Below, piece after piece: positions 1-64,000 of a stretch of DNA of 64,000 nt (position 1 is its first letter; the number at the start of each line of letters is the position of its first letter). Position numbers and translations under genes: made by a program. Source of the stretch: an uncultured Nitrososphaerales archaeon (GTDB lineage Archaea > Thermoproteota > Nitrososphaeria > Nitrososphaerales > Nitrososphaeraceae); contig CAVOHZ010000008.1 of assembly GCA_963695855.1 (NCBI GenBank), positions 1 to 64,000 of the forward strand, read 5' to 3'. The notes beneath the pieces are model-generated. The model did not search any database and was not told the DNA's origin. It saw only the letters and a list, made by a program, of their open reading frames with translations.

Positions 1-105
1 CGGGATTCGAACCCGGGTCGAAGGAGTGACAGTCCCCCATACTGACCGGAATATACGATGTTGGATTAAACAATAATCGTCAAAACATCTCTATACTACC
101 CGGGC
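1..105 (-). tRNA. tRNA-Asp(GUC) with 40-nt non-canonical intron at about position 15/16 (51-90); 3' end runs off the window
   Basis: Reverse complement reads GCCCGGGTAGTATAG-[intron]-TCCGGTCAGTATGGGGGACTGTCACTCCTTCGACCCGGGTTCGAATCCCG. Anticodon loop CT-GTC-AC, T-loop GGTTCGAATCC. Intron has BHB-like pairing (GTAT/GTAT helix, AGA and ATT bulges, GATGTT/AACATC helix). Confidence 0.92.
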
Positions 106-1158
106 GCATTAAGGATGTTTTATTAAAGCACTTAAAATATTTTTCTTTTGCTAATGTGAAGTCATTATCCTTGGTTAATTAAAATAGGTCCAATATTAAT
201 AAAATCGCTGATTAGCAATAAAATGAAATTAAATTGACTCATCTACAAACAAGTTTGAAATGGAAGATATATCGCATACTATATCATAATATACAAAAAG
301 TACGATTTTTTTAGATCGGAGACATTTCATTTTCTATATCGTTATTTTATTAGGAAATACGAGTCTTTTATCTTATAATACTGTATAATTTGAAGATTCT
401 GCATATGAATCAGATAAAACCGCTTATAAGTTGCCTACTTCTCAGAATGGAATAATCTGATTGAGAAAATCATAAGTCAAGTATTACCCCCATCGTCAGT
501 ATCACGAGAATTTGCTTAAGTACGTGCTTCACTCTATGATCCGATATTAGAAGCAAAAAATATGGAAATAGATAGCAAATACTGAAATATAGCAATATCA
601 TTTTCTGCAGCCATAGTATTAAAATTATTGTTCCCTTAACATAATGAACAAGTTTTTTCAGTAGGACAACGTTTACTTGTTATGTCGATTCAAACAAATA
701 CATGGATAGAATTTGGCTAAGAAATATTTCTCTGACCTGATATCTCTAATCGGTATAGATTGTGTCCGCTATTGGAATATTTACTTAAATAGGCAAAGGA
801 GTTTTGCTAATCTTACAAATTTACTTAAATTTGAAAAATATATATTTTTAGGATAATATTGTGCTTACATTATTCAATATTGGTATAATGACTAAAAACA
901 CGAGGATTTGGTTATAGGAATATTTCTATATTGTACAGATTCATGTCATCATTTGTAATAATAAGATTGATCTGGTAAAATCTTTCATTAGCAAAATTTT
1001 TAATGGCTGTGAGGATATTGTAAGATATTGTAGCATAATGACATCAAATTTTGACAGTTTTTTACAAATGAAATTTTGAAATGTAACCAGGTTTTGGATC
1101 TCTGTGTTAGAAACATTGCACGCTGCACGCTATATATCTAATTGATAAGCATACTAAG

Positions 1159-2229
1159 TCAAGTGTCATCATGAATGTCGTTACACCATCTTCCAAATCT
1201 CTTATCCAGATATTCTGATATTGCATCTTTTTGTTCTTCTATATTGGTATAGAATCTATTTGCACACACATCTGATTTTATCTTCTGGTTTACTTTTCTC
1301 TCATTTGGATTAAGGTATGGCGCCCTCTTTGGAAGGTGTATTATACTGAGCCAGTCTTTTTTCTGTCCATTGATATATTTTTTTGTCATCTTGCTTAGGT
1401 GAAATGAAGCGTTATCCCATACCAGTACAATTCTTTTCCAACCATTATTTTTCATTACATGTATCTTGAGATTCTCTAAATGGTTTATAGCATTGGTGGA
1501 ATTTGATCTGTCATAGAAATCATACAACAGATTCTGTTCAGGCCATAGCATGGATATGTACATTGAGAATTTCTTTCTACTACCGTTATGCCTAATTTTT
1601 TGTTGTTCACCTTCAAAACTCATTGACTTTCTTATACATGGCTTCTGTGTTACTATAGTTTCATCTTCAAAGACCAACATCACTTTCTTTTTTTGAGAGC
1701 TGATGCTACTTGTTTGTAGTTCTTTATCTGTTTCTTTCCCTCTTCATAATCAGCTCCATGTTCAAGTTCAAGCTTGGGTCTCTTACATCTGATACCCATG
1801 TCCTTCAGTATCCTTTGAAGGTGTTTGAAACTGATTGGAATGTCAAGTTCTTCTGTAAGACACTTTGCCAGTGACCTCAGACTCCAGGTGTTTCTGATGT
1901 AACCAAAAATATTGGGATCGTTAAAAAGTACAGAAAGTATAGTCTCTCTATCCTCATCTGTTATACGGAATTTTGTACCACCTGGTTTCCTTATCTCCAA
2001 TCCTTTTGTTCCTATCTGGAGATATGCCGATATCCATCTTTGAACTGACCTGATACTGACACCATGTTCCTTCCTTTGCTATATCTGCAAAAGTTCTACC
2101 GTTGCTCTTCTGAAGTATTGCCATTAATCTGCGATAATGCTTCTTGTCGGTACTATATTTCATCAACGACTTTAGACTGTTCTTCTGTCCTGTGGTGAGG
2201 TTGAGTTTGGTAGTAGAACCATGGTACAT
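1159..2229 (-). mobile_element. IS630-family transposase split over three frames (probably degenerate)
   Basis: HTH-like N-terminus, winged-helix segment (WSLRSLA), DDE part (FEDET, VWDNASFH, PYLNPNE). A7-GAAAG slippery run at the 1680-1695 junction fits a programmed frameshift; a second frameshift near 2070 looks inactivating. Confidence 0.85.
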
Positions 2230-2733
2230 AGAATTATGATATTCAGGATACCTTAAGCTTTACCTATTCAATAATTTAGACCTGTTAGTTAAAAGGATAT
2301 GACATTAACCAAGCCACTTGACTTATGTTAGAGAAGATCAAATGATGCTAAAATACGATTGATCCAGAAAGGCATAGATTAGAAGACATTATAAATGCGT
2401 TCAATGATAACCAATAAATGGTATATACATCTATAAGCTAAGTAAAACTAATACAACTTTGGAAACATATGTTTAACATATTTGGTAGGATAATTTTGGA
2501 TATCTTATTTTTGTTACTTTTCTTATCTTTTATGATATTTTTATACCTACTATGATAAGCAAAGAAACTTATGTAAAGTGTTAGAAACATGCTACGAACA
2601 CTAAAATAAAATAAGATAATTATTATAAATAAATTAAATCTCTGTGTTCACTTTATCTTATTGATTTTAAAGTTAGATTAATATTTATAGTGATTAAAAC
2701 AAATTACTAGGCTGTGTATCCTTAGCTTTTGAA

Positions 2734-2821
2734 GGGCCCGTAGCTCAGCCAGGTAGAGTACCGGACTTTTATCCTTATGGAAGAAATCCGGCTGTCTCGG
2801 GTTCAACTCCCGACGGGCCCG
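2734..2821 (+). tRNA. tRNA-Lys(UUU) with 14-nt canonical intron at 37/38 (2772-2785)
   Basis: GGGCCCG acceptor stem, anticodon stem CCGGA/TCCGG, loop CT-TTT-A, T-arm GGGTTCAACTCCC, 3' end CGGGCCCG. Confidence 0.95.
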
Positions 2822-2822
2822 T
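2806..2822 (+). repeat. attL core (tRNA-Lys 3' end)
   Basis: ACTCCCGACGGGCCCGT, repeated at 43679. Confidence 0.9.
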
Positions 2823-2891
2823 TATGTATTCGGGTTCATATACAAGTATCGACAGTATAATAGACATACAAAAAAGGAGATACAAGAAAAA

Positions 2892-4238
2892 ATGACCGTA
2901 AAGCTATCTACAACAATAAGCAATATTGAAAGGGATGTACACAATCCACAAAATAGGCAATTAATATTAGAGTTCTATGAATTCATGAAAAGAATAGGAA
3001 CATCAGAGAAATATCAAAACAACAACCTAAAGGCAATAATAGCATATAGTAAATTTCTTGAATCATCTGTTTCCTTTTATCAAATCAAACACAAAAGTCA
3101 AATAATTTCTTTTTTGGATACAAAAATAAAATCTAATGAGGAAGATCCAGATAAACGTTGGATCACAACCTGGAATGATTACCTTTGTAGAATCAAATAC
3201 TTTTTTAGATGGATGTACAATTGGAAGGATAAAGATCTTGATGATGTTTCATTTTCAGAATGGAAAACACCTGATTTTGTAATGATAAAGAAAAAGAAGA
3301 CAAAGAGAATAAGTCCGTATCTTGAAAATGAGCTATGGGAAAGAGATGATCTATTAACTATCATAAAATATGAATCATATAAAAGAAATAAAGCAATTCT
3401 TGCATTACTTTGGGATTTAGATGCAAGACCACATGAGTTAACTTTATTAAAAATTAAACATATACGTTTAAAAGACAAATATGGTGAAGGTGAAATTCCA
3501 CACGAAGCTAAAACTGGAACAGGTCCAATATTATTAACGTGTTCTTTTCCGTATGTAAGAGATTGGCTAAATGAACATCCTTTTAAAAATGAGCCAGACT
3601 CAAGGCTAATTTGTAGCCTTATCAACGGTTCTCCTATAACTGCAGATAATATTGACAAAGTGATGAAACAATTACGTGAGAGAATAATTCGTTTGTTAAA
3701 GAACGGTGAAATTGATAATAGCGATGAAAGACACAAATTAGAGTATTTATTAAAAACAAAAAAATGGAATCCATATTGTATTAGACATAGTGCTATAACA
3801 GCTGATTCCGACTACCTTCCTGAATATGCATTAAAGAAAAAAGTAAGATGGTCAATGAATTCAAGGCAAGGTACACGATATATCAAAAGGAGAATGGGAG
3901 ATGAATTAAAAGATCAAATACTGAAAAGAAATGGAATTATGCAGCAGACAGAAAACAATGTAAAAGCCTCTATTTTAAATTGCCCAAGATGTGAACTTGT
4001 TAACGCAATCGAAAACAAATATTGCTCAAAATGCAGTTATCCACTTACGCCACAAGCATTTGATGAAATCAAGCTTGAAGAAGATAAAAAATTTAATGAA
4101 TTGCAAGAACTACATAACAGGGAAATAGTATCTATTCGTCAGGATATGGAAGTTAAGTTTACTGAAATTATTTCTTTAATACAGCAAGTTCCAGAACTAA
4201 AGTATATCAAACCAGAGGTTTTGTTAAAGAAAGGGTAA
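2892..4238 (+). CDS. Tyrosine recombinase / integrase with C-terminal zinc ribbon
   Basis: Catalytic motifs R (DARPHEL), K (EAKTG), YCIRHS and Y (GTRYI); CPRC..CSKC zinc ribbon; adjacent to tRNA. Confidence 0.92.
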   Translation: MTVKLSTTISNIERDVHNPQNRQLILEFYEFMKRIGTSEKYQNNNLKAIIAYSKFLESSVSFYQIKHKSQIISFLDTKIKSNEEDPDKRWITTWNDYLCRIKYFFRWMYNWKDKDLDDVSFSEWKTPDFVMIKKKKTKRISPYLENELWERDDLLTIIKYESYKRNKAILALLWDLDARPHELTLLKIKHIRLKDKYGEGEIPHEAKTGTGPILLTCSFPYVRDWLNEHPFKNEPDSRLICSLINGSPITADNIDKVMKQLRERIIRLLKNGEIDNSDERHKLEYLLKTKKWNPYCIRHSAITADSDYLPEYALKKKVRWSMNSRQGTRYIKRRMGDELKDQILKRNGIMQQTENNVKASILNCPRCELVNAIENKYCSKCSYPLTPQAFDEIKLEEDKKFNELQELHNREIVSIRQDMEVKFTEIISLIQQVPELKYIKPEVLLKKG

Positions 4239-4248
4239 TTGATAATTA

Positions 4249-5241
4249 TTAACCACTTGACATAACTTTATGTAGAAATGGATTGTAGTTTCTCTTTTTA
4301 GAATATATGGATGATTCAAAATCATTCATTATTTGTTTCCAATTTTGTAATTCAATTTTAGTAAACCTACTAAAAAATGGATCAAGCGATGGAAGTGCAG
4401 GAATACAGATATTCCATAAGCTATCTATAACACTTTCTATTTCCTGATTCAATTTACATATTCTCATAATTTTAAGTAATTCAGATATCGTATCTGCGAT
4501 AGAATTTGTTTCACTGAAAGAATTAAAATAAACATCTTCTCTGTATTGACTATATTTCCTATTTAAGTTTATAGCATTTAATTTACTACTAATACGGTCA
4601 AATATATCATATACAATAATCTTAGCAGGAGAAAGGCTATTACTTGGATAATCTTTACGATTGAACAGGATATAAAATTGACTAACATGGATTGCAATTG
4701 TAAATGTGGTAAACAGTATACGAATTAAGTCATAATCTGAAAAAATCTGTCTTATTCCTACTCTACAATCTTTTATGATAGTTTCAAAACCTATTGATTT
4801 CATTTTATCAATTAAGTTGGAATAGGATGTTTCAAATGAATGAAGATTACTAATTAATGCCAATAATGCAGCTTGTTTATTTATATACAAAAGTTGTTTT
4901 CTTTTATCATTCTTATCTATTTCACAGATGATAAATCCTGCTATTGACAAACGGTCTATGTATTTCAAAACAATTGGACGTGAGAAACCTACCCTGTGTA
5001 CGACATATTCCTTACAACATCCAGGATATTTTGATATGAATTCAATAATACCTATTTCCTTTTCATTAAGTTCATATTCTTCATCTTTTGACACTTCATT
5101 GTATATACAAAGTTCATTGAGTGTTTTTTTAGAGCCATGGTTAGGAGCGGTTAAGTTTGAATCAGATCTATCTATAATGTTTTGTACATTTTTTTTTATT
5201 TCAGATTGATCATCTCTTACCAATTTTGTCCCATTGTTCAT
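4249..5241 (-). CDS. Winged-HTH (MarR-like) domain protein
   Basis: IIEFISKYPG..SRPIVLKYIDRL..GFI..DKR pattern. Confidence 0.65.
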   Translation of the reverse strand: MNNGTKLVRDDQSEIKKNVQNIIDRSDSNLTAPNHGSKKTLNELCIYNEVSKDEEYELNEKEIGIIEFISKYPGCCKEYVVHRVGFSRPIVLKYIDRLSIAGFIICEIDKNDKRKQLLYINKQAALLALISNLHSFETSYSNLIDKMKSIGFETIIKDCRVGIRQIFSDYDLIRILFTTFTIAIHVSQFYILFNRKDYPSNSLSPAKIIVYDIFDRISSKLNAINLNRKYSQYREDVYFNSFSETNSIADTISELLKIMRICKLNQEIESVIDSLWNICIPALPSLDPFFSRFTKIELQNWKQIMNDFESSIYSKKRNYNPFLHKVMSSG

Positions 5242-5307
5242 CTGTATAAGAATGGTAAATTATGTAAATTAAATATACATTACTATCTGGTCGTTGCTTA
5301 ATATTGC

Positions 5308-5451
5308 ATGGAACAAACCAGAATTTTAATAAAAAATCAGACCAGGGAACTGTTAAAAAAACTGGGATCAAAAGGAATGAGTTACGACCAGATCATTAAT
5401 GAATTGATAGAAGCAAAAAATAAGAAATTTCATGAGCAGTATAGGAAATAA
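5308..5451 (+). CDS. Small ribbon-helix-helix-like DNA-binding protein (47 aa, absent from ORF track)
   Basis: MEQTRILIKNQTRELLKKLGSKGMSYDQIINELIEAK..., an archaeal RHH pattern (T-I...TRE.LK..G..G.SYD.II..L); divergent from the wHTH gene. Confidence 0.7.
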   Translation: MEQTRILIKNQTRELLKKLGSKGMSYDQIINELIEAKNKKFHEQYRK

Positions 5452-5481
5452 CCTATCTTAAATACGGGTGAAGATATAGAG

Positions 5482-5664
5482 ATGTATTCAACCATTAATC
5501 TAAAAAAAGACAACAATAAGATTTGTGAAGGGATAAACTGTTCGGAAGTATCTTCTATGGAAATGTCAGTCAAAACAAAAGATAACAAAATCATAAAATT
5601 TCAATTATGTAAGAAATGCAAGAATCTTTTTTTTAATAATGGAGCAAATTCTAATTATGTCTAA
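5482..5664 (+). CDS. Small Cys4 zinc-finger protein
   Basis: CEGINC...LCKKC; sits in an operon-like run. Confidence 0.55.
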   Translation: MYSTINLKKDNNKICEGINCSEVSSMEMSVKTKDNKIIKFQLCKKCKNLFFNNGANSNYV

Positions 5665-5866
5665 ATATGATAATAATACATATTCATATTTAATCATATT
5701 AGGGAAGTTCAATCTGCACATTCCTATAAAAAAGCTTTTACCAATCTACAAACAATCAGATGATTTCAGTAGAGAATTGTCTCTCTTTTTGATGACAATG
5801 ACAATAATCATCACCGTCATCGCATACATGAAGGCTATTTTGTTGGAGGTTATGTTGATTGACTAA
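5639..5866 (+). CDS. Small hypothetical membrane protein
   Basis: Overlaps both neighbours; hydrophobic C-terminus. Confidence 0.35.
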   Translation: MEQILIMSKYDNNTYSYLIILGKFNLHIPIKKLLPIYKQSDDFSRELSLFLMTMTIIITVIAYMKAILLEVMLID

Positions 5867-6758
5867 GTTGGATGATGCCATGAAAAAACATATGGAAAAT
5901 ATAATATACAAGGAACGTAGACCGTTTAGTTTTATAGATCATCTGGAATTTGAAATAGACGGTGAAAAATATACAGTAAACCGTGGGACATTTAGAAATA
6001 AAATTAATACTACATTCAAGAATGACATAGAAGTTATTTGCTATTCGCCTGTGGCACAATACACACTAAAAGGTGTTAGCTTAGTAAATGTAATTACGGG
6101 TCTCCGTACAGGGGATACAGGGGATACGATATTAGATGAAACTTTCACCAATATTGCCAATAAATATGCACATATATGTAATCATTCTCTTTACAGAGAT
6201 ATCAAGGTAATTCCTTGGGGAAAACGATCAGTACATGACATAAGGCTGAGATTTGAAGTACCAGAAATATGGAATTATTTAAAATCCAAAAATTATATTC
6301 CACATTATGACAATAAAGATATTTACTTTCTTAACGGAGCAGAGAACAACATTAAATTTTCCGTTACTGTTCATAAAACAGATACTATAAGCATTTCATT
6401 GGGATGTACGTATTTTCCTATTGAAATAGACGTTAATGGAATAATGAGACTTTGGAACACTCTTGCTATTATCGAAGAAAGAATTCGTTTAAAAGTAGTA
6501 GTCTGCGACTCATTCCAGATTCCAAATCACAAAAGATGGATAGTTACATTGTGGCACTTTGGTCAAGATGCATTAATAACGTATGCAGGAAAAAAATATG
6601 ATGTTGAATTTGGTATAGCTAAAGAAATGCTTCTTAGAATATATACTAAAGAATGGAATAATGGTAAAAATAAAAATAAAAAAAAAGTTAGAATCGAATT
6701 ACAAGAATATCCTATGAAAGCAGTAGAAGAAGCCATTGAAGAAAGGTTATACAAATAA
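5859..6758 (+). CDS. Hypothetical element backbone protein (possibly replication-related)
   Basis: 299-aa ORF with GGAGG RBS, placed between regulators and the RadA-like gene. Confidence 0.7.
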   Translation: MTKLDDAMKKHMENIIYKERRPFSFIDHLEFEIDGEKYTVNRGTFRNKINTTFKNDIEVICYSPVAQYTLKGVSLVNVITGLRTGDTGDTILDETFTNIANKYAHICNHSLYRDIKVIPWGKRSVHDIRLRFEVPEIWNYLKSKNYIPHYDNKDIYFLNGAENNIKFSVTVHKTDTISISLGCTYFPIEIDVNGIMRLWNTLAIIEERIRLKVVVCDSFQIPNHKRWIVTLWHFGQDALITYAGKKYDVEFGIAKEMLLRIYTKEWNNGKNKNKKKVRIELQEYPMKAVEEAIEERLYK

Positions 6759-6773
6759 CTGGAGAAGATAAAA

Positions 6774-7673
6774 TTGCTAATAAATGAAAAAGATCTAAAA
6801 AAAGAAAATTTAGATAATGATAAAAACATTAGTAGATTAAATCAATATAACAAAATTGAAAATCCTACTATTCATAATTCTACACAAGATGAACTGAAAA
6901 TAATGGACCGATACGTACAGGCGTCTGAAATAAAATGTAACAACATGAGAATTTCTACTGGGGCAAGTTCATTAGACAAAATGTTGGGCGGAGGATTAGA
7001 AACCAAAACTATAACTCAGTTCTATGGGCAGCCCGGTTCGTGTAAAACTCAACTGTGTTTCACATTATGTACATTACTACCTTCTAATTTTAAATGCATA
7101 TTCATTGATACAGAAGGTACATTTAGATCAGAGAGAATACAAGAAATTTCAAGGGCAAGGAAACTGAACACTCCATTAGAAAATATTGTTTTTTCAAGGG
7201 CTTTAACTACCACTGAGTTAGAGAATCGTGTAGACAATTTAGAGGAAAAAATAGACTCAGACCCATCTATAAGACTATTGATAATAGATTCTATGACAAA
7301 TTTATACAGGGTTGAATATTCAGGATCTGCAAGACTTTCGCATCGACAACAACAATTAATGAAAAATATATACAAAATAAAAAATTTAGCACAATCCAAA
7401 GATATTGCCGTTGTAATCACAAATCAGGTATATTCAGACTATGCATCATCTCATGATAAAGATAAACCAGTAGGAGGATATAGCTTAAACTATCCTTGTA
7501 CCAATATAATTAAATTAATAAAAAATAGGGATATAGAAATTACTGCAAAGTTATTGAAAAGTCAATTTTATAAAAATGACATGACTTATCTACTCATATC
7601 TGAAGGTGGAATAATTGATGATGAAATAAATAATAAGAGAATTGAAGAAATTGAAAAAAATTTTATCAAATAA
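6774..7673 (+). CDS. RadA/Rad51-like recombinase paralog lacking the N-terminal HhH domain
   Basis: ISTG..LD.MLGGG, Walker A GQPGSCKT, IDTEGTF, Walker B LLIIDS, VVITNQV. Confidence 0.88.
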   Translation: MLINEKDLKKENLDNDKNISRLNQYNKIENPTIHNSTQDELKIMDRYVQASEIKCNNMRISTGASSLDKMLGGGLETKTITQFYGQPGSCKTQLCFTLCTLLPSNFKCIFIDTEGTFRSERIQEISRARKLNTPLENIVFSRALTTTELENRVDNLEEKIDSDPSIRLLIIDSMTNLYRVEYSGSARLSHRQQQLMKNIYKIKNLAQSKDIAVVITNQVYSDYASSHDKDKPVGGYSLNYPCTNIIKLIKNRDIEITAKLLKSQFYKNDMTYLLISEGGIIDDEINNKRIEEIEKNFIK

Positions 7674-7943
7674 TAATATACTTATATTTTGAAATATCTC
7701 AATATAAGAATAACTTGTTTGAATATTAGTAGATAATACTTTCAAATCAAAAAGTAAAACAAGTTAAAAAATGTAGAAAAGCATTCGATAAACCGAAGAT
7801 TTATTTTTCTTCAATTGCTGTTTCTACGTAATTTTTCCATGCAGAAAGTACAAATGTACCTATCGATCCTATTTCTCAATATCTGTTTTAATTATCTTAA
7901 TATTTTGATTTTCTATTTAGTTACGTAATAGATCTATCATATC

Positions 7944-9224
7944 ATGACATCATTTTATCTATCATATACAATTCTGATATTTTGTCATTTGAGAATCCGA
8001 TTTCAGACAAAATACATAATTGCAACATTAGTTCCAAATTTTTGACTTGCCAAAAAAATCACGATCCTTAGATAATTCATTGTATGATAAACCTCCATGA
8101 GTTAAACGATGTCTGTAATCTGTAATATTTTTGATAAAACTTTCTTTATCTTTGAATTTTGTGGTCAGATGTGGAAAAATATTTTTGTATTTATCATATA
8201 TTTCTCTCAATCTTTCTGTTAAAGAGGGATAGTTCCTTTCTTTAATCAGTATATTAAGATAATTTTTAGCGTTATCATTATTTGAAATTGTATTTATTAC
8301 ATTTAGCATTTTAGCTATTCTCTCTTGACGTTCTTTTTTCTTGGCACTTGTATTTTCCATGAAAGAGGCATGATAAACCTCCAATGCTTGAAAAAGCGAC
8401 AAAAACCTCATAGACAATGGTATGTCGTTATTATACATTAGTGCAAAATACAAATCTAAAATAACGTCTTTATTCTGGTAGAATTCAAACCATTTATTTA
8501 AGATGTCTTTAAATTTTTCTTTAATTTCATCATGACGAAATAAGAATGGTCTTTTGACTGCTACCTTGACCATTGGTTCACGTATCGTGGACCTGTACAT
8601 TATTTCCGTATCCTGATTTAAGTCTGATAACTTTGCATTAAACGATTCAACCATTACAGGTTTATCTGTAGATATGAAATTAAAAAAACCTTGAAGAACA
8701 TACTTTAAGCCTATATAGTGTTCTAATGTTTTTTCTTTAAGAGATTCTACTTTAAAAATAAATTTAGAGTCTCTATAAGCTATTGTGATATTACATTCTG
8801 CTTTAATATTGATTTCAATATCTTTTCCAATAAGATCATATTTATAGAACCAATTATCAAGATTAGTGAAAGTAATCATTATATTTTTAAATATCAAATC
8901 TTTTAGCTCACGTTCGTTAATTATAAGTACATTTAAAAGTATGTACTTAATTTGAAGTACACATATAATATTATATGTATCAGCAGTAATGTTTTCATTC
9001 CATTTAGATACAAAACTTATGTAACCTGTTATTTTTTTCCCATCTTCTAATTCTCCTAATAAAAAAAAATCTTGCTTTTTTCGATCTAAATCAATAAAAC
9101 GGTTTCCTTCACTTTCTAAGGTAAGGGTTCCTCCATCGTCAGGATTGAATTTTAAATTTCCCTTTATTTTAATAGAATCATCTTGAGGAAGCCACCATTC
9201 TCCAGCGGAATATATTTGATTCAC
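7944..9224 (-). CDS. ApeA-like HEPN protein (ApeA N-terminal domain + HEPN), frameshifted near the C-terminus
   Basis: GEWWLP..G.L.F N-terminus, FLSLFQALEVYH, RxxxxH (RHRLTH); C-terminal helix continues in another frame after a T7 run. Confidence 0.75.
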
Positions 9225-9595
9225 ATCTGATCTTGTTGGTTGATTAATTATTAAATTTAATTAGAATTGTTAAATCTACAGAGCCTATGATTTATTGAGT
9301 AATTAGACAAATTATTATTATATTGATGATTGATGTTCCTATTAAATCAATATTTGTTGTGCTAATTTATTTACAAATGTAAAATCCTAATATATCTTTA
9401 GTTTAAATAAAAAAATTAGTGACAACACTTACTCATATACAATTTGTTCTTTTTCTGTATAATACAATGGAAACCTTCCCACGAACAGAATTTATTGAAT
9501 AATCCATACATCTTAACCTTACGATGTTCTATATCACAGCTGCAGGCAGAAAATTTCAACATAATAACTAACTACATTTTATCTTAAAATCTTTT

Positions 9596-10216
9596 TTATT
9601 TTTTATAACAAAACACAAGATATATATTTACAGGTTCTTCATATCCTTCAATTATTTTTCGAATCTGAAAATCATCATTAATAAAAAATTTAATATCTTC
9701 CTTTGTAAAAAACCTAATTCGGAACCCATCAATATGGTAGATATTTTCCCCTATTTTAGTTCCTTTTTTATACATAATATCCTTGTCATTTCTAACGGAG
9801 AATGATAACAGACCATTATTCTGAAGAACACGTTTAGATTCGCTAAATAACGATTTTAATTCACAATCTGAAAAACCCATGTTATAAAACATATGTGAAT
9901 AAACAGCATCAAAATTGTTATTGGAATAAGGAATTCCTTCCAATATATTGATATTTTTTAAATTTATAGCAAGATTCATTTCTTTTGTTTTGGTACTTAA
10001 ATTTTTTATTCCCGCTTTAGAGGAATCAATAGCATGCACATCTAATCCTTTTGATGCAAAAAATAGAGAATCCCTACCCTGACCGCATCCTAACTCCAGT
10101 ACTTTCTGAACTTTATGTCGGACAAAATCTTCATAACATATTAAAGCAAATTTACTTGGTTCATCACCAAAAAATGAAGAATTATCAGAATAAATCTTAT
10201 CCCAAATACTACTCAT
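9596..10216 (-). CDS. Class I SAM-dependent methyltransferase
   Basis: VLELGCGQGRD motif I, FDAVYS. Confidence 0.9.
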   Translation of the reverse strand: MSSIWDKIYSDNSSFFGDEPSKFALICYEDFVRHKVQKVLELGCGQGRDSLFFASKGLDVHAIDSSKAGIKNLSTKTKEMNLAINLKNINILEGIPYSNNNFDAVYSHMFYNMGFSDCELKSLFSESKRVLQNNGLLSFSVRNDKDIMYKKGTKIGENIYHIDGFRIRFFTKEDIKFFINDDFQIRKIIEGYEEPVNIYLVFCYKK

Positions 10217-10354
10217 CCACTATGAAGCGATACACAATAATTACATTTTAATTTTAATATACATCATCTGATGCTAATTGCAAATATAAGAATGTCAAAA
10301 TAAAGATGATTATAAAACCATTAAAAATATGTGTATGAATACAGACTGGTGAAA

Positions 10355-10648
10355 TTACTTATATTCAAAATCTGGATCATCTTCGATTATACCCTCTTCA
10401 AGCAGTCTATAAAGCTTATCGCATTGTTCCTTATTCTTTTCATAATCTTCTGATGCGCCACATAGAACTGCCACATCATATTCTGTTAATTCATGATCAT
10501 TATCCTGGTCTTTTCCATTATCATCATTATTTTTATCCTTTCCTGCTTGTACTGATAATATTGCAGACATTGTTGTAATAGTCATTATTCCCAGTAGTAA
10601 AATTATTGCCAACCGCTTTTCCGTTTTCATAGCTTTCTTTGATAACAA
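10355..10648 (-). CDS. Small exported acidic hypothetical protein
   Basis: N-terminal signal/TM helix, Asp/Glu-rich. Confidence 0.6.
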   Translation of the reverse strand: MLSKKAMKTEKRLAIILLLGIMTITTMSAILSVQAGKDKNNDDNGKDQDNDHELTEYDVAVLCGASEDYEKNKEQCDKLYRLLEEGIIEDDPDFEYK

Positions 10649-10710
10649 AATCTATTAAAGTTTCTGTTTAAAGAAAAATGTTTATGCAGGTCGTGTTTTG
10701 TAATTGCTAT

Positions 10711-11613
10711 TCAAGATATCAAACTCTCACTATTTTGATGAAGCCAATCAATTTTTTTCTGATAATCAGGTACAAATTTGTGCAACAAATTCCAGAAATG
10801 ATGAGAATGTCCTTCTATTCTAAGATGACACAGCTCATGAGCAATAACATAATCTATTATGCTTTGGGGAGCTTTTATTAAATTCACATTTAAAACTACT
10901 TTCTTTCTCTTTGTAACACTACCCCACCGGTTTTTCAATTTCTTTATTTGCCAATCTTTAGGACTAACCCCAATAATTTTGCTAAACTCATGTATTTTTT
11001 CTTTCAAAATTATTTTCGCTTGTTCGAACAACCATGTTTCATACAGATTTTTAATCCTATTTTTTATAATTACCTCATCTGCAATTTGATATAATCCTCT
11101 TGATTGAAATTGATTATCTTGATTAGTTTCTAAAGACATATCTTTTAGATAGAAAAGCAATTTATTATTTTCTAATATTACTTTTTCAATGTTATCTTTA
11201 AAAGAACCCATGTTTCTTAATTCTGTTTCATAATTGTTTCCTAAGTAAGGAAGTGTAGAATATGGTAAATAGCCATATTCTTTTATTTCTGGTTTGGACC
11301 TTTTGTACTCATCTTGTTTCTTGAATATCCATTGTATTTTTCTTTGTATTATTTCTTTTATCTCTTCCATGGGTTTCTCAAATGGAACTCTAAGAGTAAT
11401 CTCATTTTCATTTTCAATAATCAGTTCAGAAGTTTTTCTTCTCTTGCTGCGTACAAGATTAAACGAAATTTTTTTGTCTGGACCGTGTTCAAATATCTCC
11501 TTAGTTATTACAACAGATCTAATAGAATTTTTCTTGAAAGATTTATTATCATTCGGCGATGGATAATATGATAAATCTAATTTTTTAGGATTATCGTTCT
11601 TATTTTTGCTCAT
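10711..11613 (-). CDS. YgjP/DUF45-like (M48/SprT-like) zinc metalloprotease associated with type I R-M
   Basis: RWGS, DYVIAHELCHL (HExxH), H..FW; overlaps the hsdR stop. Confidence 0.9.
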   Translation of the reverse strand: MSKNKNDNPKKLDLSYYPSPNDNKSFKKNSIRSVVITKEIFEHGPDKKISFNLVRSKRRKTSELIIENENEITLRVPFEKPMEEIKEIIQRKIQWIFKKQDEYKRSKPEIKEYGYLPYSTLPYLGNNYETELRNMGSFKDNIEKVILENNKLLFYLKDMSLETNQDNQFQSRGLYQIADEVIIKNRIKNLYETWLFEQAKIILKEKIHEFSKIIGVSPKDWQIKKLKNRWGSVTKRKKVVLNVNLIKAPQSIIDYVIAHELCHLRIEGHSHHFWNLLHKFVPDYQKKIDWLHQNSESLIS

Positions 11614-14600
11614 AAATCTTCTATTGCCAAATCAACTATCTTTTCTGTTATTTCGTTTATCATGTCTTCCCTTTGCATTAGATGTTTATTTTTTGTCTCC
11701 TGCAAGAGATCATATACAATTAGACTTATCCTTTTCTGCGAATCCCTTTTTGTTCGCCAGCCTATAATCTCTGTTTCTGCTTTTATCTCTTGGTAAATCT
11801 TCTTTGTTATCTTTTTACTAAAAATTTCATCTCCTCTTGTTATTTCTAAGAATAGTTCATAGGTGGCATGTTCGAATGTAGTTGTAAATCCTAATCTCTT
11901 TCTCTCTTTGCTTATCTCCAAAAGGTCATCTAAAATCTCCTTATATCTGTTGAAAAATTTTGCAGTGTCTCTTCTCTTTGTCTCCTCTTCGTTAATCAGT
12001 TTTTCAAGTCTCTCTCTGATTTTCTCATAGTAAATCGGATTTTCAGTCTTCTTTTCTTCTATTATCTGTCTTATCTTGCTCTTGACAAGAGCTGTTCTTG
12101 CCCTATCCGTTTTAAATTTCATTATGTCAACAAGAAAAGTTTCGTTTGTAACTTTTCTGAAATCTATCAGGTTCTCCATTCTTAGGGCATGGATATAATC
12201 ATCTACAAGCTTTTGGACCTTATTACCTTCAAGTTTAAAACTCATTCCATAACTGCCATAAAAATTTCTCAAAAGCTGTCTTTTTTGAGACAGATATTTG
12301 AAATCGTCAATATATGGCCCAGCCTCTTTTCTTGGCAATACTGCATCAAGTGATTTGGAGAACATTTTGAAGGCGTATTCAAAATCATCTCTAACATGTA
12401 CTGGTTCAAATTTTTCTATTATGAGATCGTTATCGTTTCTATTGGAAATATCAGAGAAAAATGACATGACTTCTTTATGTCTTACCTTTAGCTCATGTAC
12501 TTCTTTTTCTATTGGAAGGAGAGCATCCTTTATGTCCTGTTCATCGAAGATGGCAAGAGCTTTTTGCAGTTCGTTTGTAATGCCACAGTAATCAACTATC
12601 AATCCGTAGGTCTTGGCAGCAGTATATGGTCTGTTAACCCTTGCAATGGCCTGAAGAAGTGCATGTTCCCTTAATGGATGGTCAAGGTACATAACCTGTA
12701 CGATTGGGGCGTCATATCCAACAAGAAGCATATCTACTATAACCAGTATTTGAATTTCATTTTCTGGACTTTTGAAAAATTCCGACGTAAACTCTCTTTG
12801 TTCCTGTGTCAGAAAGTATTGATCCCAGGATGTACCATCCTTTCCCTTTTCTCCCAGATTTGATGTCATCACAATCCTTGACCTTGGACCACCTAACTTG
12901 TCAAGTTCTCTTTTATATGTTACTGCAGCCTCTCTTGATGGAGCAACAAGCAATGCCTTGAATCCGTTTGGCTGGATGTGGGTTGTAAAATGTTCAATTA
13001 CATCTGCTGCAATTTTTCTAATCCTTTCTTCAGATTCTACTATTAGCTCTTTTGTAACATATTCCTGTTTCAGTCTCTCCTTTTCTTCTAATGTGAGATC
13101 AGAGAATATTCTCTGAAAAATTTTTTCAATATCCTCTTTATTTACAAGTTCTTTTACTCCTCCAACCACTTGTTCTCCTTCAACATACAGGTCTGCCATT
13201 CTTGCCTCATAAAAGATAGGAAGTGTTGCACCATCTGCTTTTGATTCATCAAATGAATATTTGTCCAAAAGAGGGCCAAATACTCTATACGTACTTCTAT
13301 CTTTCTTGTCAATAGGCGTACCGGTAAAAGCAAAAAATACTCCGTTTGGTATCGCAGACCTCATTGCCTCCGCCTGCAGTTTGTACTGTGTACGATGTCC
13401 TTCATCTACCAGGACTATGACTTTTTGGTCTGTATGGATAAGTTTTCCATGTTCTGTTGAAAATTTTTGTATTGTAGTCATTATCGTCTTACCTTTTGGA
13501 TTCTGTAAAAGGCGTTCAAGATGATTTGATGTTTTTGCCTTAATTGGTGTTGGAAATCCACAACTCCGGAACGTTTCATGAATCTGTCTATCAAGCTGGG
13601 TTCTATCTGTTACTATAACAATTGGTGGATTTCCGAATTTGTACATGAGTTGGGTAGCAAGCCATAACATTGAAAGAGATTTACCTGAACCCTGTGTATG
13701 CCAAACTACACCGCCTTTATCAGCAACATATTGTCCATCAATGTTTTCAAGTCTGTCTACTGCTTTCGTGACTACTCTGTATTGCTGGTGTTTCGCAATC
13801 TTCTTTATCTTTTTATTGTTTACTGTTTCATATATAACATAATTTTTTAATAAATCTAAAAGATGTTTTTTTGATAGCATTCCAGCAATGAGAATCTCCT
13901 GTTCTCTTGGTTTTCTTTTGCACATCTTTTCAATGTCTGGCAAGAAAAGTGGATATGCCTCAGACCATCTTCCATAATGATTAAGACTGATCCCAACAGC
14001 GCCATGTCTTGCATCATAACCAGATGTTGCAATTAGAAGGTGATTGTAAAACATTAACTTTTCAAATCCGTAACCCCTACTTTGATACTTGTACAGATTT
14101 TTCTCTACTGCTTCCTGTAATGGGTTACGAATGGATGGAGCTTTACATTCTATAACAACAAGAGGGATTCCATTTACAAATAGGACAATGTCCGGAAATA
14201 TTGGTTCCCTTAAACCTTCAAGCTGAAATTGATTTGTTACCAGAAAGTCATTATTTTCAGGATTATCAAAATCGAATAAACGTACGGTTTTGTCTACATT
14301 GCCCTCTCCAAGGTTTTGTACTACGGTTATTGGTTCCAATCCAGTTGACCTTGACAATCCTACCAACTTGGCACGAATCTGTTCATTTGTGTCCATCTGG
14401 TCCAGATTTGAAGGAAAAGAATGTTCTTTTATCTGTCCTATTGCATCATAAACCCCATCTTCATCTAATTCAGGATTTAGTTTCCTTATTGCTTTTTCAA
14501 GTCTGTCATAAAGCAATACTTCTCTGTAATCTCTTCTTTCCTTGTTAAGTTCTGACTGATTTTTGTATTCGTACCCCATTGCAACAAGCTGGATAAGTGC

Positions 14601-14663
14601 TGGCAGTTCTGATTCCCGATATTCTTCACTTTCTTCTCTGCCAGTAAACAGGATTTTGTCCAT
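11610..14663 (-). CDS. hsdR: Type I restriction endonuclease subunit R
   Basis: PD..NGIPLVVIECK nuclease, WHTQGSGKS, DEGHR, FTGTP, QAIARVNR. Confidence 0.96.
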   Translation of the reverse strand: MDKILFTGREESEEYRESELPALIQLVAMGYEYKNQSELNKERRDYREVLLYDRLEKAIRKLNPELDEDGVYDAIGQIKEHSFPSNLDQMDTNEQIRAKLVGLSRSTGLEPITVVQNLGEGNVDKTVRLFDFDNPENNDFLVTNQFQLEGLREPIFPDIVLFVNGIPLVVIECKAPSIRNPLQEAVEKNLYKYQSRGYGFEKLMFYNHLLIATSGYDARHGAVGISLNHYGRWSEAYPLFLPDIEKMCKRKPREQEILIAGMLSKKHLLDLLKNYVIYETVNNKKIKKIAKHQQYRVVTKAVDRLENIDGQYVADKGGVVWHTQGSGKSLSMLWLATQLMYKFGNPPIVIVTDRTQLDRQIHETFRSCGFPTPIKAKTSNHLERLLQNPKGKTIMTTIQKFSTEHGKLIHTDQKVIVLVDEGHRTQYKLQAEAMRSAIPNGVFFAFTGTPIDKKDRSTYRVFGPLLDKYSFDESKADGATLPIFYEARMADLYVEGEQVVGGVKELVNKEDIEKIFQRIFSDLTLEEKERLKQEYVTKELIVESEERIRKIAADVIEHFTTHIQPNGFKALLVAPSREAAVTYKRELDKLGGPRSRIVMTSNLGEKGKDGTSWDQYFLTQEQREFTSEFFKSPENEIQILVIVDMLLVGYDAPIVQVMYLDHPLREHALLQAIARVNRPYTAAKTYGLIVDYCGITNELQKALAIFDEQDIKDALLPIEKEVHELKVRHKEVMSFFSDISNRNDNDLIIEKFEPVHVRDDFEYAFKMFSKSLDAVLPRKEAGPYIDDFKYLSQKRQLLRNFYGSYGMSFKLEGNKVQKLVDDYIHALRMENLIDFRKVTNETFLVDIMKFKTDRARTALVKSKIRQIIEEKKTENPIYYEKIRERLEKLINEEETKRRDTAKFFNRYKEILDDLLEISKERKRLGFTTTFEHATYELFLEITRGDEIFSKKITKKIYQEIKAETEIIGWRTKRDSQKRISLIVYDLLQETKNKHLMQREDMINEITEKIVDLAIEDL

Positions 14664-14666
14664 TCG

Positions 14667-15947
14667 TTAAACTTTAACCCTTATTTTTCCGGTTAGAAGT
14701 TGCTGCATTAAACCTTTTTTCACATTTTGAAGATGTGATTTGTAATTATTGATAGTTTCAATTTTTTCAGTTATTTTTAAAATATGGACATTTATTTTAT
14801 TTTGTTCTTCTAATGAGGGTAATGGAAAATTTATATTTCCAATAATTACAGTGTTCAAATTTGGTTGACCCATTCCTTGATTTATACCTCTGAAGATATC
14901 AACCCAAGAATACAACATAAAATAAAGAAATAACGATGATAATTTTTTATCTAAATTTAAAAATGCTGCTATCCCGTCATTTATACAACCTGAAATTCCC
15001 AAAATTTTAGGAATTCCTAAAGTTGCCCCACTATTTGCTAATAATACTGTGTTATGTCCTAAAAATCTACTTTTTTCTTTTCCGGCTTCGGTCAACGAAT
15101 TCTCTACAGAATTCAAATATATAGAATCATCTTTAGTCAATTCTCCAACTGTAATCCATGGAATATTTCCTCCAAAATATTTTGGGTCCCCTGCAGGTCT
15201 TGGAGAACCGCCCCTTACTACATTACATAAATTTTTTAATTTTTTGGTTGACCAATCTACAGGAATTAGTTCGGACCTAAAACCAATTGCAATACTTGCT
15301 TTTTTAAATTTGGTATGTCCTATTCCTTTAGTCAATAAACTTTGCATCAAACCTTTCTTGAGTCTTTGAGTCTGTTCTATTATCTGGTCTGTTTTTTGTA
15401 TTAGTTCGTCTACATTCGAAAGAATGGATGCAATTTTTTGTTGTTCTTTTAATGGAGGTTTTAAAAATGGATATCTTTCCATGCCATTTTTGGTCATATG
15501 GACCATACCTAATCCACTCTGCCCTCTTATCTTGATTCTTTCAGAAATTCTTTCTAAATGGTAGTATACAAATTTCTTATCAACTTCGTTATTTAGATTT
15601 AGCTTCCATATATGATAATGATATGATGCTTTAGGACCATGCCAAATAAATGGACCAAATGTAGCGGACCATGCGAATAATAAGTCTCCTTCTTTTGCAA
15701 ACTGTTTCTCAGGTAAGTTTAAATCAGAAAATACATAGTTATCCCCACCTGTCAAATTCTGAATTCTTATAATGGGATAACCTGTTTTTCTAAATTCAGT
15801 AAGGGCATATGCATATCCGTTGATGAATTCACAAATATCTCCTTGTCTGCATATTTCCCATTCATCAGGTATCTTATCATGTAAACCTAATGCCTTCTTT
15901 GTTATTTCATAGTCTGATTTCTTAAGTTTAGTCTGTTGAAGAGTCAT
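14667..15947 (-). CDS. hsdS: Type I R-M specificity subunit
   Basis: Two TRDs; conserved IP..W, PPL.EQ.KI and KKGLMQ.LLT repeats. Confidence 0.95.
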   Translation of the reverse strand: MTLQQTKLKKSDYEITKKALGLHDKIPDEWEICRQGDICEFINGYAYALTEFRKTGYPIIRIQNLTGGDNYVFSDLNLPEKQFAKEGDLLFAWSATFGPFIWHGPKASYHYHIWKLNLNNEVDKKFVYYHLERISERIKIRGQSGLGMVHMTKNGMERYPFLKPPLKEQQKIASILSNVDELIQKTDQIIEQTQRLKKGLMQSLLTKGIGHTKFKKASIAIGFRSELIPVDWSTKKLKNLCNVVRGGSPRPAGDPKYFGGNIPWITVGELTKDDSIYLNSVENSLTEAGKEKSRFLGHNTVLLANSGATLGIPKILGISGCINDGIAAFLNLDKKLSSLFLYFMLYSWVDIFRGINQGMGQPNLNTVIIGNINFPLPSLEEQNKINVHILKITEKIETINNYKSHLQNVKKGLMQQLLTGKIRVKV

Positions 15948-17503
15948 ATTTTAAACCCTAATTCTTTCAAATTTTTACTAACTTCAATCTCAATTTCGTG
16001 TTTTTCTTTTTCTAATTTTTTTAATTCATTAATTGTCTTCTGAATATCTACTTCGTGTTCTGTTTCTGAAATATCTACATATCTTGGAACATTCAGATTG
16101 AATTCATTTTCTTTTAACTCTTCAAAGTCAGCAATATGACAGTACCCATCAATATCTTCATATTTCTTAAAAGCAGAACTAATTTTCTTTATATCTTCTT
16201 CTCTTAACTTGTTTCTTACTTTTCCTTCTTCATATTCTCTTGCGGCGTAAATGAGAATTATCTTATTTTTTCTCTTTTCTGGTTTCTTTTTGTTCAAGAC
16301 AAGGACACATCTTGGAATTCCAGTACCATAGAATAATTTGGGCGGTAATGCTATTACACCCTCAATAATATCTTCATTAATCATATTCTCTCTTATCTTT
16401 GCTTCTTCATTTCCCCTAAACAATACACCCTGAGAACATATGATGGCAGCTTGACCATTTTCATTCAAACATGAAAACATGTGCTGGATAAAAGCAAAGT
16501 CTGCCTTGTCTTTAGAGGGAGGAGATCCAAATCTAAAACGATTGTACGGATCTTTTGAAGCAATTTTGTTCTCCCAATTCATACTAAATGGAAAATTTGC
16601 TATAACTCTATCATATCTTTTGAGTCTTCCGCCATCAACCAGTTTAGGACTGGTCAGAAGATCCCCATGTTCAATCTTAAAATCAGACACATTGTGAAGG
16701 ACCATATTCATTTTACACATACCCACCGTAGCATAGTTGCTATCCTGTCCTTCTAACAAGAGATTTCTTGGTTTTCCACCATGTCTTTCTACATATTTTC
16801 TTGATTCAATAAGCATGCCGCCAGAACCACAGGTTGGGTCACAAATACTCATTGCTTCTTTTGGTTCCACAATATTGACAAGGAGACGTACCACTTCTCT
16901 TGGCGTAAAGAACTGACCTGCTCCTTTTTTGGTAGCATCTGCAAATTCTTCTAAAAGATATTCGTATGCATCTCCAAAGATATCTTCTCTTTCCAAATCT
17001 TCATTTCTCAAACGTGGATGATTAAAATGTGAGATTAGATCTCTAAGCTTATCATCAGGATACTTTTTCTTGTCGTTATATCTTGTATTTGTAAGAACAC
17101 CTTCTAAATCAGGATTTTCCCTTTCTATCAGTCTGCACACATGATCGATTTTTTCTCCAATATTTTCTGCTGTTGAAGATAGAACAGACCATCGTGCATC
17201 TTTTGGTACAAAAAATGTATGTCTATACTTATTTTCCCATGCTTCCCTGTGACTTTTACCTTGTTTCTTTTCTAACCTTTCTGCATTCTCTTCGAATGTG
17301 TCATTTAATCTTTTGAGGAATAGGATGGTCATAATTGGTTGTCGATATTCACTTGCATCCAGTGACCCTCTTAGAATATCAGCAGCACTCCAAAGATGAG
17401 ATTTGAGAAATTCAAAACTAATTTTGGAAGGATTATCCAATGTATAATTAAGTTGCTTTTTTGATGATGTAGTAGTGCTATTCTTATTATTTTGGGTGGT
17501 CAA
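15944..17503 (-). CDS. hsdM: Type I R-M methyltransferase subunit
   Basis: LW.AADILRG, GQFFTP, DPTCGSGG, motif IV variant NFPF. Confidence 0.95.
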   Translation of the reverse strand: MTTQNNKNSTTTSSKKQLNYTLDNPSKISFEFLKSHLWSAADILRGSLDASEYRQPIMTILFLKRLNDTFEENAERLEKKQGKSHREAWENKYRHTFFVPKDARWSVLSSTAENIGEKIDHVCRLIERENPDLEGVLTNTRYNDKKKYPDDKLRDLISHFNHPRLRNEDLEREDIFGDAYEYLLEEFADATKKGAGQFFTPREVVRLLVNIVEPKEAMSICDPTCGSGGMLIESRKYVERHGGKPRNLLLEGQDSNYATVGMCKMNMVLHNVSDFKIEHGDLLTSPKLVDGGRLKRYDRVIANFPFSMNWENKIASKDPYNRFRFGSPPSKDKADFAFIQHMFSCLNENGQAAIICSQGVLFRGNEEAKIRENMINEDIIEGVIALPPKLFYGTGIPRCVLVLNKKKPEKRKNKIILIYAAREYEEGKVRNKLREEDIKKISSAFKKYEDIDGYCHIADFEELKENEFNLNVPRYVDISETEHEVDIQKTINELKKLEKEKHEIEIEVSKNLKELGFKI

Positions 17504-17730
17504 ATTTTTATTATTAAGTTAAAAAAGCATAGTTAAAGTCTTTGCTGTTGGTATAGCTATGGCAAATGAGTCAATTTTCAAACTAAATTTAGAAATTTCT
17601 TTCATAAATTAGGACTCATTAATTAGATAGATTCATTATAAAGAAGTAGAAATAAACAATCTAACATCATTATCAATAATCTGAAACATAAAACCTAATA
17701 GAATCATCAAACCCTTTATGTATATTTTTT

Positions 17731-18294
17731 ATGAAAAAAAATCCTTCTATGAATAGAGATGAGATAATAATCCAGAATGTTGTAACCACAGCAGATTTAA
17801 AACAACGTGTAGACATTACTCTATTTAATAGATTTAATTGGGGATTATATGATCTGGAATATTATGGCGGAAGAGTAGGATATATCAAAGATGCTTATAT
17901 GCAAGGCAAAGTTACGATATTTCCTTCTGGAAAGATGATATCAATAGGAACTAAGAGCATAAATCAATCAATCAAACAACTTGAGTATTCTATGAATCTA
18001 ATGCACAGAAATAATCTTGTAGAAAATGTAGTCTTAAATCCTATTGTAAGGAATATAGTAGCAACTTGGAATGTCGGACAAAAAATAGATTTGAATAGTC
18101 TGGCAGCCGATCTACCTAAATCTGTGTATGAACCAGAACAATTTCCTGGTTTGATTATTAAAGTATCTCAATCATGTACATTTTTGATCTTTTCTTCTGG
18201 CAAGGTGGTTATAACAGGTGCTAAATCCGAAGAAGAAATAAAAAGTAGTATAAAAAAAATTGCTGTATTGATAAAGAATTTTTTATATAATTAA
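17731..18294 (+). CDS. tbp: TATA-box-binding protein paralog
   Basis: IQNVVTT, IFPSGK, RNIVAT, YEPEQFPGL, LIFSSGKVVITGAKS. Confidence 0.92.
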   Translation: MKKNPSMNRDEIIIQNVVTTADLKQRVDITLFNRFNWGLYDLEYYGGRVGYIKDAYMQGKVTIFPSGKMISIGTKSINQSIKQLEYSMNLMHRNNLVENVVLNPIVRNIVATWNVGQKIDLNSLAADLPKSVYEPEQFPGLIIKVSQSCTFLIFSSGKVVITGAKSEEEIKSSIKKIAVLIKNFLYN

Positions 18295-18336
18295 AATAAT
18301 AATTGCTTTGTAAAATGTAATATAGTTTACCTTGGC

Positions 18337-19079
18337 TTAATTAAACTCCATATTATCATCTTGATACTTTAGGTAAGTATCTATAACTCTTTTGATTTTG
18401 TTTTCATCATCCATAGGTCTTACCAGTTTTGCAATATTCAACACTTTTCTTATGTCTTTTTCACCTTTCTGAAGCAACAATTGTGAAATTAAGGCAGATA
18501 AAATCGATGGAAGATGGAACTTTGATGTAAGTAAAGTTACACAAATTTTAATAAAATCGCTATCAGAATATTCTGGCAGTGTATAGATACTAAATCTTGA
18601 TTGTAAAGGTTTGGTTAATCTTTCTATACTATTTGATGTAGCAAATATCTTTGGATTATCCATTTTAAATTTGAGCCTGGTCTCTTTTTTTGTTATATTT
18701 ACTTCTCCGGTCTCCATCAGATTATAGAAAACTGCCTGATCCTTCCTGTTTATTTTATCGATTTCATCTATGATAATTATTCTTGCATTTCTATGATTTG
18801 CCAGATCATGTATAATTCCTGGTCCACTACTGTTTGCAGCATCATAATATACACAATCTTTGACCTTTTCATGTATGCATTGTAGTAAGAGGGATTTTGC
18901 AGTAGCTGGAGGTCCTACAAGTAAAATGTTTACATTATGATCTCTCTATATAAGACATCTTTAAGATCATTATAAGAATAAATTTCTTTGAAAAAATCTA
19001 ATGCCTTATCTTCTATTGTGTAGGTGTGATTCTGTCTTTTATGTAATGTTTTATCTTTTTGGAATGAATCAAAAATCAT
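18337..19079 (-). pseudogene. Stand-alone MCM-like AAA+ ATPase, disrupted near 18950
   Basis: Upstream of the listed ORF the frame reads NILLVGPPATAKS (Walker A) and IIIDEIDK (Walker B), with PLQSRF (Arg finger) downstream. A stop/frameshift separates it from the ATG at 19079. Confidence 0.75.
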
Positions 19080-19199
19080 TATTTTCTATATAACAGAACA
19101 TTATTTAGATATTAGCATTGATATATTATTTCGCTTATTTGAAATAGAAGTTGTATTTTTTGAAATAAAATTTAAATGATTTTCCATTAAAAAGATATT

Positions 19200-20015
19200 A
19201 TGACCTATATCTTAGGTTCACGTTGTAAGGATGGAATAGTTCTGATAGCAGACAAAAAATTTATAGTTGCACAGGAAGGAAATTTTCTCTATGATAATAA
19301 ACTCAATGCAGAAATACGACATATAATAACAGGATTTGCTGGAAGTCGGGGCTTGTTTGAATTATTCAGGGCACATATATTACATAAGATTATTACTTAC
19401 AATGAGGAAAAATCCAGCAATGAGGAAAAATCCAGCAATGAGGAAAAATCCAGCAATGAGGAAAAATCCAGCAATGAGGAAAAATCCAGCAATGAGGAAA
19501 AATCCAGCAATGAGGAAAAATCCAGCAAAGGTATGCCAGCTCATAAATTAATAATAGAAATGTCAGAAACAATGGCAACATTACACAAACAACATTATAA
19601 CGATAGCTTTGAGGCTTTAATTGCTTTTGGCAATCCTAAAGGTGAAGCCTACCTGAAACATTTTCTTACTGACGGAAGAATTCAAACGATATCTAAGTAC
19701 CAATCTATAGGAAGTGGGTCATCAAAGGGTGAGATTTTTATTAAACAATTATGGAATCCTGAAATAAGTATGGCAAAGGTTGCAGAAATAGGATATTTCA
19801 TAATCAAATATATTGAAAAATTTAATTTGGATTATACAGTTGGAGTAGGAGCATTTAAACCACAAATATGGTTTATACCAGATAGTTCTGAAAATGACTA
19901 TGAAATGAGTCTGGCTGATTTAGAAAATTTGGAGAATAAAACATGTTCCTCATTAGAGAACCTTGATTCATTTATTAAAAAGTTATTTGAAAATGCTGAC
20001 ACTGATACTGGATAA
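19200..20015 (+). CDS. Proteasome beta-subunit-like Ntn hydrolase with in-frame repeat insertion
   Basis: M-T-YILG..CKDGIVLIAD (Thr1), GFAG, SIGSGS. Confidence 0.8.
   Translation: MTYILGSRCKDGIVLIADKKFIVAQEGNFLYDNKLNAEIRHIITGFAGSRGLFELFRAHILHKIITYNEEKSSNEEKSSNEEKSSNEEKSSNEEKSSNEEKSSNEEKSSKGMPAHKLIIEMSETMATLHKQHYNDSFEALIAFGNPKGEAYLKHFLTDGRIQTISKYQSIGSGSSKGEIFIKQLWNPEISMAKVAEIGYFIIKYIEKFNLDYTVGVGAFKPQIWFIPDSSENDYEMSLADLENLENKTCSSLENLDSFIKKLFENADTDTG
19401..19526 (+). repeat. Perfect 18-bp tandem repeat x7 (AATGAGGAAAAATCCAGC, encoding NEEKSS)
   Basis: Read directly. Confidence 0.97.
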
Positions 20016-20443
20016 GGTAAATAAGCCTTTGATTATATGGAATTTGAATTCTATATTCTTTTTATTTTTATCAAAACAAGATTAAACATTCTATATAAGC
20101 TTAGGTAATTTCTTAAATTTAATAGACGAATTTTATAAATCGTTTTAACGCAGTTTTTAAGAATGAAAAAAATAATCCTAAAAAAAGGATCCAATTGAAT
20201 TCTCACCGATTCTTTAATATTATTATTTGTTGGGAAAGATTTAAAAATAAAAAAATTTTATGAGGAAGTATACTGGTAATTTTTCTTGCCGGAAAGAAAT
20301 ATTTTAAAAAATATTTTTATAAGGTGTGTAAATTGGCATGATGTATTAATTTAGAACTGAAGGAAGTATATTATTTATTTTTTCCAGGAATCTTATCAGA
20401 AAAATTTAATTTTTTTATAACTTTCAAGACGATAATATAATAA

Positions 20444-20722
20444 ATGAGAGCTCACAAATACAGGAGGAATTACGATACATTTTTCATAAAACATGGATTT
20501 GATCCTTTGAAGTATTATAGAGAAAGCCACAAATATCATGAACAGTTACCATCGGGATTTTTTGAAAATCAGACATGGGGTGCTTTACATAAGGCATGGA
20601 TTGGATATTACATAGCCAGAGACAAATTGGAACCGGATAGGGAAATATATTATGCCAAAGTAATCCAAAAGTTACAAAAGGAGTTGGGCTTGGAAGTCTC
20701 AGAGTTTGAATGTTTAAGCTAA
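20444..20722 (+). CDS. Hypothetical protein
   Basis: 92-aa ORF with plausible composition. Confidence 0.65.
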   Translation: MRAHKYRRNYDTFFIKHGFDPLKYYRESHKYHEQLPSGFFENQTWGALHKAWIGYYIARDKLEPDREIYYAKVIQKLQKELGLEVSEFECLS

Positions 20723-20769
20723 TGGATATTAGAAACATGAAATAGTAAACCAGATCGAAACCAACAAAA

Positions 20770-21075
20770 TTAGATACTGAGACTTGTAAATATTATCTGT
20801 TGGACTCTTTCTCTCCATTCTTTAGATGAAATTATCTTTTTGTCTTCTAATAGTTCAACAATTGAGACTATCATGTATTCAAGGACATGCAGATCATTGT
20901 TATAGTCAGGACATGTATGTTTGTCAGAATTTGTCCTGTAACTGTTTGGAAAAACAGAAGAGATAACAATATTTTGGATTCGTTCTGATTCAGTATTCCC
21001 TGACAATTCCAGATCTTTATTGATAGTATCCAAAACATCTTTTGGAAGTGAAATTTTTAGAGTTTTAGCCTCCAT
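20770..21075 (-). CDS. Possible RHH/CopG-like regulator
   Basis: KISLPKDVLDTI...G.TESERI N-terminal pattern. Confidence 0.5.
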   Translation of the reverse strand: MEAKTLKISLPKDVLDTINKDLELSGNTESERIQNIVISSVFPNSYRTNSDKHTCPDYNNDLHVLEYMIVSIVELLEDKKIISSKEWRERVQQIIFTSLSI

Positions 21076-21263
21076 TTGACTAAATTATTGCGTTTAAAGT
21101 TTTTATTACTTTCAATACGATCTTTTTTCCTGTTTTTTAAAAAGAATCGTGTTGTTTGGTGGGCATAAGCTATGTAAATTATTTTTTTATTGATATTATT
21201 TGAAATATTTCTAAAATTAATTATTAATATTTAACAGCATCTTCCTGTTATTGACTAATTAAG

Positions 21264-21548
21264 ATGAGTGACATTGATATTTGGCAAAAAGAGTTCTGGA
21301 ATCGATTGAATCAACAAATGCAAGAAAATTTTAAAAAACAAATGGAATTTACACAAAAACAAATGGAACTTACACAAGAACAGATAAAAGAACAAATGGA
21401 ACTTACACAGGAACAGGTAAAAAAACAAATGGAACTTACACAAGAACAGATAAAAGAACAATTGGAATTTACAGGAGAACTGGTAAAAAAACAATTGAAC
21501 ATGCAGAAGAACAGCCAAGAAGATCAGAAGAAGAAGCAAAAAGATTGA
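21264..21548 (+). CDS. Gln-rich coiled-coil protein with 11-aa repeats
   Basis: QMELTQEQ(I/V)K(E/K) repeats. Confidence 0.7.
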   Translation: MSDIDIWQKEFWNRLNQQMQENFKKQMEFTQKQMELTQEQIKEQMELTQEQVKKQMELTQEQIKEQLEFTGELVKKQLNMQKNSQEDQKKKQKD

Positions 21549-21760
21549 TAGAAGTGTGGCTATGAAAAATGCAGAGACTTTTCTTAATCAACATAATCCA
21601 ACATTAACAATGATAGAATTTGAATGTGCAAGATTTTTAAGACATTTCTTGAGAGTGAAATTTCCTTTTAATTTTATTAATTTAAAATAATTTATTTTAT
21701 ATATAATAATATTAAAATAATTTAAACATAAATCTTAAATATTATTTCCTTATTACTATA

Positions 21761-21800
21761 ACATTAGACTCTTATTTTCGCACCGCTATCGATATTAATC
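21761..21800 (+). repeat. att-like motif, subfamily B (degenerate)
   Basis: ACATTAGACTCTTATTTTCGCACCGCTATCGATATTAATC matches the arm preceding attR. Confidence 0.8.
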
Positions 21801-21977
21801 ATGTCATAAAGATAATTTTCTTTAACTTATATTTTATTGATATTCTAAAAAATAGAAACTAAAATTATAATGATCTAATCCTTAGTAATCCTTATTGAAA
21901 AAATGTTCCTTAACAATTGCCTCTTGAGCATGTGAACTCAAATGAGTATTATTGATAAGTACCAAACTTACATATTC

Positions 21978-22181
21978 TTATATATATGTAGCACATGGAT
22001 ATTTGTATTCTTTTTGGAATTCCATGAATATAAAGTAATGACTTAGACTGGCAGAGTTGCACCATTTTGGTTTTTCGATAACAACGTCAACAACATTTTG
22101 TTCAACGAATGCTAAATCTATAAAAATAGATAATACTATGAATACAATAATCATTGGTATGAAAAATAATGATGGCTTCAC
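21978..22181 (-). CDS. Small membrane-anchored protein (paralog of 30596-30790)
   Basis: TM helix followed by KPKWCNSASLSHY..YPCATYI. Confidence 0.65.
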   Translation of the reverse strand: MKPSLFFIPMIIVFIVLSIFIDLAFVEQNVVDVVIEKPKWCNSASLSHYFIFMEFQKEYKYPCATYI

Positions 22182-22934
22182 TTCAATACTGTTAATTTAA
22201 AGATTATTAAATTTTCAAATTCCTTTTCTAAGCATGAGATAGCTACAAATGCATTAAATCCTCTTGTGTTTATTTATTGATTTTACACCAGAATTCGTAT
22301 GTATCATCTTGTTATATTAATAACTGAGAATATTCAAGGTCATGAAGAAACAAAAAGGAAAATCTGTTAATACCAAGACAAAGATTTCTGATAAAGGTAT
22401 CAGTACGAATAAAGACAATAGATCAACTGGAATAATAACAGGAAGGAATAGAATTGTCCAGAAAATGGTAGGAAAAGATATGATGAGGAAACAGCCTACA
22501 GGAAGTAGTAGAAAATTATGCGTGGGAATAACTATGGATAAAGAATTCCTTGACGGATACTTAGACAAGCATGCAGCTGAGTTGAAAATGTTAAGGAGCT
22601 GGCTTGCATATTCAATACTTAATGTACTATGGTTTACCAGTAGAACAAAACATAAAGAGACCATTTTGGACTTCTAAAAAATAATTTATCTATAAATAAC
22701 AAATTTACTCTAAGACTATTTAAGAAATTCAGAAAATATTAATAAAAAAAATATTATAAAAAATATTATGAATAACAGATAAAATAAACGGGAGAAAAAA
22801 CGGTTCAACATAAGTAATTTAAACATCAAATCTGTATTTAATTATATTTTTACATTTAGTAAATACTTCAATATTATTATAAGTTATCTTATCATTTCCA
22901 TTTACAAATCTTAAATAATATCTCTTTTACCATA

Positions 22935-22976
22935 ATATTAGACTTTTATTATTGCATGGATATCGGTGTTACTCTC
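22935..22976 (+). repeat. att-like motif, subfamily B (degenerate)
   Basis: ATATTAGACTTTTATTATTGCATGGATATCGGTGTTACTCTC. Confidence 0.7.
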
Positions 22977-23013
22977 TATATTCATTATGGTTGAAGATTT
23001 TATTTGCATTTAT

Positions 23014-23199
23014 CTAATTTTCTATGTTCTTGCCTTTCTTACTACTTAATATTATTGGAAAACCAAAAAGTAAAAGTAGTAAACCAATCATAGGAACAAA
23101 TATTCGAATGGAACTCTCTGTTATAGTTATAATTAACGGAATTACCAACATGACAGCACCTGACACCATAAAAATTATTCCTATCCTTCTCTGTTCCAA
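23014..23199 (-). CDS. Small two-TM membrane protein
   Basis: Two hydrophobic helices; only gene between two att-like motifs. Confidence 0.6.
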   Translation of the reverse strand: MEQRRIGIIFMVSGAVMLVIPLIITITESSIRIFVPMIGLLLLLFGFPIILSSKKGKNIEN

Positions 23200-23351
23200 T
23201 GAACTGCTTTATTCCACATGTTGTATAAAACAGTATTTCATATTTGATAGAAAAGAAAAAGAATTCTATTAAGATTTTTAGATGATTCTATCGAACCAAA
23301 TCCAGATTAGTCTATTATTGTACAATTATTTTACTTTCTAAGTTCCAAATG

Positions 23352-23404
23352 ATAAAAGCTAAATACAAGGTAGTAGAACCCTACTACATGGAGGGTTCAA
23401 TTCC
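23352..23404 (+). repeat. att-like motif, subfamily A
   Basis: ATAAAAGCTAAATACAAGGTAGTAGAACCCTACTACATGGAGGGTTCAATTCC. Confidence 0.85.
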
Positions 23405-23482
23405 AAATGATTACTAAGCAAATATGCCTCTATTTAGATCACTTTTATGTAAAATATATATGATAACTAATAATGTATTTTA

Positions 23483-24001
23483 AAAATTAATTATTAATAT
23501 TTAACAGCATCTTCCTGTTATTGACTAATTAAGATGAGTGACATTGATATTTGGCAAAAAGAGTTCTGGAATCGATTGAATCAACAAATGCAAGAAAATT
23601 TTAAAAAACAAATTGAACTTACACAAAAACAAATGGAACTTACAAGAACAGATAAAAGAACAAATGGAACTTACAAGAACAGATAAAAGAACAAATGGAA
23701 CTTACAGGAGAACTGGTAAAAAAACAATTGAACATGCAGAAGAACAGCCAAGAAGATCAGAAGAAGAAGCAAAAAGATTGATAGAAGTGGCTATGAGAAA
23801 TTCACAGGATTTCCTTAATCAACATAATCCAACATTAGCAATGATAGAATTTGAATGTGCAAGAATTTTAAGAAATTTCTTGAGAGAGTGAAATTTCCTT
23901 TTATTTTTATTAATTTAAAATAATTTATTATATATATAATAATATTAAAATAATTTAAACATAAATCTTTAATATTATCCTCTTTACCAACACATTAGAC
24001 T
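23483..24001 (+). pseudogene. Duplicate of 21213-21770 with frameshifted coiled-coil gene, ending in a truncated subfamily-B motif (ACATTAGACT)
   Basis: Near-identical sequence; indels within the repeat units. Confidence 0.85.
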
Positions 24002-24209
24002 ATAGTTTCTTGATAAAAATTATCAAGTAAAATCAGAACCTAATAACAGATTAGTAAATTTTAACTTGAAAACTATTTCCAATTAAATTTATAATATGAT
24101 ATTAATTTGAACTCTTTTTTCTTAATTTAGTAATTCTATAGTACTTACTAAAGTTACATAAATTGGGAACTATTATAACTAATTTTTAAATACGACCTCC
24201 TCAGACATA

Positions 24210-24902
24210 TTGTATAATATGCCTTTTGGCTCAGGCAGCAACAAAGAGGAAGAAAAACATAAAAAATATTCCCAATATATCAAAAAACCAGTTATAAATG
24301 AGAATGACTTAGACGAAGTTAATAAAATAAGGGAGATGTTAAATCCAGACGAAAAAGTATTACTTGTTGCAAGACAGTCAAAAATAAAGCCAGGAGGCTC
24401 TTATTTTACACCCAATACCATCTTTGCAACAGACAGAAGAATCATAATCCGCGACCCATATATGCTTGGGATAAAAGCAGATGTAGTGGATATCCCTTAC
24501 GATATAATTACAAGTTTAAAGCTTGAAAAAGGATTGCTATCATCTACAATAAGGTTTAAAGCTGCTGGATTAATGAGCTCAACCAAATTAGGGATGATGG
24601 ATAGCGTTACTGAAGGTGAAGATGATCAATCAGGTATAATCGAAGCTATTCCAAAAGACAAGGCAGAAGATTTGTTGGAAATAATTCGTTCAGGTAAGCA
24701 AGATAGCCGAAGAATAGCCCCTTCAAAAAAGCAAAAATCTCCTGAACCTGATGATCATAAAGAAGCTATAACTGCATCCAACCAATCGGTCTCAATTGCA
24801 GATGAATTACAGAAACTTGCAAACCTGAAAGAAGAAGGAGTATTAACTGAAGAAGAGTTTAATAAGATGAAACAAGATTTAATTAGAAATAATAAAAGAT
24901 AA
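24210..24902 (+). CDS. PH-like domain + C-terminal SHOCT protein
   Basis: LNPDEKVL..ATDRRII..IPYD.I; IADELQKLANLKEEGVLTEEEF..K..L. Confidence 0.85.
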   Translation: MYNMPFGSGSNKEEEKHKKYSQYIKKPVINENDLDEVNKIREMLNPDEKVLLVARQSKIKPGGSYFTPNTIFATDRRIIIRDPYMLGIKADVVDIPYDIITSLKLEKGLLSSTIRFKAAGLMSSTKLGMMDSVTEGEDDQSGIIEAIPKDKAEDLLEIIRSGKQDSRRIAPSKKQKSPEPDDHKEAITASNQSVSIADELQKLANLKEEGVLTEEEFNKMKQDLIRNNKR

Positions 24903-24985
24903 TATAATTTCTCATTTTGAGGATTATTATTTGCAAAAATTAAAGATACTTTACATTATGATAAATTAGATTAATAATAAACATT

Positions 24986-26020
24986 AGATCGTTTGCGTAA
25001 TTAGATAAAATCTATTATATATCTTGATGATGCCTTATATTGCTATCATCTTCTGTTGTGTATTATTCGATAATTTACTAAACCAGAAACAATATCTGAC
25101 ATTGTATCGTATCTTTTCAATCTGTTTCTGTATTTGTTTCCCATAATACTAAATTTCTTTATTCTACATATAGTATGTTCTACTATTACTCTCTGTCTAC
25201 GATGTCTTTTGTTGTACATTTTCTCTTTTTCTGTAAGGTCAATATTACGTTTCTTCTTTACAGGTAATACTGCTTTGATATCTGGAAAATCTTTTTCTAC
25301 TCCAATATAACCAAGATCAAAATAGTTTTTTACATCTTTTGGTGTTGTCGGATGAACATCTTTGTATACTGTATAGTCATGCTCTCTTCCTTCTTCATGG
25401 TTTGATTTATGTAATATTTCTCCTTTTTTGTTTACCATATACTGTGTCTTTACAGTATGTTTTTTCTTTTTTCCAGAATAGTACTCTTTTCTTCTTGTTT
25501 TGTCTGTAGGTACTGGAATTTCCTGTTCTGTTGAATCTATAAATGCTTTAAATCCTGGAAAATACAGTTCTACTTCATCTACTGTTCTTAATCTTCTTGT
25601 TACGTTGTATATTTTTTGAGGTAGTGGAATACAACTTTTTACTATAGGTTCCATATATCTTACATCTCTATGTACATTGCTCTGATCCAGATCAAACAAA
25701 AATCCTGTTAATGCATTGGTTATGTATAGTTTATAGTACACAAGAAGCATAACAAATCTATCTCTTGTTGTATGTTTGAAATGTCTTCCAGCTCCTAAAT
25801 TTCTTTTTCTCTTTCTTTTTGATAGACGTTTTATCTCATATTTTGGATATTTTGATTCTACTTGCTTACAAATAGAATCAAACTCAGATAATTCCAATCC
25901 TGTAAAGGATCTAAACAATAACGGTTTTTTAGATAAACTATCATAATTGAGCAAATTTATGAGAAATTAGTATAGAAATGAGGAATATAGCTGTAAGCTT
26001 TCTAATTATGCAATAGATCT
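24986..26020 (-). mobile_element. IS5-family (ISL2/HARBI-like) element, transposase 25046-25954
   Basis: IDSTEQ, YSGKKK.H, DLGY.G, R.IVEH.I.R.K. Imperfect TIRs AGATCGTTTGCGTAATTAGA / AGATCTATTGCATAATTAGA; 3-bp TSD ATT. Confidence 0.9.
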
Positions 26021-26099
26021 ATTTAATTAAATTTTATCATAATTGAATATTGAACAGTTAATTACTTGCTTCTTGTATTCTGAAAAAAGAAAAAGTTAG

Positions 26100-26572
26100 T
26101 AACAGCCTTCATAATAGATGAAACCTTTATCCAGGTTGACAGTCAGTATTTCTGGTTATGGATTTGTATTGAACCAATTGACAAATCTGTGCTTGGAATC
26201 TATATCTCAGAGGAGAGAAACATGATAGTTGCTGAAAAATTTATTCGATCTCTTGTATCAAAATATGGAAAACATGCCGTGTATACAGATAATGGAGGTA
26301 CATGGTATGATGAAGGATGTCATGTCTTGAGATTAAAATACTATCTACACTCACCATTTCAGAAAAGTATGATGGAAAGAGTCAATAAGTATTTCAAGGA
26401 CAGAATAGAAAGTTTTATGACTACTATCTTTGTATGCAAAAAGAGGGACGTAATCTATTTCAAGTACATAACTGGATACAATTCTTTGTTTCAATGTATA
26501 ATGACACTATAGCAAATAATAAGAATTATTTTTGGTTAAAGGAGGTGGATATTATCTTAAATTAACACAGCC
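26100..26572 (+). pseudogene. IS6-family transposase remnant with right TIR
   Basis: IIDET, YTDNGG.WY, ER...YFKDR; ends TTAACACAGCC. Confidence 0.8.
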
Positions 26573-26648
26573 AACTATTCATTGAAATTCAAACTATGTG
26601 CTTATCATTGATTTAGAAAAAATTGCATTTGTAATTATTTTTCACTTT

Positions 26649-28004
26649 TCACTTGTCATTTTTTTTATCTTTTATCTTCTCTTCTTTAACAATCTGAAAC
26701 TGGTCATATACATCTTCATCACCGTTATTGTCTATAAACGAACTTTTTAATATATTTCCGTTATTCTCTACAGAAATATTTACTATTCCAAATTCTCCGT
26801 CCAATCCAGAAGCAGAAAACTCCTTCTGTTCGGAAATCTTCATATCATGTGCTCCCCCAGTTCCAGCAGTTACAAAAACTGTTCCCCTTGGATTTTTATA
26901 AGATGTTTGGTCATGATCTTGAATCAATGGTTCAGCCTCATCATCATTATTAAAAGTGATGGGATATGATCTTTCATATGCATGAAAATGTCCCTGTAGG
27001 GCCAAAACCACATTATATTTATCAAACAATGGATGATATGTTTCTGTAAAATCATTCTCATCGTCTGGACCACCTCCGGAACTGTATGCTTGTCTATGGT
27101 AAAATGCGACAATCCAGTCAATTGTTCGATCTTTAGAATACTTTTCAAGATCCTTGATTGCAAATTCATATTGCTGTGATCCTTCTTCATATGGAACTTC
27201 TGTAGATAACGCTATGAAGTGGACATTTTTATAATTAAAAGAATAGTACTGTTTCTTCAATCCAAAATAATTCATATAATCTTTCAAAATTTTTGATGAA
27301 TCAACTTCATGGTTTCCAATCACGATTTTAGTTTTGTCTGATATAGGTTCTATTATGTTGAGCCAACACTTTGCTTTGCCATTATATGAAAGGTCTCCCA
27401 GTGCCAGTACAACTTCTGGTTCTTGTTCCAAGATGTTTTCAACCGTATCTTTAGTTTCAGAGTTACAGTCCCAGTCTCCTACAGCTACAAAATTGAAATC
27501 TGATTTGTGGTCAGACTTTTTTCCATTGATTGATTGTGACGCAAAAAATGTAGTTGTAGTTGTATTTGTTTCTGTTTTTGCTGTTGTGAATTTCACGTCA
27601 TCTTTTTGTTCTTTGTTATCCTGAGAAAGCCTACTTTTGTCAAATTCTGTTATTGACTTTGTATCATTTTTTACATTTTTGGTGTTAGCAATAGCATGAT
27701 TACTATTTTTTTCAATATTCTTGTTATCAATATTAGTATCTGATTGTTTTTCAGAATCAGTATCTTCTATGTAGTAAGACGGATCAAATACATAGTCGAA
27801 TGATTTCTCTTCATCATCATCACTTTCAACACCCATCTCAACTGCAAAAGCATTTCTGTTCTGAACGAAATGCGTATTCGTTAATTTGTCTTCTTCGTAA
27901 TCTAAATTTCTTTGAAGAAGTAGATTATTACTAAATAAAACTAATGAGAACAAAGCTATGACTGTAAGTAAATTAAGGATACTATTATGGAAACGAATCT
28001 TCAT
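26649..28004 (-). CDS. Exported metallophosphoesterase (purple acid phosphatase-like)
   Basis: GDW, GDLSY, GNHE, GHFHAYER; signal peptide. Confidence 0.9.
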   Translation of the reverse strand: MKIRFHNSILNLLTVIALFSLVLFSNNLLLQRNLDYEEDKLTNTHFVQNRNAFAVEMGVESDDDEEKSFDYVFDPSYYIEDTDSEKQSDTNIDNKNIEKNSNHAIANTKNVKNDTKSITEFDKSRLSQDNKEQKDDVKFTTAKTETNTTTTTFFASQSINGKKSDHKSDFNFVAVGDWDCNSETKDTVENILEQEPEVVLALGDLSYNGKAKCWLNIIEPISDKTKIVIGNHEVDSSKILKDYMNYFGLKKQYYSFNYKNVHFIALSTEVPYEEGSQQYEFAIKDLEKYSKDRTIDWIVAFYHRQAYSSGGGPDDENDFTETYHPLFDKYNVVLALQGHFHAYERSYPITFNNDDEAEPLIQDHDQTSYKNPRGTVFVTAGTGGAHDMKISEQKEFSASGLDGEFGIVNISVENNGNILKSSFIDNNGDEDVYDQFQIVKEEKIKDKKNDK

Positions 28005-28315
28005 ATGAATAGAAACCGATAAAATCTGTCACTTTTAACATTATTTCCATTATCTAATAGTACAAAGTATTGTACTCTTTTAATTAGTATTGTTACTTAT
28101 AAAAAGGTAAGAAGAAATTTTATACTAAACTTTTATGATACATTGTCATAATCTCATTCTTATCAGTTCCTTATATACAATATTTGTTTTGATAGTAAAG
28201 AGATTTTATTCTAAATACTTAATTCATACTGGAAATTTACTGAGCATTTTTTAGTAAAAATATTTATCAATTTTTAATAACGAAATTTGGAATCAAATAA
28301 AGTAATAGGGGGATA

Positions 28316-28740
28316 ATGGAAAAAATGTTAGAGAATAAAAGAGTCTTTTATATGTTGGTTGCAGGGTCATTCTCTGTATTTGGAACATCGGACCTGCCGT
28401 CAAATTCCCAATCTATCGAAGCACAGAAAGCAGAAGAAACATGTATTACATTTAATAAATTAGAGAATATAATTTCAGTAAATTGTGAATAAGCTACTTT
28501 TTCAGATATAACAGATCAGATAAAAGATAATAGTATTCTGGGTCTGGAGTCTGCCGAAAATGACAAAATTTGGATGATTCCTGCAGGAATAAATGTAGAA
28601 AAAGGATCTATTCCTGATATTAATTCAGATGATGTCTCCATACTTTTAGGAAATGCTGATGGTACATTTGGTACAGCAAACAACTTTGGAGCAGATAACT
28701 CACCATACTCTATTACTGTAGGGGAATTTGACGGATTATA
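28316..28740 (+). pseudogene. Chimeric remnant: N-terminus of an exported protein fused to an FG-GAP repeat fragment
   Basis: ..TCITFNKLENIISVNCE*ATF..DINSDDVS then ILLGNADGTFGTANNFGADNSPYSITVGEFDG. Confidence 0.5.
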
Positions 28741-28910
28741 AGCCTAAACTAAAAAACAATCTTTTTCTTTATTTTCGTGACTTGATCGATAGATCTTATT
28801 ATATCAACTCAAACATTTGGAAATTGGTAAAAAAAGAGGTTCAATATCTCTGCCTGATAAATCAATATTATTATTGTATGATTTTTGAATATATTAAAAT
28901 ACAATTAATA

Positions 28911-28967
28911 ATAAAAACTAAATACAAGGTAGTAGAACCCTACTACATGGAAGGCTCTACTCCCGAC
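28911..28967 (+). repeat. att-like motif, subfamily A
   Basis: ATAAAAACTAAATACAAGGTAGTAGAACCCTACTACATGGAAGGCTCTACTCCCGAC. Confidence 0.88.
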
Positions 28968-29351
28968 CAATTGTCTCAATCTGTAGATGAACCCTACTGT
29001 TAAAGACGTGAACCCGAATAGTAAAATTTTCAACATATATTTAGTAAAATAATAAAAATAATTTTAACATATTTAAATATATTTATGATGTGAACTAAAT
29101 ACGATACCAAGATACAGTACGTTATAAATATATTTGTCTTGTTTTTAAATTCTTTAAATTTGTATAGCAATAATATATTATACTTTAATCTAATTTGCAT
29201 CACATGGTCTGTACAATCTGTAGAATGAATTGTTGACAAAATTAAATTTCATAATTATTTCATGACATAATTTTGAAGTAAGACTTGAACATCTAATGGA
29301 AGTTTTGAGAAGTGAGTCAAGTAAAAATAATATTGACCACATTGATTCTGT

Positions 29352-29945
29352 TTATTTTACTGTGACTTTCCATGCTGGATGAATTTCATTCCATCCTTTT
29401 GGTTTATCTATAACCCAAGCTCCCCATACCTCTACATTGTCTCCCTTATCAGGTAATTCAACATACTTAGAATCTTGATCTTTAGGAACAATCTCTACAA
29501 CAAGATTTCCTCCTGTCTTTTTCTTATTATCTTTATTTAAAAGGGATTTGTATTCTTTTTCTAATTTCAGCAAGAATTTATAATCTCCATCAGGCATTTC
29601 TTGAACATGTTTTACCTTTCCTACCGCCTTTTCACATTCTGAAAGTATTTTTAAATCCTTTTTATTTGACGCACCTTTTAGGATCTTACTGGTTTTACAA
29701 TTATTATCATCAAGGTCTGACTCAGATTTTTCGTTCTTTGCAAATTCCACATTGATTTTGTTATTTTTATCTGTAGATGATTCTTGTTTCTGTTGTGATA
29801 CATTCTTCATATTCTTAGAGTCTTCATCTTCCGCAAAAGCATGATTTATTATTGATAATAACTCTGCTGATGTGTACCACGTTATTAGCGATCCTGTAAT
29901 TGAAATTACTAACATAAAGTATAATATATTTATGAATTTCTTCAC
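29352..29945 (-). CDS. Exported hypothetical protein (OB-fold-like, DGD..EIHP)
   Basis: Signal peptide, PDGDY, GD.VEVWGAWV, GWNEIHP. Confidence 0.7.
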   Translation of the reverse strand: MKKFINILYFMLVISITGSLITWYTSAELLSIINHAFAEDEDSKNMKNVSQQKQESSTDKNNKINVEFAKNEKSESDLDDNNCKTSKILKGASNKKDLKILSECEKAVGKVKHVQEMPDGDYKFLLKLEKEYKSLLNKDNKKKTGGNLVVEIVPKDQDSKYVELPDKGDNVEVWGAWVIDKPKGWNEIHPAWKVTVK

Positions 29946-30380
29946 AAGTGTTGAAAGTTAAATTCTAATTTAACGTTTATCCTTTTATCCTTCATAACAA
30001 AGTTATAGTTAATATTATGATAGGAAAATAATGAATTTTTTTCAAAGGAAACCTTTTGGTTTTCTAAAACAAATTCATTTACAATAACAAATAGTAAAAA
30101 AACTTGCGGATAAATCTGATAAAAGAATGGAGAAAAAGCTATGAAAAGAGATTCACTGTAAGATTTATTTAAGAAATTCAGAAAATATTAATAAAAAGAA
30201 TATTATAAAAAATATTATAAATAACAAATAAAATAATCGGGAGAAGAAACGATTCAACATTAGTAATTTAATTATCAAATCGGTATTTAATTATTTTTTT
30301 ACATTTAGTAAATGCTTCAACTTTATAAGTCGTATTATCATTTGTATTCACAAGTCTTAAATAATATCTCTTTTACTGTA

Positions 30381-30420
30381 ACATTTGACTCTTATTTTTG
30401 CACCGATATCGGTATTAATC
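30381..30420 (+). repeat. att-like motif, subfamily B
   Basis: ACATTTGACTCTTATTTTTGCACCGATATCGGTATTAATC. Confidence 0.8.
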
Positions 30421-30595
30421 ATGTCATAACCGTAATTTTTAACTCATATTTTATTGATATTCTAAAAAATAGAATACTAAAATTATAATGATCTAATCCT
30501 TAGTAATCCTTATTGAAAAAATGTTCCTTAACAATTGCTTCTTGTGTATGTGAACTCAAATGAGTTTTTTTGATAAGTACGAAAGTTACATATTC

Positions 30596-30790
30596 TTATA
30601 TATACGTAGCACATGGATATTTGTATTCTTTTTGGAATTCCATCAATAAATAGTAATGACTTAGACTGGCAGAGTTACACCATTTTGGTTTTTCTACAAC
30701 AAGAGTTTGTTCTGCGAATGTTAAACCTATAAAAATACATGATACCATGAATACAATAATCATTACTATGAAAAATAATGATGGTTTCAC
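30596..30790 (-). CDS. Small membrane-anchored protein (paralog of 21978-22181)
   Basis: Same KPKWCNSASLSHY motif. Confidence 0.65.
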   Translation of the reverse strand: MKPSLFFIVMIIVFMVSCIFIGLTFAEQTLVVEKPKWCNSASLSHYYLLMEFQKEYKYPCATYI

Positions 30791-30927
30791 TTCAATATTG
30801 TTAATCTAAAGATTATTATAAATTTTCAAATTGCTTTTCTAAGTATGAGATAGCTACAAATGCAATAAATCCTGTTGTGTTTATTTCTTGATTTTACAAT
30901 TTATTTTATAATATTAATCAATTTACC

Positions 30928-30985
30928 AAAAAGCTAAATAGGATGTAGTAGTAGAACGCTACTACATGGAGGGCACTACTCCCGA
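30928..30985 (+). repeat. att-like motif, subfamily A
   Basis: AAAAAGCTAAATAGGATGTAGTAGTAGAACGCTACTACATGGAGGGCACTACTCCCGA. Confidence 0.85.
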
Positions 30986-31169
30986 ACAGCTTCCTCAGAA
31001 TGTAGATTAACCCCACTGAAGGTATAAAATTAGGTTCGAATGTTTTTAATAAAAGTTGATATGATAATTATTATATATTTAGAACATAAATTTCCTTATC
31101 TCAATTTTCAAATTATGAGATAATTGAAATTTTTACATATTAATAAAAATAATAAATAAATAACTATTT

Positions 31170-31770
31170 ACGGAATCAATAATATCAACAACGTGGATCT
31201 AATGGACTACAGTGACTATCTATTACCAAAGTAGACTGTCCAAAACTCACTTTGCAATTCAATAGATGTTGTATTATTTGGTGTTATATCATATTTTAAT
31301 GTCTTTTCACTTAATTCATAAACAGGATTAAATAACTCTATTATGGAAGTATCTTGTACTCCTTTCATTTCATCTACCACTAAAACTGCATTTGGGACAT
31401 CCTCTGCAAAACTATTTTCTATGGAAGACCGATTTCCTATAAAATCAGCTGTACTTATAGAGGTAACAATTCTATCCGGTCTATCAGAGAACAATATTGT
31501 TTTGTTTGATATATTGTTTAATTCAAGTGCGCAGGTTCTGGATATATCTGATGAAAAAATTGTCTTATTTGATTCATTAGTAAATGTAAGTGTAAAAGTT
31601 TTATTATTCTCTGATATTGAACCTGATTGTGCGTGCTGTATAGCAAAGAATTTAGGCATGTCTGAGTCTGTTATATTTTCTTCTTATGCATATACTATTG
31701 AAATTAATGTAGTTAGAACAATAAGAATTGATATTGTGGATACTAATACAAAATTGTTCTTAATTGCCAT
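31170..31770 (-). pseudogene. Exported hypothetical protein, disrupted
   Basis: Signal peptide from ATG 31770 interrupted by TAA; IQHAQSGSISE..FSDRPDR..PNAVL; C-terminal frameshift. Confidence 0.6.
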
Positions 31771-31899
31771 TTCTTGAATTTAAATCTTAAATTATTTAAA
31801 TTTATGTAGAAAATTCTCAATGCATTATAGCATGGATACATAACAGGCTATAACTTCTGTTTATATGGATAAGATACCAGATTTTTAAAATTATTGTTA

Positions 31900-32502
31900 T
31901 ACATGTAAAAGAATGGAGTATATTTCTTGAATTAACATCCTCCACAATATCCGTATCCTCCATATATCAAAATTGTTGAATGTCCGATCTCTAATGGCAG
32001 ATTGTTTAATGTAGAATTATCAACAAGTGTAAAATCATACTTTAGTATTTTTGTGTCTTAATTGTATACAGGACTGTAAAGTTCTATCACAAAGGTATCT
32101 TGTTGGCCTTTTTGTATCTCATCAACAATTAAAGCAGGCATTTGGTGGTACTTTAGCATAACTTTCCTCTGCTCCTTTTAGCATATCCCAGACATCTACA
32201 AAATGTTGTGTAGTCAATGATGTAACATTTCTATTTGGTATGTCTTTCAAAGAGACTGTTTTATCAGAAACATCATTTAATTGCAATAAATAAGCAGTAG
32301 AATTGATTTCTGAAATTGTGCCAGAATTTGCTTGTTGAATGTTTAAAATTCGGGAGGTAAAGAATTTGCCAAGATTATTATCATTTATATCATCTTCTGA
32401 ATAGATTGATTGAAATGATGTTCCTGTACTGACAAGTATTGTTGTTATTACAAATGAAAATGACAACAGGCAAAGCAATCTAAAATTTTTAATTTTATTC
32501 AC
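31900..32502 (-). pseudogene. Tandem paralog of the preceding exported protein, frameshifted
   Basis: IQQANSGTISE..NDVSDKT..PPNA, followed by a frameshift. Confidence 0.6.
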
Positions 32503-32678
32503 TGATATTTGATTACGAAAATGTTTGATATTAAAATTTTGATTTCTTATTTTAGCTATACAATTTGAATTTCATGATTATTACTACATCTACAATAATA
32601 TTTCTTCGTTTCTTATCATTCTACCGTTAGAAAAATATTACTTTCTCTTCAATATATTCAAGATGGCATCCGATTATT

Positions 32679-33686
32679 ATGGAAAGAGTACCAGTTACTA
32701 AAGAGAACTTTATTCAGATCCTTGTTGACTATACTGAATGGAAATATAGCGATGAGATCAAAAATTCAATAAATGAATGTACATGGGATCTTGAATTTGA
32801 AAGTGATGAATTTATCTATAAACAACTTTTGTTCTGGTTTATCTTTGAAAGAATAAATCCAACCACTGGTAAAACAATACTTGATGAATTTATAGAGTTT
32901 ATTTCAACGGATCCCAACAATCGTATTCAGATTGGAAGATTCCTGAGTATGAGAGAAATAATATCAGATACCTTCAAGATAATCGATAGAAAAAAAGATA
33001 ATATGATTGTCCTTAAAGGACTATCAAACCAGAAAAAATACATGGTAAAGATTCTTCCAGAACAGATAGAACAATATACTCCTGGAAGGTTGGTAATGGC
33101 AAAGATTTTTCCTTGGGAAAATTATTACAGGTTTGCTGGAATAACAAAGATAAAAGTATACCAGGACAACAAGAAAAATTTTCAAGGCATTATCACACCA
33201 GAGATGGTAGAACAGATTCAAGACTATTTTGAAAAAAGATTTGTAAAAGATGCAGAATCAATAATTATAAGCAGGCGATCGACTTTATCCGGAATGCTTA
33301 ATAAGTTTCCGTACTGGTGGATAGATGGAATATCGGCTTCATTACTTTTAAACAAAAAAGGGAAAAAAAAGGAAAAAGTAAAGAGAATTGTTGAAGTACT
33401 TGTTAATTCTAACCGATTGAATGATTTGGTCAATAATACCTTACCAAAAGACTCACAACAAGCACTTTTGTTTATTAAGCAAAAAGGAGGTGTAGTAAAA
33501 TACAAAGAGATTGTAGCGAAATATATCGATGATACAAATCTTTCCTGGGGAAAAGATCCACCAAATTCATCTATAGGATTACTTCGTAGACATGGTTTGG
33601 TTATAGCAGGAAGAATGTTAATAAACAATAGATTCTATAAGGTGATTTTGATCCCAAAAGAAATATTGGAAAAACTGAGTTTCTGA
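32679..33686 (+). CDS. Hypothetical protein
   Basis: 335-aa ORF; WFIFER...GKTILDEF N-terminus and wHTH-like C-terminus. Confidence 0.75.
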   Translation: MERVPVTKENFIQILVDYTEWKYSDEIKNSINECTWDLEFESDEFIYKQLLFWFIFERINPTTGKTILDEFIEFISTDPNNRIQIGRFLSMREIISDTFKIIDRKKDNMIVLKGLSNQKKYMVKILPEQIEQYTPGRLVMAKIFPWENYYRFAGITKIKVYQDNKKNFQGIITPEMVEQIQDYFEKRFVKDAESIIISRRSTLSGMLNKFPYWWIDGISASLLLNKKGKKKEKVKRIVEVLVNSNRLNDLVNNTLPKDSQQALLFIKQKGGVVKYKEIVAKYIDDTNLSWGKDPPNSSIGLLRRHGLVIAGRMLINNRFYKVILIPKEILEKLSF

Positions 33687-34020
33687 ATAAGGAGAAAAAT
33701 TGCTGTATAAATATATTGACAAATAAGTTCCATTGAAATATTGTGAAATTAGGATATCTGGATAGTTACTCTAACGGTAACAATATATAATTTAAAAAGA
33801 TTTAATAATATTGAAACTATTTTTGGTTATATAGTAATCAATTATAGATAAAGTTTCCTGAAATACATATTTAATATTTATTGCTATTTATGAATATGCC
33901 AGTAATATTATCTTCTTTGCATGAACGTCATAATAGTGGATGTTACAAATTTAGTAAAAAGATTTTCTTCTAATGTAGTCCGCTCCAAAAATTAAATTCC
34001 TAATAATTAAATGATATATA

Positions 34021-34072
34021 TGCAAGTTAGTAGAACCCTGCTACATGGAGGATCCAACTCCCGACAGGCACG
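34021..34072 (+). repeat. att-like motif, subfamily A, with near-complete core
   Basis: TTAGTAGAACCCTGCTACATGGAGGATCCAACTCCCGACAGGCACG versus tRNA CAACTCCCGACGGGCCCG. Confidence 0.85.
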
Positions 34073-34233
34073 AAGATTTTTAGGTGATTTTTTAATTTAG
34101 AAATATGAATAAAATCCGAATAAAATGACATCGTTCAAATTATAAAATAAATTAATATTTAATTTAATTTTCTGTACATTTGAATTGTTATATTCTTGAT
34201 CTAATTATATTGATAAATAACCAATTTGAATTT

Positions 34234-34920
34234 TCAACCTTCATATCCGCATTCACCAGATCTCGGTGAATTGACTATTGACAACATCATTTCTTCACCA
34301 CATTTATGATGTTGTATACAATTATCACAAAACGATGCTTTATTTCTGTCTTTTTCATGGATACAAATAGTACAAATTTTTGAAGCATCTTCTTTTTTAC
34401 ACTTTGCACATTTGAAAACAAGTGTATTGTTTCTGGCAACAAGTTTAATCTTTTCATTTTTTTTATTACTTAGAATCTTACCTGGTCTATCTGAAATAAC
34501 ACTAATTACAAGTTCAGTACTACTTCCATAATCATATATATAATCCAAATTCATTCCAGGTTGAAATATACCGCTTACAGGTATTGACATGCCCTTACGA
34601 TTTTCATATCTTTTACCATTAATAGTAAAATCACTTAAATGACCACAACATTCAAGCCAGGTATCTCTCAAGAACTTGTCTATATCCTTGAGTTTGCTTC
34701 TACCATCAGATTCAATAAACATCCAGTATTCTGGATAATATTTTGAAGAGATTTTTAATAGAAAAATAATATTTTTATTATCACTTGATATATTATTTTT
34801 GAGTATTTCAAAGTGAATATTTTTTCTTTGTTCGCAAGATTCAAGATGTTTAGCCATAGTAATACCATCATAATCTTTTGAGCAATAGGAACAATTTCCA
34901 TAAGTAACTGTCTTTTTCAC
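34234..34920 (-). CDS. pRiA4b ORF-3 / IS1096-passenger TnpR-like protein with zinc-binding Cys clusters
   Basis: LRDTWLECCGHLSDF, YIYDYGSST, VNSPRSGECGY. Confidence 0.8.
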   Translation of the reverse strand: MKKTVTYGNCSYCSKDYDGITMAKHLESCEQRKNIHFEILKNNISSDNKNIIFLLKISSKYYPEYWMFIESDGRSKLKDIDKFLRDTWLECCGHLSDFTINGKRYENRKGMSIPVSGIFQPGMNLDYIYDYGSSTELVISVISDRPGKILSNKKNEKIKLVARNNTLVFKCAKCKKEDASKICTICIHEKDRNKASFCDNCIQHHKCGEEMMLSIVNSPRSGECGYEG

Positions 34921-35065
34921 AATGATACGTATTTTAAATTATTATTTATTAGTTTTGAGTAATATATGGATAATCAGAAATTGAAAACAAAGGCTATATA
35001 TTTAAAGTTACATGATAATAACTAAATATCAAATAAAATTTTAAATATTTTCATTGTATCACAAA

Positions 35066-35104
35066 ATTGGACTCCTTTTTTCGCATCACTATCGGTATTA
35101 CTCC
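35066..35104 (+). repeat. att-like motif, subfamily B (degenerate)
   Basis: ATTGGACTCCTTTTTTCGCATCACTATCGGTATTACTCC. Confidence 0.75.
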
Positions 35105-35156
35105 AAATGAAGTGAAACATTCACAAAATTTTAAATTGATTGAATCTATTTTATTA

Positions 35157-36029
35157 TCATTTATTACTTTTGATATAATTCTTAATAAACCACAATAAAA
35201 AATGATTCCATTCATCTTTAGTTTGTGATCTTTCTAATGAATTGTAATAGCTATTTCTTCCTTCATATGGAATATTAAACATAGGATATCCACTTTTATT
35301 TAAAACAAAATTCATCATTAACCTTGATATTCTACCATTTCCATCGCCGAATGGATGAATAGTTACAAATTTTAGATGAACAAATGCTGCTAATTCAATA
35401 GGATGCAACTTTTCTTTTTTATTATACCATTTAAAAAACTCTATTAGTAATGGGTAAATTTCTACTGGTAATGGAGGAATAAACTTGCTACCTGAAATTC
35501 CAACTTTGTGTTTTCTTATATTCCCAGAAATATCTGGTTTTGTATCCTGAAAGAGAACTTTATGCCATTCTAAGATTGCACTATATGATAAATCTTTTTT
35601 ATATTTTAATATTTTATAAAATAATTTTTTATGAGATTCTGCTTCTTTAATATCTTCAATAGGTTTATCTTTTGGAGTAATTCCTTTCTCCAATAAATTT
35701 GCAGTATCTCTTAATGATAATGTTGAACCTTCTATTCTTTGGGTATCATAAGTAAATCTGGTAGCAAATAATACTATTGATTTTTCTTTAATAGATCTTG
35801 GCATATTTTTGATTTCTTTATTGTAATTATTTTTTATGAGTTCAATAGAATCATACAATTCTTTGTAAGATTCTCTAAATATTTTGATCTTTAATTCATC
35901 TATATTTTTAGGTATTTGTTTCCCAATGTATTTTTCTCTATATTCTACTCTACCTGCTTTTCTTATTGTTTGTTGAAGATAATAGTATACATTACCTTTA
36001 TTGTCCTTTTTTTTCTTTATTGATACCAT
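35157..36029 (-). CDS. Fic-domain protein
   Basis: HPFGDGNGRISR; TQRIEGSTL inhibitory-helix-like motif. Confidence 0.93.
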   Translation of the reverse strand: MVSIKKKKDNKGNVYYYLQQTIRKAGRVEYREKYIGKQIPKNIDELKIKIFRESYKELYDSIELIKNNYNKEIKNMPRSIKEKSIVLFATRFTYDTQRIEGSTLSLRDTANLLEKGITPKDKPIEDIKEAESHKKLFYKILKYKKDLSYSAILEWHKVLFQDTKPDISGNIRKHKVGISGSKFIPPLPVEIYPLLIEFFKWYNKKEKLHPIELAAFVHLKFVTIHPFGDGNGRISRLMMNFVLNKSGYPMFNIPYEGRNSYYNSLERSQTKDEWNHFLLWFIKNYIKSNK

Positions 36030-36036
36030 GCAAACT

Positions 36037-36088
36037 ATACCCTTACAAATTGATATTTAAATATAATAATATTAAAATGTAAGGGTAT
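36037..36088. promoter_or_regulatory. 11-bp perfect inverted repeat around the fic promoter
   Basis: ATACCCTTACA (36037-36047) and TGTAAGGGTAT (36078-36088) flank a TTTAAATA box. Confidence 0.65.
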
Positions 36089-36124
36089 TCAATTGTTTGA
36101 ATAATTAATTTTATGAATGTTACC

Positions 36125-36175
36125 ATAAAAGCTAAATACATGGTAGTTGAACCCTACTACATGCAGGTTTTACTT
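36125..36175 (+). repeat. att-like motif, subfamily A (core decayed)
   Basis: ATAAAAGCTAAATACATGGTAGTTGAACCCTACTACATGCAGGTTTTACTT. Confidence 0.82.
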
Positions 36176-36313
36176 TATTTCAAATAAATTTTGGTCAAAT
36201 CTGATAACTTTTCATTATAAATTTTAGTGAACAGCCATTATAAGATACCTTTGGAATTATGGGTTATTATACACATATTTATACTACTAAATATCCTAGA
36301 TGTCATTTTTTTG

Positions 36314-36616
36314 TTAAACCTTATAATATTTAGGTTTTGGTCCGACTTCTGACAGAAGTGTCTTAAAAATACTCTTATTATTGTCTATCTTAGTGATACA
36401 TACTTTGATATAATGCGGTGCTTCACCATGAGCGCAAGAATGAGCAATATCTCCCTCAATCTCATTACACCACACGTAAGCATGAAGGAAATATTGTGGA
36501 GCTTTGGCCTGAACACCACCAGAATAATTATCCCAATGCAGCTTTCTTAATTTAGAACTTTCTACTTCTGCAATCCTCCAATCATTCCACTTACGTCTTA
36601 CGGATATTTTTTCCAA
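36314..36616 (-). CDS. Hypothetical protein, possibly His/Cys metal-binding
   Basis: HWD..GG..AP..LHAYVWC..HSCAHG.PH.IKVC. Confidence 0.7.
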   Translation of the reverse strand: MEKISVRRKWNDWRIAEVESSKLRKLHWDNYSGGVQAKAPQYFLHAYVWCNEIEGDIAHSCAHGEAPHYIKVCITKIDNNKSIFKTLLSEVGPKPKYYKV

Positions 36617-37671
36617 ACCAATTAAAATTAATAAGTCACGTATTTTAATTTATTTAATTTAGTATGTTAAAATTATCTTGTACTTTAAAGTAATATTTAA
36701 TCTCTCTTGTACTGATTTACGTGACCACATTTGGGGAACCGGTGGACTCCATGTATCAAAAGTTTCTGCAATTAAACCAATTTTAGGCCCTGAGATTTCA
36801 GGTATACCTTCATAAGATGGTCCTTCATAATTACATATAGTGTCCAATTAATTAATCGTAAAAGCCTCCTTTGTTTCACCAGATGCAAGCTTTGATTTAA
36901 TTTCGTCATTGTTATTATTGGTAATTATTTTTAATTTTGGTTTCTGGTCTTTAATATGCAATTTGTCTATTTTGCTTTCACCTTTGATAATGTAATCAAT
37001 ACTTCCAGTGACGAAGCATACTGTTTCTTCAATAAGCAATGGGTATACTATATTTCTTAACTCTAAATGTTCTAAAGAGTGATGTAATATAATTTCTAAA
37101 TATAGTTTCTAGTGGTTTAAAAAATATCTAAAACCACCCATTTATGGAGTACATTTTAAAATACCTATTAATTAAAACAAAATTAACAATTATCTGTATA
37201 ATAATATTAAAGATGCATTTGTAATTATATAATATTTTTAACAAATTTTAAAGAATTTGTAAAATCTTGTTAAGATTAATATATAACTACAAAAGCTCAG
37301 CTTAAATCTGTATATGAGACTTAATACAAAAAAATCTAAATTTATATCAACAGCAACAACAAAAACCAGTGGACAATCCAGCAGAAGACAAAGGCCCTAT
37401 TCCAGTTGTATCAATTCAACAAGAACATAAAGATGAAACAGAAGAAGAGGATAACAACGAACGAAAACAACAAGAAGAACAACAATGAAGACGATTCAGA
37501 TTCAGGGGAGTGAATAAAGAAGAAATGACAACAGTATATACAACAATTTGTATAAGATGCAGAAAGGAGTTTATCGAACAAACGGGAAAGGTTTGCATCT
37601 ATTGTAGTGGATTGGTTTGTCCTTTTTGTTTTAATAACCACATGGAAGAGAGACATAAGGGATGGCTATAA

Positions 37672-38082
37672 TCAAGGTAGACGCTTTAATTGGGTTTTAC
37701 ATTTCTCACAAAAATTAAATTCTTTATTATTTGGATAACGACAATTCCAACATATAACAAAGTCGACATTTTTAAAAATACGTTGTTTGGCTTTCTCTTC
37801 TAAGGCAGCCAATTCATCTTGATTATTTGAATATATATTATTAAGTACTGTCCTTACTATTGATGCAATAAAAAACATCCCATCTGGCTGTGCTTCTAAT
37901 CTTGTTTTTTGATTCACATTGTCATAACTAACTCCAAATTCTATTTTCAATGGAAGGACATTCTTATCTAAATCCTGATATACGTCTCGACGTATATCCT
38001 CAAATCTTGTCATACATTCCAAAAAAATTGTGTATTCTAATGGGTATTTCTGTTTAAAATATTCTAATGGGTCGTAACTCAT
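37672..38082 (-). CDS. Hypothetical protein with C-terminal zinc ribbon
   Basis: CWNC..N...FCEKC. Confidence 0.65.
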   Translation of the reverse strand: MSYDPLEYFKQKYPLEYTIFLECMTRFEDIRRDVYQDLDKNVLPLKIEFGVSYDNVNQKTRLEAQPDGMFFIASIVRTVLNNIYSNNQDELAALEEKAKQRIFKNVDFVICWNCRYPNNKEFNFCEKCKTQLKRLP

Positions 38083-38184
38083 TCATTTGATATTCTGATA
38101 ATATCAATTAAACTTTCACCCACTTTTCAACACCCAAATACAACACCCGAAGATTCAACAGAACCAGATTTTTCAATTTCTATC

Positions 38185-38521
38185 ATTTAAAGGAATTCAA
38201 CCAACAATTAAGGTAAGAAAGAATTCTAGATGTAGAAAGACTAACCATTATTTGAGAAACAAGAACGTACAATTACATAAAACCAATCTACAACAATGGA
38301 AGGATAGTGTAGACGATGGACAAAGATGGATTGTAGAAACAGTATTTTCCTGCATTAAGAGAATGTTTGGAGAATATGTTACTGCTATCAGATTTGAGAA
38401 CATGATAAAAGAGATGATATTAAAAGCATCATTGTATAACTGGTTTCAAAGTATAACTGTTACATAATTTACATTAGTAACAAAAAATAGATGATTATCT
38501 AAATGAGTTACGCAACAGACC
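38185..38521 (+). pseudogene. IS5-family transposase 3' remnant with TIR
   Basis: RWIVETVFSCIKRMFGE; end AGTTACGCAACAGACC. Confidence 0.8.
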
Positions 38522-38760
38522 AAAAATATGTATAAGTGTTTTTTGTAATTCCGAACATAGCCAATATATTTTTTAGTTTATTCAAACAATTATGATTTTA
38601 AAACAAATGTCGTATAATAGATTCAATCTAAGACCAATTTGTTCAATTTTCCAGTTATTGTTGAACAAATCAGATTCATAGAGTATGACATTCCATTCTT
38701 TTTTTTAAACCTTTTGAATTTGAAATATTCAATAGTCAAATAATATCATGATACTATTAA

Positions 38761-38822
38761 TAAAAGTTAAATACAAGGTAATAGAATCTCTACATTAGAC
38801 TCTTATTTTTCGCCTCTATCGT
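38761..38822 (+). repeat. att-like motif, subfamily B (A/B hybrid start, core lost)
   Basis: TAAAAGTTAAATACAAGGTAATAGAATCTCTACATTAGACTCTTATTTTTCGCCTCTATCG. Confidence 0.8.
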
Positions 38823-38989
38823 ATATCTTAATAAAATTCTAATACTCATTTTTTTTATTTTTTGACGATGGGTGTTAGAGGCTACCATAACACCCGCTCG
38901 GAGCAAGAAAGAATAGAGGAGTAGCAACTAATATTAAACCTGAATGAATAAAAATTTTGATTAAGAAGATTCGGAATTATGTTAGAGAA

Positions 38990-39182
38990 ATATCCTACCT
39001 TTTTACATTCATTCATCTTTTCGAATTCAGTATCCCAGTTATCTATAACGTCAAAACCAAATAATACCTCGCCACGTTTAACAAGAGATTCATTGTACTT
39101 CTTGCCGTTCACATGTATATCATGACTAGGATATAGGTTATATAGCTAAATGTGTTAGGAATAGTAAGTTAGGCAACAAAGC
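38990..39182 (-). pseudogene. IS5-family transposase 5' remnant with TIR
   Basis: YNESLVKRGEVL..DNWD.E..KMN; end GCTTTGTTGCCTAACT. Confidence 0.7.
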
Positions 39183-39199
39183 ATTTATTATTCTTAAAA

Positions 39200-39601
39200 G
39201 TGATACTAAATAATATGTCTAATGGTACTAGTCCAAAAAGTTCTTCTAAAAAGCCTACTAAAAATATCACAACAGCGAAGGAAGTAAAAGAAACAAAATC
39301 AGTTCCTATAACCGTACAATTAAACATACTTAAAGTTCTGCTAAATGACCGTTCTCTTATTCCATTATTGAGAATACTAAAAAAGAACAAAGAGTTGCAC
39401 ACAAGAGAATTACTTAGCAATATAGGAAGTTGGGGATATGGACAATCCTTAATGAAAAGAGCCACAAATTTAGGTTTGATTGAAAGAAAAGTAAAGAAAG
39501 AAAAATCTCCTGGGCGAGGTAAACCAAGGATTTATAATTCTTTAACAAATAAGGGTAGAGAAGTAATAGGATTAGCTGATAAAGTCGTATACACAAAGTA
39601 A
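39200..39601 (+). CDS. Winged-HTH transcriptional regulator
   Basis: LGLIER...GRG.PR.Y.SLT.KG. Confidence 0.75.
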   Translation: MILNNMSNGTSPKSSSKKPTKNITTAKEVKETKSVPITVQLNILKVLLNDRSLIPLLRILKKNKELHTRELLSNIGSWGYGQSLMKRATNLGLIERKVKKEKSPGRGKPRIYNSLTNKGREVIGLADKVVYTK

Positions 39602-39977
39602 TTGTTTGGAAAAAACCTCTTATTTAGTATAACGTTACTAGTATTTGAACAAACTTTAGCCATAAGTAGATAAGAATTTTTGTTGTCTGATAGTAACTAA
39701 TAGTATCGAAGTTACTTCAAATATTAATCACTTTATAATGGTTTAAATGTATTAAGTTTTTTATCCTCTCCATAATGTATAACTATTGTAAGTCATGTGA
39801 ATATTAGGTAAGATGAATAGCTACGCTAAAATCATCCCCTGACGTTCACTATTCTGAAAGATTTAAAGAACTAAAATTAGCCATACATACCTTAAGTAAT
39901 GTTATCTAGGTCTAAACTTCTATCTTAAATTTCACATATTTCATTTTCAAAAATAATTAAAAATTAAGTTTCTAATG

Positions 39978-40051
39978 ATAAAAGCTAAATAGCAGGTTGT
40001 AGTATCTCTACATTAGACTCTTATTTTAGCACCGCTATAGGTGTTACTCCC
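39978..40051 (+). repeat. att-like motif, subfamily B (near full length)
   Basis: ATAAAAGCTAAATAGCAGGTTGTAGTATCTCTACATTAGACTCTTATTTTAGCACCGCTATAGGTGTTACTCCC. Confidence 0.88.
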
Positions 40052-40108
40052 CTACTTGCCTTGTCATATCAGTTTTTACATTTTGATACATTTTTACTTT
40101 TGAGGAGG

Positions 40109-40477
40109 TTATGAAAATATTTTGCTACGTCTTGAGATTATATTAATGGCTAAATAAGAAAGAGGAGAAGCAGCTATAGAAGATAATATTGCTGATTCAA
40201 AAGGTCTGAATCCTATTAGTAATAGTTCATATAGTATTATCCATCGTGATATATTATTAACAATATCAAAGATAGACCACGTAAATATCATCTTCTTTAT
40301 TATTTGTTTGAGGCGATTAAAATTAATCTCGCTACAAAATCGATTAGTATATTTTCGTTTATTATCGATATGAAAAAGTGCTATAAAAGATACCTTATAA
40401 ATTATAAATCCTCCAATCACTGTTATCGTAGAAGTAAATATGGTATTAGGAGAATATATTTTTGTACCTTTAATCAT
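40109..40477 (-). CDS. Membrane protein (possibly 5'-truncated)
   Basis: Several hydrophobic helices. Confidence 0.55.
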   Translation of the reverse strand: MIKGTKIYSPNTIFTSTITVIGGFIIYKVSFIALFHIDNKRKYTNRFCSEINFNRLKQIIKKMIFTWSIFDIVNNISRWIILYELLLIGFRPFESAILSSIAASPLSYLAINIISRRSKIFS

Positions 40478-41939
40478 ACCACGGTAAGATAAAAAATGGT
40501 TCGTTTCAATTGTAAACTATATAGCAAATGATTTAATAATATAAATGTCAGGTCTAGGACAATTAAAAAATGAAGAGTCTACTTATTAATTGGTCCTTTT
40601 TCTGAGCTTTTTCTCGACTCATCATACATACTACCCAGTTGTTTTCTTTTTATCGTCTTTACTATCTTTTTTCTTTTTTCTAAATCTAGAAAATAGTCCC
40701 ATAAAATTATAAAAGTGGGTTTCAGATAGATAAAGATATCTAGGATAACCTAGGGATAAGACAGTATAGAATATAGATGTTATAATAAAATAAATAAATC
40801 ACACTAGTAGTAAAAAAGATTTACAAATATAATCTAAATACCAAATAAAATCAATATAGATATACAACATTTACCACAACCATGCTTTAAAATAACAAAA
40901 ACCAACAGGTATTATGGAAAAAGAGGAAAGGGATAAATCGCTTTTTGGTGATATTGCATCTGAGTTAAAAATTCAAGATGAAATAGAATCCTATGATAAT
41001 ATCATGGAACAACGCCCAAAATACAAGGTATGGTATAATTTATGTTTGGCATTGGATTCAATAGGATATCAAGAATAAACCTAAAGTATTATAATAAATA
41101 TATAACGTGGTAGTTATACAATTATTAATGTTTCTCATACCAATTATTTTCATTTTTTATCAATAGATTAAAAAATATTAAAAGTATTGGTTAAGGTATT
41201 GTACTGATTTAATTTTTTAGTTATGACGTAGTTACTGTCTTTTCTATTTGTTTTGTATAAGAAATACTTTTTCATTCACACTTGCTATTGTCATTTGAAT
41301 GGATGTATCATTCAATTCCTTTTGTTTTTTTAAGAGGTACTTTGCTCCTCTTTTTTTAAAAATCTTATTTAATTTTTTGGATAGTTTATATAGTTCGTAA
41401 AAAGATTTACTATTTTGTTTTGCTGAAGGAGAAATATCCTCATTTGAAGAAGTATCAAAAGGGGGCATATGTCAATGTTCCATCTGGCTGAAGTTTTGGA
41501 TTTGGAATAGCTTTTTGTCTATCAAATTCTACCTTACTTGTTATTGATGGAGAATATATTTAAGGACCATTATTATTTCCACTAGAAGATTTTTTTCGTT
41601 ACTCGCTTTGTTTTTGCCAATAGTCACATACTATACATATACACTCTAATATTTAATAGTTTGATACAATTAAATTGTTATAGCTGGGTGGTCATTATTC
41701 TTTGTAAGCTTCGAATCTCATGCGATTGATATATTTAGGACATTTATATAATATATCCCATACTTATATAGTATTTTTACCAATTTTTTGTAATTTAGTT
41801 ATTATTTTTACCTTAAACAATAAGGAAAGTTTGAAATATTTTACTTTCATAGTATGTGAAGTTATAAAGATTGACCACTTTTTTATGTATATTAATAGTT
41901 TATCTACACCCTTATTTACCTCTCTTCATATGCTAAAAA

Positions 41940-42479
41940 ATGTATGTTAATATGATGTCAACTAAAAAACAAGATAGAAAAGATGATAGTGAGGATTCAA
42001 TCGAAATTCATTCACAAACTGCAGAACAATTTCAACGAGAACAACAACAAACAGTTAACGAAGTAATAGATGAAACTAAAGATAATATCAAAAAAACAAT
42101 AGATGAAGCAAGAAGAGAGATTCCACGTTATACACAAATAGTTAATGATTTTCAGGAAAATAATATTCAGGCTATTAGAGAAATTACGGATAATTTTGTA
42201 GATTCTCAAAAAGATATTCTAAATAATTCATTACGCCTCTGGTCTGAGTGGACAGTTTCTCCAAGACAATTTGCTGAAAACTATGGAAAAATAGTTAGTA
42301 GTATTGCAGATAATACAGTTGCGGCAAGTAGAGTAATAAATAACACTGTATTTGCAAATCTAGATTCTGTCAATACATCTGTCAAGCACACCAAAGATAC
42401 TGTAAATGAACTATCAAAAATAGGAACCAATGTTGTTAAAACAGTTCAACAAGTTTCAAGACGCCAGTTAAAGCAATAA
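41940..42479 (+). CDS. Helical apolipoprotein/phasin-like hypothetical protein
   Basis: Amphipathic helices (DETKDNI..TIDEARREIPRYTQ). Confidence 0.7.
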   Translation: MYVNMMSTKKQDRKDDSEDSIEIHSQTAEQFQREQQQTVNEVIDETKDNIKKTIDEARREIPRYTQIVNDFQENNIQAIREITDNFVDSQKDILNNSLRLWSEWTVSPRQFAENYGKIVSSIADNTVAASRVINNTVFANLDSVNTSVKHTKDTVNELSKIGTNVVKTVQQVSRRQLKQ

Positions 42480-42837
42480 TAAGAAGAAACTCGAATTACT
42501 AACAACAACAATAAAATAAATAATAAGACAAAGAGTATCTATTTAGAGTAACATAAAATACTATAATCTCTTTTTTTTACATTTATTAATCTAGGTCATT
42601 GAACATAAGTATTAAGATAATGATGTTAGGTTTTTTACCAACACTGATGAGAGGCAAGCTGTTGAAAATTGACTTCAATATGTATAAAAATATATTAGAT
42701 GTACAATTTAAAAGTGTGATTCAATCAGTTAAATTATTTTTGCTAATTTTCTTTTTCCTTTATTCATAGATAATACAAATAGATAATTAAACTAAATATA
42801 TCTATATCAAATAGTTCCAATACTGTATAGAAATTGA

Positions 42838-43215
42838 AAACAATTTATTATTTTAACTATAGGTTTATCAATAATCATAATAATAGGTTTATTTTTTATT
42901 TTAAAAGAACAAGATAAAAAACCATACTCATTAGAAATTGACGCTATTAAAGATAAAACCGATATTTCAGGTACTATGTACAGAGTCAAAGCAACCAATA
43001 CAGGAACCAATCCTCTTACAGAACTAAAAGTAAATTTGGGAAAAGGCGATATTCAAAACATGGATTTACTGGAATCAGGACAATCATTTTTCTTTTATCC
43101 TAAACCAGACACTAATACAATTATTGTAAAAGTTACAACTAGCGAGAGAATAGAAAAAGAGAGTAATTGCCGTTCTCCATTAAAAGGATTAGGATTACCA
43201 GGGAGTGGCAGATAA
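42838..43215 (+). CDS. Small membrane-anchored hypothetical protein (start uncertain)
   Basis: In-frame TM helix upstream of the listed ATG; the stop codon abuts the next att-like motif. Confidence 0.5.
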   Translation, partial: KQFIILTIGLSIIIIIGLFFILKEQDKKPYSLEIDAIKDKTDISGTMYRVKATNTGTNPLTELKVNLGKGDIQNMDLLESGQSFFFYPKPDTNTIIVKVTTSERIEKESNCRSPLKGLGLPGSGR

Positions 43216-43255
43216 TAAAAGCTAAATACTATGTATTAGAACCCTACTACATGGA
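43214..43255 (+). repeat. att-like motif, subfamily A (truncated)
   Basis: ATAAAAGCTAAATACTATGTATTAGAACCCTACTACATGGA. Confidence 0.82.
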
Positions 43256-43368
43256 CAATTGCAAGACCAAATGATAGCTCTTTCAAGAATATTATTATTT
43301 CAAATGTTATGCATTAGTTTCTAACATTTCTAAAAAACTCTTATTAATTATATTGATAGAATAAGCTC

Positions 43369-43551
43369 ATGTTTCAACACCATGATGAACATGAATTCAA
43401 AAAAATTATCGATGAATTTATTCTATCTTCATCAAATAATGAAACAATAAAAAATATAGATTTTGAAGCATACAAATTCGGAATTTCTTTTTATAAAATG
43501 ATGTTCATATTAATCCAAAAAGATGCTCTCCATAATAGAAAATCTCAGTAA
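43369..43551 (+). CDS. Small hypothetical protein
   Basis: 60-aa ORF, only gene between two motifs. Confidence 0.5.
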   Translation: MFQHHDEHEFKKIIDEFILSSSNNETIKNIDFEAYKFGISFYKMMFILIQKDALHNRKSQ

Positions 43552-43610
43552 GATAAATGACAAACTATTAAACGGATTTTGATTTTTATATTTTAATTAA
43601 GTTTCTAATA

Positions 43611-43695
43611 ATAAAAGCTAAATACAGGATACTACTATCTTTACATTGGACTCCCTTTTTAGAACCGCTATCGGTGTTACTCCCGACGGGCCCGT
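43611..43695 (+). repeat. attR: subfamily-B arm plus intact 17-bp core
   Basis: ATAAAAGCTAAATACAGG..TACATTGGACTCCCTTTTTAGAACCGCTATCGGTGTT-ACTCCCGACGGGCCCGT. Confidence 0.92.
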
Positions 43696-43908
43696 ACTTT
43701 TCTAGGGACCACCATATATTCGTAGATTAAGATAATATTATTCGATCAAAATATGTATTAGAAAATAGGTGAGAAAGAGATTTCATTTTCTACTTAAACA
43801 TTATTTTCTATTCTTCTTATTGTCAATAATTCAGAATGATAGAATATTACAAGATCAGATAATGTTCCTTCTAGCCATAGATATATTAAATTCGTATTTA
43901 ACAATGTA

Positions 43909-44085
43909 ATGAGCGATAGTAACATTATGAATGTAGGAAAAGAAACTAAATGTCCTATTTGTATAAAGAAATTCATTGAACATTCAGAGTTACAGGACAA
44001 AATATGCAAAATGATCACAATAATGCAATTTGCAAATATCTCTCCAGGTTTCGATGTTCAACATAGACCTTTCTTTGAAGATTAA
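43909..44085 (+). CDS. Small zinc-finger-like protein (58 aa, absent from ORF track)
   Basis: MSDSNIMNVGKETKCPICIKKFIEHSELQDKIC...; shares a duplicated upstream region with the 44385 gene. Confidence 0.5.
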   Translation: MSDSNIMNVGKETKCPICIKKFIEHSELQDKICKMITIMQFANISPGFDVQHRPFFED

Positions 44086-44160
44086 ATATCTATAATTCTT
44101 CAATTTTAGTTTCTATCTGTTTCTTTAGTATGAACTGCACAAACCAGTGAATGCAGATAA

Positions 44161-44184
44161 CGGGTTCAAATCCCATCCCTTCCA
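44161..44184 (+). other. Orphan tRNA 3'-end-like fragment (possible att scar)
   Basis: CGGGTTCAAATCCCATCCCTTCCA. Confidence 0.5.
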
Positions 44185-44384
44185 TGCTAGTCATGCTGAT
44201 ATTATTTCTTATCTTGGGTCTTTCGTGGACCTGTATTGGTTGCTGTAATGCTAGGATTTCACTTTCCACCTAAATATCATTTTCTATTCTTCTTATAGTC
44301 AATAATTCAGCATGATAAAATATTACAAGATTAGATAATGTTCCTTCTAACCTTAGATATATTAAATTCGCATTTAACAATATA

Positions 44385-45098
44385 ATGAGCAATAACAACA
44401 ATAGAATGATAGTTTTTGCTTCTATATTGGGAGCAATACTGGCAACAATTATGCTCGCTCTAAACCCATCAACAATTACATACGCAGGTGCACAAATGTA
44501 CGGAGACCACCAGTACGGATATGATAATAACCATGAAAAAAAGAGTTCTCATACAGATATCCAGAAAATATCCTGTGTAAACAGTAACATAAATGTAAAT
44601 GGTATAGATATTACCCAAATACCTGAAGACACTACTGCTACTGCAGCAGCAAATGAAGAAGCAGGTCCAGACGCAGCAAATACACAAAATGGAAATGGCT
44701 TCGATAAAATAAACTTCGACAGAAACCTGGTAAATATATGTGTAAATGTTAATTTGAATGAGCAACTAAGAAATGTTCGAACATGTGAAAGTTGCTTTAC
44801 AACAGTCCTAAGTCAAAACGAATTAAATGATTTAATACGAGCCATAACAGAAGATGGTGGTCCACTTTCATTACAAGAACTTTGTGACTTTATTGCTGGC
44901 AATCTAGACGAGGAAGGTCGTGCATTCATAAGTGAAAGACTATTCACGCTAGGTGGTAGTGTAGGAATATCAGCAGATAAAATTAATGAGATCTTGGATT
45001 GTCTTGAGGAAGTATTTGGTGGTGATTTTCCAAGAGATATTAATGGCGGCACTTTACAGTCACAACAGATGAATTGGAAATCTATAGGTAATAATTGA
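44385..45098 (+). CDS. Exported hypothetical protein
   Basis: Signal peptide; IQKISCVNSNINVNGIDITQIP..NLVNICVN. Confidence 0.75.
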   Translation: MSNNNNRMIVFASILGAILATIMLALNPSTITYAGAQMYGDHQYGYDNNHEKKSSHTDIQKISCVNSNINVNGIDITQIPEDTTATAAANEEAGPDAANTQNGNGFDKINFDRNLVNICVNVNLNEQLRNVRTCESCFTTVLSQNELNDLIRAITEDGGPLSLQELCDFIAGNLDEEGRAFISERLFTLGGSVGISADKINEILDCLEEVFGGDFPRDINGGTLQSQQMNWKSIGNN

Positions 45099-45350
45099 GT
45101 TATTACCCGATCAATAATATCCTTTTTATTTTTTTCCTTTTTTTCTTTTTTTTAAATATAAATTAATTAGTCAAAATATTTTGGACCGTCATTCTGTTCA
45201 TAAAACTTTACCAGATTAACTAACCGCTGTCGTTGTAAAGGATTTCTATTTTATTATTTTCTTCATAGAAATCCATAAACCTGTTTAATTCGTCGTCGTA
45301 ACATTCGTTATCCCTACTTTTCATTTTTAACCTGGAAACTGTCTTCCTAC

Positions 45351-45427
45351 GTCGGGAGTAATACCGATAGCGGTGCAAAAATAAGAGTCTATGTTAGAGA
45401 TACTACTACTATGTATTTAATTTTATC
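45351..45427 (-). repeat. att-like motif, subfamily B, inverted and outside attR
   Basis: Reverse complement GATAAAATTAAATACATAGTAGTAGTATCTCTAACATAGACTCTTATTTTTGCACCGCTATCGGTATTACTCCCGAC. Confidence 0.88.
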
Positions 45428-45783
45428 ATGGAAACATAAATGATTTTAAAATTCAGAATCCATAATTTTTTTCATCTTTTACAGATTATAGTACTAGAAA
45501 AATAGATTAATCTGAATTATCTTATTCCTATTAATAGTATATGAACCCAATTCGTCAACTGGCTCAGACGATAGTTAACTGTTGATTTTGACACAAATTT
45601 GTATTTCAATAATAGCTTAAATTCCAGATAAAGAAAGAAACTTTTTTATTTGAAATATTAATAAATAAATCAATAAACTAGAAAATATAGAATATTAAAA
45701 CAATAATTATGAATGAGGAATTGGAGTTCTAATTATAACTGGTTCTATTACTCAATTAAAACCCCAGAGATTCAACAGAACTT

Positions 45784-47139
45784 TTGATAAGAATATTTTT
45801 AAACTACGTATATTTTTTAATATTATTAGTGTTTGACTTATCTCTTCAACAACTAACAAAGCAACAAAAGGTTATACTTACTGGATCGTGGCTTGGATGG
45901 GCTCTTGATGGATATGATCTTGTTTTAATGCTTTTTGTAATATCATCAATAAATCAATTATTTTTTCCTTCTAACGATCCATCTTTGAGTCTATTAGCCA
46001 CCTTTGGGACATATGTAGTAACACTAATAATGAGACCTGTTGGTGGAGCATTCTTTGGAAACTTTGGTGATAAACATGGAAGAAAAAAAGCTATGATAAT
46101 AACAATCACAGGTTTTTCTTTAATAACTTTCTTGACAGGTTTATTGCCAACCTGGCAGTCTGTAGGACTTTTGGCACCAATTTTATTGATAATAATTAGA
46201 TTCGCACAGGGCTTTTTCGCTGGTGGCGAATGGGGTAGTGGAGCGGTAATCAGTATGGAATCTTCACCAAAACCTATGCGAGGGCTTCTTTCAGGATTTG
46301 TACAAAGCGGCTTTACATTTGGTTTCCTTCTTGCATCAATTTCATTTAGACTCACCAACTTTGCATTCCCAGGCGATGAATTTATGGAGATGGGTTGGAG
46401 AGTACTATTCTTTACAGGTATAATACCAGGACTAGTGGCATTGTTTGTAAGATTAAAAATGGATGAATCACAGATATGGATCAAGAAAGTAAAAGAAAAG
46501 AAGATTGCTAGACTTCCTTTAAAAAATGTTTTATCTAATAAAGATAATAGAAGACGCTTTTTTTTATCTTTGATAGTCATGACTGGTCTTATGTTTTCTT
46601 ATTATATTTCTATAGGTTTTATGCCTACTTTATTAGAAAAGTACGTAAAATTAGAAAGACAGGAAGTGGCAAATATCATGGTTGTTACTGTAATATTTTC
46701 CTTAATAGGTCATTTATTTACAGGTTTTATTAGTCAATACATTGGTAGATTAAAAATATTAACAATATTTGGTATCGCATCATTAATAGTTGCTATACCT
46801 TCATTGAATGGGATCTTTACTGCATCAAATAGTTTTGAGATTGCTCTTTACTCTTCTTTGTTTGTTTTCTTTGTATCTAGTGGATTTGGACCGATGCCTG
46901 CGTTTTTATCAGAAAGATTTCCTACTGAGATTAGAAATAGCGCAGCAGGGTTCGTTTATAATGGCGGACTATTGATAGGTTCATGGGCACCACTATTCGC
47001 AATTACTTTGTTATCGTATTTTGAAAAATATAATATTACTCTATATTATGCTGTTGCTATAAATGTTATAATAGCTTCTATTATCCTTATAATAGGTTCT
47101 AGGGTTAATCCAGATACCAGACATGTAGATCTTGGATAA
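45784..47139 (+). CDS. MFS transporter (MHS/SHS-like); true start probably slightly downstream
   Basis: DGYD, RPVGG..FG..GDKHGRK, RFAQG...GGEWG, ERFPTEIR. Confidence 0.92.
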   Translation: MIRIFLNYVYFLILLVFDLSLQQLTKQQKVILTGSWLGWALDGYDLVLMLFVISSINQLFFPSNDPSLSLLATFGTYVVTLIMRPVGGAFFGNFGDKHGRKKAMIITITGFSLITFLTGLLPTWQSVGLLAPILLIIIRFAQGFFAGGEWGSGAVISMESSPKPMRGLLSGFVQSGFTFGFLLASISFRLTNFAFPGDEFMEMGWRVLFFTGIIPGLVALFVRLKMDESQIWIKKVKEKKIARLPLKNVLSNKDNRRRFFLSLIVMTGLMFSYYISIGFMPTLLEKYVKLERQEVANIMVVTVIFSLIGHLFTGFISQYIGRLKILTIFGIASLIVAIPSLNGIFTASNSFEIALYSSLFVFFVSSGFGPMPAFLSERFPTEIRNSAAGFVYNGGLLIGSWAPLFAITLLSYFEKYNITLYYAVAINVIIASIILIIGSRVNPDTRHVDLG

Positions 47140-47379
47140 TTAATAAAAAATTGAGTTTGTTTTTTAACTCCTTATCCTCTTCAAAATATAGATTTTTCAG
47201 TTAATACAGTTAAAGCTTTAATAAAAGAAGGAGAATTTAAAGCTATGAAAATTCTTACAAGGTATAACCAATGAAATTTACAACATCTTGTATCGTTCAC
47301 AGTGGGATGCAAAACAAATTTGACTAAATTTTTGGCCTCACTTTTGAAAATGTGTAATATTCAAACTTAATATACTTAT

Positions 47380-47835
47380 TTTATTACATTAATATTTAAC
47401 CTAACAAAGTCTAATTTCCATTGTAATTCTTTTGCATTAGTTTCAATTTCCTGTACTACTGATTTAGCAAACTTCTCTTTTAGCTTGTCATTAGGTAAAA
47501 ATTTTAGATAGGGTATTAGAACAATTGTTTTTATGAAAAGAAGATATTCTTCTTTGTTACTAAATTTAGCATCTTTATCTTCCAGAAAGACTTGGATATT
47601 CCTAAAACCTATTTCTTGTAATCTTCTTTCTGTATCTTCTTTTTTGGCAAAATACCATGTTTGATTCCAAATATCTTCTCCTTTATTGTTGCTAAAATAA
47701 TTATAAAATTCCTTTTCCTTGCTAACTTTATTGAGAATGGATAGAGTCTTTGTAAGATCTCTATGTCCACCACATTGAATTAATAGTTGACCTTCAGGGT
47801 TTAGAATTTGCCAGAAGCGTTCAAAAACTTTTTTA
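47380..47835 (-). pseudogene. 5'-truncated SAM methyltransferase (trans-aconitate methyltransferase-like)
   Basis: Minus frame: VFERFWQILNPEGQLLIQCGG...LQEIGF..LDFVRLNI. Confidence 0.6.
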
Positions 47836-48437
47836 AAATATAAAAATCAATATCAAACTTAAATATCCTTTCTGTGTATATAATAGTATGTTTTGTAATA
47901 TATTCAGTAAACTATTTGGAAAAAAGGAAAAAAAATTAGATAAAATAGATGATAAAAAGCCAGTAGAAAACGCATAGAATTATGCAAATGGATTCTTTCT
48001 ATAGAATGTTTTGTTTGTGATTTACCTGAAACTGCAAGAACTATAGACTTTTCAATCAATCGTTGTACGGAGTCTAAAATCTCCTCATCACTAAGTCCAG
48101 TCCTCTCTTTTAATATGCTATTCTATTTTGTTCATGGACTATTTCGTTTTTGTTAAGAAATTAATTATAGACGTGTTGGTCTTGTGCTTCTGTGGCTTTG
48201 GCTTCCATACCTTAAAATCCTTACGCCTTTGCCTTTAAAAAAACTTATCAAAAATATTTTTTCCTAGAGCAGTCAATTATTAGCGCCTCCTGTTGCATTA
48301 ACCTCTAACTTACTAAGTGTTAACCTATTTCTATCATACATTATAATATTTCTCCTTTATTGTAAAAAAAGTCAAAATATATGGAATTTGTCAGCTCTGA
48401 CGATATGAAAATCTTCTAGTATATTCCATTACTGTAT

Positions 48438-48572
48438 GTTGGCTAGGTTCAAACTTAACATACTCCGTATGAGAGTGAGGCTCTGACTGAACCGTATCTT
48501 ATGAATGAATGAATGAGTGGCTATCATAGTACCCTTAGAGGGTGAATGGATGTTTGCCACCTGTTAGCCAAC
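48438..48572 (+). ncRNA. Candidate IS110 bridge RNA (structured non-coding left end)
   Basis: Less AT-rich non-coding segment enclosed by GTTGGCTA...TAGCCAAC, just upstream of the transposase. Confidence 0.4.
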
Positions 48573-48609
48573 AACAAGAACTAAAAAAGAAGGTGAATGA
48601 AAAAGAAAA

Positions 48610-49680
48610 TTGAATCATCTTGGAATAGATGTCGGAAAAAGAATATGCAGAGTAGCACTAAAAGATGACATGGGAAAGATACAGGATGAATTCTTCTTTG
48701 GTAACAATTCTCAGGGAATATTAGAATTGATTAAAAGGACACAGAATTATAGAACAAAAAAATGTAATGCAGTACTGGAATCTACCGGTAACATGTGGAT
48801 GAGAATACATGATACACTGGAAGATAATGGAATAGATACTATACTTGCCAATCCATACAAGACAAAGATAATAGTACAAGCAAAGATAAAATCAGATAAA
48901 CTTGATGCTTCTATATTATCTGATCTGCTGAGAACTGGATTGGTATACGAATCATATGTACCTGTAAAGGAATTCAGAGAAAAAAGGAGTCTGGTCAGAC
49001 ACAGGATAGTATTATCCAGAACCAAAACAAAACTAGCAAACAAGGTTCATGCTATTTTAGACAAATATGAATACAGAACAGAACTGGCAGATATATTTGG
49101 AAAATCTGGAATTGAGTGGCTGAAATCACTGTCTGTTTCACCAATAGACAAAATAATACTGAATACGACACTAACATCAATAGAATCTATAGCTAACCAG
49201 ATAGAAATAGTATCAAAAGAGATAGCAAGATATGCCTGGCAAGATAGTCAAGATGTAAAGTTACTTCTAAGTATTACAGGTATAGACATATTTTCTGCAA
49301 TGCTGATATCAACAGAGATAGTTGATATCACTAGATTCTCTACACCATGGAAACTTGTTAGTTATGCAGGATTGGCACCATCTACAAGAGAGTCATCTGG
49401 AAAAATAAAAACAGGTAGAATAACAAAACAAGGTTCTCCATTGCTGAGATGGATACTAGTACAGTGTTCATTATCTGCCATCAGACATGACCATCATATG
49501 AGAACATTCTATGAAAGAATCAAACAGAGAAAGGGGCATGGAAAAGCAATAGTTGCGACAGCAAAAGAAATGCTTGTTGTAATATGGTACATGCTAACAA
49601 GACACCAATTGTATAGATACATGAACAAGACTAGATATGAGGAGAAACTAGAAAGACTGAAGAAGATCGGATCTCAATAA
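48610..49680 (+). mobile_element. IS110-family transposase
   Basis: GIDVGK, LESTG, KSDKLDA (DEDD), SITGI, SYAGLAPS..SSG, ITKQG. Confidence 0.95.
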
Positions 49681-49937
49681 AGTAAAGGTAATTAGACAAC
49701 AAAAAGACAATGAGCTCTGAGAATAGGAACGTCATATATAGCGGAGGCTATTGTTGACAATGCTTAATAGATAGAAAGACATAACAAAATAAGGCTGAAC
49801 AGGATACAAAAGATAACCAGCATACATGTAGATTTTCATGGATGTTAAGTTAAGGAAAATTTATGAAATAAATTGAAAAATTCTTTTGAAATTGAGCACA
49901 GAACATAATATAAAAGTAGAATATACACATTATTTTA

Positions 49938-50864
49938 GGTAATACCTGTACATTTGGAGCAAAAAATAAACACATGATATGTTATTTTATACATATTTGT
50001 GCGTAAATATGATCCAATAGACCTAGCATCAAGCGATAAGAAAAGTAGTATATATTTTCGTAATCTTAGATGGAATGGAAAAAGAATATGTCCTAGATGT
50101 AGGTATAGACTTCTATATTATCTGAAATCAAATAGGTATGGCTGTAAACGTTGCAGATATAATTTTAGTGAATTTACAGGTACATATCTCGGACAGATAC
50201 GAACATCGCTTAGCAATATCATACACTTACTTTATCTATTTACATTAGGAGTACCTGCATATAGAATTAGATTTTATGTATCATGTGATCTATCAACAAT
50301 AGAAAGAACATTTCGATTATTTAGACAAACGATATATGATAAATCGCTACAACAACTACATGAATTAAAGTTATCTGGTGAGATTGAAATTGATGAAGCG
50401 TTATTTGGTGGTTATAGAAAAGGTGGCAAGAGAGGATGGGGTGTAATTGAGCACAAAAATCTGGTATTTGGTATCTACAAGAGAAATGGAATTGTTATTA
50501 CATTTCCAGTATCTGATAGAAAACATGAGACACTTATTCCCTTGATAAAACAATATACCAAGAAAGGATCGTTGTACTATTCTGATGACCATACTGCATA
50601 TGCAATGTTGAATATGATTGGAAAACATCAAGTCGTTGCACATGGAAGAGATGAATATGTAAGAGAAGATACCCATATTAATAGAATTGAAGGATTCTGG
50701 AGTTATGCCAAGACATGGTTGTATCATTACAGGGGAGTACCTAAACAGTATTTTCATGTATATCTAAAAGAGATAGAATTCAGATTCAATAACAGGGAGA
50801 AGGATATTTTCTATGAATTATCAAAATTAATGATAAAATCTGCTCCAACTATGTAGGTATTACC
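49938..50864 (+). mobile_element. IS1595-family element, transposase 49999-50856
   Basis: CPRC..CKRC, EIDE, YSDD, NRIEGFWS, YL.E.EFRFN. TIRs GGTAATACCTGTACATTTGGAGCA / GGTAATACCTACATAGTTGGAGCA. Confidence 0.92.
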
Positions 50865-50909
50865 TTTAACAATACATGGTAATAGATATATAATATTATA
50901 AAAATTAAA

Positions 50910-50929
50910 TGGAGGAGGTGGGATTTGAA
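50910..50929 (-). other. Orphan tRNA 3'-end-like fragment
   Basis: Reverse complement TTCAAATCCCACCTCCTCCA, directly abutting an IS6-like end (GGCTCTGTT). Confidence 0.45.
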
Positions 50930-51059
50930 GGCTCTGTTCGAATCCTGTTTTTTGGATGCATAAATGGGTGATGACATCAATAACTAATTAATATTACTTT
51001 TTATGGTTCTGTAAACTTCCCGTCAGATTTCTAATGTGTAAAAAATCGTCGGATAAATT

Positions 51060-51272
51060 TTACTTTTTATTAATATGAATTATTTTATTATTTATAGATG
51101 GATTTCCAGATACTAATGCTACTTCATTTTTATCATTAACTACAAATTTTATAGATTCAGGATTGCCTAACATTTCTATAATCGGTTTTGGGATGGAACT
51201 AGAATAACCTCTCTTCTCTACGTAATTAACACCTACTTCAAATTCTTTAGTGTCTTTTTTCCATTTAGGCAT
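51060..51272 (-). CDS. AbrB-like small DNA-binding protein
   Basis: SSIPKPIIEMLGNPESIKF; divergent from the transposase. Confidence 0.6.
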   Translation of the reverse strand: MPKWKKDTKEFEVGVNYVEKRGYSSSIPKPIIEMLGNPESIKFVVNDKNEVALVSGNPSINNKIIHINKK

Positions 51273-51280
51273 AATATATT

Positions 51281-51373
51281 ATATACGTAGATATTATTTT
51301 AATGTACCTCGATTATCTACGTTGATAAACGATATATTTATATATCTACGTAGATATATTAACTACGTAGATA
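51281..51373. promoter_or_regulatory. Four copies of palindromic TATCTACGTAGATA-like operator
   Basis: ATATACGTAGATA, TATCTACGTTGATA, TATCTACGTAGATA, AACTACGTAGATA. Confidence 0.7.
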
Positions 51374-51374
51374 A

Positions 51375-52493
51375 ATGAGCAAACAGTTAGTAAATCGTGA
51401 AGAATTGGGAAAACAGTTACAAAATCATGTCCAGAGAATTGATGATAAAACTTACTGTATCAAGTCATTAACATCTAACAAAATTTATGAAATTGTTTCT
51501 ACTCAATTAGGATTTGTTTGCTCATGTCCAGACCATATGTTTAGAGGAATAAAATGTAAGCATATTATAGCTACTGAATTAAGTCTCAAAATAAGAGAAC
51601 AGGTTAAGAAAAGAATTATTGAACCAATTGTAAATATTGGCAAGTGTATTTATTGTAAATCTTCTCAAATTATTAAAGATGGTATAAGACATAACAAATA
51701 CGGAGATATTCAGAAATTCAACTGCAAAGATTGCAGAAAATATTTTACAATCAATATTGGCTTTGAAAGAATGAAACACAATCCACAAGGAATTACTACT
51801 GCAATGCAGTTATACTTTAGTGGAGACTCATTAAGGAATACTGCTAAATCTTTAGAGTTATTAGGAGTAAATGTAAGCCATCAAACTATCTACAATTGGA
51901 TTGAAAAATATACTCGACTAATGGACAAATATTTAGAGAGTTTAATTCCAGATGTTTCTAATGCTTGGCGAACGGATGAATTATACTTGAAAGTGAAAGG
52001 AAATAACAAATATTTGTATGCTTTGATGGATGATGAAACTCGTTTCTGGATTGCTCAACAGGTAGGAAATACCAAATATACAGAAGATATAAAACCACTT
52101 TTGCAGAAAGGAAAAGTACTAACAGGTAAAAGACCATTATCATTTATCAGTGACGGAGCAAAAAACTTTCATCAAGCATACAAGAAAGAATTTTTCACAA
52201 TAAATAATCCTCGAACTAAACATATTTCCCATATCAGGTTACAAGGAGACCATAACAATAACAAGATGGAAAGATTAAACGGAGAAATTAGAGATAGAGA
52301 AAAAACCATGAGAGGTTTGAAAAAATGCAATTCTCCTATATTGAAAGGCTACCAAATCTATCATAACTACATTAGAGAACATGAAGGTTTAAACGGAAAA
52401 ACACCAGCAGAAAAATGCGGGATAAAAATTGAAGGTAATGACAAATGGCTTACGATTATTCAAAATGCCGAGAAGGAGCTAAGAAATGAGTAA
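51375..52493 (+). CDS. IS6-like DDE transposase with SWIM and zinc-ribbon domains
   Basis: CSCPD..CKHI, CIYC..CKDC, HTH (VSHQTIYNWI), WRTDE, ISDG, NNKMERLNG. Confidence 0.9.
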   Translation: MSKQLVNREELGKQLQNHVQRIDDKTYCIKSLTSNKIYEIVSTQLGFVCSCPDHMFRGIKCKHIIATELSLKIREQVKKRIIEPIVNIGKCIYCKSSQIIKDGIRHNKYGDIQKFNCKDCRKYFTINIGFERMKHNPQGITTAMQLYFSGDSLRNTAKSLELLGVNVSHQTIYNWIEKYTRLMDKYLESLIPDVSNAWRTDELYLKVKGNNKYLYALMDDETRFWIAQQVGNTKYTEDIKPLLQKGKVLTGKRPLSFISDGAKNFHQAYKKEFFTINNPRTKHISHIRLQGDHNNNKMERLNGEIRDREKTMRGLKKCNSPILKGYQIYHNYIREHEGLNGKTPAEKCGIKIEGNDKWLTIIQNAEKELRNE

Positions 52494-52654
52494 AGATAAT
52501 TGTGACATTATAAATCTTGGTCGTTGGTTTCTAGATTTAATTTCTGAAATAATGGATTGTAATTGTAAAAAATAATCGAAAAAGCTAAAGCTAAGTAATT
52601 TTATTATTATTTAGATTTGATTATCAATAAGTATAGCTTGGTATATTCTGAAAT

Positions 52655-53386
52655 ATGCCAGATTGGGTTGCTATTCTCATATCAGGAGGTATCGTTGCAG
52701 CATTGATAACAGTTGGTGCAAATGAATTATCTAAAAGAAGACAGAATGAAATAGAAATAAAAAAACATAGAATGGATATTCTCTCACGGTATGTATCTCT
52801 CTATAACAGATTAGCACTATACACAAATTGGAATATTTCTTGGAAAATACGAGAGGCTAAGGAAGATGAAGGAAAAATTGACTATCCATTGATTATGTAT
52901 TATGTATGTGATTTTTTGCAATTAAGAAAACAATTGATACATTCATTGGGTACATTACAGTTTGATAATCTAGATGCTGACGAAATAATTAATGATTTAG
53001 AAAGAACTATTGTTGGTATAATCAAAAAAGAATTTGATGAAATAGAATTTAGTAAATTATCCTGTTTAGTGGATGATGATACGCCCTATCATAAATTTTA
53101 CGAAAAAATTAATGAAAATGAAAACAAAGAATTGTTTGAAAAATTTAAGAAATTTTTAGGAAATAATAAAGTTAATCTTGAAAAGTATTGTAGATGGTAT
53201 AGTCAATTAATAATGTTTGAATTAACTCATATTTACAAAATATGGTATAAGCAAGAACCAAAGAATTCTAAACTTAGTGAGGATTTACTACAAGAATTAG
53301 AAAAATATCCTACCTATTATAAGAGGATTAAAAAAATTGGTGAAATAGGTGACAGAGTAATATCTTTTAACCCTAAGATTAAGTAA
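52655..53386 (+). CDS. Passenger hypothetical protein with N-terminal TM helix
   Basis: Lies inside the IS6 TIRs. Confidence 0.75.
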   Translation: MPDWVAILISGGIVAALITVGANELSKRRQNEIEIKKHRMDILSRYVSLYNRLALYTNWNISWKIREAKEDEGKIDYPLIMYYVCDFLQLRKQLIHSLGTLQFDNLDADEIINDLERTIVGIIKKEFDEIEFSKLSCLVDDDTPYHKFYEKINENENKELFEKFKKFLGNNKVNLEKYCRWYSQLIMFELTHIYKIWYKQEPKNSKLSEDLLQELEKYPTYYKRIKKIGEIGDRVISFNPKIK

Positions 53387-53560
53387 AAGTCGGAATAATC
53401 TTCTTTCTAATTATGTGACGACAGTTATCAGACGATTTTTGACAGCTCTTTCAAACCGACAAAGAATTTACAGAACCCTTTTTATTGGATTAAATATAAT
53501 ATTCAAATAAAATTGTTTTATAAGTTGTTACATTAATTAAAATCCAATTGAAATAAACGA

Positions 53561-53584
53561 GTAGGACCAGTGGGATTTGAACCC
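53561..53584 (-). other. Orphan tRNA 3'-end-like fragment
   Basis: Reverse complement GGGTTCAAATCCCACTGGTCCTAC. Confidence 0.5.
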
Positions 53585-53850
53585 TTCTGTAAAGTGGGAC
53601 CAGTTACTTATTCAATTATATTATGTAATATAGAATAACATAGTTTAAGGATTAAAGAGAATTTTTTGGTGATTGTTAACAACATATCATCTAGGGATAA
53701 CATTGACATCTGTGATATCCCTTTAATTAATATAGTCTCAACGTAAATCGTCTAAAATTTTAAACATGTTGCCAACTTGACTGGTTCTTAAAACTATTTT
53801 GATATACAGATCAGAATAAATAGTATAAAAACTGCTTAGCTATTTACCAT

Positions 53851-54843
53851 ATGGAAAGTTGTTTAGAACAAAAAAATTGCAACCAGGTAATGAATAATAA
53901 TAATTATGGTGGATTTACCAGATACAGGTGGGGCTGGATCTTGTCTATAATATCTCTTCTAGTACTCTTTAACTCATCGGTAGATGATCTGATGCAAAAC
54001 AATAGGATATATGCACAGGATGCATCATCACTTCATTCCTCATCAACATCACAATCCATACTCAAAACACTGGTCGCTAATGCAGTTGAAGCATTAAAGA
54101 TAAACAACACAACAAAAACACTTTTAAATCTAAATATAGTCTTGCAGGCACTAAAAGAATCCAACGAAAATTCATCATCAATAGAAGCAACGAAATTACT
54201 TCTAAATGATGCCATTCAAGCCGTAAACAACAAAGATACTTCTAGAGCATCTGCATATATGGGTTTAGCAAGTCAGCAACTTGAGGCGGGAGCAACTTAT
54301 TATGGTACACCATCTACTGCAAACGCTAATACAGTAGCTAGCAAAAATTTTCTATCATACGAAAATCCTGTTTTTGAAATAAAAATCAAGTATCCAGATA
54401 ATTGGTCATTGAGAACATATGCATACAATCTTGCTTTAAATAATACCGTTGCTGGATTCTATTCGCCTTCAAAAACTGCATCAGAACTTGGAAACATATC
54501 TGGTGTATCTGGACATTTCGTTCCATATCTAGACATATTCGTATTTTCATCAAAGAATAAGACTTTAGATCAGATAATTGATGGGAGAATCAACAGGATA
54601 CAGAATAGCACGTACTTTCTAATAAGTGAATCAGTTCCTTCTATGTTAAAAGGAAATCAATCTGCCTATACATTGGTTTATTCTACTACAGCAGGAAAGG
54701 ATGAATTGTTCAAAAAGATGCAAGTATATACAATATTTAAAGGTAAAGTATATTTGATCACATTCACATCACAAGATGCACTATTTTCAAATTACATACT
54801 AGTAGTGAAAAAGATGATTGATTCCTTTGAATTGGGAAAATAG
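53851..54843 (+). CDS. Exported PsbP-like domain protein
   Basis: FLSYEN...IKIKYPDNW..KVYLITF..KMIDSF. Confidence 0.8.
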   Translation: MESCLEQKNCNQVMNNNNYGGFTRYRWGWILSIISLLVLFNSSVDDLMQNNRIYAQDASSLHSSSTSQSILKTLVANAVEALKINNTTKTLLNLNIVLQALKESNENSSSIEATKLLLNDAIQAVNNKDTSRASAYMGLASQQLEAGATYYGTPSTANANTVASKNFLSYENPVFEIKIKYPDNWSLRTYAYNLALNNTVAGFYSPSKTASELGNISGVSGHFVPYLDIFVFSSKNKTLDQIIDGRINRIQNSTYFLISESVPSMLKGNQSAYTLVYSTTAGKDELFKKMQVYTIFKGKVYLITFTSQDALFSNYILVVKKMIDSFELGK

Positions 54844-55271
54844 CTACAAAACATAATTTTCTTGTATTTTTTCCCTCTTTTCTTATAGATACTAAATAAA
54901 TATCACAAGGTGTCTGGAATGTTATTACATAAACAGACTTAAAAAAGTAAGTAATGGTTTCCAATAGATATTGTCAGATATTTTGGAATAACTATTTTGA
55001 ATCTTTTCTTGAAATATTGTTGAGAAATATTGTTGAGTATGGATAAAATTTGTATCTATGTATGACAAAATATTCAAGATCCATTACGTAATTAACCGTG
55101 GATAAAATTTATGTCTGGACTAAATACTGAGAATATTATAAATTTCCATATTAGTATTTACCATGAATACATATTCAATCTTTTAAATTTTTGCATGGTT
55201 GCTAATTATGTTATAGTTCTAATGTATTCTTATAGAAAAAACTTAAGTACGATAATGAAAATACATCAGTA

Positions 55272-57122
55272 ATGATTTTTTTTTATGAAAATATGCCGAA
55301 GTTCTCGTTTACCTTGATAGCACTTTTAATTGCTGTCATGATAGGCGGATTTGTTTTAAATGTTTATGCTCAAAATCCAGAAAAGAAACCAAATTTTTTG
55401 GTAATTATGGGAGATGATTTTGGGTATTCTGATATCGGTCCTTTTGGAAGCGAAATTTCTACACCTAATTTAGATGCCCTTGCAAAAGATGGAAAGGTTT
55501 TAACTAATTACCACACAGCACCCACTTGTTCGCCTGCAAGGGTCGCGGTGATGACTGGTGTTGATTGGCATGTCGGTGGAATAGGAACCATGTATGAACT
55601 GATTGCTCCAAATCAGGTAGGTAAACCAGGATATGAGACTTACATAAACGATAGGGTGGTAACTGTTGCAGAATTATTAAGGGATGCAGGATACAACACA
55701 ATGCAATCAGGTAAGTGGCATCTTTCCGGACATGGACATCAACCTGGCACAACTCCTTGGGATAGAGGATTTACTAATGCACTTACTCTTTTAGAAGATG
55801 GGTCTAACCATTTTAACAATCTACCATACGTACCTGGCTGGTCAGTAACATTCACGCAAAATGCAACAGATGCTCCTAGACCTCAGAACGGAACATTTGA
55901 TAGCACTATGTATACTGACCAACTATTAGGGTTCTTTAAGAAAACCGAGTCAGAAAAGAAACCCTTCTTTGCATATCTAGCATTTCAAGTAGCCCACAGT
56001 CCATTCATGTCTCCTCCTGAACTAGTAGACAAATATGATAAAATCTACAGTGTGGGATGGGACAAGATAAGAGATCAGAGATTTGAGAAACAAAAGGAGT
56101 TAGGATTCTGGCCTGCAAATATGACAGACCCTGGAAGAATCCCTCCAAATGCTGTGTGGGAGGGCCTTACCACTGACCAGAAAAGTTATGCAGCAAGAGT
56201 ATTGGCAGTACACGCTGGCGGGATAGAACAGATGGATAAGGATATTGGCAGGGTTATACAATATCTCAAAGATACAGGACAGTATGATAACACATTCATT
56301 TTGTTTACTTCTGACAATGGCAGCAGCGAACCATTTGAAATCGCTCTCTTCCGATATGCTAGCGGTGTAGATCTTACACATGCAAAGCAATTTGTGGCTG
56401 GAATAAATAATACCTTGTCAAATCTTGGAAATCCTACTTCAGATTTTAATTATGGTTCATGGGGAACGTACGTGGCGACTTCTCCATTCTCTGGTTTCAA
56501 GACAAGCCTTTATGAAGGGGGCGTAAGACCGCCAGCTATAATTAAGGAAGCAGAATCGGTTTCTCCAGCACCAGCAAGTACTAGTTCAAGTTCCAACCTT
56601 GTCAAGAGTTTTGTATACGTGACAGACATAACGCCAACAATTTTAGAATTGGCAGGTGTATCACATCCTTCAACTTATCAAGGACATGATGTTCATGCAG
56701 TGATGGGAAAATCACTAAAGCCACTTCTGGATGGAACCATGGATAAAATCCATCCTGATGACGAGGCCATCTCCGGCGAAATGTTCAACAATACGAGCGT
56801 ACGAATGGGTGATTGGAAAGCCACCTCGTATGGGTACCCTCCACAATGGAAACTATACAATCTAGCAACCGACTTGGGAGAGAGTACTGACCTTGCAAAT
56901 GAGCATCCAGATATCCTGGAAAAATTAATTACTGCTTATGACAAGTATGCTCAAGACGTAGGAGTAGTAATTCCAAGGGGAGAGAAATTTTCACAAACTG
57001 CAAAGAATAATTTCCCACCAATAACTGAAAAAGACATCCAGACTATTGACTTGGCTAACATGCTTGTACCAGGCTATCCTTTGAGTGCAAATGCAACTAA
57101 TCCTCAAGCCATCATTAATTAA
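55272..57122 (+). CDS. Exported Cys-type arylsulfatase
   Basis: PNFLVIMGDD, CSPAR (CxPxR), GKWHL, SDNG, YEGG.R; signal peptide. Confidence 0.93.
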   Translation: MIFFYENMPKFSFTLIALLIAVMIGGFVLNVYAQNPEKKPNFLVIMGDDFGYSDIGPFGSEISTPNLDALAKDGKVLTNYHTAPTCSPARVAVMTGVDWHVGGIGTMYELIAPNQVGKPGYETYINDRVVTVAELLRDAGYNTMQSGKWHLSGHGHQPGTTPWDRGFTNALTLLEDGSNHFNNLPYVPGWSVTFTQNATDAPRPQNGTFDSTMYTDQLLGFFKKTESEKKPFFAYLAFQVAHSPFMSPPELVDKYDKIYSVGWDKIRDQRFEKQKELGFWPANMTDPGRIPPNAVWEGLTTDQKSYAARVLAVHAGGIEQMDKDIGRVIQYLKDTGQYDNTFILFTSDNGSSEPFEIALFRYASGVDLTHAKQFVAGINNTLSNLGNPTSDFNYGSWGTYVATSPFSGFKTSLYEGGVRPPAIIKEAESVSPAPASTSSSSNLVKSFVYVTDITPTILELAGVSHPSTYQGHDVHAVMGKSLKPLLDGTMDKIHPDDEAISGEMFNNTSVRMGDWKATSYGYPPQWKLYNLATDLGESTDLANEHPDILEKLITAYDKYAQDVGVVIPRGEKFSQTAKNNFPPITEKDIQTIDLANMLVPGYPLSANATNPQAIIN

Positions 57123-58356
57123 TGGATGGAAAAAAAGTATGCATTTGAAAGGATTAAAAAAGCTCAATTTTTTTCAACCTAATTTTTTTTTGATATTACA
57201 ATCAAAAAAAAAACAAAAGACTAAACTGTATACTCGATATCGATTAAAGCCATACACTTTTCTGTTCTCAATCGTATCTCTCATTTTTACTCTGTCCATT
57301 AACAATATACTTATTATAGTACCGCCAATTTCAGCTCAGACAAATTTAAGCTCGTCTTCTTTATCTGCTGACCAACAAACCCAGGACATTTTAGACCCTT
57401 TACCTTCTTGGAACGATGCCAAAGTAAAACACAATATAATAGAATTCGTACAAAATGTGACAGATTCTGAAAAAACCAATTATTATATCCCTCCTGAAGA
57501 CAGAATTGCAGTTTTTGATAATGATGGAACTTTATGGTCAGAAAAACCAATACCATTTCAAGGTTATTTTTCTATTGACAGAGTTCCTACTGTAGTTGCC
57601 AAAAATCCAGAATTAAAGGATAAATCACCTTTCAAAGAAATTCTGGCAAAGAACATGACTGCACTAAAAGACATGACAGAAAAAGAGGTAATGAACCTGA
57701 TTGTTACAACGCTTGCAAATATATCAGAAATTGAGTTTGATAATCTTGTTAAGAAATGGGCTCAAAATGCCACTCATCCAGAAACAAAAAGACTCTTTGT
57801 AGATATGGTATATCAGCCTATGCTGGAACTCTTGCATTTTCTAAAAACAAAACAATTTAAAGAATTTATTGTTTCTGGTGGAGGAGTAGACTTTATGAGA
57901 GAAGCGCTTTCCTCAGTATATGAAATTCCCAAAGATCAAATAATTGGAAGCAGTCTAAAATACAAGTTTGTAGACAAAATCAACAATACAAATAATGATA
58001 TTAACAACAACAAATCATTTATTTTCAGAGAACCTGTTCTTGTTTCCTTTGATAACACCTATGAAAAACCAGCCAACATTGCACTGCACATAGGCAAAGT
58101 ACCTGTAATTGTAGCAGGAAATTCTGATGGAGATCTGCAGATGCTTGAATATGGTGATGACAATAATCCCACAGGAAAATCTTTGAAAATATTGATTCAT
58201 CACGATGATCCTATACGAGAGTTCTCGTATGACAAAGGTGCAGAAAAGGTATTGGAAGAAGCTAAGAAACGCAACTGGAATATAGCAAGTATGAAGGATG
58301 ATTTTACAACAATATTTCCTTCTGTTGGAAATAAAACTTCTGATGCAAGCAAATAA
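57085..58356 (+). CDS. HAD-superfamily hydrolase (start uncertain)
   Basis: FDNDGTLWSE, VSGGG, GNSDGD. Confidence 0.88.
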   Translation: MQMQLILKPSLINGWKKSMHLKGLKKLNFFQPNFFLILQSKKKQKTKLYTRYRLKPYTFLFSIVSLIFTLSINNILIIVPPISAQTNLSSSSLSADQQTQDILDPLPSWNDAKVKHNIIEFVQNVTDSEKTNYYIPPEDRIAVFDNDGTLWSEKPIPFQGYFSIDRVPTVVAKNPELKDKSPFKEILAKNMTALKDMTEKEVMNLIVTTLANISEIEFDNLVKKWAQNATHPETKRLFVDMVYQPMLELLHFLKTKQFKEFIVSGGGVDFMREALSSVYEIPKDQIIGSSLKYKFVDKINNTNNDINNNKSFIFREPVLVSFDNTYEKPANIALHIGKVPVIVAGNSDGDLQMLEYGDDNNPTGKSLKILIHHDDPIREFSYDKGAEKVLEEAKKRNWNIASMKDDFTTIFPSVGNKTSDASK

Positions 58357-58418
58357 AACAAAATACATTCTCAATTATTTTATTATCTATCAAAACTCCC
58401 AATTCTATATTTAAAATA

Positions 58419-58685
58419 TTGGTTGACTATTTAGAGACAATAAGACTTCGTCGGGCTAGAGGTCTATTACTTGCATTAGATTTTGAAGTAGGAAGTGATA
58501 TTTTAAAAACTATTCTTGTACCTTCAGTTAGAGAACTTACAATATTGGCAGTCATTGTAGGAGTGAGAATTGCATTGAATTGGTCTCTCTCTAAGGAGAT
58601 AGATAGGCATTCAACAGTTATAGAAGAAAATCAACAACAGAAAAATACTACTACTAAACAAAATAAAGTCTCAAGATTTAAATGA
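58419..58685 (+). CDS. DUF1622-like membrane protein (C-terminal half)
   Basis: RGLLLALDFEVGSDILKT..R..LNWSL.KEI. Confidence 0.7.
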   Translation: MVDYLETIRLRRARGLLLALDFEVGSDILKTILVPSVRELTILAVIVGVRIALNWSLSKEIDRHSTVIEENQQQKNTTTKQNKVSRFK

Positions 58686-58703
58686 CCTCTAATTTATATT
58701 TTT

Positions 58704-59150
58704 ATGTCCTTCAATAATTTCTTGTCCTTTTCTCTTTTTCCTACATCAATAAATATAGAAAATATTATTTATATAATTACTTCATTAATTGATATTATTG
58801 CAATAACAGTAATTGCTGTTACCTTAATTCAGACAATAATTTATCTTTTAAAATACAATCTTAAATTATTATCCCTATTATCATCATAATAACCAAATAC
58901 AAATTTAAAAATTGTTAAAAGAAATTTTATTTCTGGTCTGGTTTTAGCATTAGAATTTGAAATAGCAAATGCAGTATTAAAAATGGGTCTTTTTCTAACA
59001 GTGGCAGTAAATCAGTCAGCATCATCAACAGCAGCAGCAGCAATTACATCAGAAAATTTATTTAATAATTTTTTAATTTTTATAATGATTCTTGCCGTTA
59101 GAATTGCGATTAATCAATCTCTTCAAAGATTTGATAGAAATAATAGATAG
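58704..59150 (+). pseudogene. DUF1622-like membrane protein with internal stop
   Basis: Continues past 58889 as GLVLALEFEIANAVLK..RIAINQSL. Confidence 0.55.
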
Positions 59151-59262
59151 AACTTCTATTGGTATTAAGAACAACAAAAAATAGGATCTTTCTAGATTTA
59201 TTCTATTTCTTCTGTTACTCTTTATTAGTTATATAATTTAATAAGATAATAACAATCAAAAA

Positions 59263-59460
59263 AATGACTACATGTACAATTTTAGATTCTTTGATTTGAG
59301 GCTTTGTTGCTAGTGTTCCTCTACTTATAGGCTCAATAGTTGCATTATATGTTAATTTACCAAAAAATGTAATTGCTTCAATAATGGCATTAGGTAGTGG
59401 AGTATTGATTGCTGCTTTGGCTTTTTTATTAATAGAAGAATCTTTCAAAAGCAATTCACA
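59263..59460 (+). pseudogene. ZIP-family metal transporter N-terminal fragment
   Basis: IASIMALGSGVLIAALAFLLIEESF. Confidence 0.5.
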
Positions 59461-59589
59461 TAGTGAAGAATTGTCACTATTCTATGGAGGAAAATTTAGA
59501 GAGGTCTTCCAAAAGCGAAACGATATGCTGATGAGATAGCTCCTACAAATAGATGAGATTTAAAAAAAATAACCTTATGTATTATTATG

Positions 59590-60570
59590 TTATGTGGTCC
59601 TGATAATACACCTGAACCCGATATGGGTCATCCCCGTATCGATCATCTGAGGTTGTCGAGCAGCAGGCCGGTATCGTAAACAATAATTCGGAGCGCAGAT
59701 ATGCGAACCACCTTTCACTACTTTTCTTGGGATCTTAAACTGTAGTTGTCTTGGATCATAACTGTATTCGGGTGACGTTACTCGTGGATTGACAGAAGTT
59801 GTGCAGCAAGTTTTGACCTTATTAGCAGATTCATCTAAATGTGGGACATACCAGTCCGATGTCCATTCCCAAACATTACCTGCCATATCAAACAAACCGT
59901 AACCGTTTGGATCAAATGAACCAACAGGAGAAGTGCCTTCATATTTATCTATTAATAAATTCTGGTAAGGGAATTCTCCCTGCCAGGTATTGGCCATGGG
60001 TTTAATAAGCTGTGTATCTTCATTTCCCCAGGTAAAATCCATTCCATCTAATCCACCCCTTGCTGCAAACTCCCATTCTGCTTCCGTGGGCAATTCTTTT
60101 GCTGTCCATTTAGCATAGGCTTCTGCATCTTCATAAGCGATATGAACAACAGGATGATCATCCAATCCAATAATGGTACTGCTAGGTCCCTGCGGATGCT
60201 TCCAGCTGGCGCCCTTCATCCATTGCCACCAGTTTTCATAGTTTTTCAGATCGACAGGTTCATTCCTTTTTTTAAAAACCATGGATCCTGGAACAAGATT
60301 TTCTTCAGGAACAGTGGGAAAATCAGCCAGATTCAATGGTCTTTCTGCTATAGTTATATAATTAGTTGCCGATACAAAATCACTAAATTCTTTATTAGTC
60401 ACCGGGTATTTATCGATCCATAAACCGTCCACTGTAACTTTATGCTCAGGTTTTTCTTCCGGGTAAAATTTATCTGAACCCATCATAAAACTTCCACCAG
60501 CTATAAACACCATATTTTCCTGGTGAAGCGCTCTTCTTTCTTTATTAATTTCTTCTGTTCTGTCTAACAT
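59590..60570 (-). CDS. Formylglycine-generating enzyme (SUMF1/FGE family)
   Basis: F.MGS, HPVVH, LPTEAEWEFAARGG, GL.DMAGNVWEW, KGGS..CAPNYC.RYR, GFRC. Confidence 0.93.
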   Translation of the reverse strand: MLDRTEEINKERRALHQENMVFIAGGSFMMGSDKFYPEEKPEHKVTVDGLWIDKYPVTNKEFSDFVSATNYITIAERPLNLADFPTVPEENLVPGSMVFKKRNEPVDLKNYENWWQWMKGASWKHPQGPSSTIIGLDDHPVVHIAYEDAEAYAKWTAKELPTEAEWEFAARGGLDGMDFTWGNEDTQLIKPMANTWQGEFPYQNLLIDKYEGTSPVGSFDPNGYGLFDMAGNVWEWTSDWYVPHLDESANKVKTCCTTSVNPRVTSPEYSYDPRQLQFKIPRKVVKGGSHICAPNYCLRYRPAARQPQMIDTGMTHIGFRCIIRTT

Positions 60571-60595
60571 GTTGAATAGGTTTTTTTTGTTGTTA

Positions 60596-62143
60596 TTAAT
60601 GGCTGGCAGTAGCTTCGGACATTTTCGCCATTGCATCATCTATCGTGAACGAGTTTGGCTTCTGGATGGCTGGGAACTCCTTAAAGGTTTCTGCAAACTT
60701 TCCTGCTGCATACTGAGCCAAGTATACAAAATAAGCATTGTGAATCATCCATTCCCAGTACGAATTCGAAGTGGTATCTGCGAATTCGTATGGATCGGTG
60801 CGAAGGTTGAAAATCTTTGGAATACGAAGGCGGATGAAAGGCTCAGCCCATACTTGGAGGGTTCCCGGGCAGCGCTGTTCCATAAATACGAACTTCCAAT
60901 TATCGAAACGTATGCCAAGTACATCACCATCGTCACTGAAATAGAAATAGATATTGCGGGGACTTTGTGTTACTTCACCAGTAAGGTAGGGCAGCAGGTT
61001 AAAACCGTCGATATGATTCTTATAGGTTCGCCCGATGGCTCTGTATCCCTTCTTGAGTTTCTCCACTACTTCTATATCGCCTGCCAGGGCTAGGAAGGTT
61101 GGCAGCCAGTCGTGGTGCTGAACGATACCATTTGAAATTGAACCGGCCTCGATCTTGCCAGGCCAGCGCACCAGCAACGGAATACGGAATGCCCCTTCCC
61201 AGTTGGTATTCTTTTCACTACGGAATGGGGTCGTGGCTCCATCAGGCCAGGTATTGCTGTGAGGCCCGTTATCAGTGGAATATACGACGAAGGTATCTTG
61301 GGCAATTCCAAGCTCGTCGAGCAGATCAAGCATTTGTCCAACATTTTTATCATGGTCGATCATCGTGTCATGATATGTAGACTGCCAGCGACCTGCCTGA
61401 CCTTTGCTTGAATCTTTGGTATGCGTAATAAAATGCATATGTGTAGTATTTAGCCATACAAAAAAGGGTTTTCCATCTTTATGCTGGCGCTGGATAAAAT
61501 CTTTGGCTGCAGAAACAAATTCATCATCACAGTTTTCCATCCGTTTTGAGGTCAGAGGTCCTGTATCCTCAATTTTTTGCTTTCCAACTTTTCCCCAACG
61601 CGGCATTTCTGTGGGATCATCGGTGTCTGTGGCCCAGGAATGGATCACACCACGAGGACCAAATGTTTCAAAGAATTGGGGAAATTCTTTTTTTGAAGGA
61701 TAGTTGTCCATTTCAGGCTCCTCCTCTGCGTTGAGATGATAAAGATTGCCAAAGAACTCGTCGAATCCATGATTGGTGGGCAACATATGGTTGAGATCGC
61801 CCAAATGGTTCTTACCGAATTGTCCTGTAGCATAACCTTCTTCATTTAACAATGCGGCGATAGTCACGATCTTTTCACTCATCCCTACCGGTGCGCCAGG
61901 CATGCCTACTTTGGACAAGCCGGTGCGGTAAACGCTTTGACCTGTAATAAAGGATGAGCGACCCGCTGTACAGGACTGTTCGCCATAGGCGTCTGTAAAC
62001 ATCATGCCTTCTTTCGCAATACGGTCAATATTGGGTGTTTGGTAACCCATCAATCCGTGCGAATAACAACTGAGATTGGTTATCCCAATATCGTCACCCC
62101 AGATGACAAGAATATTAGGTTGTTTTTGTTTTCCTTTTTCCAA
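60596..62143 (-). CDS. Cytoplasmic Cys-type arylsulfatase
   Basis: PNILVIWGDDIG, SCTAGR (CxAxR), GKNHLG, TDNG. Confidence 0.93.
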   Translation of the reverse strand: MEKGKQKQPNILVIWGDDIGITNLSCYSHGLMGYQTPNIDRIAKEGMMFTDAYGEQSCTAGRSSFITGQSVYRTGLSKVGMPGAPVGMSEKIVTIAALLNEEGYATGQFGKNHLGDLNHMLPTNHGFDEFFGNLYHLNAEEEPEMDNYPSKKEFPQFFETFGPRGVIHSWATDTDDPTEMPRWGKVGKQKIEDTGPLTSKRMENCDDEFVSAAKDFIQRQHKDGKPFFVWLNTTHMHFITHTKDSSKGQAGRWQSTYHDTMIDHDKNVGQMLDLLDELGIAQDTFVVYSTDNGPHSNTWPDGATTPFRSEKNTNWEGAFRIPLLVRWPGKIEAGSISNGIVQHHDWLPTFLALAGDIEVVEKLKKGYRAIGRTYKNHIDGFNLLPYLTGEVTQSPRNIYFYFSDDGDVLGIRFDNWKFVFMEQRCPGTLQVWAEPFIRLRIPKIFNLRTDPYEFADTTSNSYWEWMIHNAYFVYLAQYAAGKFAETFKEFPAIQKPNSFTIDDAMAKMSEATASH

Positions 62144-62779
62144 TTTTCTTTTCCTTTTACAATTACCAATTCTATTACTTAAGATTACCTAAGATTACCA
62201 AATTGGTTAATTGTCTGGGGTTACAGCAAATTTGGGAACCATAATTCATACAGCCGGTTTCATATGTAACTGCCATTGGAAAAATACTTCATATATAGAA
62301 GTTTTTTCACATATCCCTCATAAGCATTTTAATACAAAACAGAAAAGACACTATTCAAAAAGACATTCAGGAAAATTTTAATCAATTAATTAATGAGATT
62401 AAATCACAATAAAATTTTAGTTCTGTTGATTCACATCTTTTATTAGTCTCTCATAATTTCATAAATGGGAGAATATTGGAAGGGTTATCTGAATTGAAAT
62501 CTGCAAATGAAGAATAGAAGAATTCTAGTATGACAATTATGAGAATAGGAAGTGATTTTATTTCTATTGCTAAAAATAATACTACATATACAAATTACAG
62601 TACAGGAGAGATTTTAGATAATTTTGATAATATTTCAATAAATATTGGAAAGAAAATTATAAATTTAAGAATTCAACTCTCTAATTGACACACAGCTATA
62701 TCTGTACAATCAGGCTATGCCATTTTGAAAAAAAATATTAACTAAAGTTTTCTTTACATGATAATAAGATGATTACAAG

Positions 62780-63706
62780 TTGAATGTGCAAGTAAAAGAA
62801 ATCGAAATAATAGATGTAAATTATATTTATGAATTTATTAGCGAAAGAGAATGCAAAACAATAACTAAAATTATTATGAATGTACCTCCAAATATAGACA
62901 GATATAATCATAGTATTAACAATATGGTATATGGTCTGAAAGTTACTGACCATAAAGGTGTTGAATTGACCATAGTTGATAATGAAAAAACTAAAAGAAA
63001 ATTCCAATCTAATGATAAAAATGAAAACATTAAATTACAACGAAAAGATAGTGTACGTGAAAAAAACCAACCCAAATCAATAACAATTTTATTATTTCCT
63101 TCTGACCAACATTCTGAATATGGTTATGAAAATTATGAAATAAACATCTCGTATACTCTTTACAATAATTCTCAATTTAAGGGATTCTTTAAAGATTCAA
63201 TAGAATACCAAGAATTCTTAATTGGAAATGGATTTAATTTAATTACTGAAATTAAAGTTCCTGAACATTATAATATTGATGTTAAAACCTTAAAGTTAAA
63301 TACGTTAGAATCAGCTAATGTTAACAATAAGACTATTCCATTTAACTTTATCTTAAAAGACCCTAAACATGTGATCATTCAATCAACACAAAATCGTAAA
63401 ACAGATTTTACCATCCTAATGTGGAAAATTATTATAAACAAAATAAGTTTAAATTGGATCCGTTTTGGTTTCTATAGTTGGTGTTTCATAATAACATTTA
63501 TTCCACTCTTAACTTTTTTTCATCCGCCATCCGTGACATCTATTGTGGGAACACTCGGAGCATTACTTGCTTCTTTACTATCAATTAGACTTAAAATTAT
63601 GTTTGAAATATCATTAATAGAAAGATGGAATAATATTTACATCTGGATGTTAGTTTCTATTTTTATAGAATCAGGTTTCCTATTATTTGTAAGATTCTCC
63701 TTATAA
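62780..63706 (+). CDS. Hypothetical protein with C-terminal TM helices
   Basis: 308-aa ORF; three hydrophobic helices at the C-terminus. Confidence 0.6.
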   Translation: MNVQVKEIEIIDVNYIYEFISERECKTITKIIMNVPPNIDRYNHSINNMVYGLKVTDHKGVELTIVDNEKTKRKFQSNDKNENIKLQRKDSVREKNQPKSITILLFPSDQHSEYGYENYEINISYTLYNNSQFKGFFKDSIEYQEFLIGNGFNLITEIKVPEHYNIDVKTLKLNTLESANVNNKTIPFNFILKDPKHVIIQSTQNRKTDFTILMWKIIINKISLNWIRFGFYSWCFIITFIPLLTFFHPPSVTSIVGTLGALLASLLSIRLKIMFEISLIERWNNIYIWMLVSIFIESGFLLFVRFSL

Positions 63707-63907
63707 CTACGATAAATACCATTACTTATTTTTATTGTAAAAATACCATCGCTAATATATAATGACTCGAAAGATTATAAAAAATTACATTAAATCAATT
63801 ATTTTAAAGGATGAGAATTACTGAGAAGATATTATTTAAAATATAAGCATATTTAAAAAATATCTACAGCTTTATTATGTACTCATTTTGATACTTAATT
63901 AGATAAG

Positions 63908-64000
63908 ATGGAATATCCTATATTGAACCCAGAAGACTTGATTCGACCTTTTTTAGAATATCTTACATTGATAATTGATGTAGCTGCGGGAATAGTTATT
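63908..64000 (+). CDS. Probable DUF1622-like membrane protein, truncated by window end
   Basis: MEYPILNPEDLIRPFLEYLTLIIDVAAGIVI..., similar to the 58704 N-terminus (IDIIAITVI). Confidence 0.35.
   Translation, partial: MEYPILNPEDLIRPFLEYLTLIIDVAAGIVI

Follow-up and report, generated by a model that had tools for sequence, protein, structure and literature searches.

Cis-mobilisable elements (CIMEs) in tandem accretion are known from the ICESt1-type and IME islands of streptococci. As set out in part of the source (PMC5704250), integration there is site-specific, into a tRNA 3' end or a resident attR, the residents decay to integrase-less modules that bear att sites, and co-oriented tandems have complex excision options. 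In the Dehalococcoides ssrA islands, according to the relevant sections of PMC3146451, one small-RNA gene is followed downstream by more than 12 direct repeats of its own 3' end, and a conserved motif that does not align with the gene stands just 5' of each repeat; the islands are in tandem, 15 of them have no integration module, and the strain-variable region carries accessory genes. For integrated elements of Thaumarchaeota, excerpts of PMC6563490 name tRNA genes as the chief targets, give short att sites (median 17 bp, minimum 8 bp) and report tandem integration and tandem re-use of att sites by archaeal tyrosine-recombinase elements; in the available text of this paper, 'Nitrosocosmicus' and 'tRNA-Lys' have 0 occurrences. 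Integrons, which have been reported in Archaea (10.1101/2022.02.06.479319 / PMC9668308), are co-oriented module arrays split by recombination sites, with a tyrosine recombinase at one end, a fixed crossover point and the complete site last. These are the traits that the four systems share with the locus described here.

The locus also differs from each of them, as far as these partial sources go. Unlike the streptococcal islands, it belongs to an archaeal host and has very divergent integrases; it contains far more modules (13 sites in 22 kb; 87 per genome), these are much smaller (0.1-8 kb), and many of its att sites are left halves only (PMC5704250). The ssrA islands have a serine recombinase (DsiB), are phage-sized and keep all repeats at most 100 kb from ssrA, whereas here the integrases are of the tyrosine type, arrays also lie far from the tRNA, the left arm is 45-87 nt long and the break at the core is often sharp (PMC3146451). 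Pairs were described for the thaumarchaeal elements, and dense arrays of integrase-less modules are seen here (PMC6563490). In contrast to integrons, there is no IntI-type integrase, no attI lies beside the integrase, 17.5 kb of cargo standing between, attC structure and end motifs are lacking, gene orientation is mixed, and the modules often hold several genes.

In the window (the whole stretch of 64,000 nucleotides that was analysed, from an archaeon that oxidises ammonia), the 41 kb from tRNA-Lys(UUU) to a distal repeat probably represent an accretion island, in which tRNA-Lys integrative elements accreted in tandem and, together with their integrase-less derivatives, were shuffled at the att core by site-specific recombination. 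The region is bounded by the tRNA gene and an integrase gene (2734-4238) and, at the other end, by 16 nt that repeat the 3' end of the tRNA exactly (43679-43694). The tRNA-Lys(UUU) gene (2734..2821, + strand; Rfam RF00005, 56.8 bits) has a 15-nt intron and is single-copy in the genome carrying the window (G000); its final 16 nt, ACTCCCGACGGGCCCG (2806-2821, +), are the att core (attL). At the far end lies a complete B-type site (43598..43710, +; nhmmer 107.4 bits) with the exact core and the flank TACTTTTCTAGGGACCACC. The sequence past this core is similar to that directly 3' of tRNA-Lys in three relatives (G017, G010 and G036). The initial annotation had named this most distal site the true attR, and this was supported: the site is the distal attR of the entire 41-kb island. 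The core copy at 34057-34072 has 14 of 16 matches.

The integrase gene (2892..4238, +) starts 70 nt past the tRNA and encodes a divergent tyrosine-recombinase-type protein of 448 aa. Its match to PF00589 (E=5.6e-4) was below the cut-off, its score against NF040815 XerA was 20.6 bits (cut-off 220), and many of its 1692 homologues are named integrase or XerD in the source annotation. Judging by these sub-threshold profile matches and source names, the integrases are likely divergent Xer-like recombinases. This basis of the assignment counts against the accretion reading, as does an AlphaFold model of low quality over the catalytic half (pLDDT <50 at 172-254 and 290-329). The cargo of the tRNA-proximal element (4249..20200; Pfam, PADLOC) includes genes for a RadA-like protein (6774-7673), an ApeA HEPN protein (8028-9224), a methyltransferase, YgjP, a type I R-M system (11610-17503) and a TBP paralogue (17731-18294). 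Twelve loci of relatives were compared, and the sequence 3' of tRNA-Lys was an integrase-type arm (two), a second arm with a 432-aa integrase (three), a third arm with a 406-aa integrase (two), an 'empty-like' flank (three), other sequence (one) or a contig end (one).

The sites were searched for with the leader ATAAAAGCTAAATAC and with profiles. With at most three mismatches the leader was found 18 times in the window, where 9.99 matches were expected, and 0 of 100 shuffles reached this number; with at most one mismatch there were seven, all on the + strand, from 23352 to 43625. The site profiles (nhmmer) were trained on the window's own copies and used genome-wide at E<=0.01. About 14 co-oriented sites had been claimed, and 13 were recovered, spanning 21758 to 43710 and without exception on the + strand: 21758-21804, 22908-22976, 23339-23440, 28906-28995, 30378-30438, 30929-31013, 34005-34089, 35042-35105, 36121-36170, 38750-38821, 39965-40053, 43205-43260 and 43598-43710. 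The fourteenth, at 23992, was found to be only a 10-nt ACATTAGACT remnant. An inverted B-type site (45332..45435, - strand; nhmmer 74.7 bits; break ACTCCCGACG|TAGGAAGACA) lies outside the island, and its junction recurs at C8 201760 of G000. Type A consists of the leader, GTAGTAGAACCCTACTACATGGAGG and the core, and type B of the leader (or a CTTAAATA box), ACATTAGACTCTTATTTTTGCACCGCTATCGGTGTT and the core; the body of type B aligns to the 3' half of the tRNA. Among the 28 core copies in G000 with at most two mismatches, one is the tRNA itself, 24 follow A or B arms, two follow a third arm type and one is another tRNA-like end. Integrase-side arms occur solely after a core. The claim that the sites are att-type junctions (right arm plus tRNA-Lys 3' core) was supported.

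The family is not confined to this locus. G000 contains 87 copies in 3.55 Mb, with several co-oriented arrays, and the array in the window (13 sites in 22 kb) has about 24-fold the genome-wide density. All 18 genomes of the same genus that were searched have the site, in tens of copies each; none of the 12 other genera searched was positive. In G012, 16 sites are found in 29.6 kb, with neither an integrase nor tRNA-Lys(UUU) within 73 kb, and a further array of G000 (C10 913-949 kb) is likewise away from tRNA-Lys and integrases. This genome-wide scatter told against the integron-like reading of the initial annotation. Arrays so distant from tRNA-Lys and any integrase also speak against accretion.

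Other tRNAs of G000 gave a similar picture. When the 3' 16-mers of 36 tRNAs were compared, Lys(UUU) had 10 exact copies, Arg(tcg) four, Val(tac) three and, apart from the tRNA at C8 91508, all others one or two, and the 5' ends of the tRNAs had one copy each. The 3' end of that tRNA had nine exact copies and 21 at no more than one mismatch, in a co-oriented array, and this second tRNA family likewise shows fixed-position half-sites. The pile-up of displaced tRNA 3' ends behind tRNAs is thus a general phenomenon in this genome.

The features of the array, which lie on the + strand unless stated otherwise, begin with a conserved right-end module (20209..21802) ending in the B-type site 21758-21804, the core of which is replaced (..ATTAATCAT|GTCATAAAG). 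Its 81-86% copies at C10 940649-942148 and C10 911910-913426 have the identical end point, and a copy in G014 covers query positions 558-1801. The intact element has its first candidate attR at 21802, and the absence of a core there is a point against accretion. In the B-type site at 22908..22976 (24.6 bits), family homology stops at ..ACTCTC|TATATTC. Module K11 (22977..23415; about 430 nt, one small ORF) ends in the A-type site 23339-23440, which has at about 23394 a variant core, TTCAATTCCAAATGATTACT, unique in G000; two paralogues of about 91%, in unrelated surroundings, begin precisely where the crossover is predicted. The alternative core at 23394 is not accounted for by accretion. Module K12 (23416..28964; 5.5 kb), ending in the A site 28906-28995, holds a 50-nt integrase-side arm without an integrase, a duplicated coiled-coil gene containing the 23992 remnant, a bPH/SHOCT gene, an IS (24973-26043), a repeat of about 490 bp and a metallophosphatase gene. 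An arm matching it flanks tRNA-Lys in G033 and G035, and after it comes the 406-aa integrase in G033 and, in G035, a homologue cut off by the contig end (79% identity over 145 aa). Visibly, K12 is what remains of an integrase-bearing element after decay: it has kept the arm and lost the integrase.

Module K13 (28965..30422; ORFs of 197 and 69 aa) ends in the B-type site 30378-30438 and is 96.8% identical to G035 over 1500 nt. K14 (30423..30983), an 89% paralogue of 21727-22287, ends in the A-type site 30929-31013 with the core ACTCCCGAA; relatives' matches stop at query 2069-2086, the crossover being at query 2084. The three genes of K15 (30984..34062) are followed by the A-type site 34005-34089, whose full core has decayed. 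K16 (34063..35105; 228-aa ORF) ends in the B-type site 35042-35105, has a different tRNA-like site upstream in G017 and directly adjoins K17 in L025, a metagenome contig. K17 (35106..36178), with 85-87% copies in G035 and G017, ends in the truncated A-type site 36121-36170 and carries a Fic-domain gene (35157-36029, - strand; Pfam Fic E=5e-23; PADLOC SoFic/PDC-S04). Of the remaining sites, the B-type site 38750..38821 (49.4 bits) has the leader and is cut off ahead of the core. The B-type site 39965..40053 (90.6 bits) also has the leader and breaks at ..ACTCCC|CTACTTGCC; its junction with the downstream 122-aa gene is kept in all eight matches listed, from eight other genomes of the genus. The A-type site 43205..43260 (39.0 bits) is cut off past ..CATGGAC, and its junction recurs at C6 226400.

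No integrase remnant was found between 20000 and 46000 with three integrase families or with a profile (best E 0.034), in agreement with the earlier observation of intervals free of integrases. These 0 remnants, and a spacing of 0.1-5 kb, far below normal element size, are at odds with accretion.

When 85 sites were sorted by the state of the core, 26 were full, seven were decayed, 34 broke 0-5 nt past ACTCCC (17 of them at 0 nt) and 18 ended earlier. No orphan right halves were found, compared with 34 left halves; simple accretion predicts both equally. In G035, which does not have K12, K11 (89.9% identical) directly adjoins K13. The Fic module occurs in a soil metagenome contig (L024) at 95.5% identity with both neighbours different, and its joint with the upstream site is at the identical nucleotide in both contexts. 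With 34 of 85 sites breaking within 6 nt of ACTCCC, breaks in synteny and homology thus coincide with the sites.

According to the proposed mechanism, the genus would host a superfamily of integrative elements with divergent tyrosine integrases, which would fall into at least two families. In the attP of these elements, a conserved left arm (A or B, in part a divergent copy of the tRNA 3' half) would be joined to the tRNA-Lys 3' core, with an integrase-side arm beyond it, and integration into the tRNA or a resident core copy would yield an attR-type junction (left arm plus core), as which the 13 co-oriented sites may be explained. The tRNA-proximal element (2.8-21.8 kb) has retained its integrase; the outer modules would have lost theirs and act as cis-mobilisable remnants. 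Recombination inside or just past ACTCCCGAC would have deleted, inserted and swapped modules, so that neighbouring modules would have different histories and many sites would be left halves only. Site anatomy, copy numbers, core breakpoints, the presence or absence of a module and the missing integron features are direct results; the integrases presumably catalysed these events, each of which may have been an insertion or a deletion.

It is rather unlikely that the array is a cassette system analogous to integrons, in which integrase-less modules with one half-site (left arm plus ACTCCCGAC) would be excised as circles and inserted in trans by element-borne integrases, one by one and into any resident site, to give selected arrays of accessory and defence genes. 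The sharp core break shared by 34 of 85 sites, the 0 orphan right halves, the intervals free of integrase remnants and the tens of site copies throughout the genus would suit such a system, as would the exact boundaries of K11 and the Fic module in differing contexts. Only the most distal site of the array has a complete core, as if each insert had brought a left half only, and soil metagenome runs contain 14-36% of the sampled words of 28965-38000, which may fit separately travelling modules. However, attC-like ends numbered two against 4.3 expected, none at a site, as the initial annotation had also noticed; the site hairpins had no compensatory changes (0.873 of cells paired, shuffle mean 0.875), and genes showed no orientation bias (71 same, 75 opposite). 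Modules of 0.1-8 kb, many of them multi-gene, also argue against the integron-like reading of the initial annotation, and a full-length paralogue was found for only eight of 52 inter-site segments, in about five families. In the triple alignment of K11, the site seemed by eye more diverged than the module body (about 91% identical), other copies of K21 have no site ahead of them, and several multi-copy blocks are merely paralogous coding regions. At least one module, K12, begins with an integrase-side arm, and displaced 3' ends also occur behind other tRNAs, so the idea of an undescribed capture and shuffling system was not upheld.

That the sites are inert scars, neutral relics of old integrations turned into a mosaic by integrase-free homologous recombination of 60-110-nt repeats, segmental duplication and random deletion, is distinctly unlikely. 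The window does contain three segmental duplications (21206-21770 ~ 23476-24001, which includes the 23992 remnant; 21727-22287 ~ 30349-30898; 22690-22974 ~ 30139-30420), IS and other dispersed repeats saturate the region, and hairpin substitutions are uncompensated. Module copies at least 98% identical were not found in different contexts in G000, where IS copies are 99-100% identical, and therefore current activity is unsupported, which also counts against the main reading. Random deletion, however, leaves unaccounted for the 34 breaks in a 6-nt window and the joining of one module to different site variants at the same nucleotide; joints between left arms and unrelated DNA are beyond the reach of homologous recombination, and the second tRNA family has the same half-sites. 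A MITE-like or regulatory repeat, a promoter-bearing tRNA-derived unit (BRE/TATA-like leader) spreading or acting independently of integrases, possibly with a short tRNA-half-like RNA or outward transcription as its output, is highly improbable. An A/T-rich box (GCTAAATA or CTTAAATA) does stand 17-18 nt from ACATTAGAC in each of the B variants, genomes throughout the genus have high copy numbers, and integrase-free arrays exist. Terminal inverted repeats and target duplications, however, were not evident by eye in the aligned copies, which form co-oriented clusters and are not dispersed; the unit terminates with the exact 3' end of the tRNA, its complete copies abut integrase genes, the Rfam scan found no family at the sites, and the compensatory changes of a structured RNA are absent.

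The alternative given earlier, right-end scars of sibling elements left by tandem accretion, fits better, with the addition of module exchange at the core. The island resembles known tandem accretion more closely than an integron, with an unusual density of sites and an occurrence throughout the genus.

In the genome under study (3.55 Mb in 11 contigs, about 31% G+C), whose contig C8 contains the window as positions 1-64000, Rfam placed a tRNA-Lys(UUU) gene at 2734-2821 (56.8 bits). ARAGORN miscalled this gene because of its 15-nt intron. The exact 16-mer of the tRNA 3' end (2806-2821) was found again at 43679-43694 and forms a direct repeat at the distal boundary. Therefore, the stretch 21761-43695, which the initial annotation had described as an integron-like cassette array tied to a tRNA-targeting integrase, makes up the distal half of an insertion of 41 kb that lies behind tRNA-Lys. 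A putative integrase ORF of 448 aa (2892-4238) starts 70 nt past the tRNA gene and is followed on its 3' side by cargo encoding a RadA-like protein, an ApeA HEPN protein, a methyltransferase, a type I restriction-modification system and a TBP paralogue. The tRNA-proximal element thus has its own RadA/Rad51-family ATPase (6774-7673) and TATA-binding-protein paralogue (17731-18294). Two repeat-containing ORFs were also observed: 19200-20015, with a weak proteasome-like N-terminus and seven perfect 18-nt tandem repeats at 19382-19546, and 21264-21548, with 33-nt repeats (about 11 residues each) at 21301-21519 that also occur in a duplicate copy at 23571-23752.

The integrase matched PF00589 under the gathering score (E=5.6e-4). 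In an NCBIfam scan at E<=1, only XerA (20.6 bits, cut-off 220), XerC (14.6 bits) and a generic tyrosine recombinase (11.4 bits) were found, and no NCBIfam model, integron-integrase models included, was matched at its cut-off. Many of the 1692 database homologues bore the source name integrase or XerD, and the homologues carried the source names Nitrososphaeraceae or Candidatus Nitrosocosmicus. From these sub-threshold matches and source names, the family is considered a putative tyrosine recombinase. Sequence and profile searches of the PDB returned no recombinase, and an AlphaFold2 model built from 22 sequences had a mean pLDDT of 63, with the catalytic half below 50.

A profile search with the window copies recovered 13 of the 14 sites listed in the initial annotation, all on the plus strand, which confirmed the array; the remaining site, at 23992, was traceable only as a 10-nt remnant inside a segmental duplication. 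The leader ATAAAAGCTAAATAC had 18 matches at <=3 mismatches against 9.99 expected, a number that none of 100 shuffles reached, and all seven matches at <=1 mismatch lay on the plus strand between 23352 and 43625. An inverted site copy was located at 45332-45435. Two types of site were distinguished. In type A, the leader is followed by a 7-bp hairpin (GTAGTAGAACCCTACTAC), which in turn is followed by CATGGAGG and the tRNA-Lys(UUU) 3' core. Type B has either the leader or a CTTAAATA box, behind which come ACATTAGACTCTTATTTTTGCACCGCTATCGGTGTT and the core; its body aligns with tRNA-Lys from the anticodon stem on. tRNA-Lys(CUU) was ruled out as the origin of this body on reading the tRNA-Lys(CUU) gene. 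Core remnants inside the island were found at 28964, 30983, 34062 and 40051. At three sites (23394-23415, 35100-35110 and 43262-43275) AAATGA stands instead of the right half of the core, and at 23394 the tRNA core is replaced by a 20-nt alternative core of the same length, TTCAATTCCAAATGATTACT, of which no other copy was found in the genome. The absence of integrases from the intervals was also borne out: searches with three integrase families and a profile revealed no remnant in 20000-46000 (best E=0.034).

The comparison with integrons went against the initial annotation, since an IntI-type integrase, attC, a single gene orientation and an attI beside the integrase were all lacking. Integrons have an IntI-type integrase, whereas the integrase of the window matches no NCBIfam model at its cut-off. 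Likewise, an integron array begins at attI beside the integrase, whereas here 17.5 kb of cargo lies between the integrase and the first site at 21758. With the RYYYAAC...GTTRRRY end consensus taken from the initial annotation as the criterion, two attC-like end pairs were counted in the window, where 100 Markov resamples gave 4.3 on average; both are one locus (39076-39174) counted on both strands, and none was at a site. Therefore, attC was rejected as an identity for the sites, as the initial annotation had already suspected, because end pairs were below expectation and away from the sites. While attC folds as a single-stranded hairpin, substitutions in the type A hairpin were not compensated: among 35 copies, 0.873 of cells were paired, compared with 0.875 on average in shuffles, and one double change was seen. 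At E<=1, Rfam found only two tRNAs in the whole window and nothing at the sites, which, together with the lack of hairpin covariation, ruled out a structured RNA. Finally, integron cassettes mostly hold one promoterless gene in a single orientation, whereas the inter-site segments of the genome (111-7933 nt) hold several genes in many cases and in both orientations: of the 146 ORFs of >=60 aa in 52 segments, 71 share the orientation of the sites and 75 run the other way (p=0.80).

The surroundings of the core were then compared within the genome and among relatives. At <=2 mismatches, 28 core copies were found in the genome, comprising the tRNA itself, 24 copies behind A or B arms, two behind a third arm type and one at another tRNA-like end. 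Directly 3' of the core stands one of a few conserved right arms. One of these, TTATGTATTCGGGTTCATATACA, runs into an integrase at tRNA-Lys and at positions 291622 and 177074 of contig C8; the others are TGCTGATATAAGTGCTAAAAT, GCAAATATGCCTCTATTTA and TACTTTTCTAGGGTTCACC. Among 12 tRNA-Lys loci of relatives, the 3' flank was the integrase arm with an integrase of the window family (two loci), a second arm with a 432-aa integrase (three), a third arm with a 406-aa integrase (two), an empty-like flank of the TACTTTTCT type (three), other sequence (one) or a contig end (one). Since different elements stand behind tRNA-Lys in the relatives, this gene is the attB of several related element families, and an A or B arm with the core is an attR-type junction of these families. 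The last site of the window is flanked as are unoccupied tRNA-Lys genes.

Altogether, 87 sites were found in the genome, clustered and mostly co-oriented, with about 35 in C8 at 177-315 kb, 12 in C10 at 913-949 kb and seven in C3 at 68-83 kb; C2 and C6 have further ones. All 18 same-genus genomes gave matches to a B-site query of 113 nt, and none of 12 genomes from other genera of the order did; many matches ended at query positions 85-87 (the last C of ACTCCC) or extended to 110-113, covering GACGGGCCCG and TACTTTTCTAGGG. One relative, G012, has 16 co-oriented sites over 29.6 kb, and the 73 kb examined there contain neither tRNA-Lys(UUU) nor a member of any of the three integrase families. 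The relatives are represented by one genome per species, mostly fragmented, which limits synteny analysis. In many of the 19 relatives having tRNA-Lys, this gene is at or near a contig end, which fits a repeat-rich region downstream. The site family was not described in the literature searched; supplements may list att sites of thaumarchaeal elements.

Breaks in synteny were found to coincide with the sites. Among 85 analysable sites, 26 had a full core and seven a decayed core, 34 lost similarity 0-5 nt past ACTCCC (17 of them exactly there) and 18 ended earlier; these 34 left half-sites were matched by no reciprocal right half. Two paralogues of module K11 (22977-23415), at about 91% identity, begin precisely at the predicted crossover and each run to an A site of their own; their flanks are unrelated and their upstream B sites more diverged. 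In the same-genus genome G035, a K11-like module (89.9% identical) and a K13-like module (96.8%) adjoin at one A site, and the 5.5-kb K12 is absent, so that relatives differ in the occupancy of one A site with breakpoints at att. A 95.5% identical copy of the Fic module (35063-36163) was found in the soil metagenome contig L024, between a leader-type B site with a relative of a C10 module upstream and a complete A site with a relative of a C6 module downstream. The first bases of this module, GAAGTGAAAC, directly follow ..ACTCCCGAC in L024; in the window they directly follow ..ACTCCAAAT. Among 29 metagenomic loci with Fic relatives, only L024 and L025 had sites; the 27 others (<=67% protein identity) had none and were left out. 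In G017, another tRNA-like site stands before module K16, and relatives' matches to 28900-38150 and 20000-24950 repeatedly end within a few bases of crossovers. The boundaries of multi-copy blocks at 39150-39900, 40110-40460 and 41949-42460 were considered as sites and rejected, being gene boundaries of paralogous families. Of the 24 sequencing runs listed, 20 contained 14-36% of the words sampled from 28965-38000, and none reached half.

Module K12 begins with a 50-nt GCAAATATGCCTCTATTTA arm. In G033 and G035 this arm directly follows tRNA-Lys and is succeeded by a 406-aa integrase in the former and by its contig-cut homologue (79% identity, 145 aa) in the latter; in the window K12 has lost the integrase and contains an IS, a dispersed 490-bp repeat and a duplicated gene fragment. 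The window holds four IS copies (1151-2326, 24973-26043, 48394-49907 and 49937-50865) of the DDE_3, DDE_Tnp_4, IS110 and IS1595 types, with 99-100% identical copies elsewhere in the genome, so that transposition has been recent. Over 50 copies of the dispersed repeat of about 490 bp (26085-26572) are present in the genome at 65-89% identity; the repeat contains a 107-aa ORF with no Pfam match. Two further repeats (38158-38525 and 38988-39183), with about 30 copies each, are elsewhere often paired about 460 nt apart in the reverse relative order, as if flanking something.

The 3' 16-mers of 36 tRNAs in the genome were used as a control. Exact copies numbered 10 for Lys(UUU), nine for a tRNA at C8 91508-91603 (ARAGORN 'tRNA-???'), four for Arg(tcg) and three for Val(tac); all other 3' ends had one or two copies and every 5' end had one, which shows that the pile-up of displaced tRNA 3' ends is a general phenomenon. 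The tRNA at C8 91508 has 21 displaced 3'-end copies at <=1 mismatch, mostly co-oriented over 91-172 kb (C8 91508-172066) with a spacing of 3.5-25 kb, two left-arm types, several right-arm types and integrases of the 406/432-aa family at 98768, 107545 and 155828. It too has half-sites at a fixed position: many left arms keep only AATCCCAC of the core, followed by unrelated sequence or AGAAYCC... One left arm related to this family lies in the window at 53578 on the minus strand. Just outside the island, at 44170-44185, there is a displaced tRNA-Val(tac) 3' end with one mismatch and GGGTTCAA upstream, within a module (43780-44360) repeated at C8 195876-195288 (92%) and at 1689 kb of C10. A tRNA on the minus strand at 1-65 (Rfam, 32.1 bits) is cut by the contig start, and the far end of the contig (about 601302) has a tRNA-Lys core followed by a GCAAATATGCC arm; therefore, both ends of C8 lie at tRNA or att sequences.

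The reading that we regard as probable is that the island is a tandem accretion of integrative elements with CIME-like remnants, CIMEs being cis-mobilisable elements, whose modules are shuffled at the core. Elements would insert at tRNA-Lys or at cores already resident, and the older among them would be stripped of integration genes; the leftover modules would then be deleted, inserted and swapped by site-specific recombination at the core. The distal direct repeat, the 13 co-oriented sites delimiting modules and the variable occupancy among relatives are what such accretion requires. A role as a MITE or regulatory repeat appears highly improbable. Neither terminal inverted repeats nor target-site duplications were apparent when aligned copies were read by eye. 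Genome-wide scatter independent of integrases, which the initial annotation had named as speaking against its own cassette reading, was seen in part, in the 87 sites of the genome and the integrase-less array of G012. We also doubt strongly that the sites are inert scars shuffled by homologous recombination alone.

The excess of left half-sites (34 against 0) bears on a further reading, an integron-analogous gene capture from tRNA in a soil ammonia-oxidising archaeal genus. Element-borne tyrosine integrases, acting in trans, would excise short modules with a left half-site only (a tRNA-Lys-derived arm and ACTCCCGAC) and insert them wherever a core is resident, building and reshuffling arrays of accessory and defence genes (Fic, ApeA, restriction-modification, many unknowns) at about 90 sites per genome. 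The asymmetry may reflect such true half-site cassettes mobilised in trans, or it may be due to core-initiated deletion rightwards into pseudo-sites. However, K12 is an integrase-less remnant that starts with an integrase-side arm, K21 has copies elsewhere without a preceding site, and several multi-copy blocks are paralogous coding regions only. Moreover, only 8 of the 52 inter-site segments have a full-length paralogue in the genome, and no module copy of >=98% identity was found there in a new context, although IS copies are 99-100% identical. A cassette system is therefore considered unlikely.

Tandem accretion with exchange at the core has known counterparts. The behaviours described for CIME/ICE/IME tandems in PMC5704250 include integration into resident sites, decay and exchange of modules, the same as proposed for the island. 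The Dehalococcoides ssrA islands likewise behave as proposed for the tRNA-Lys island: PMC3146451 describes direct repeats numbering more than a dozen, each with a conserved motif on its 5' side, and 15 islands that have no integration module. In Thaumarchaeota, integration sites used more than once and att sites of very short length have been reported (PMC6563490). What is unusual here is that 13 sites are packed into 22 kb, that copies are so numerous throughout the genus, that the left arm is long and derived from the tRNA, and that left half-sites are in excess.

Judged from the sequence, the sharp half-sites and the missing reciprocal halves point to a recombination mode that would accept a partner without the right half of att, and the site family offers a natural experiment on very short cores in archaeal tyrosine integrases. 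Since the modules contain candidate defence genes, the arrays would act as a defence island with parts exchanged between lineages. The site family would account for much of the strain-level variation in gene content in an ecologically important genus of soil nitrifiers and, because tRNA-Lys so often lies at contig ends in the relatives, for much of the assembly fragmentation. If the recombination mode with half-site partners is confirmed, accretion islands and integrons would be nearer to each other than is usually assumed.
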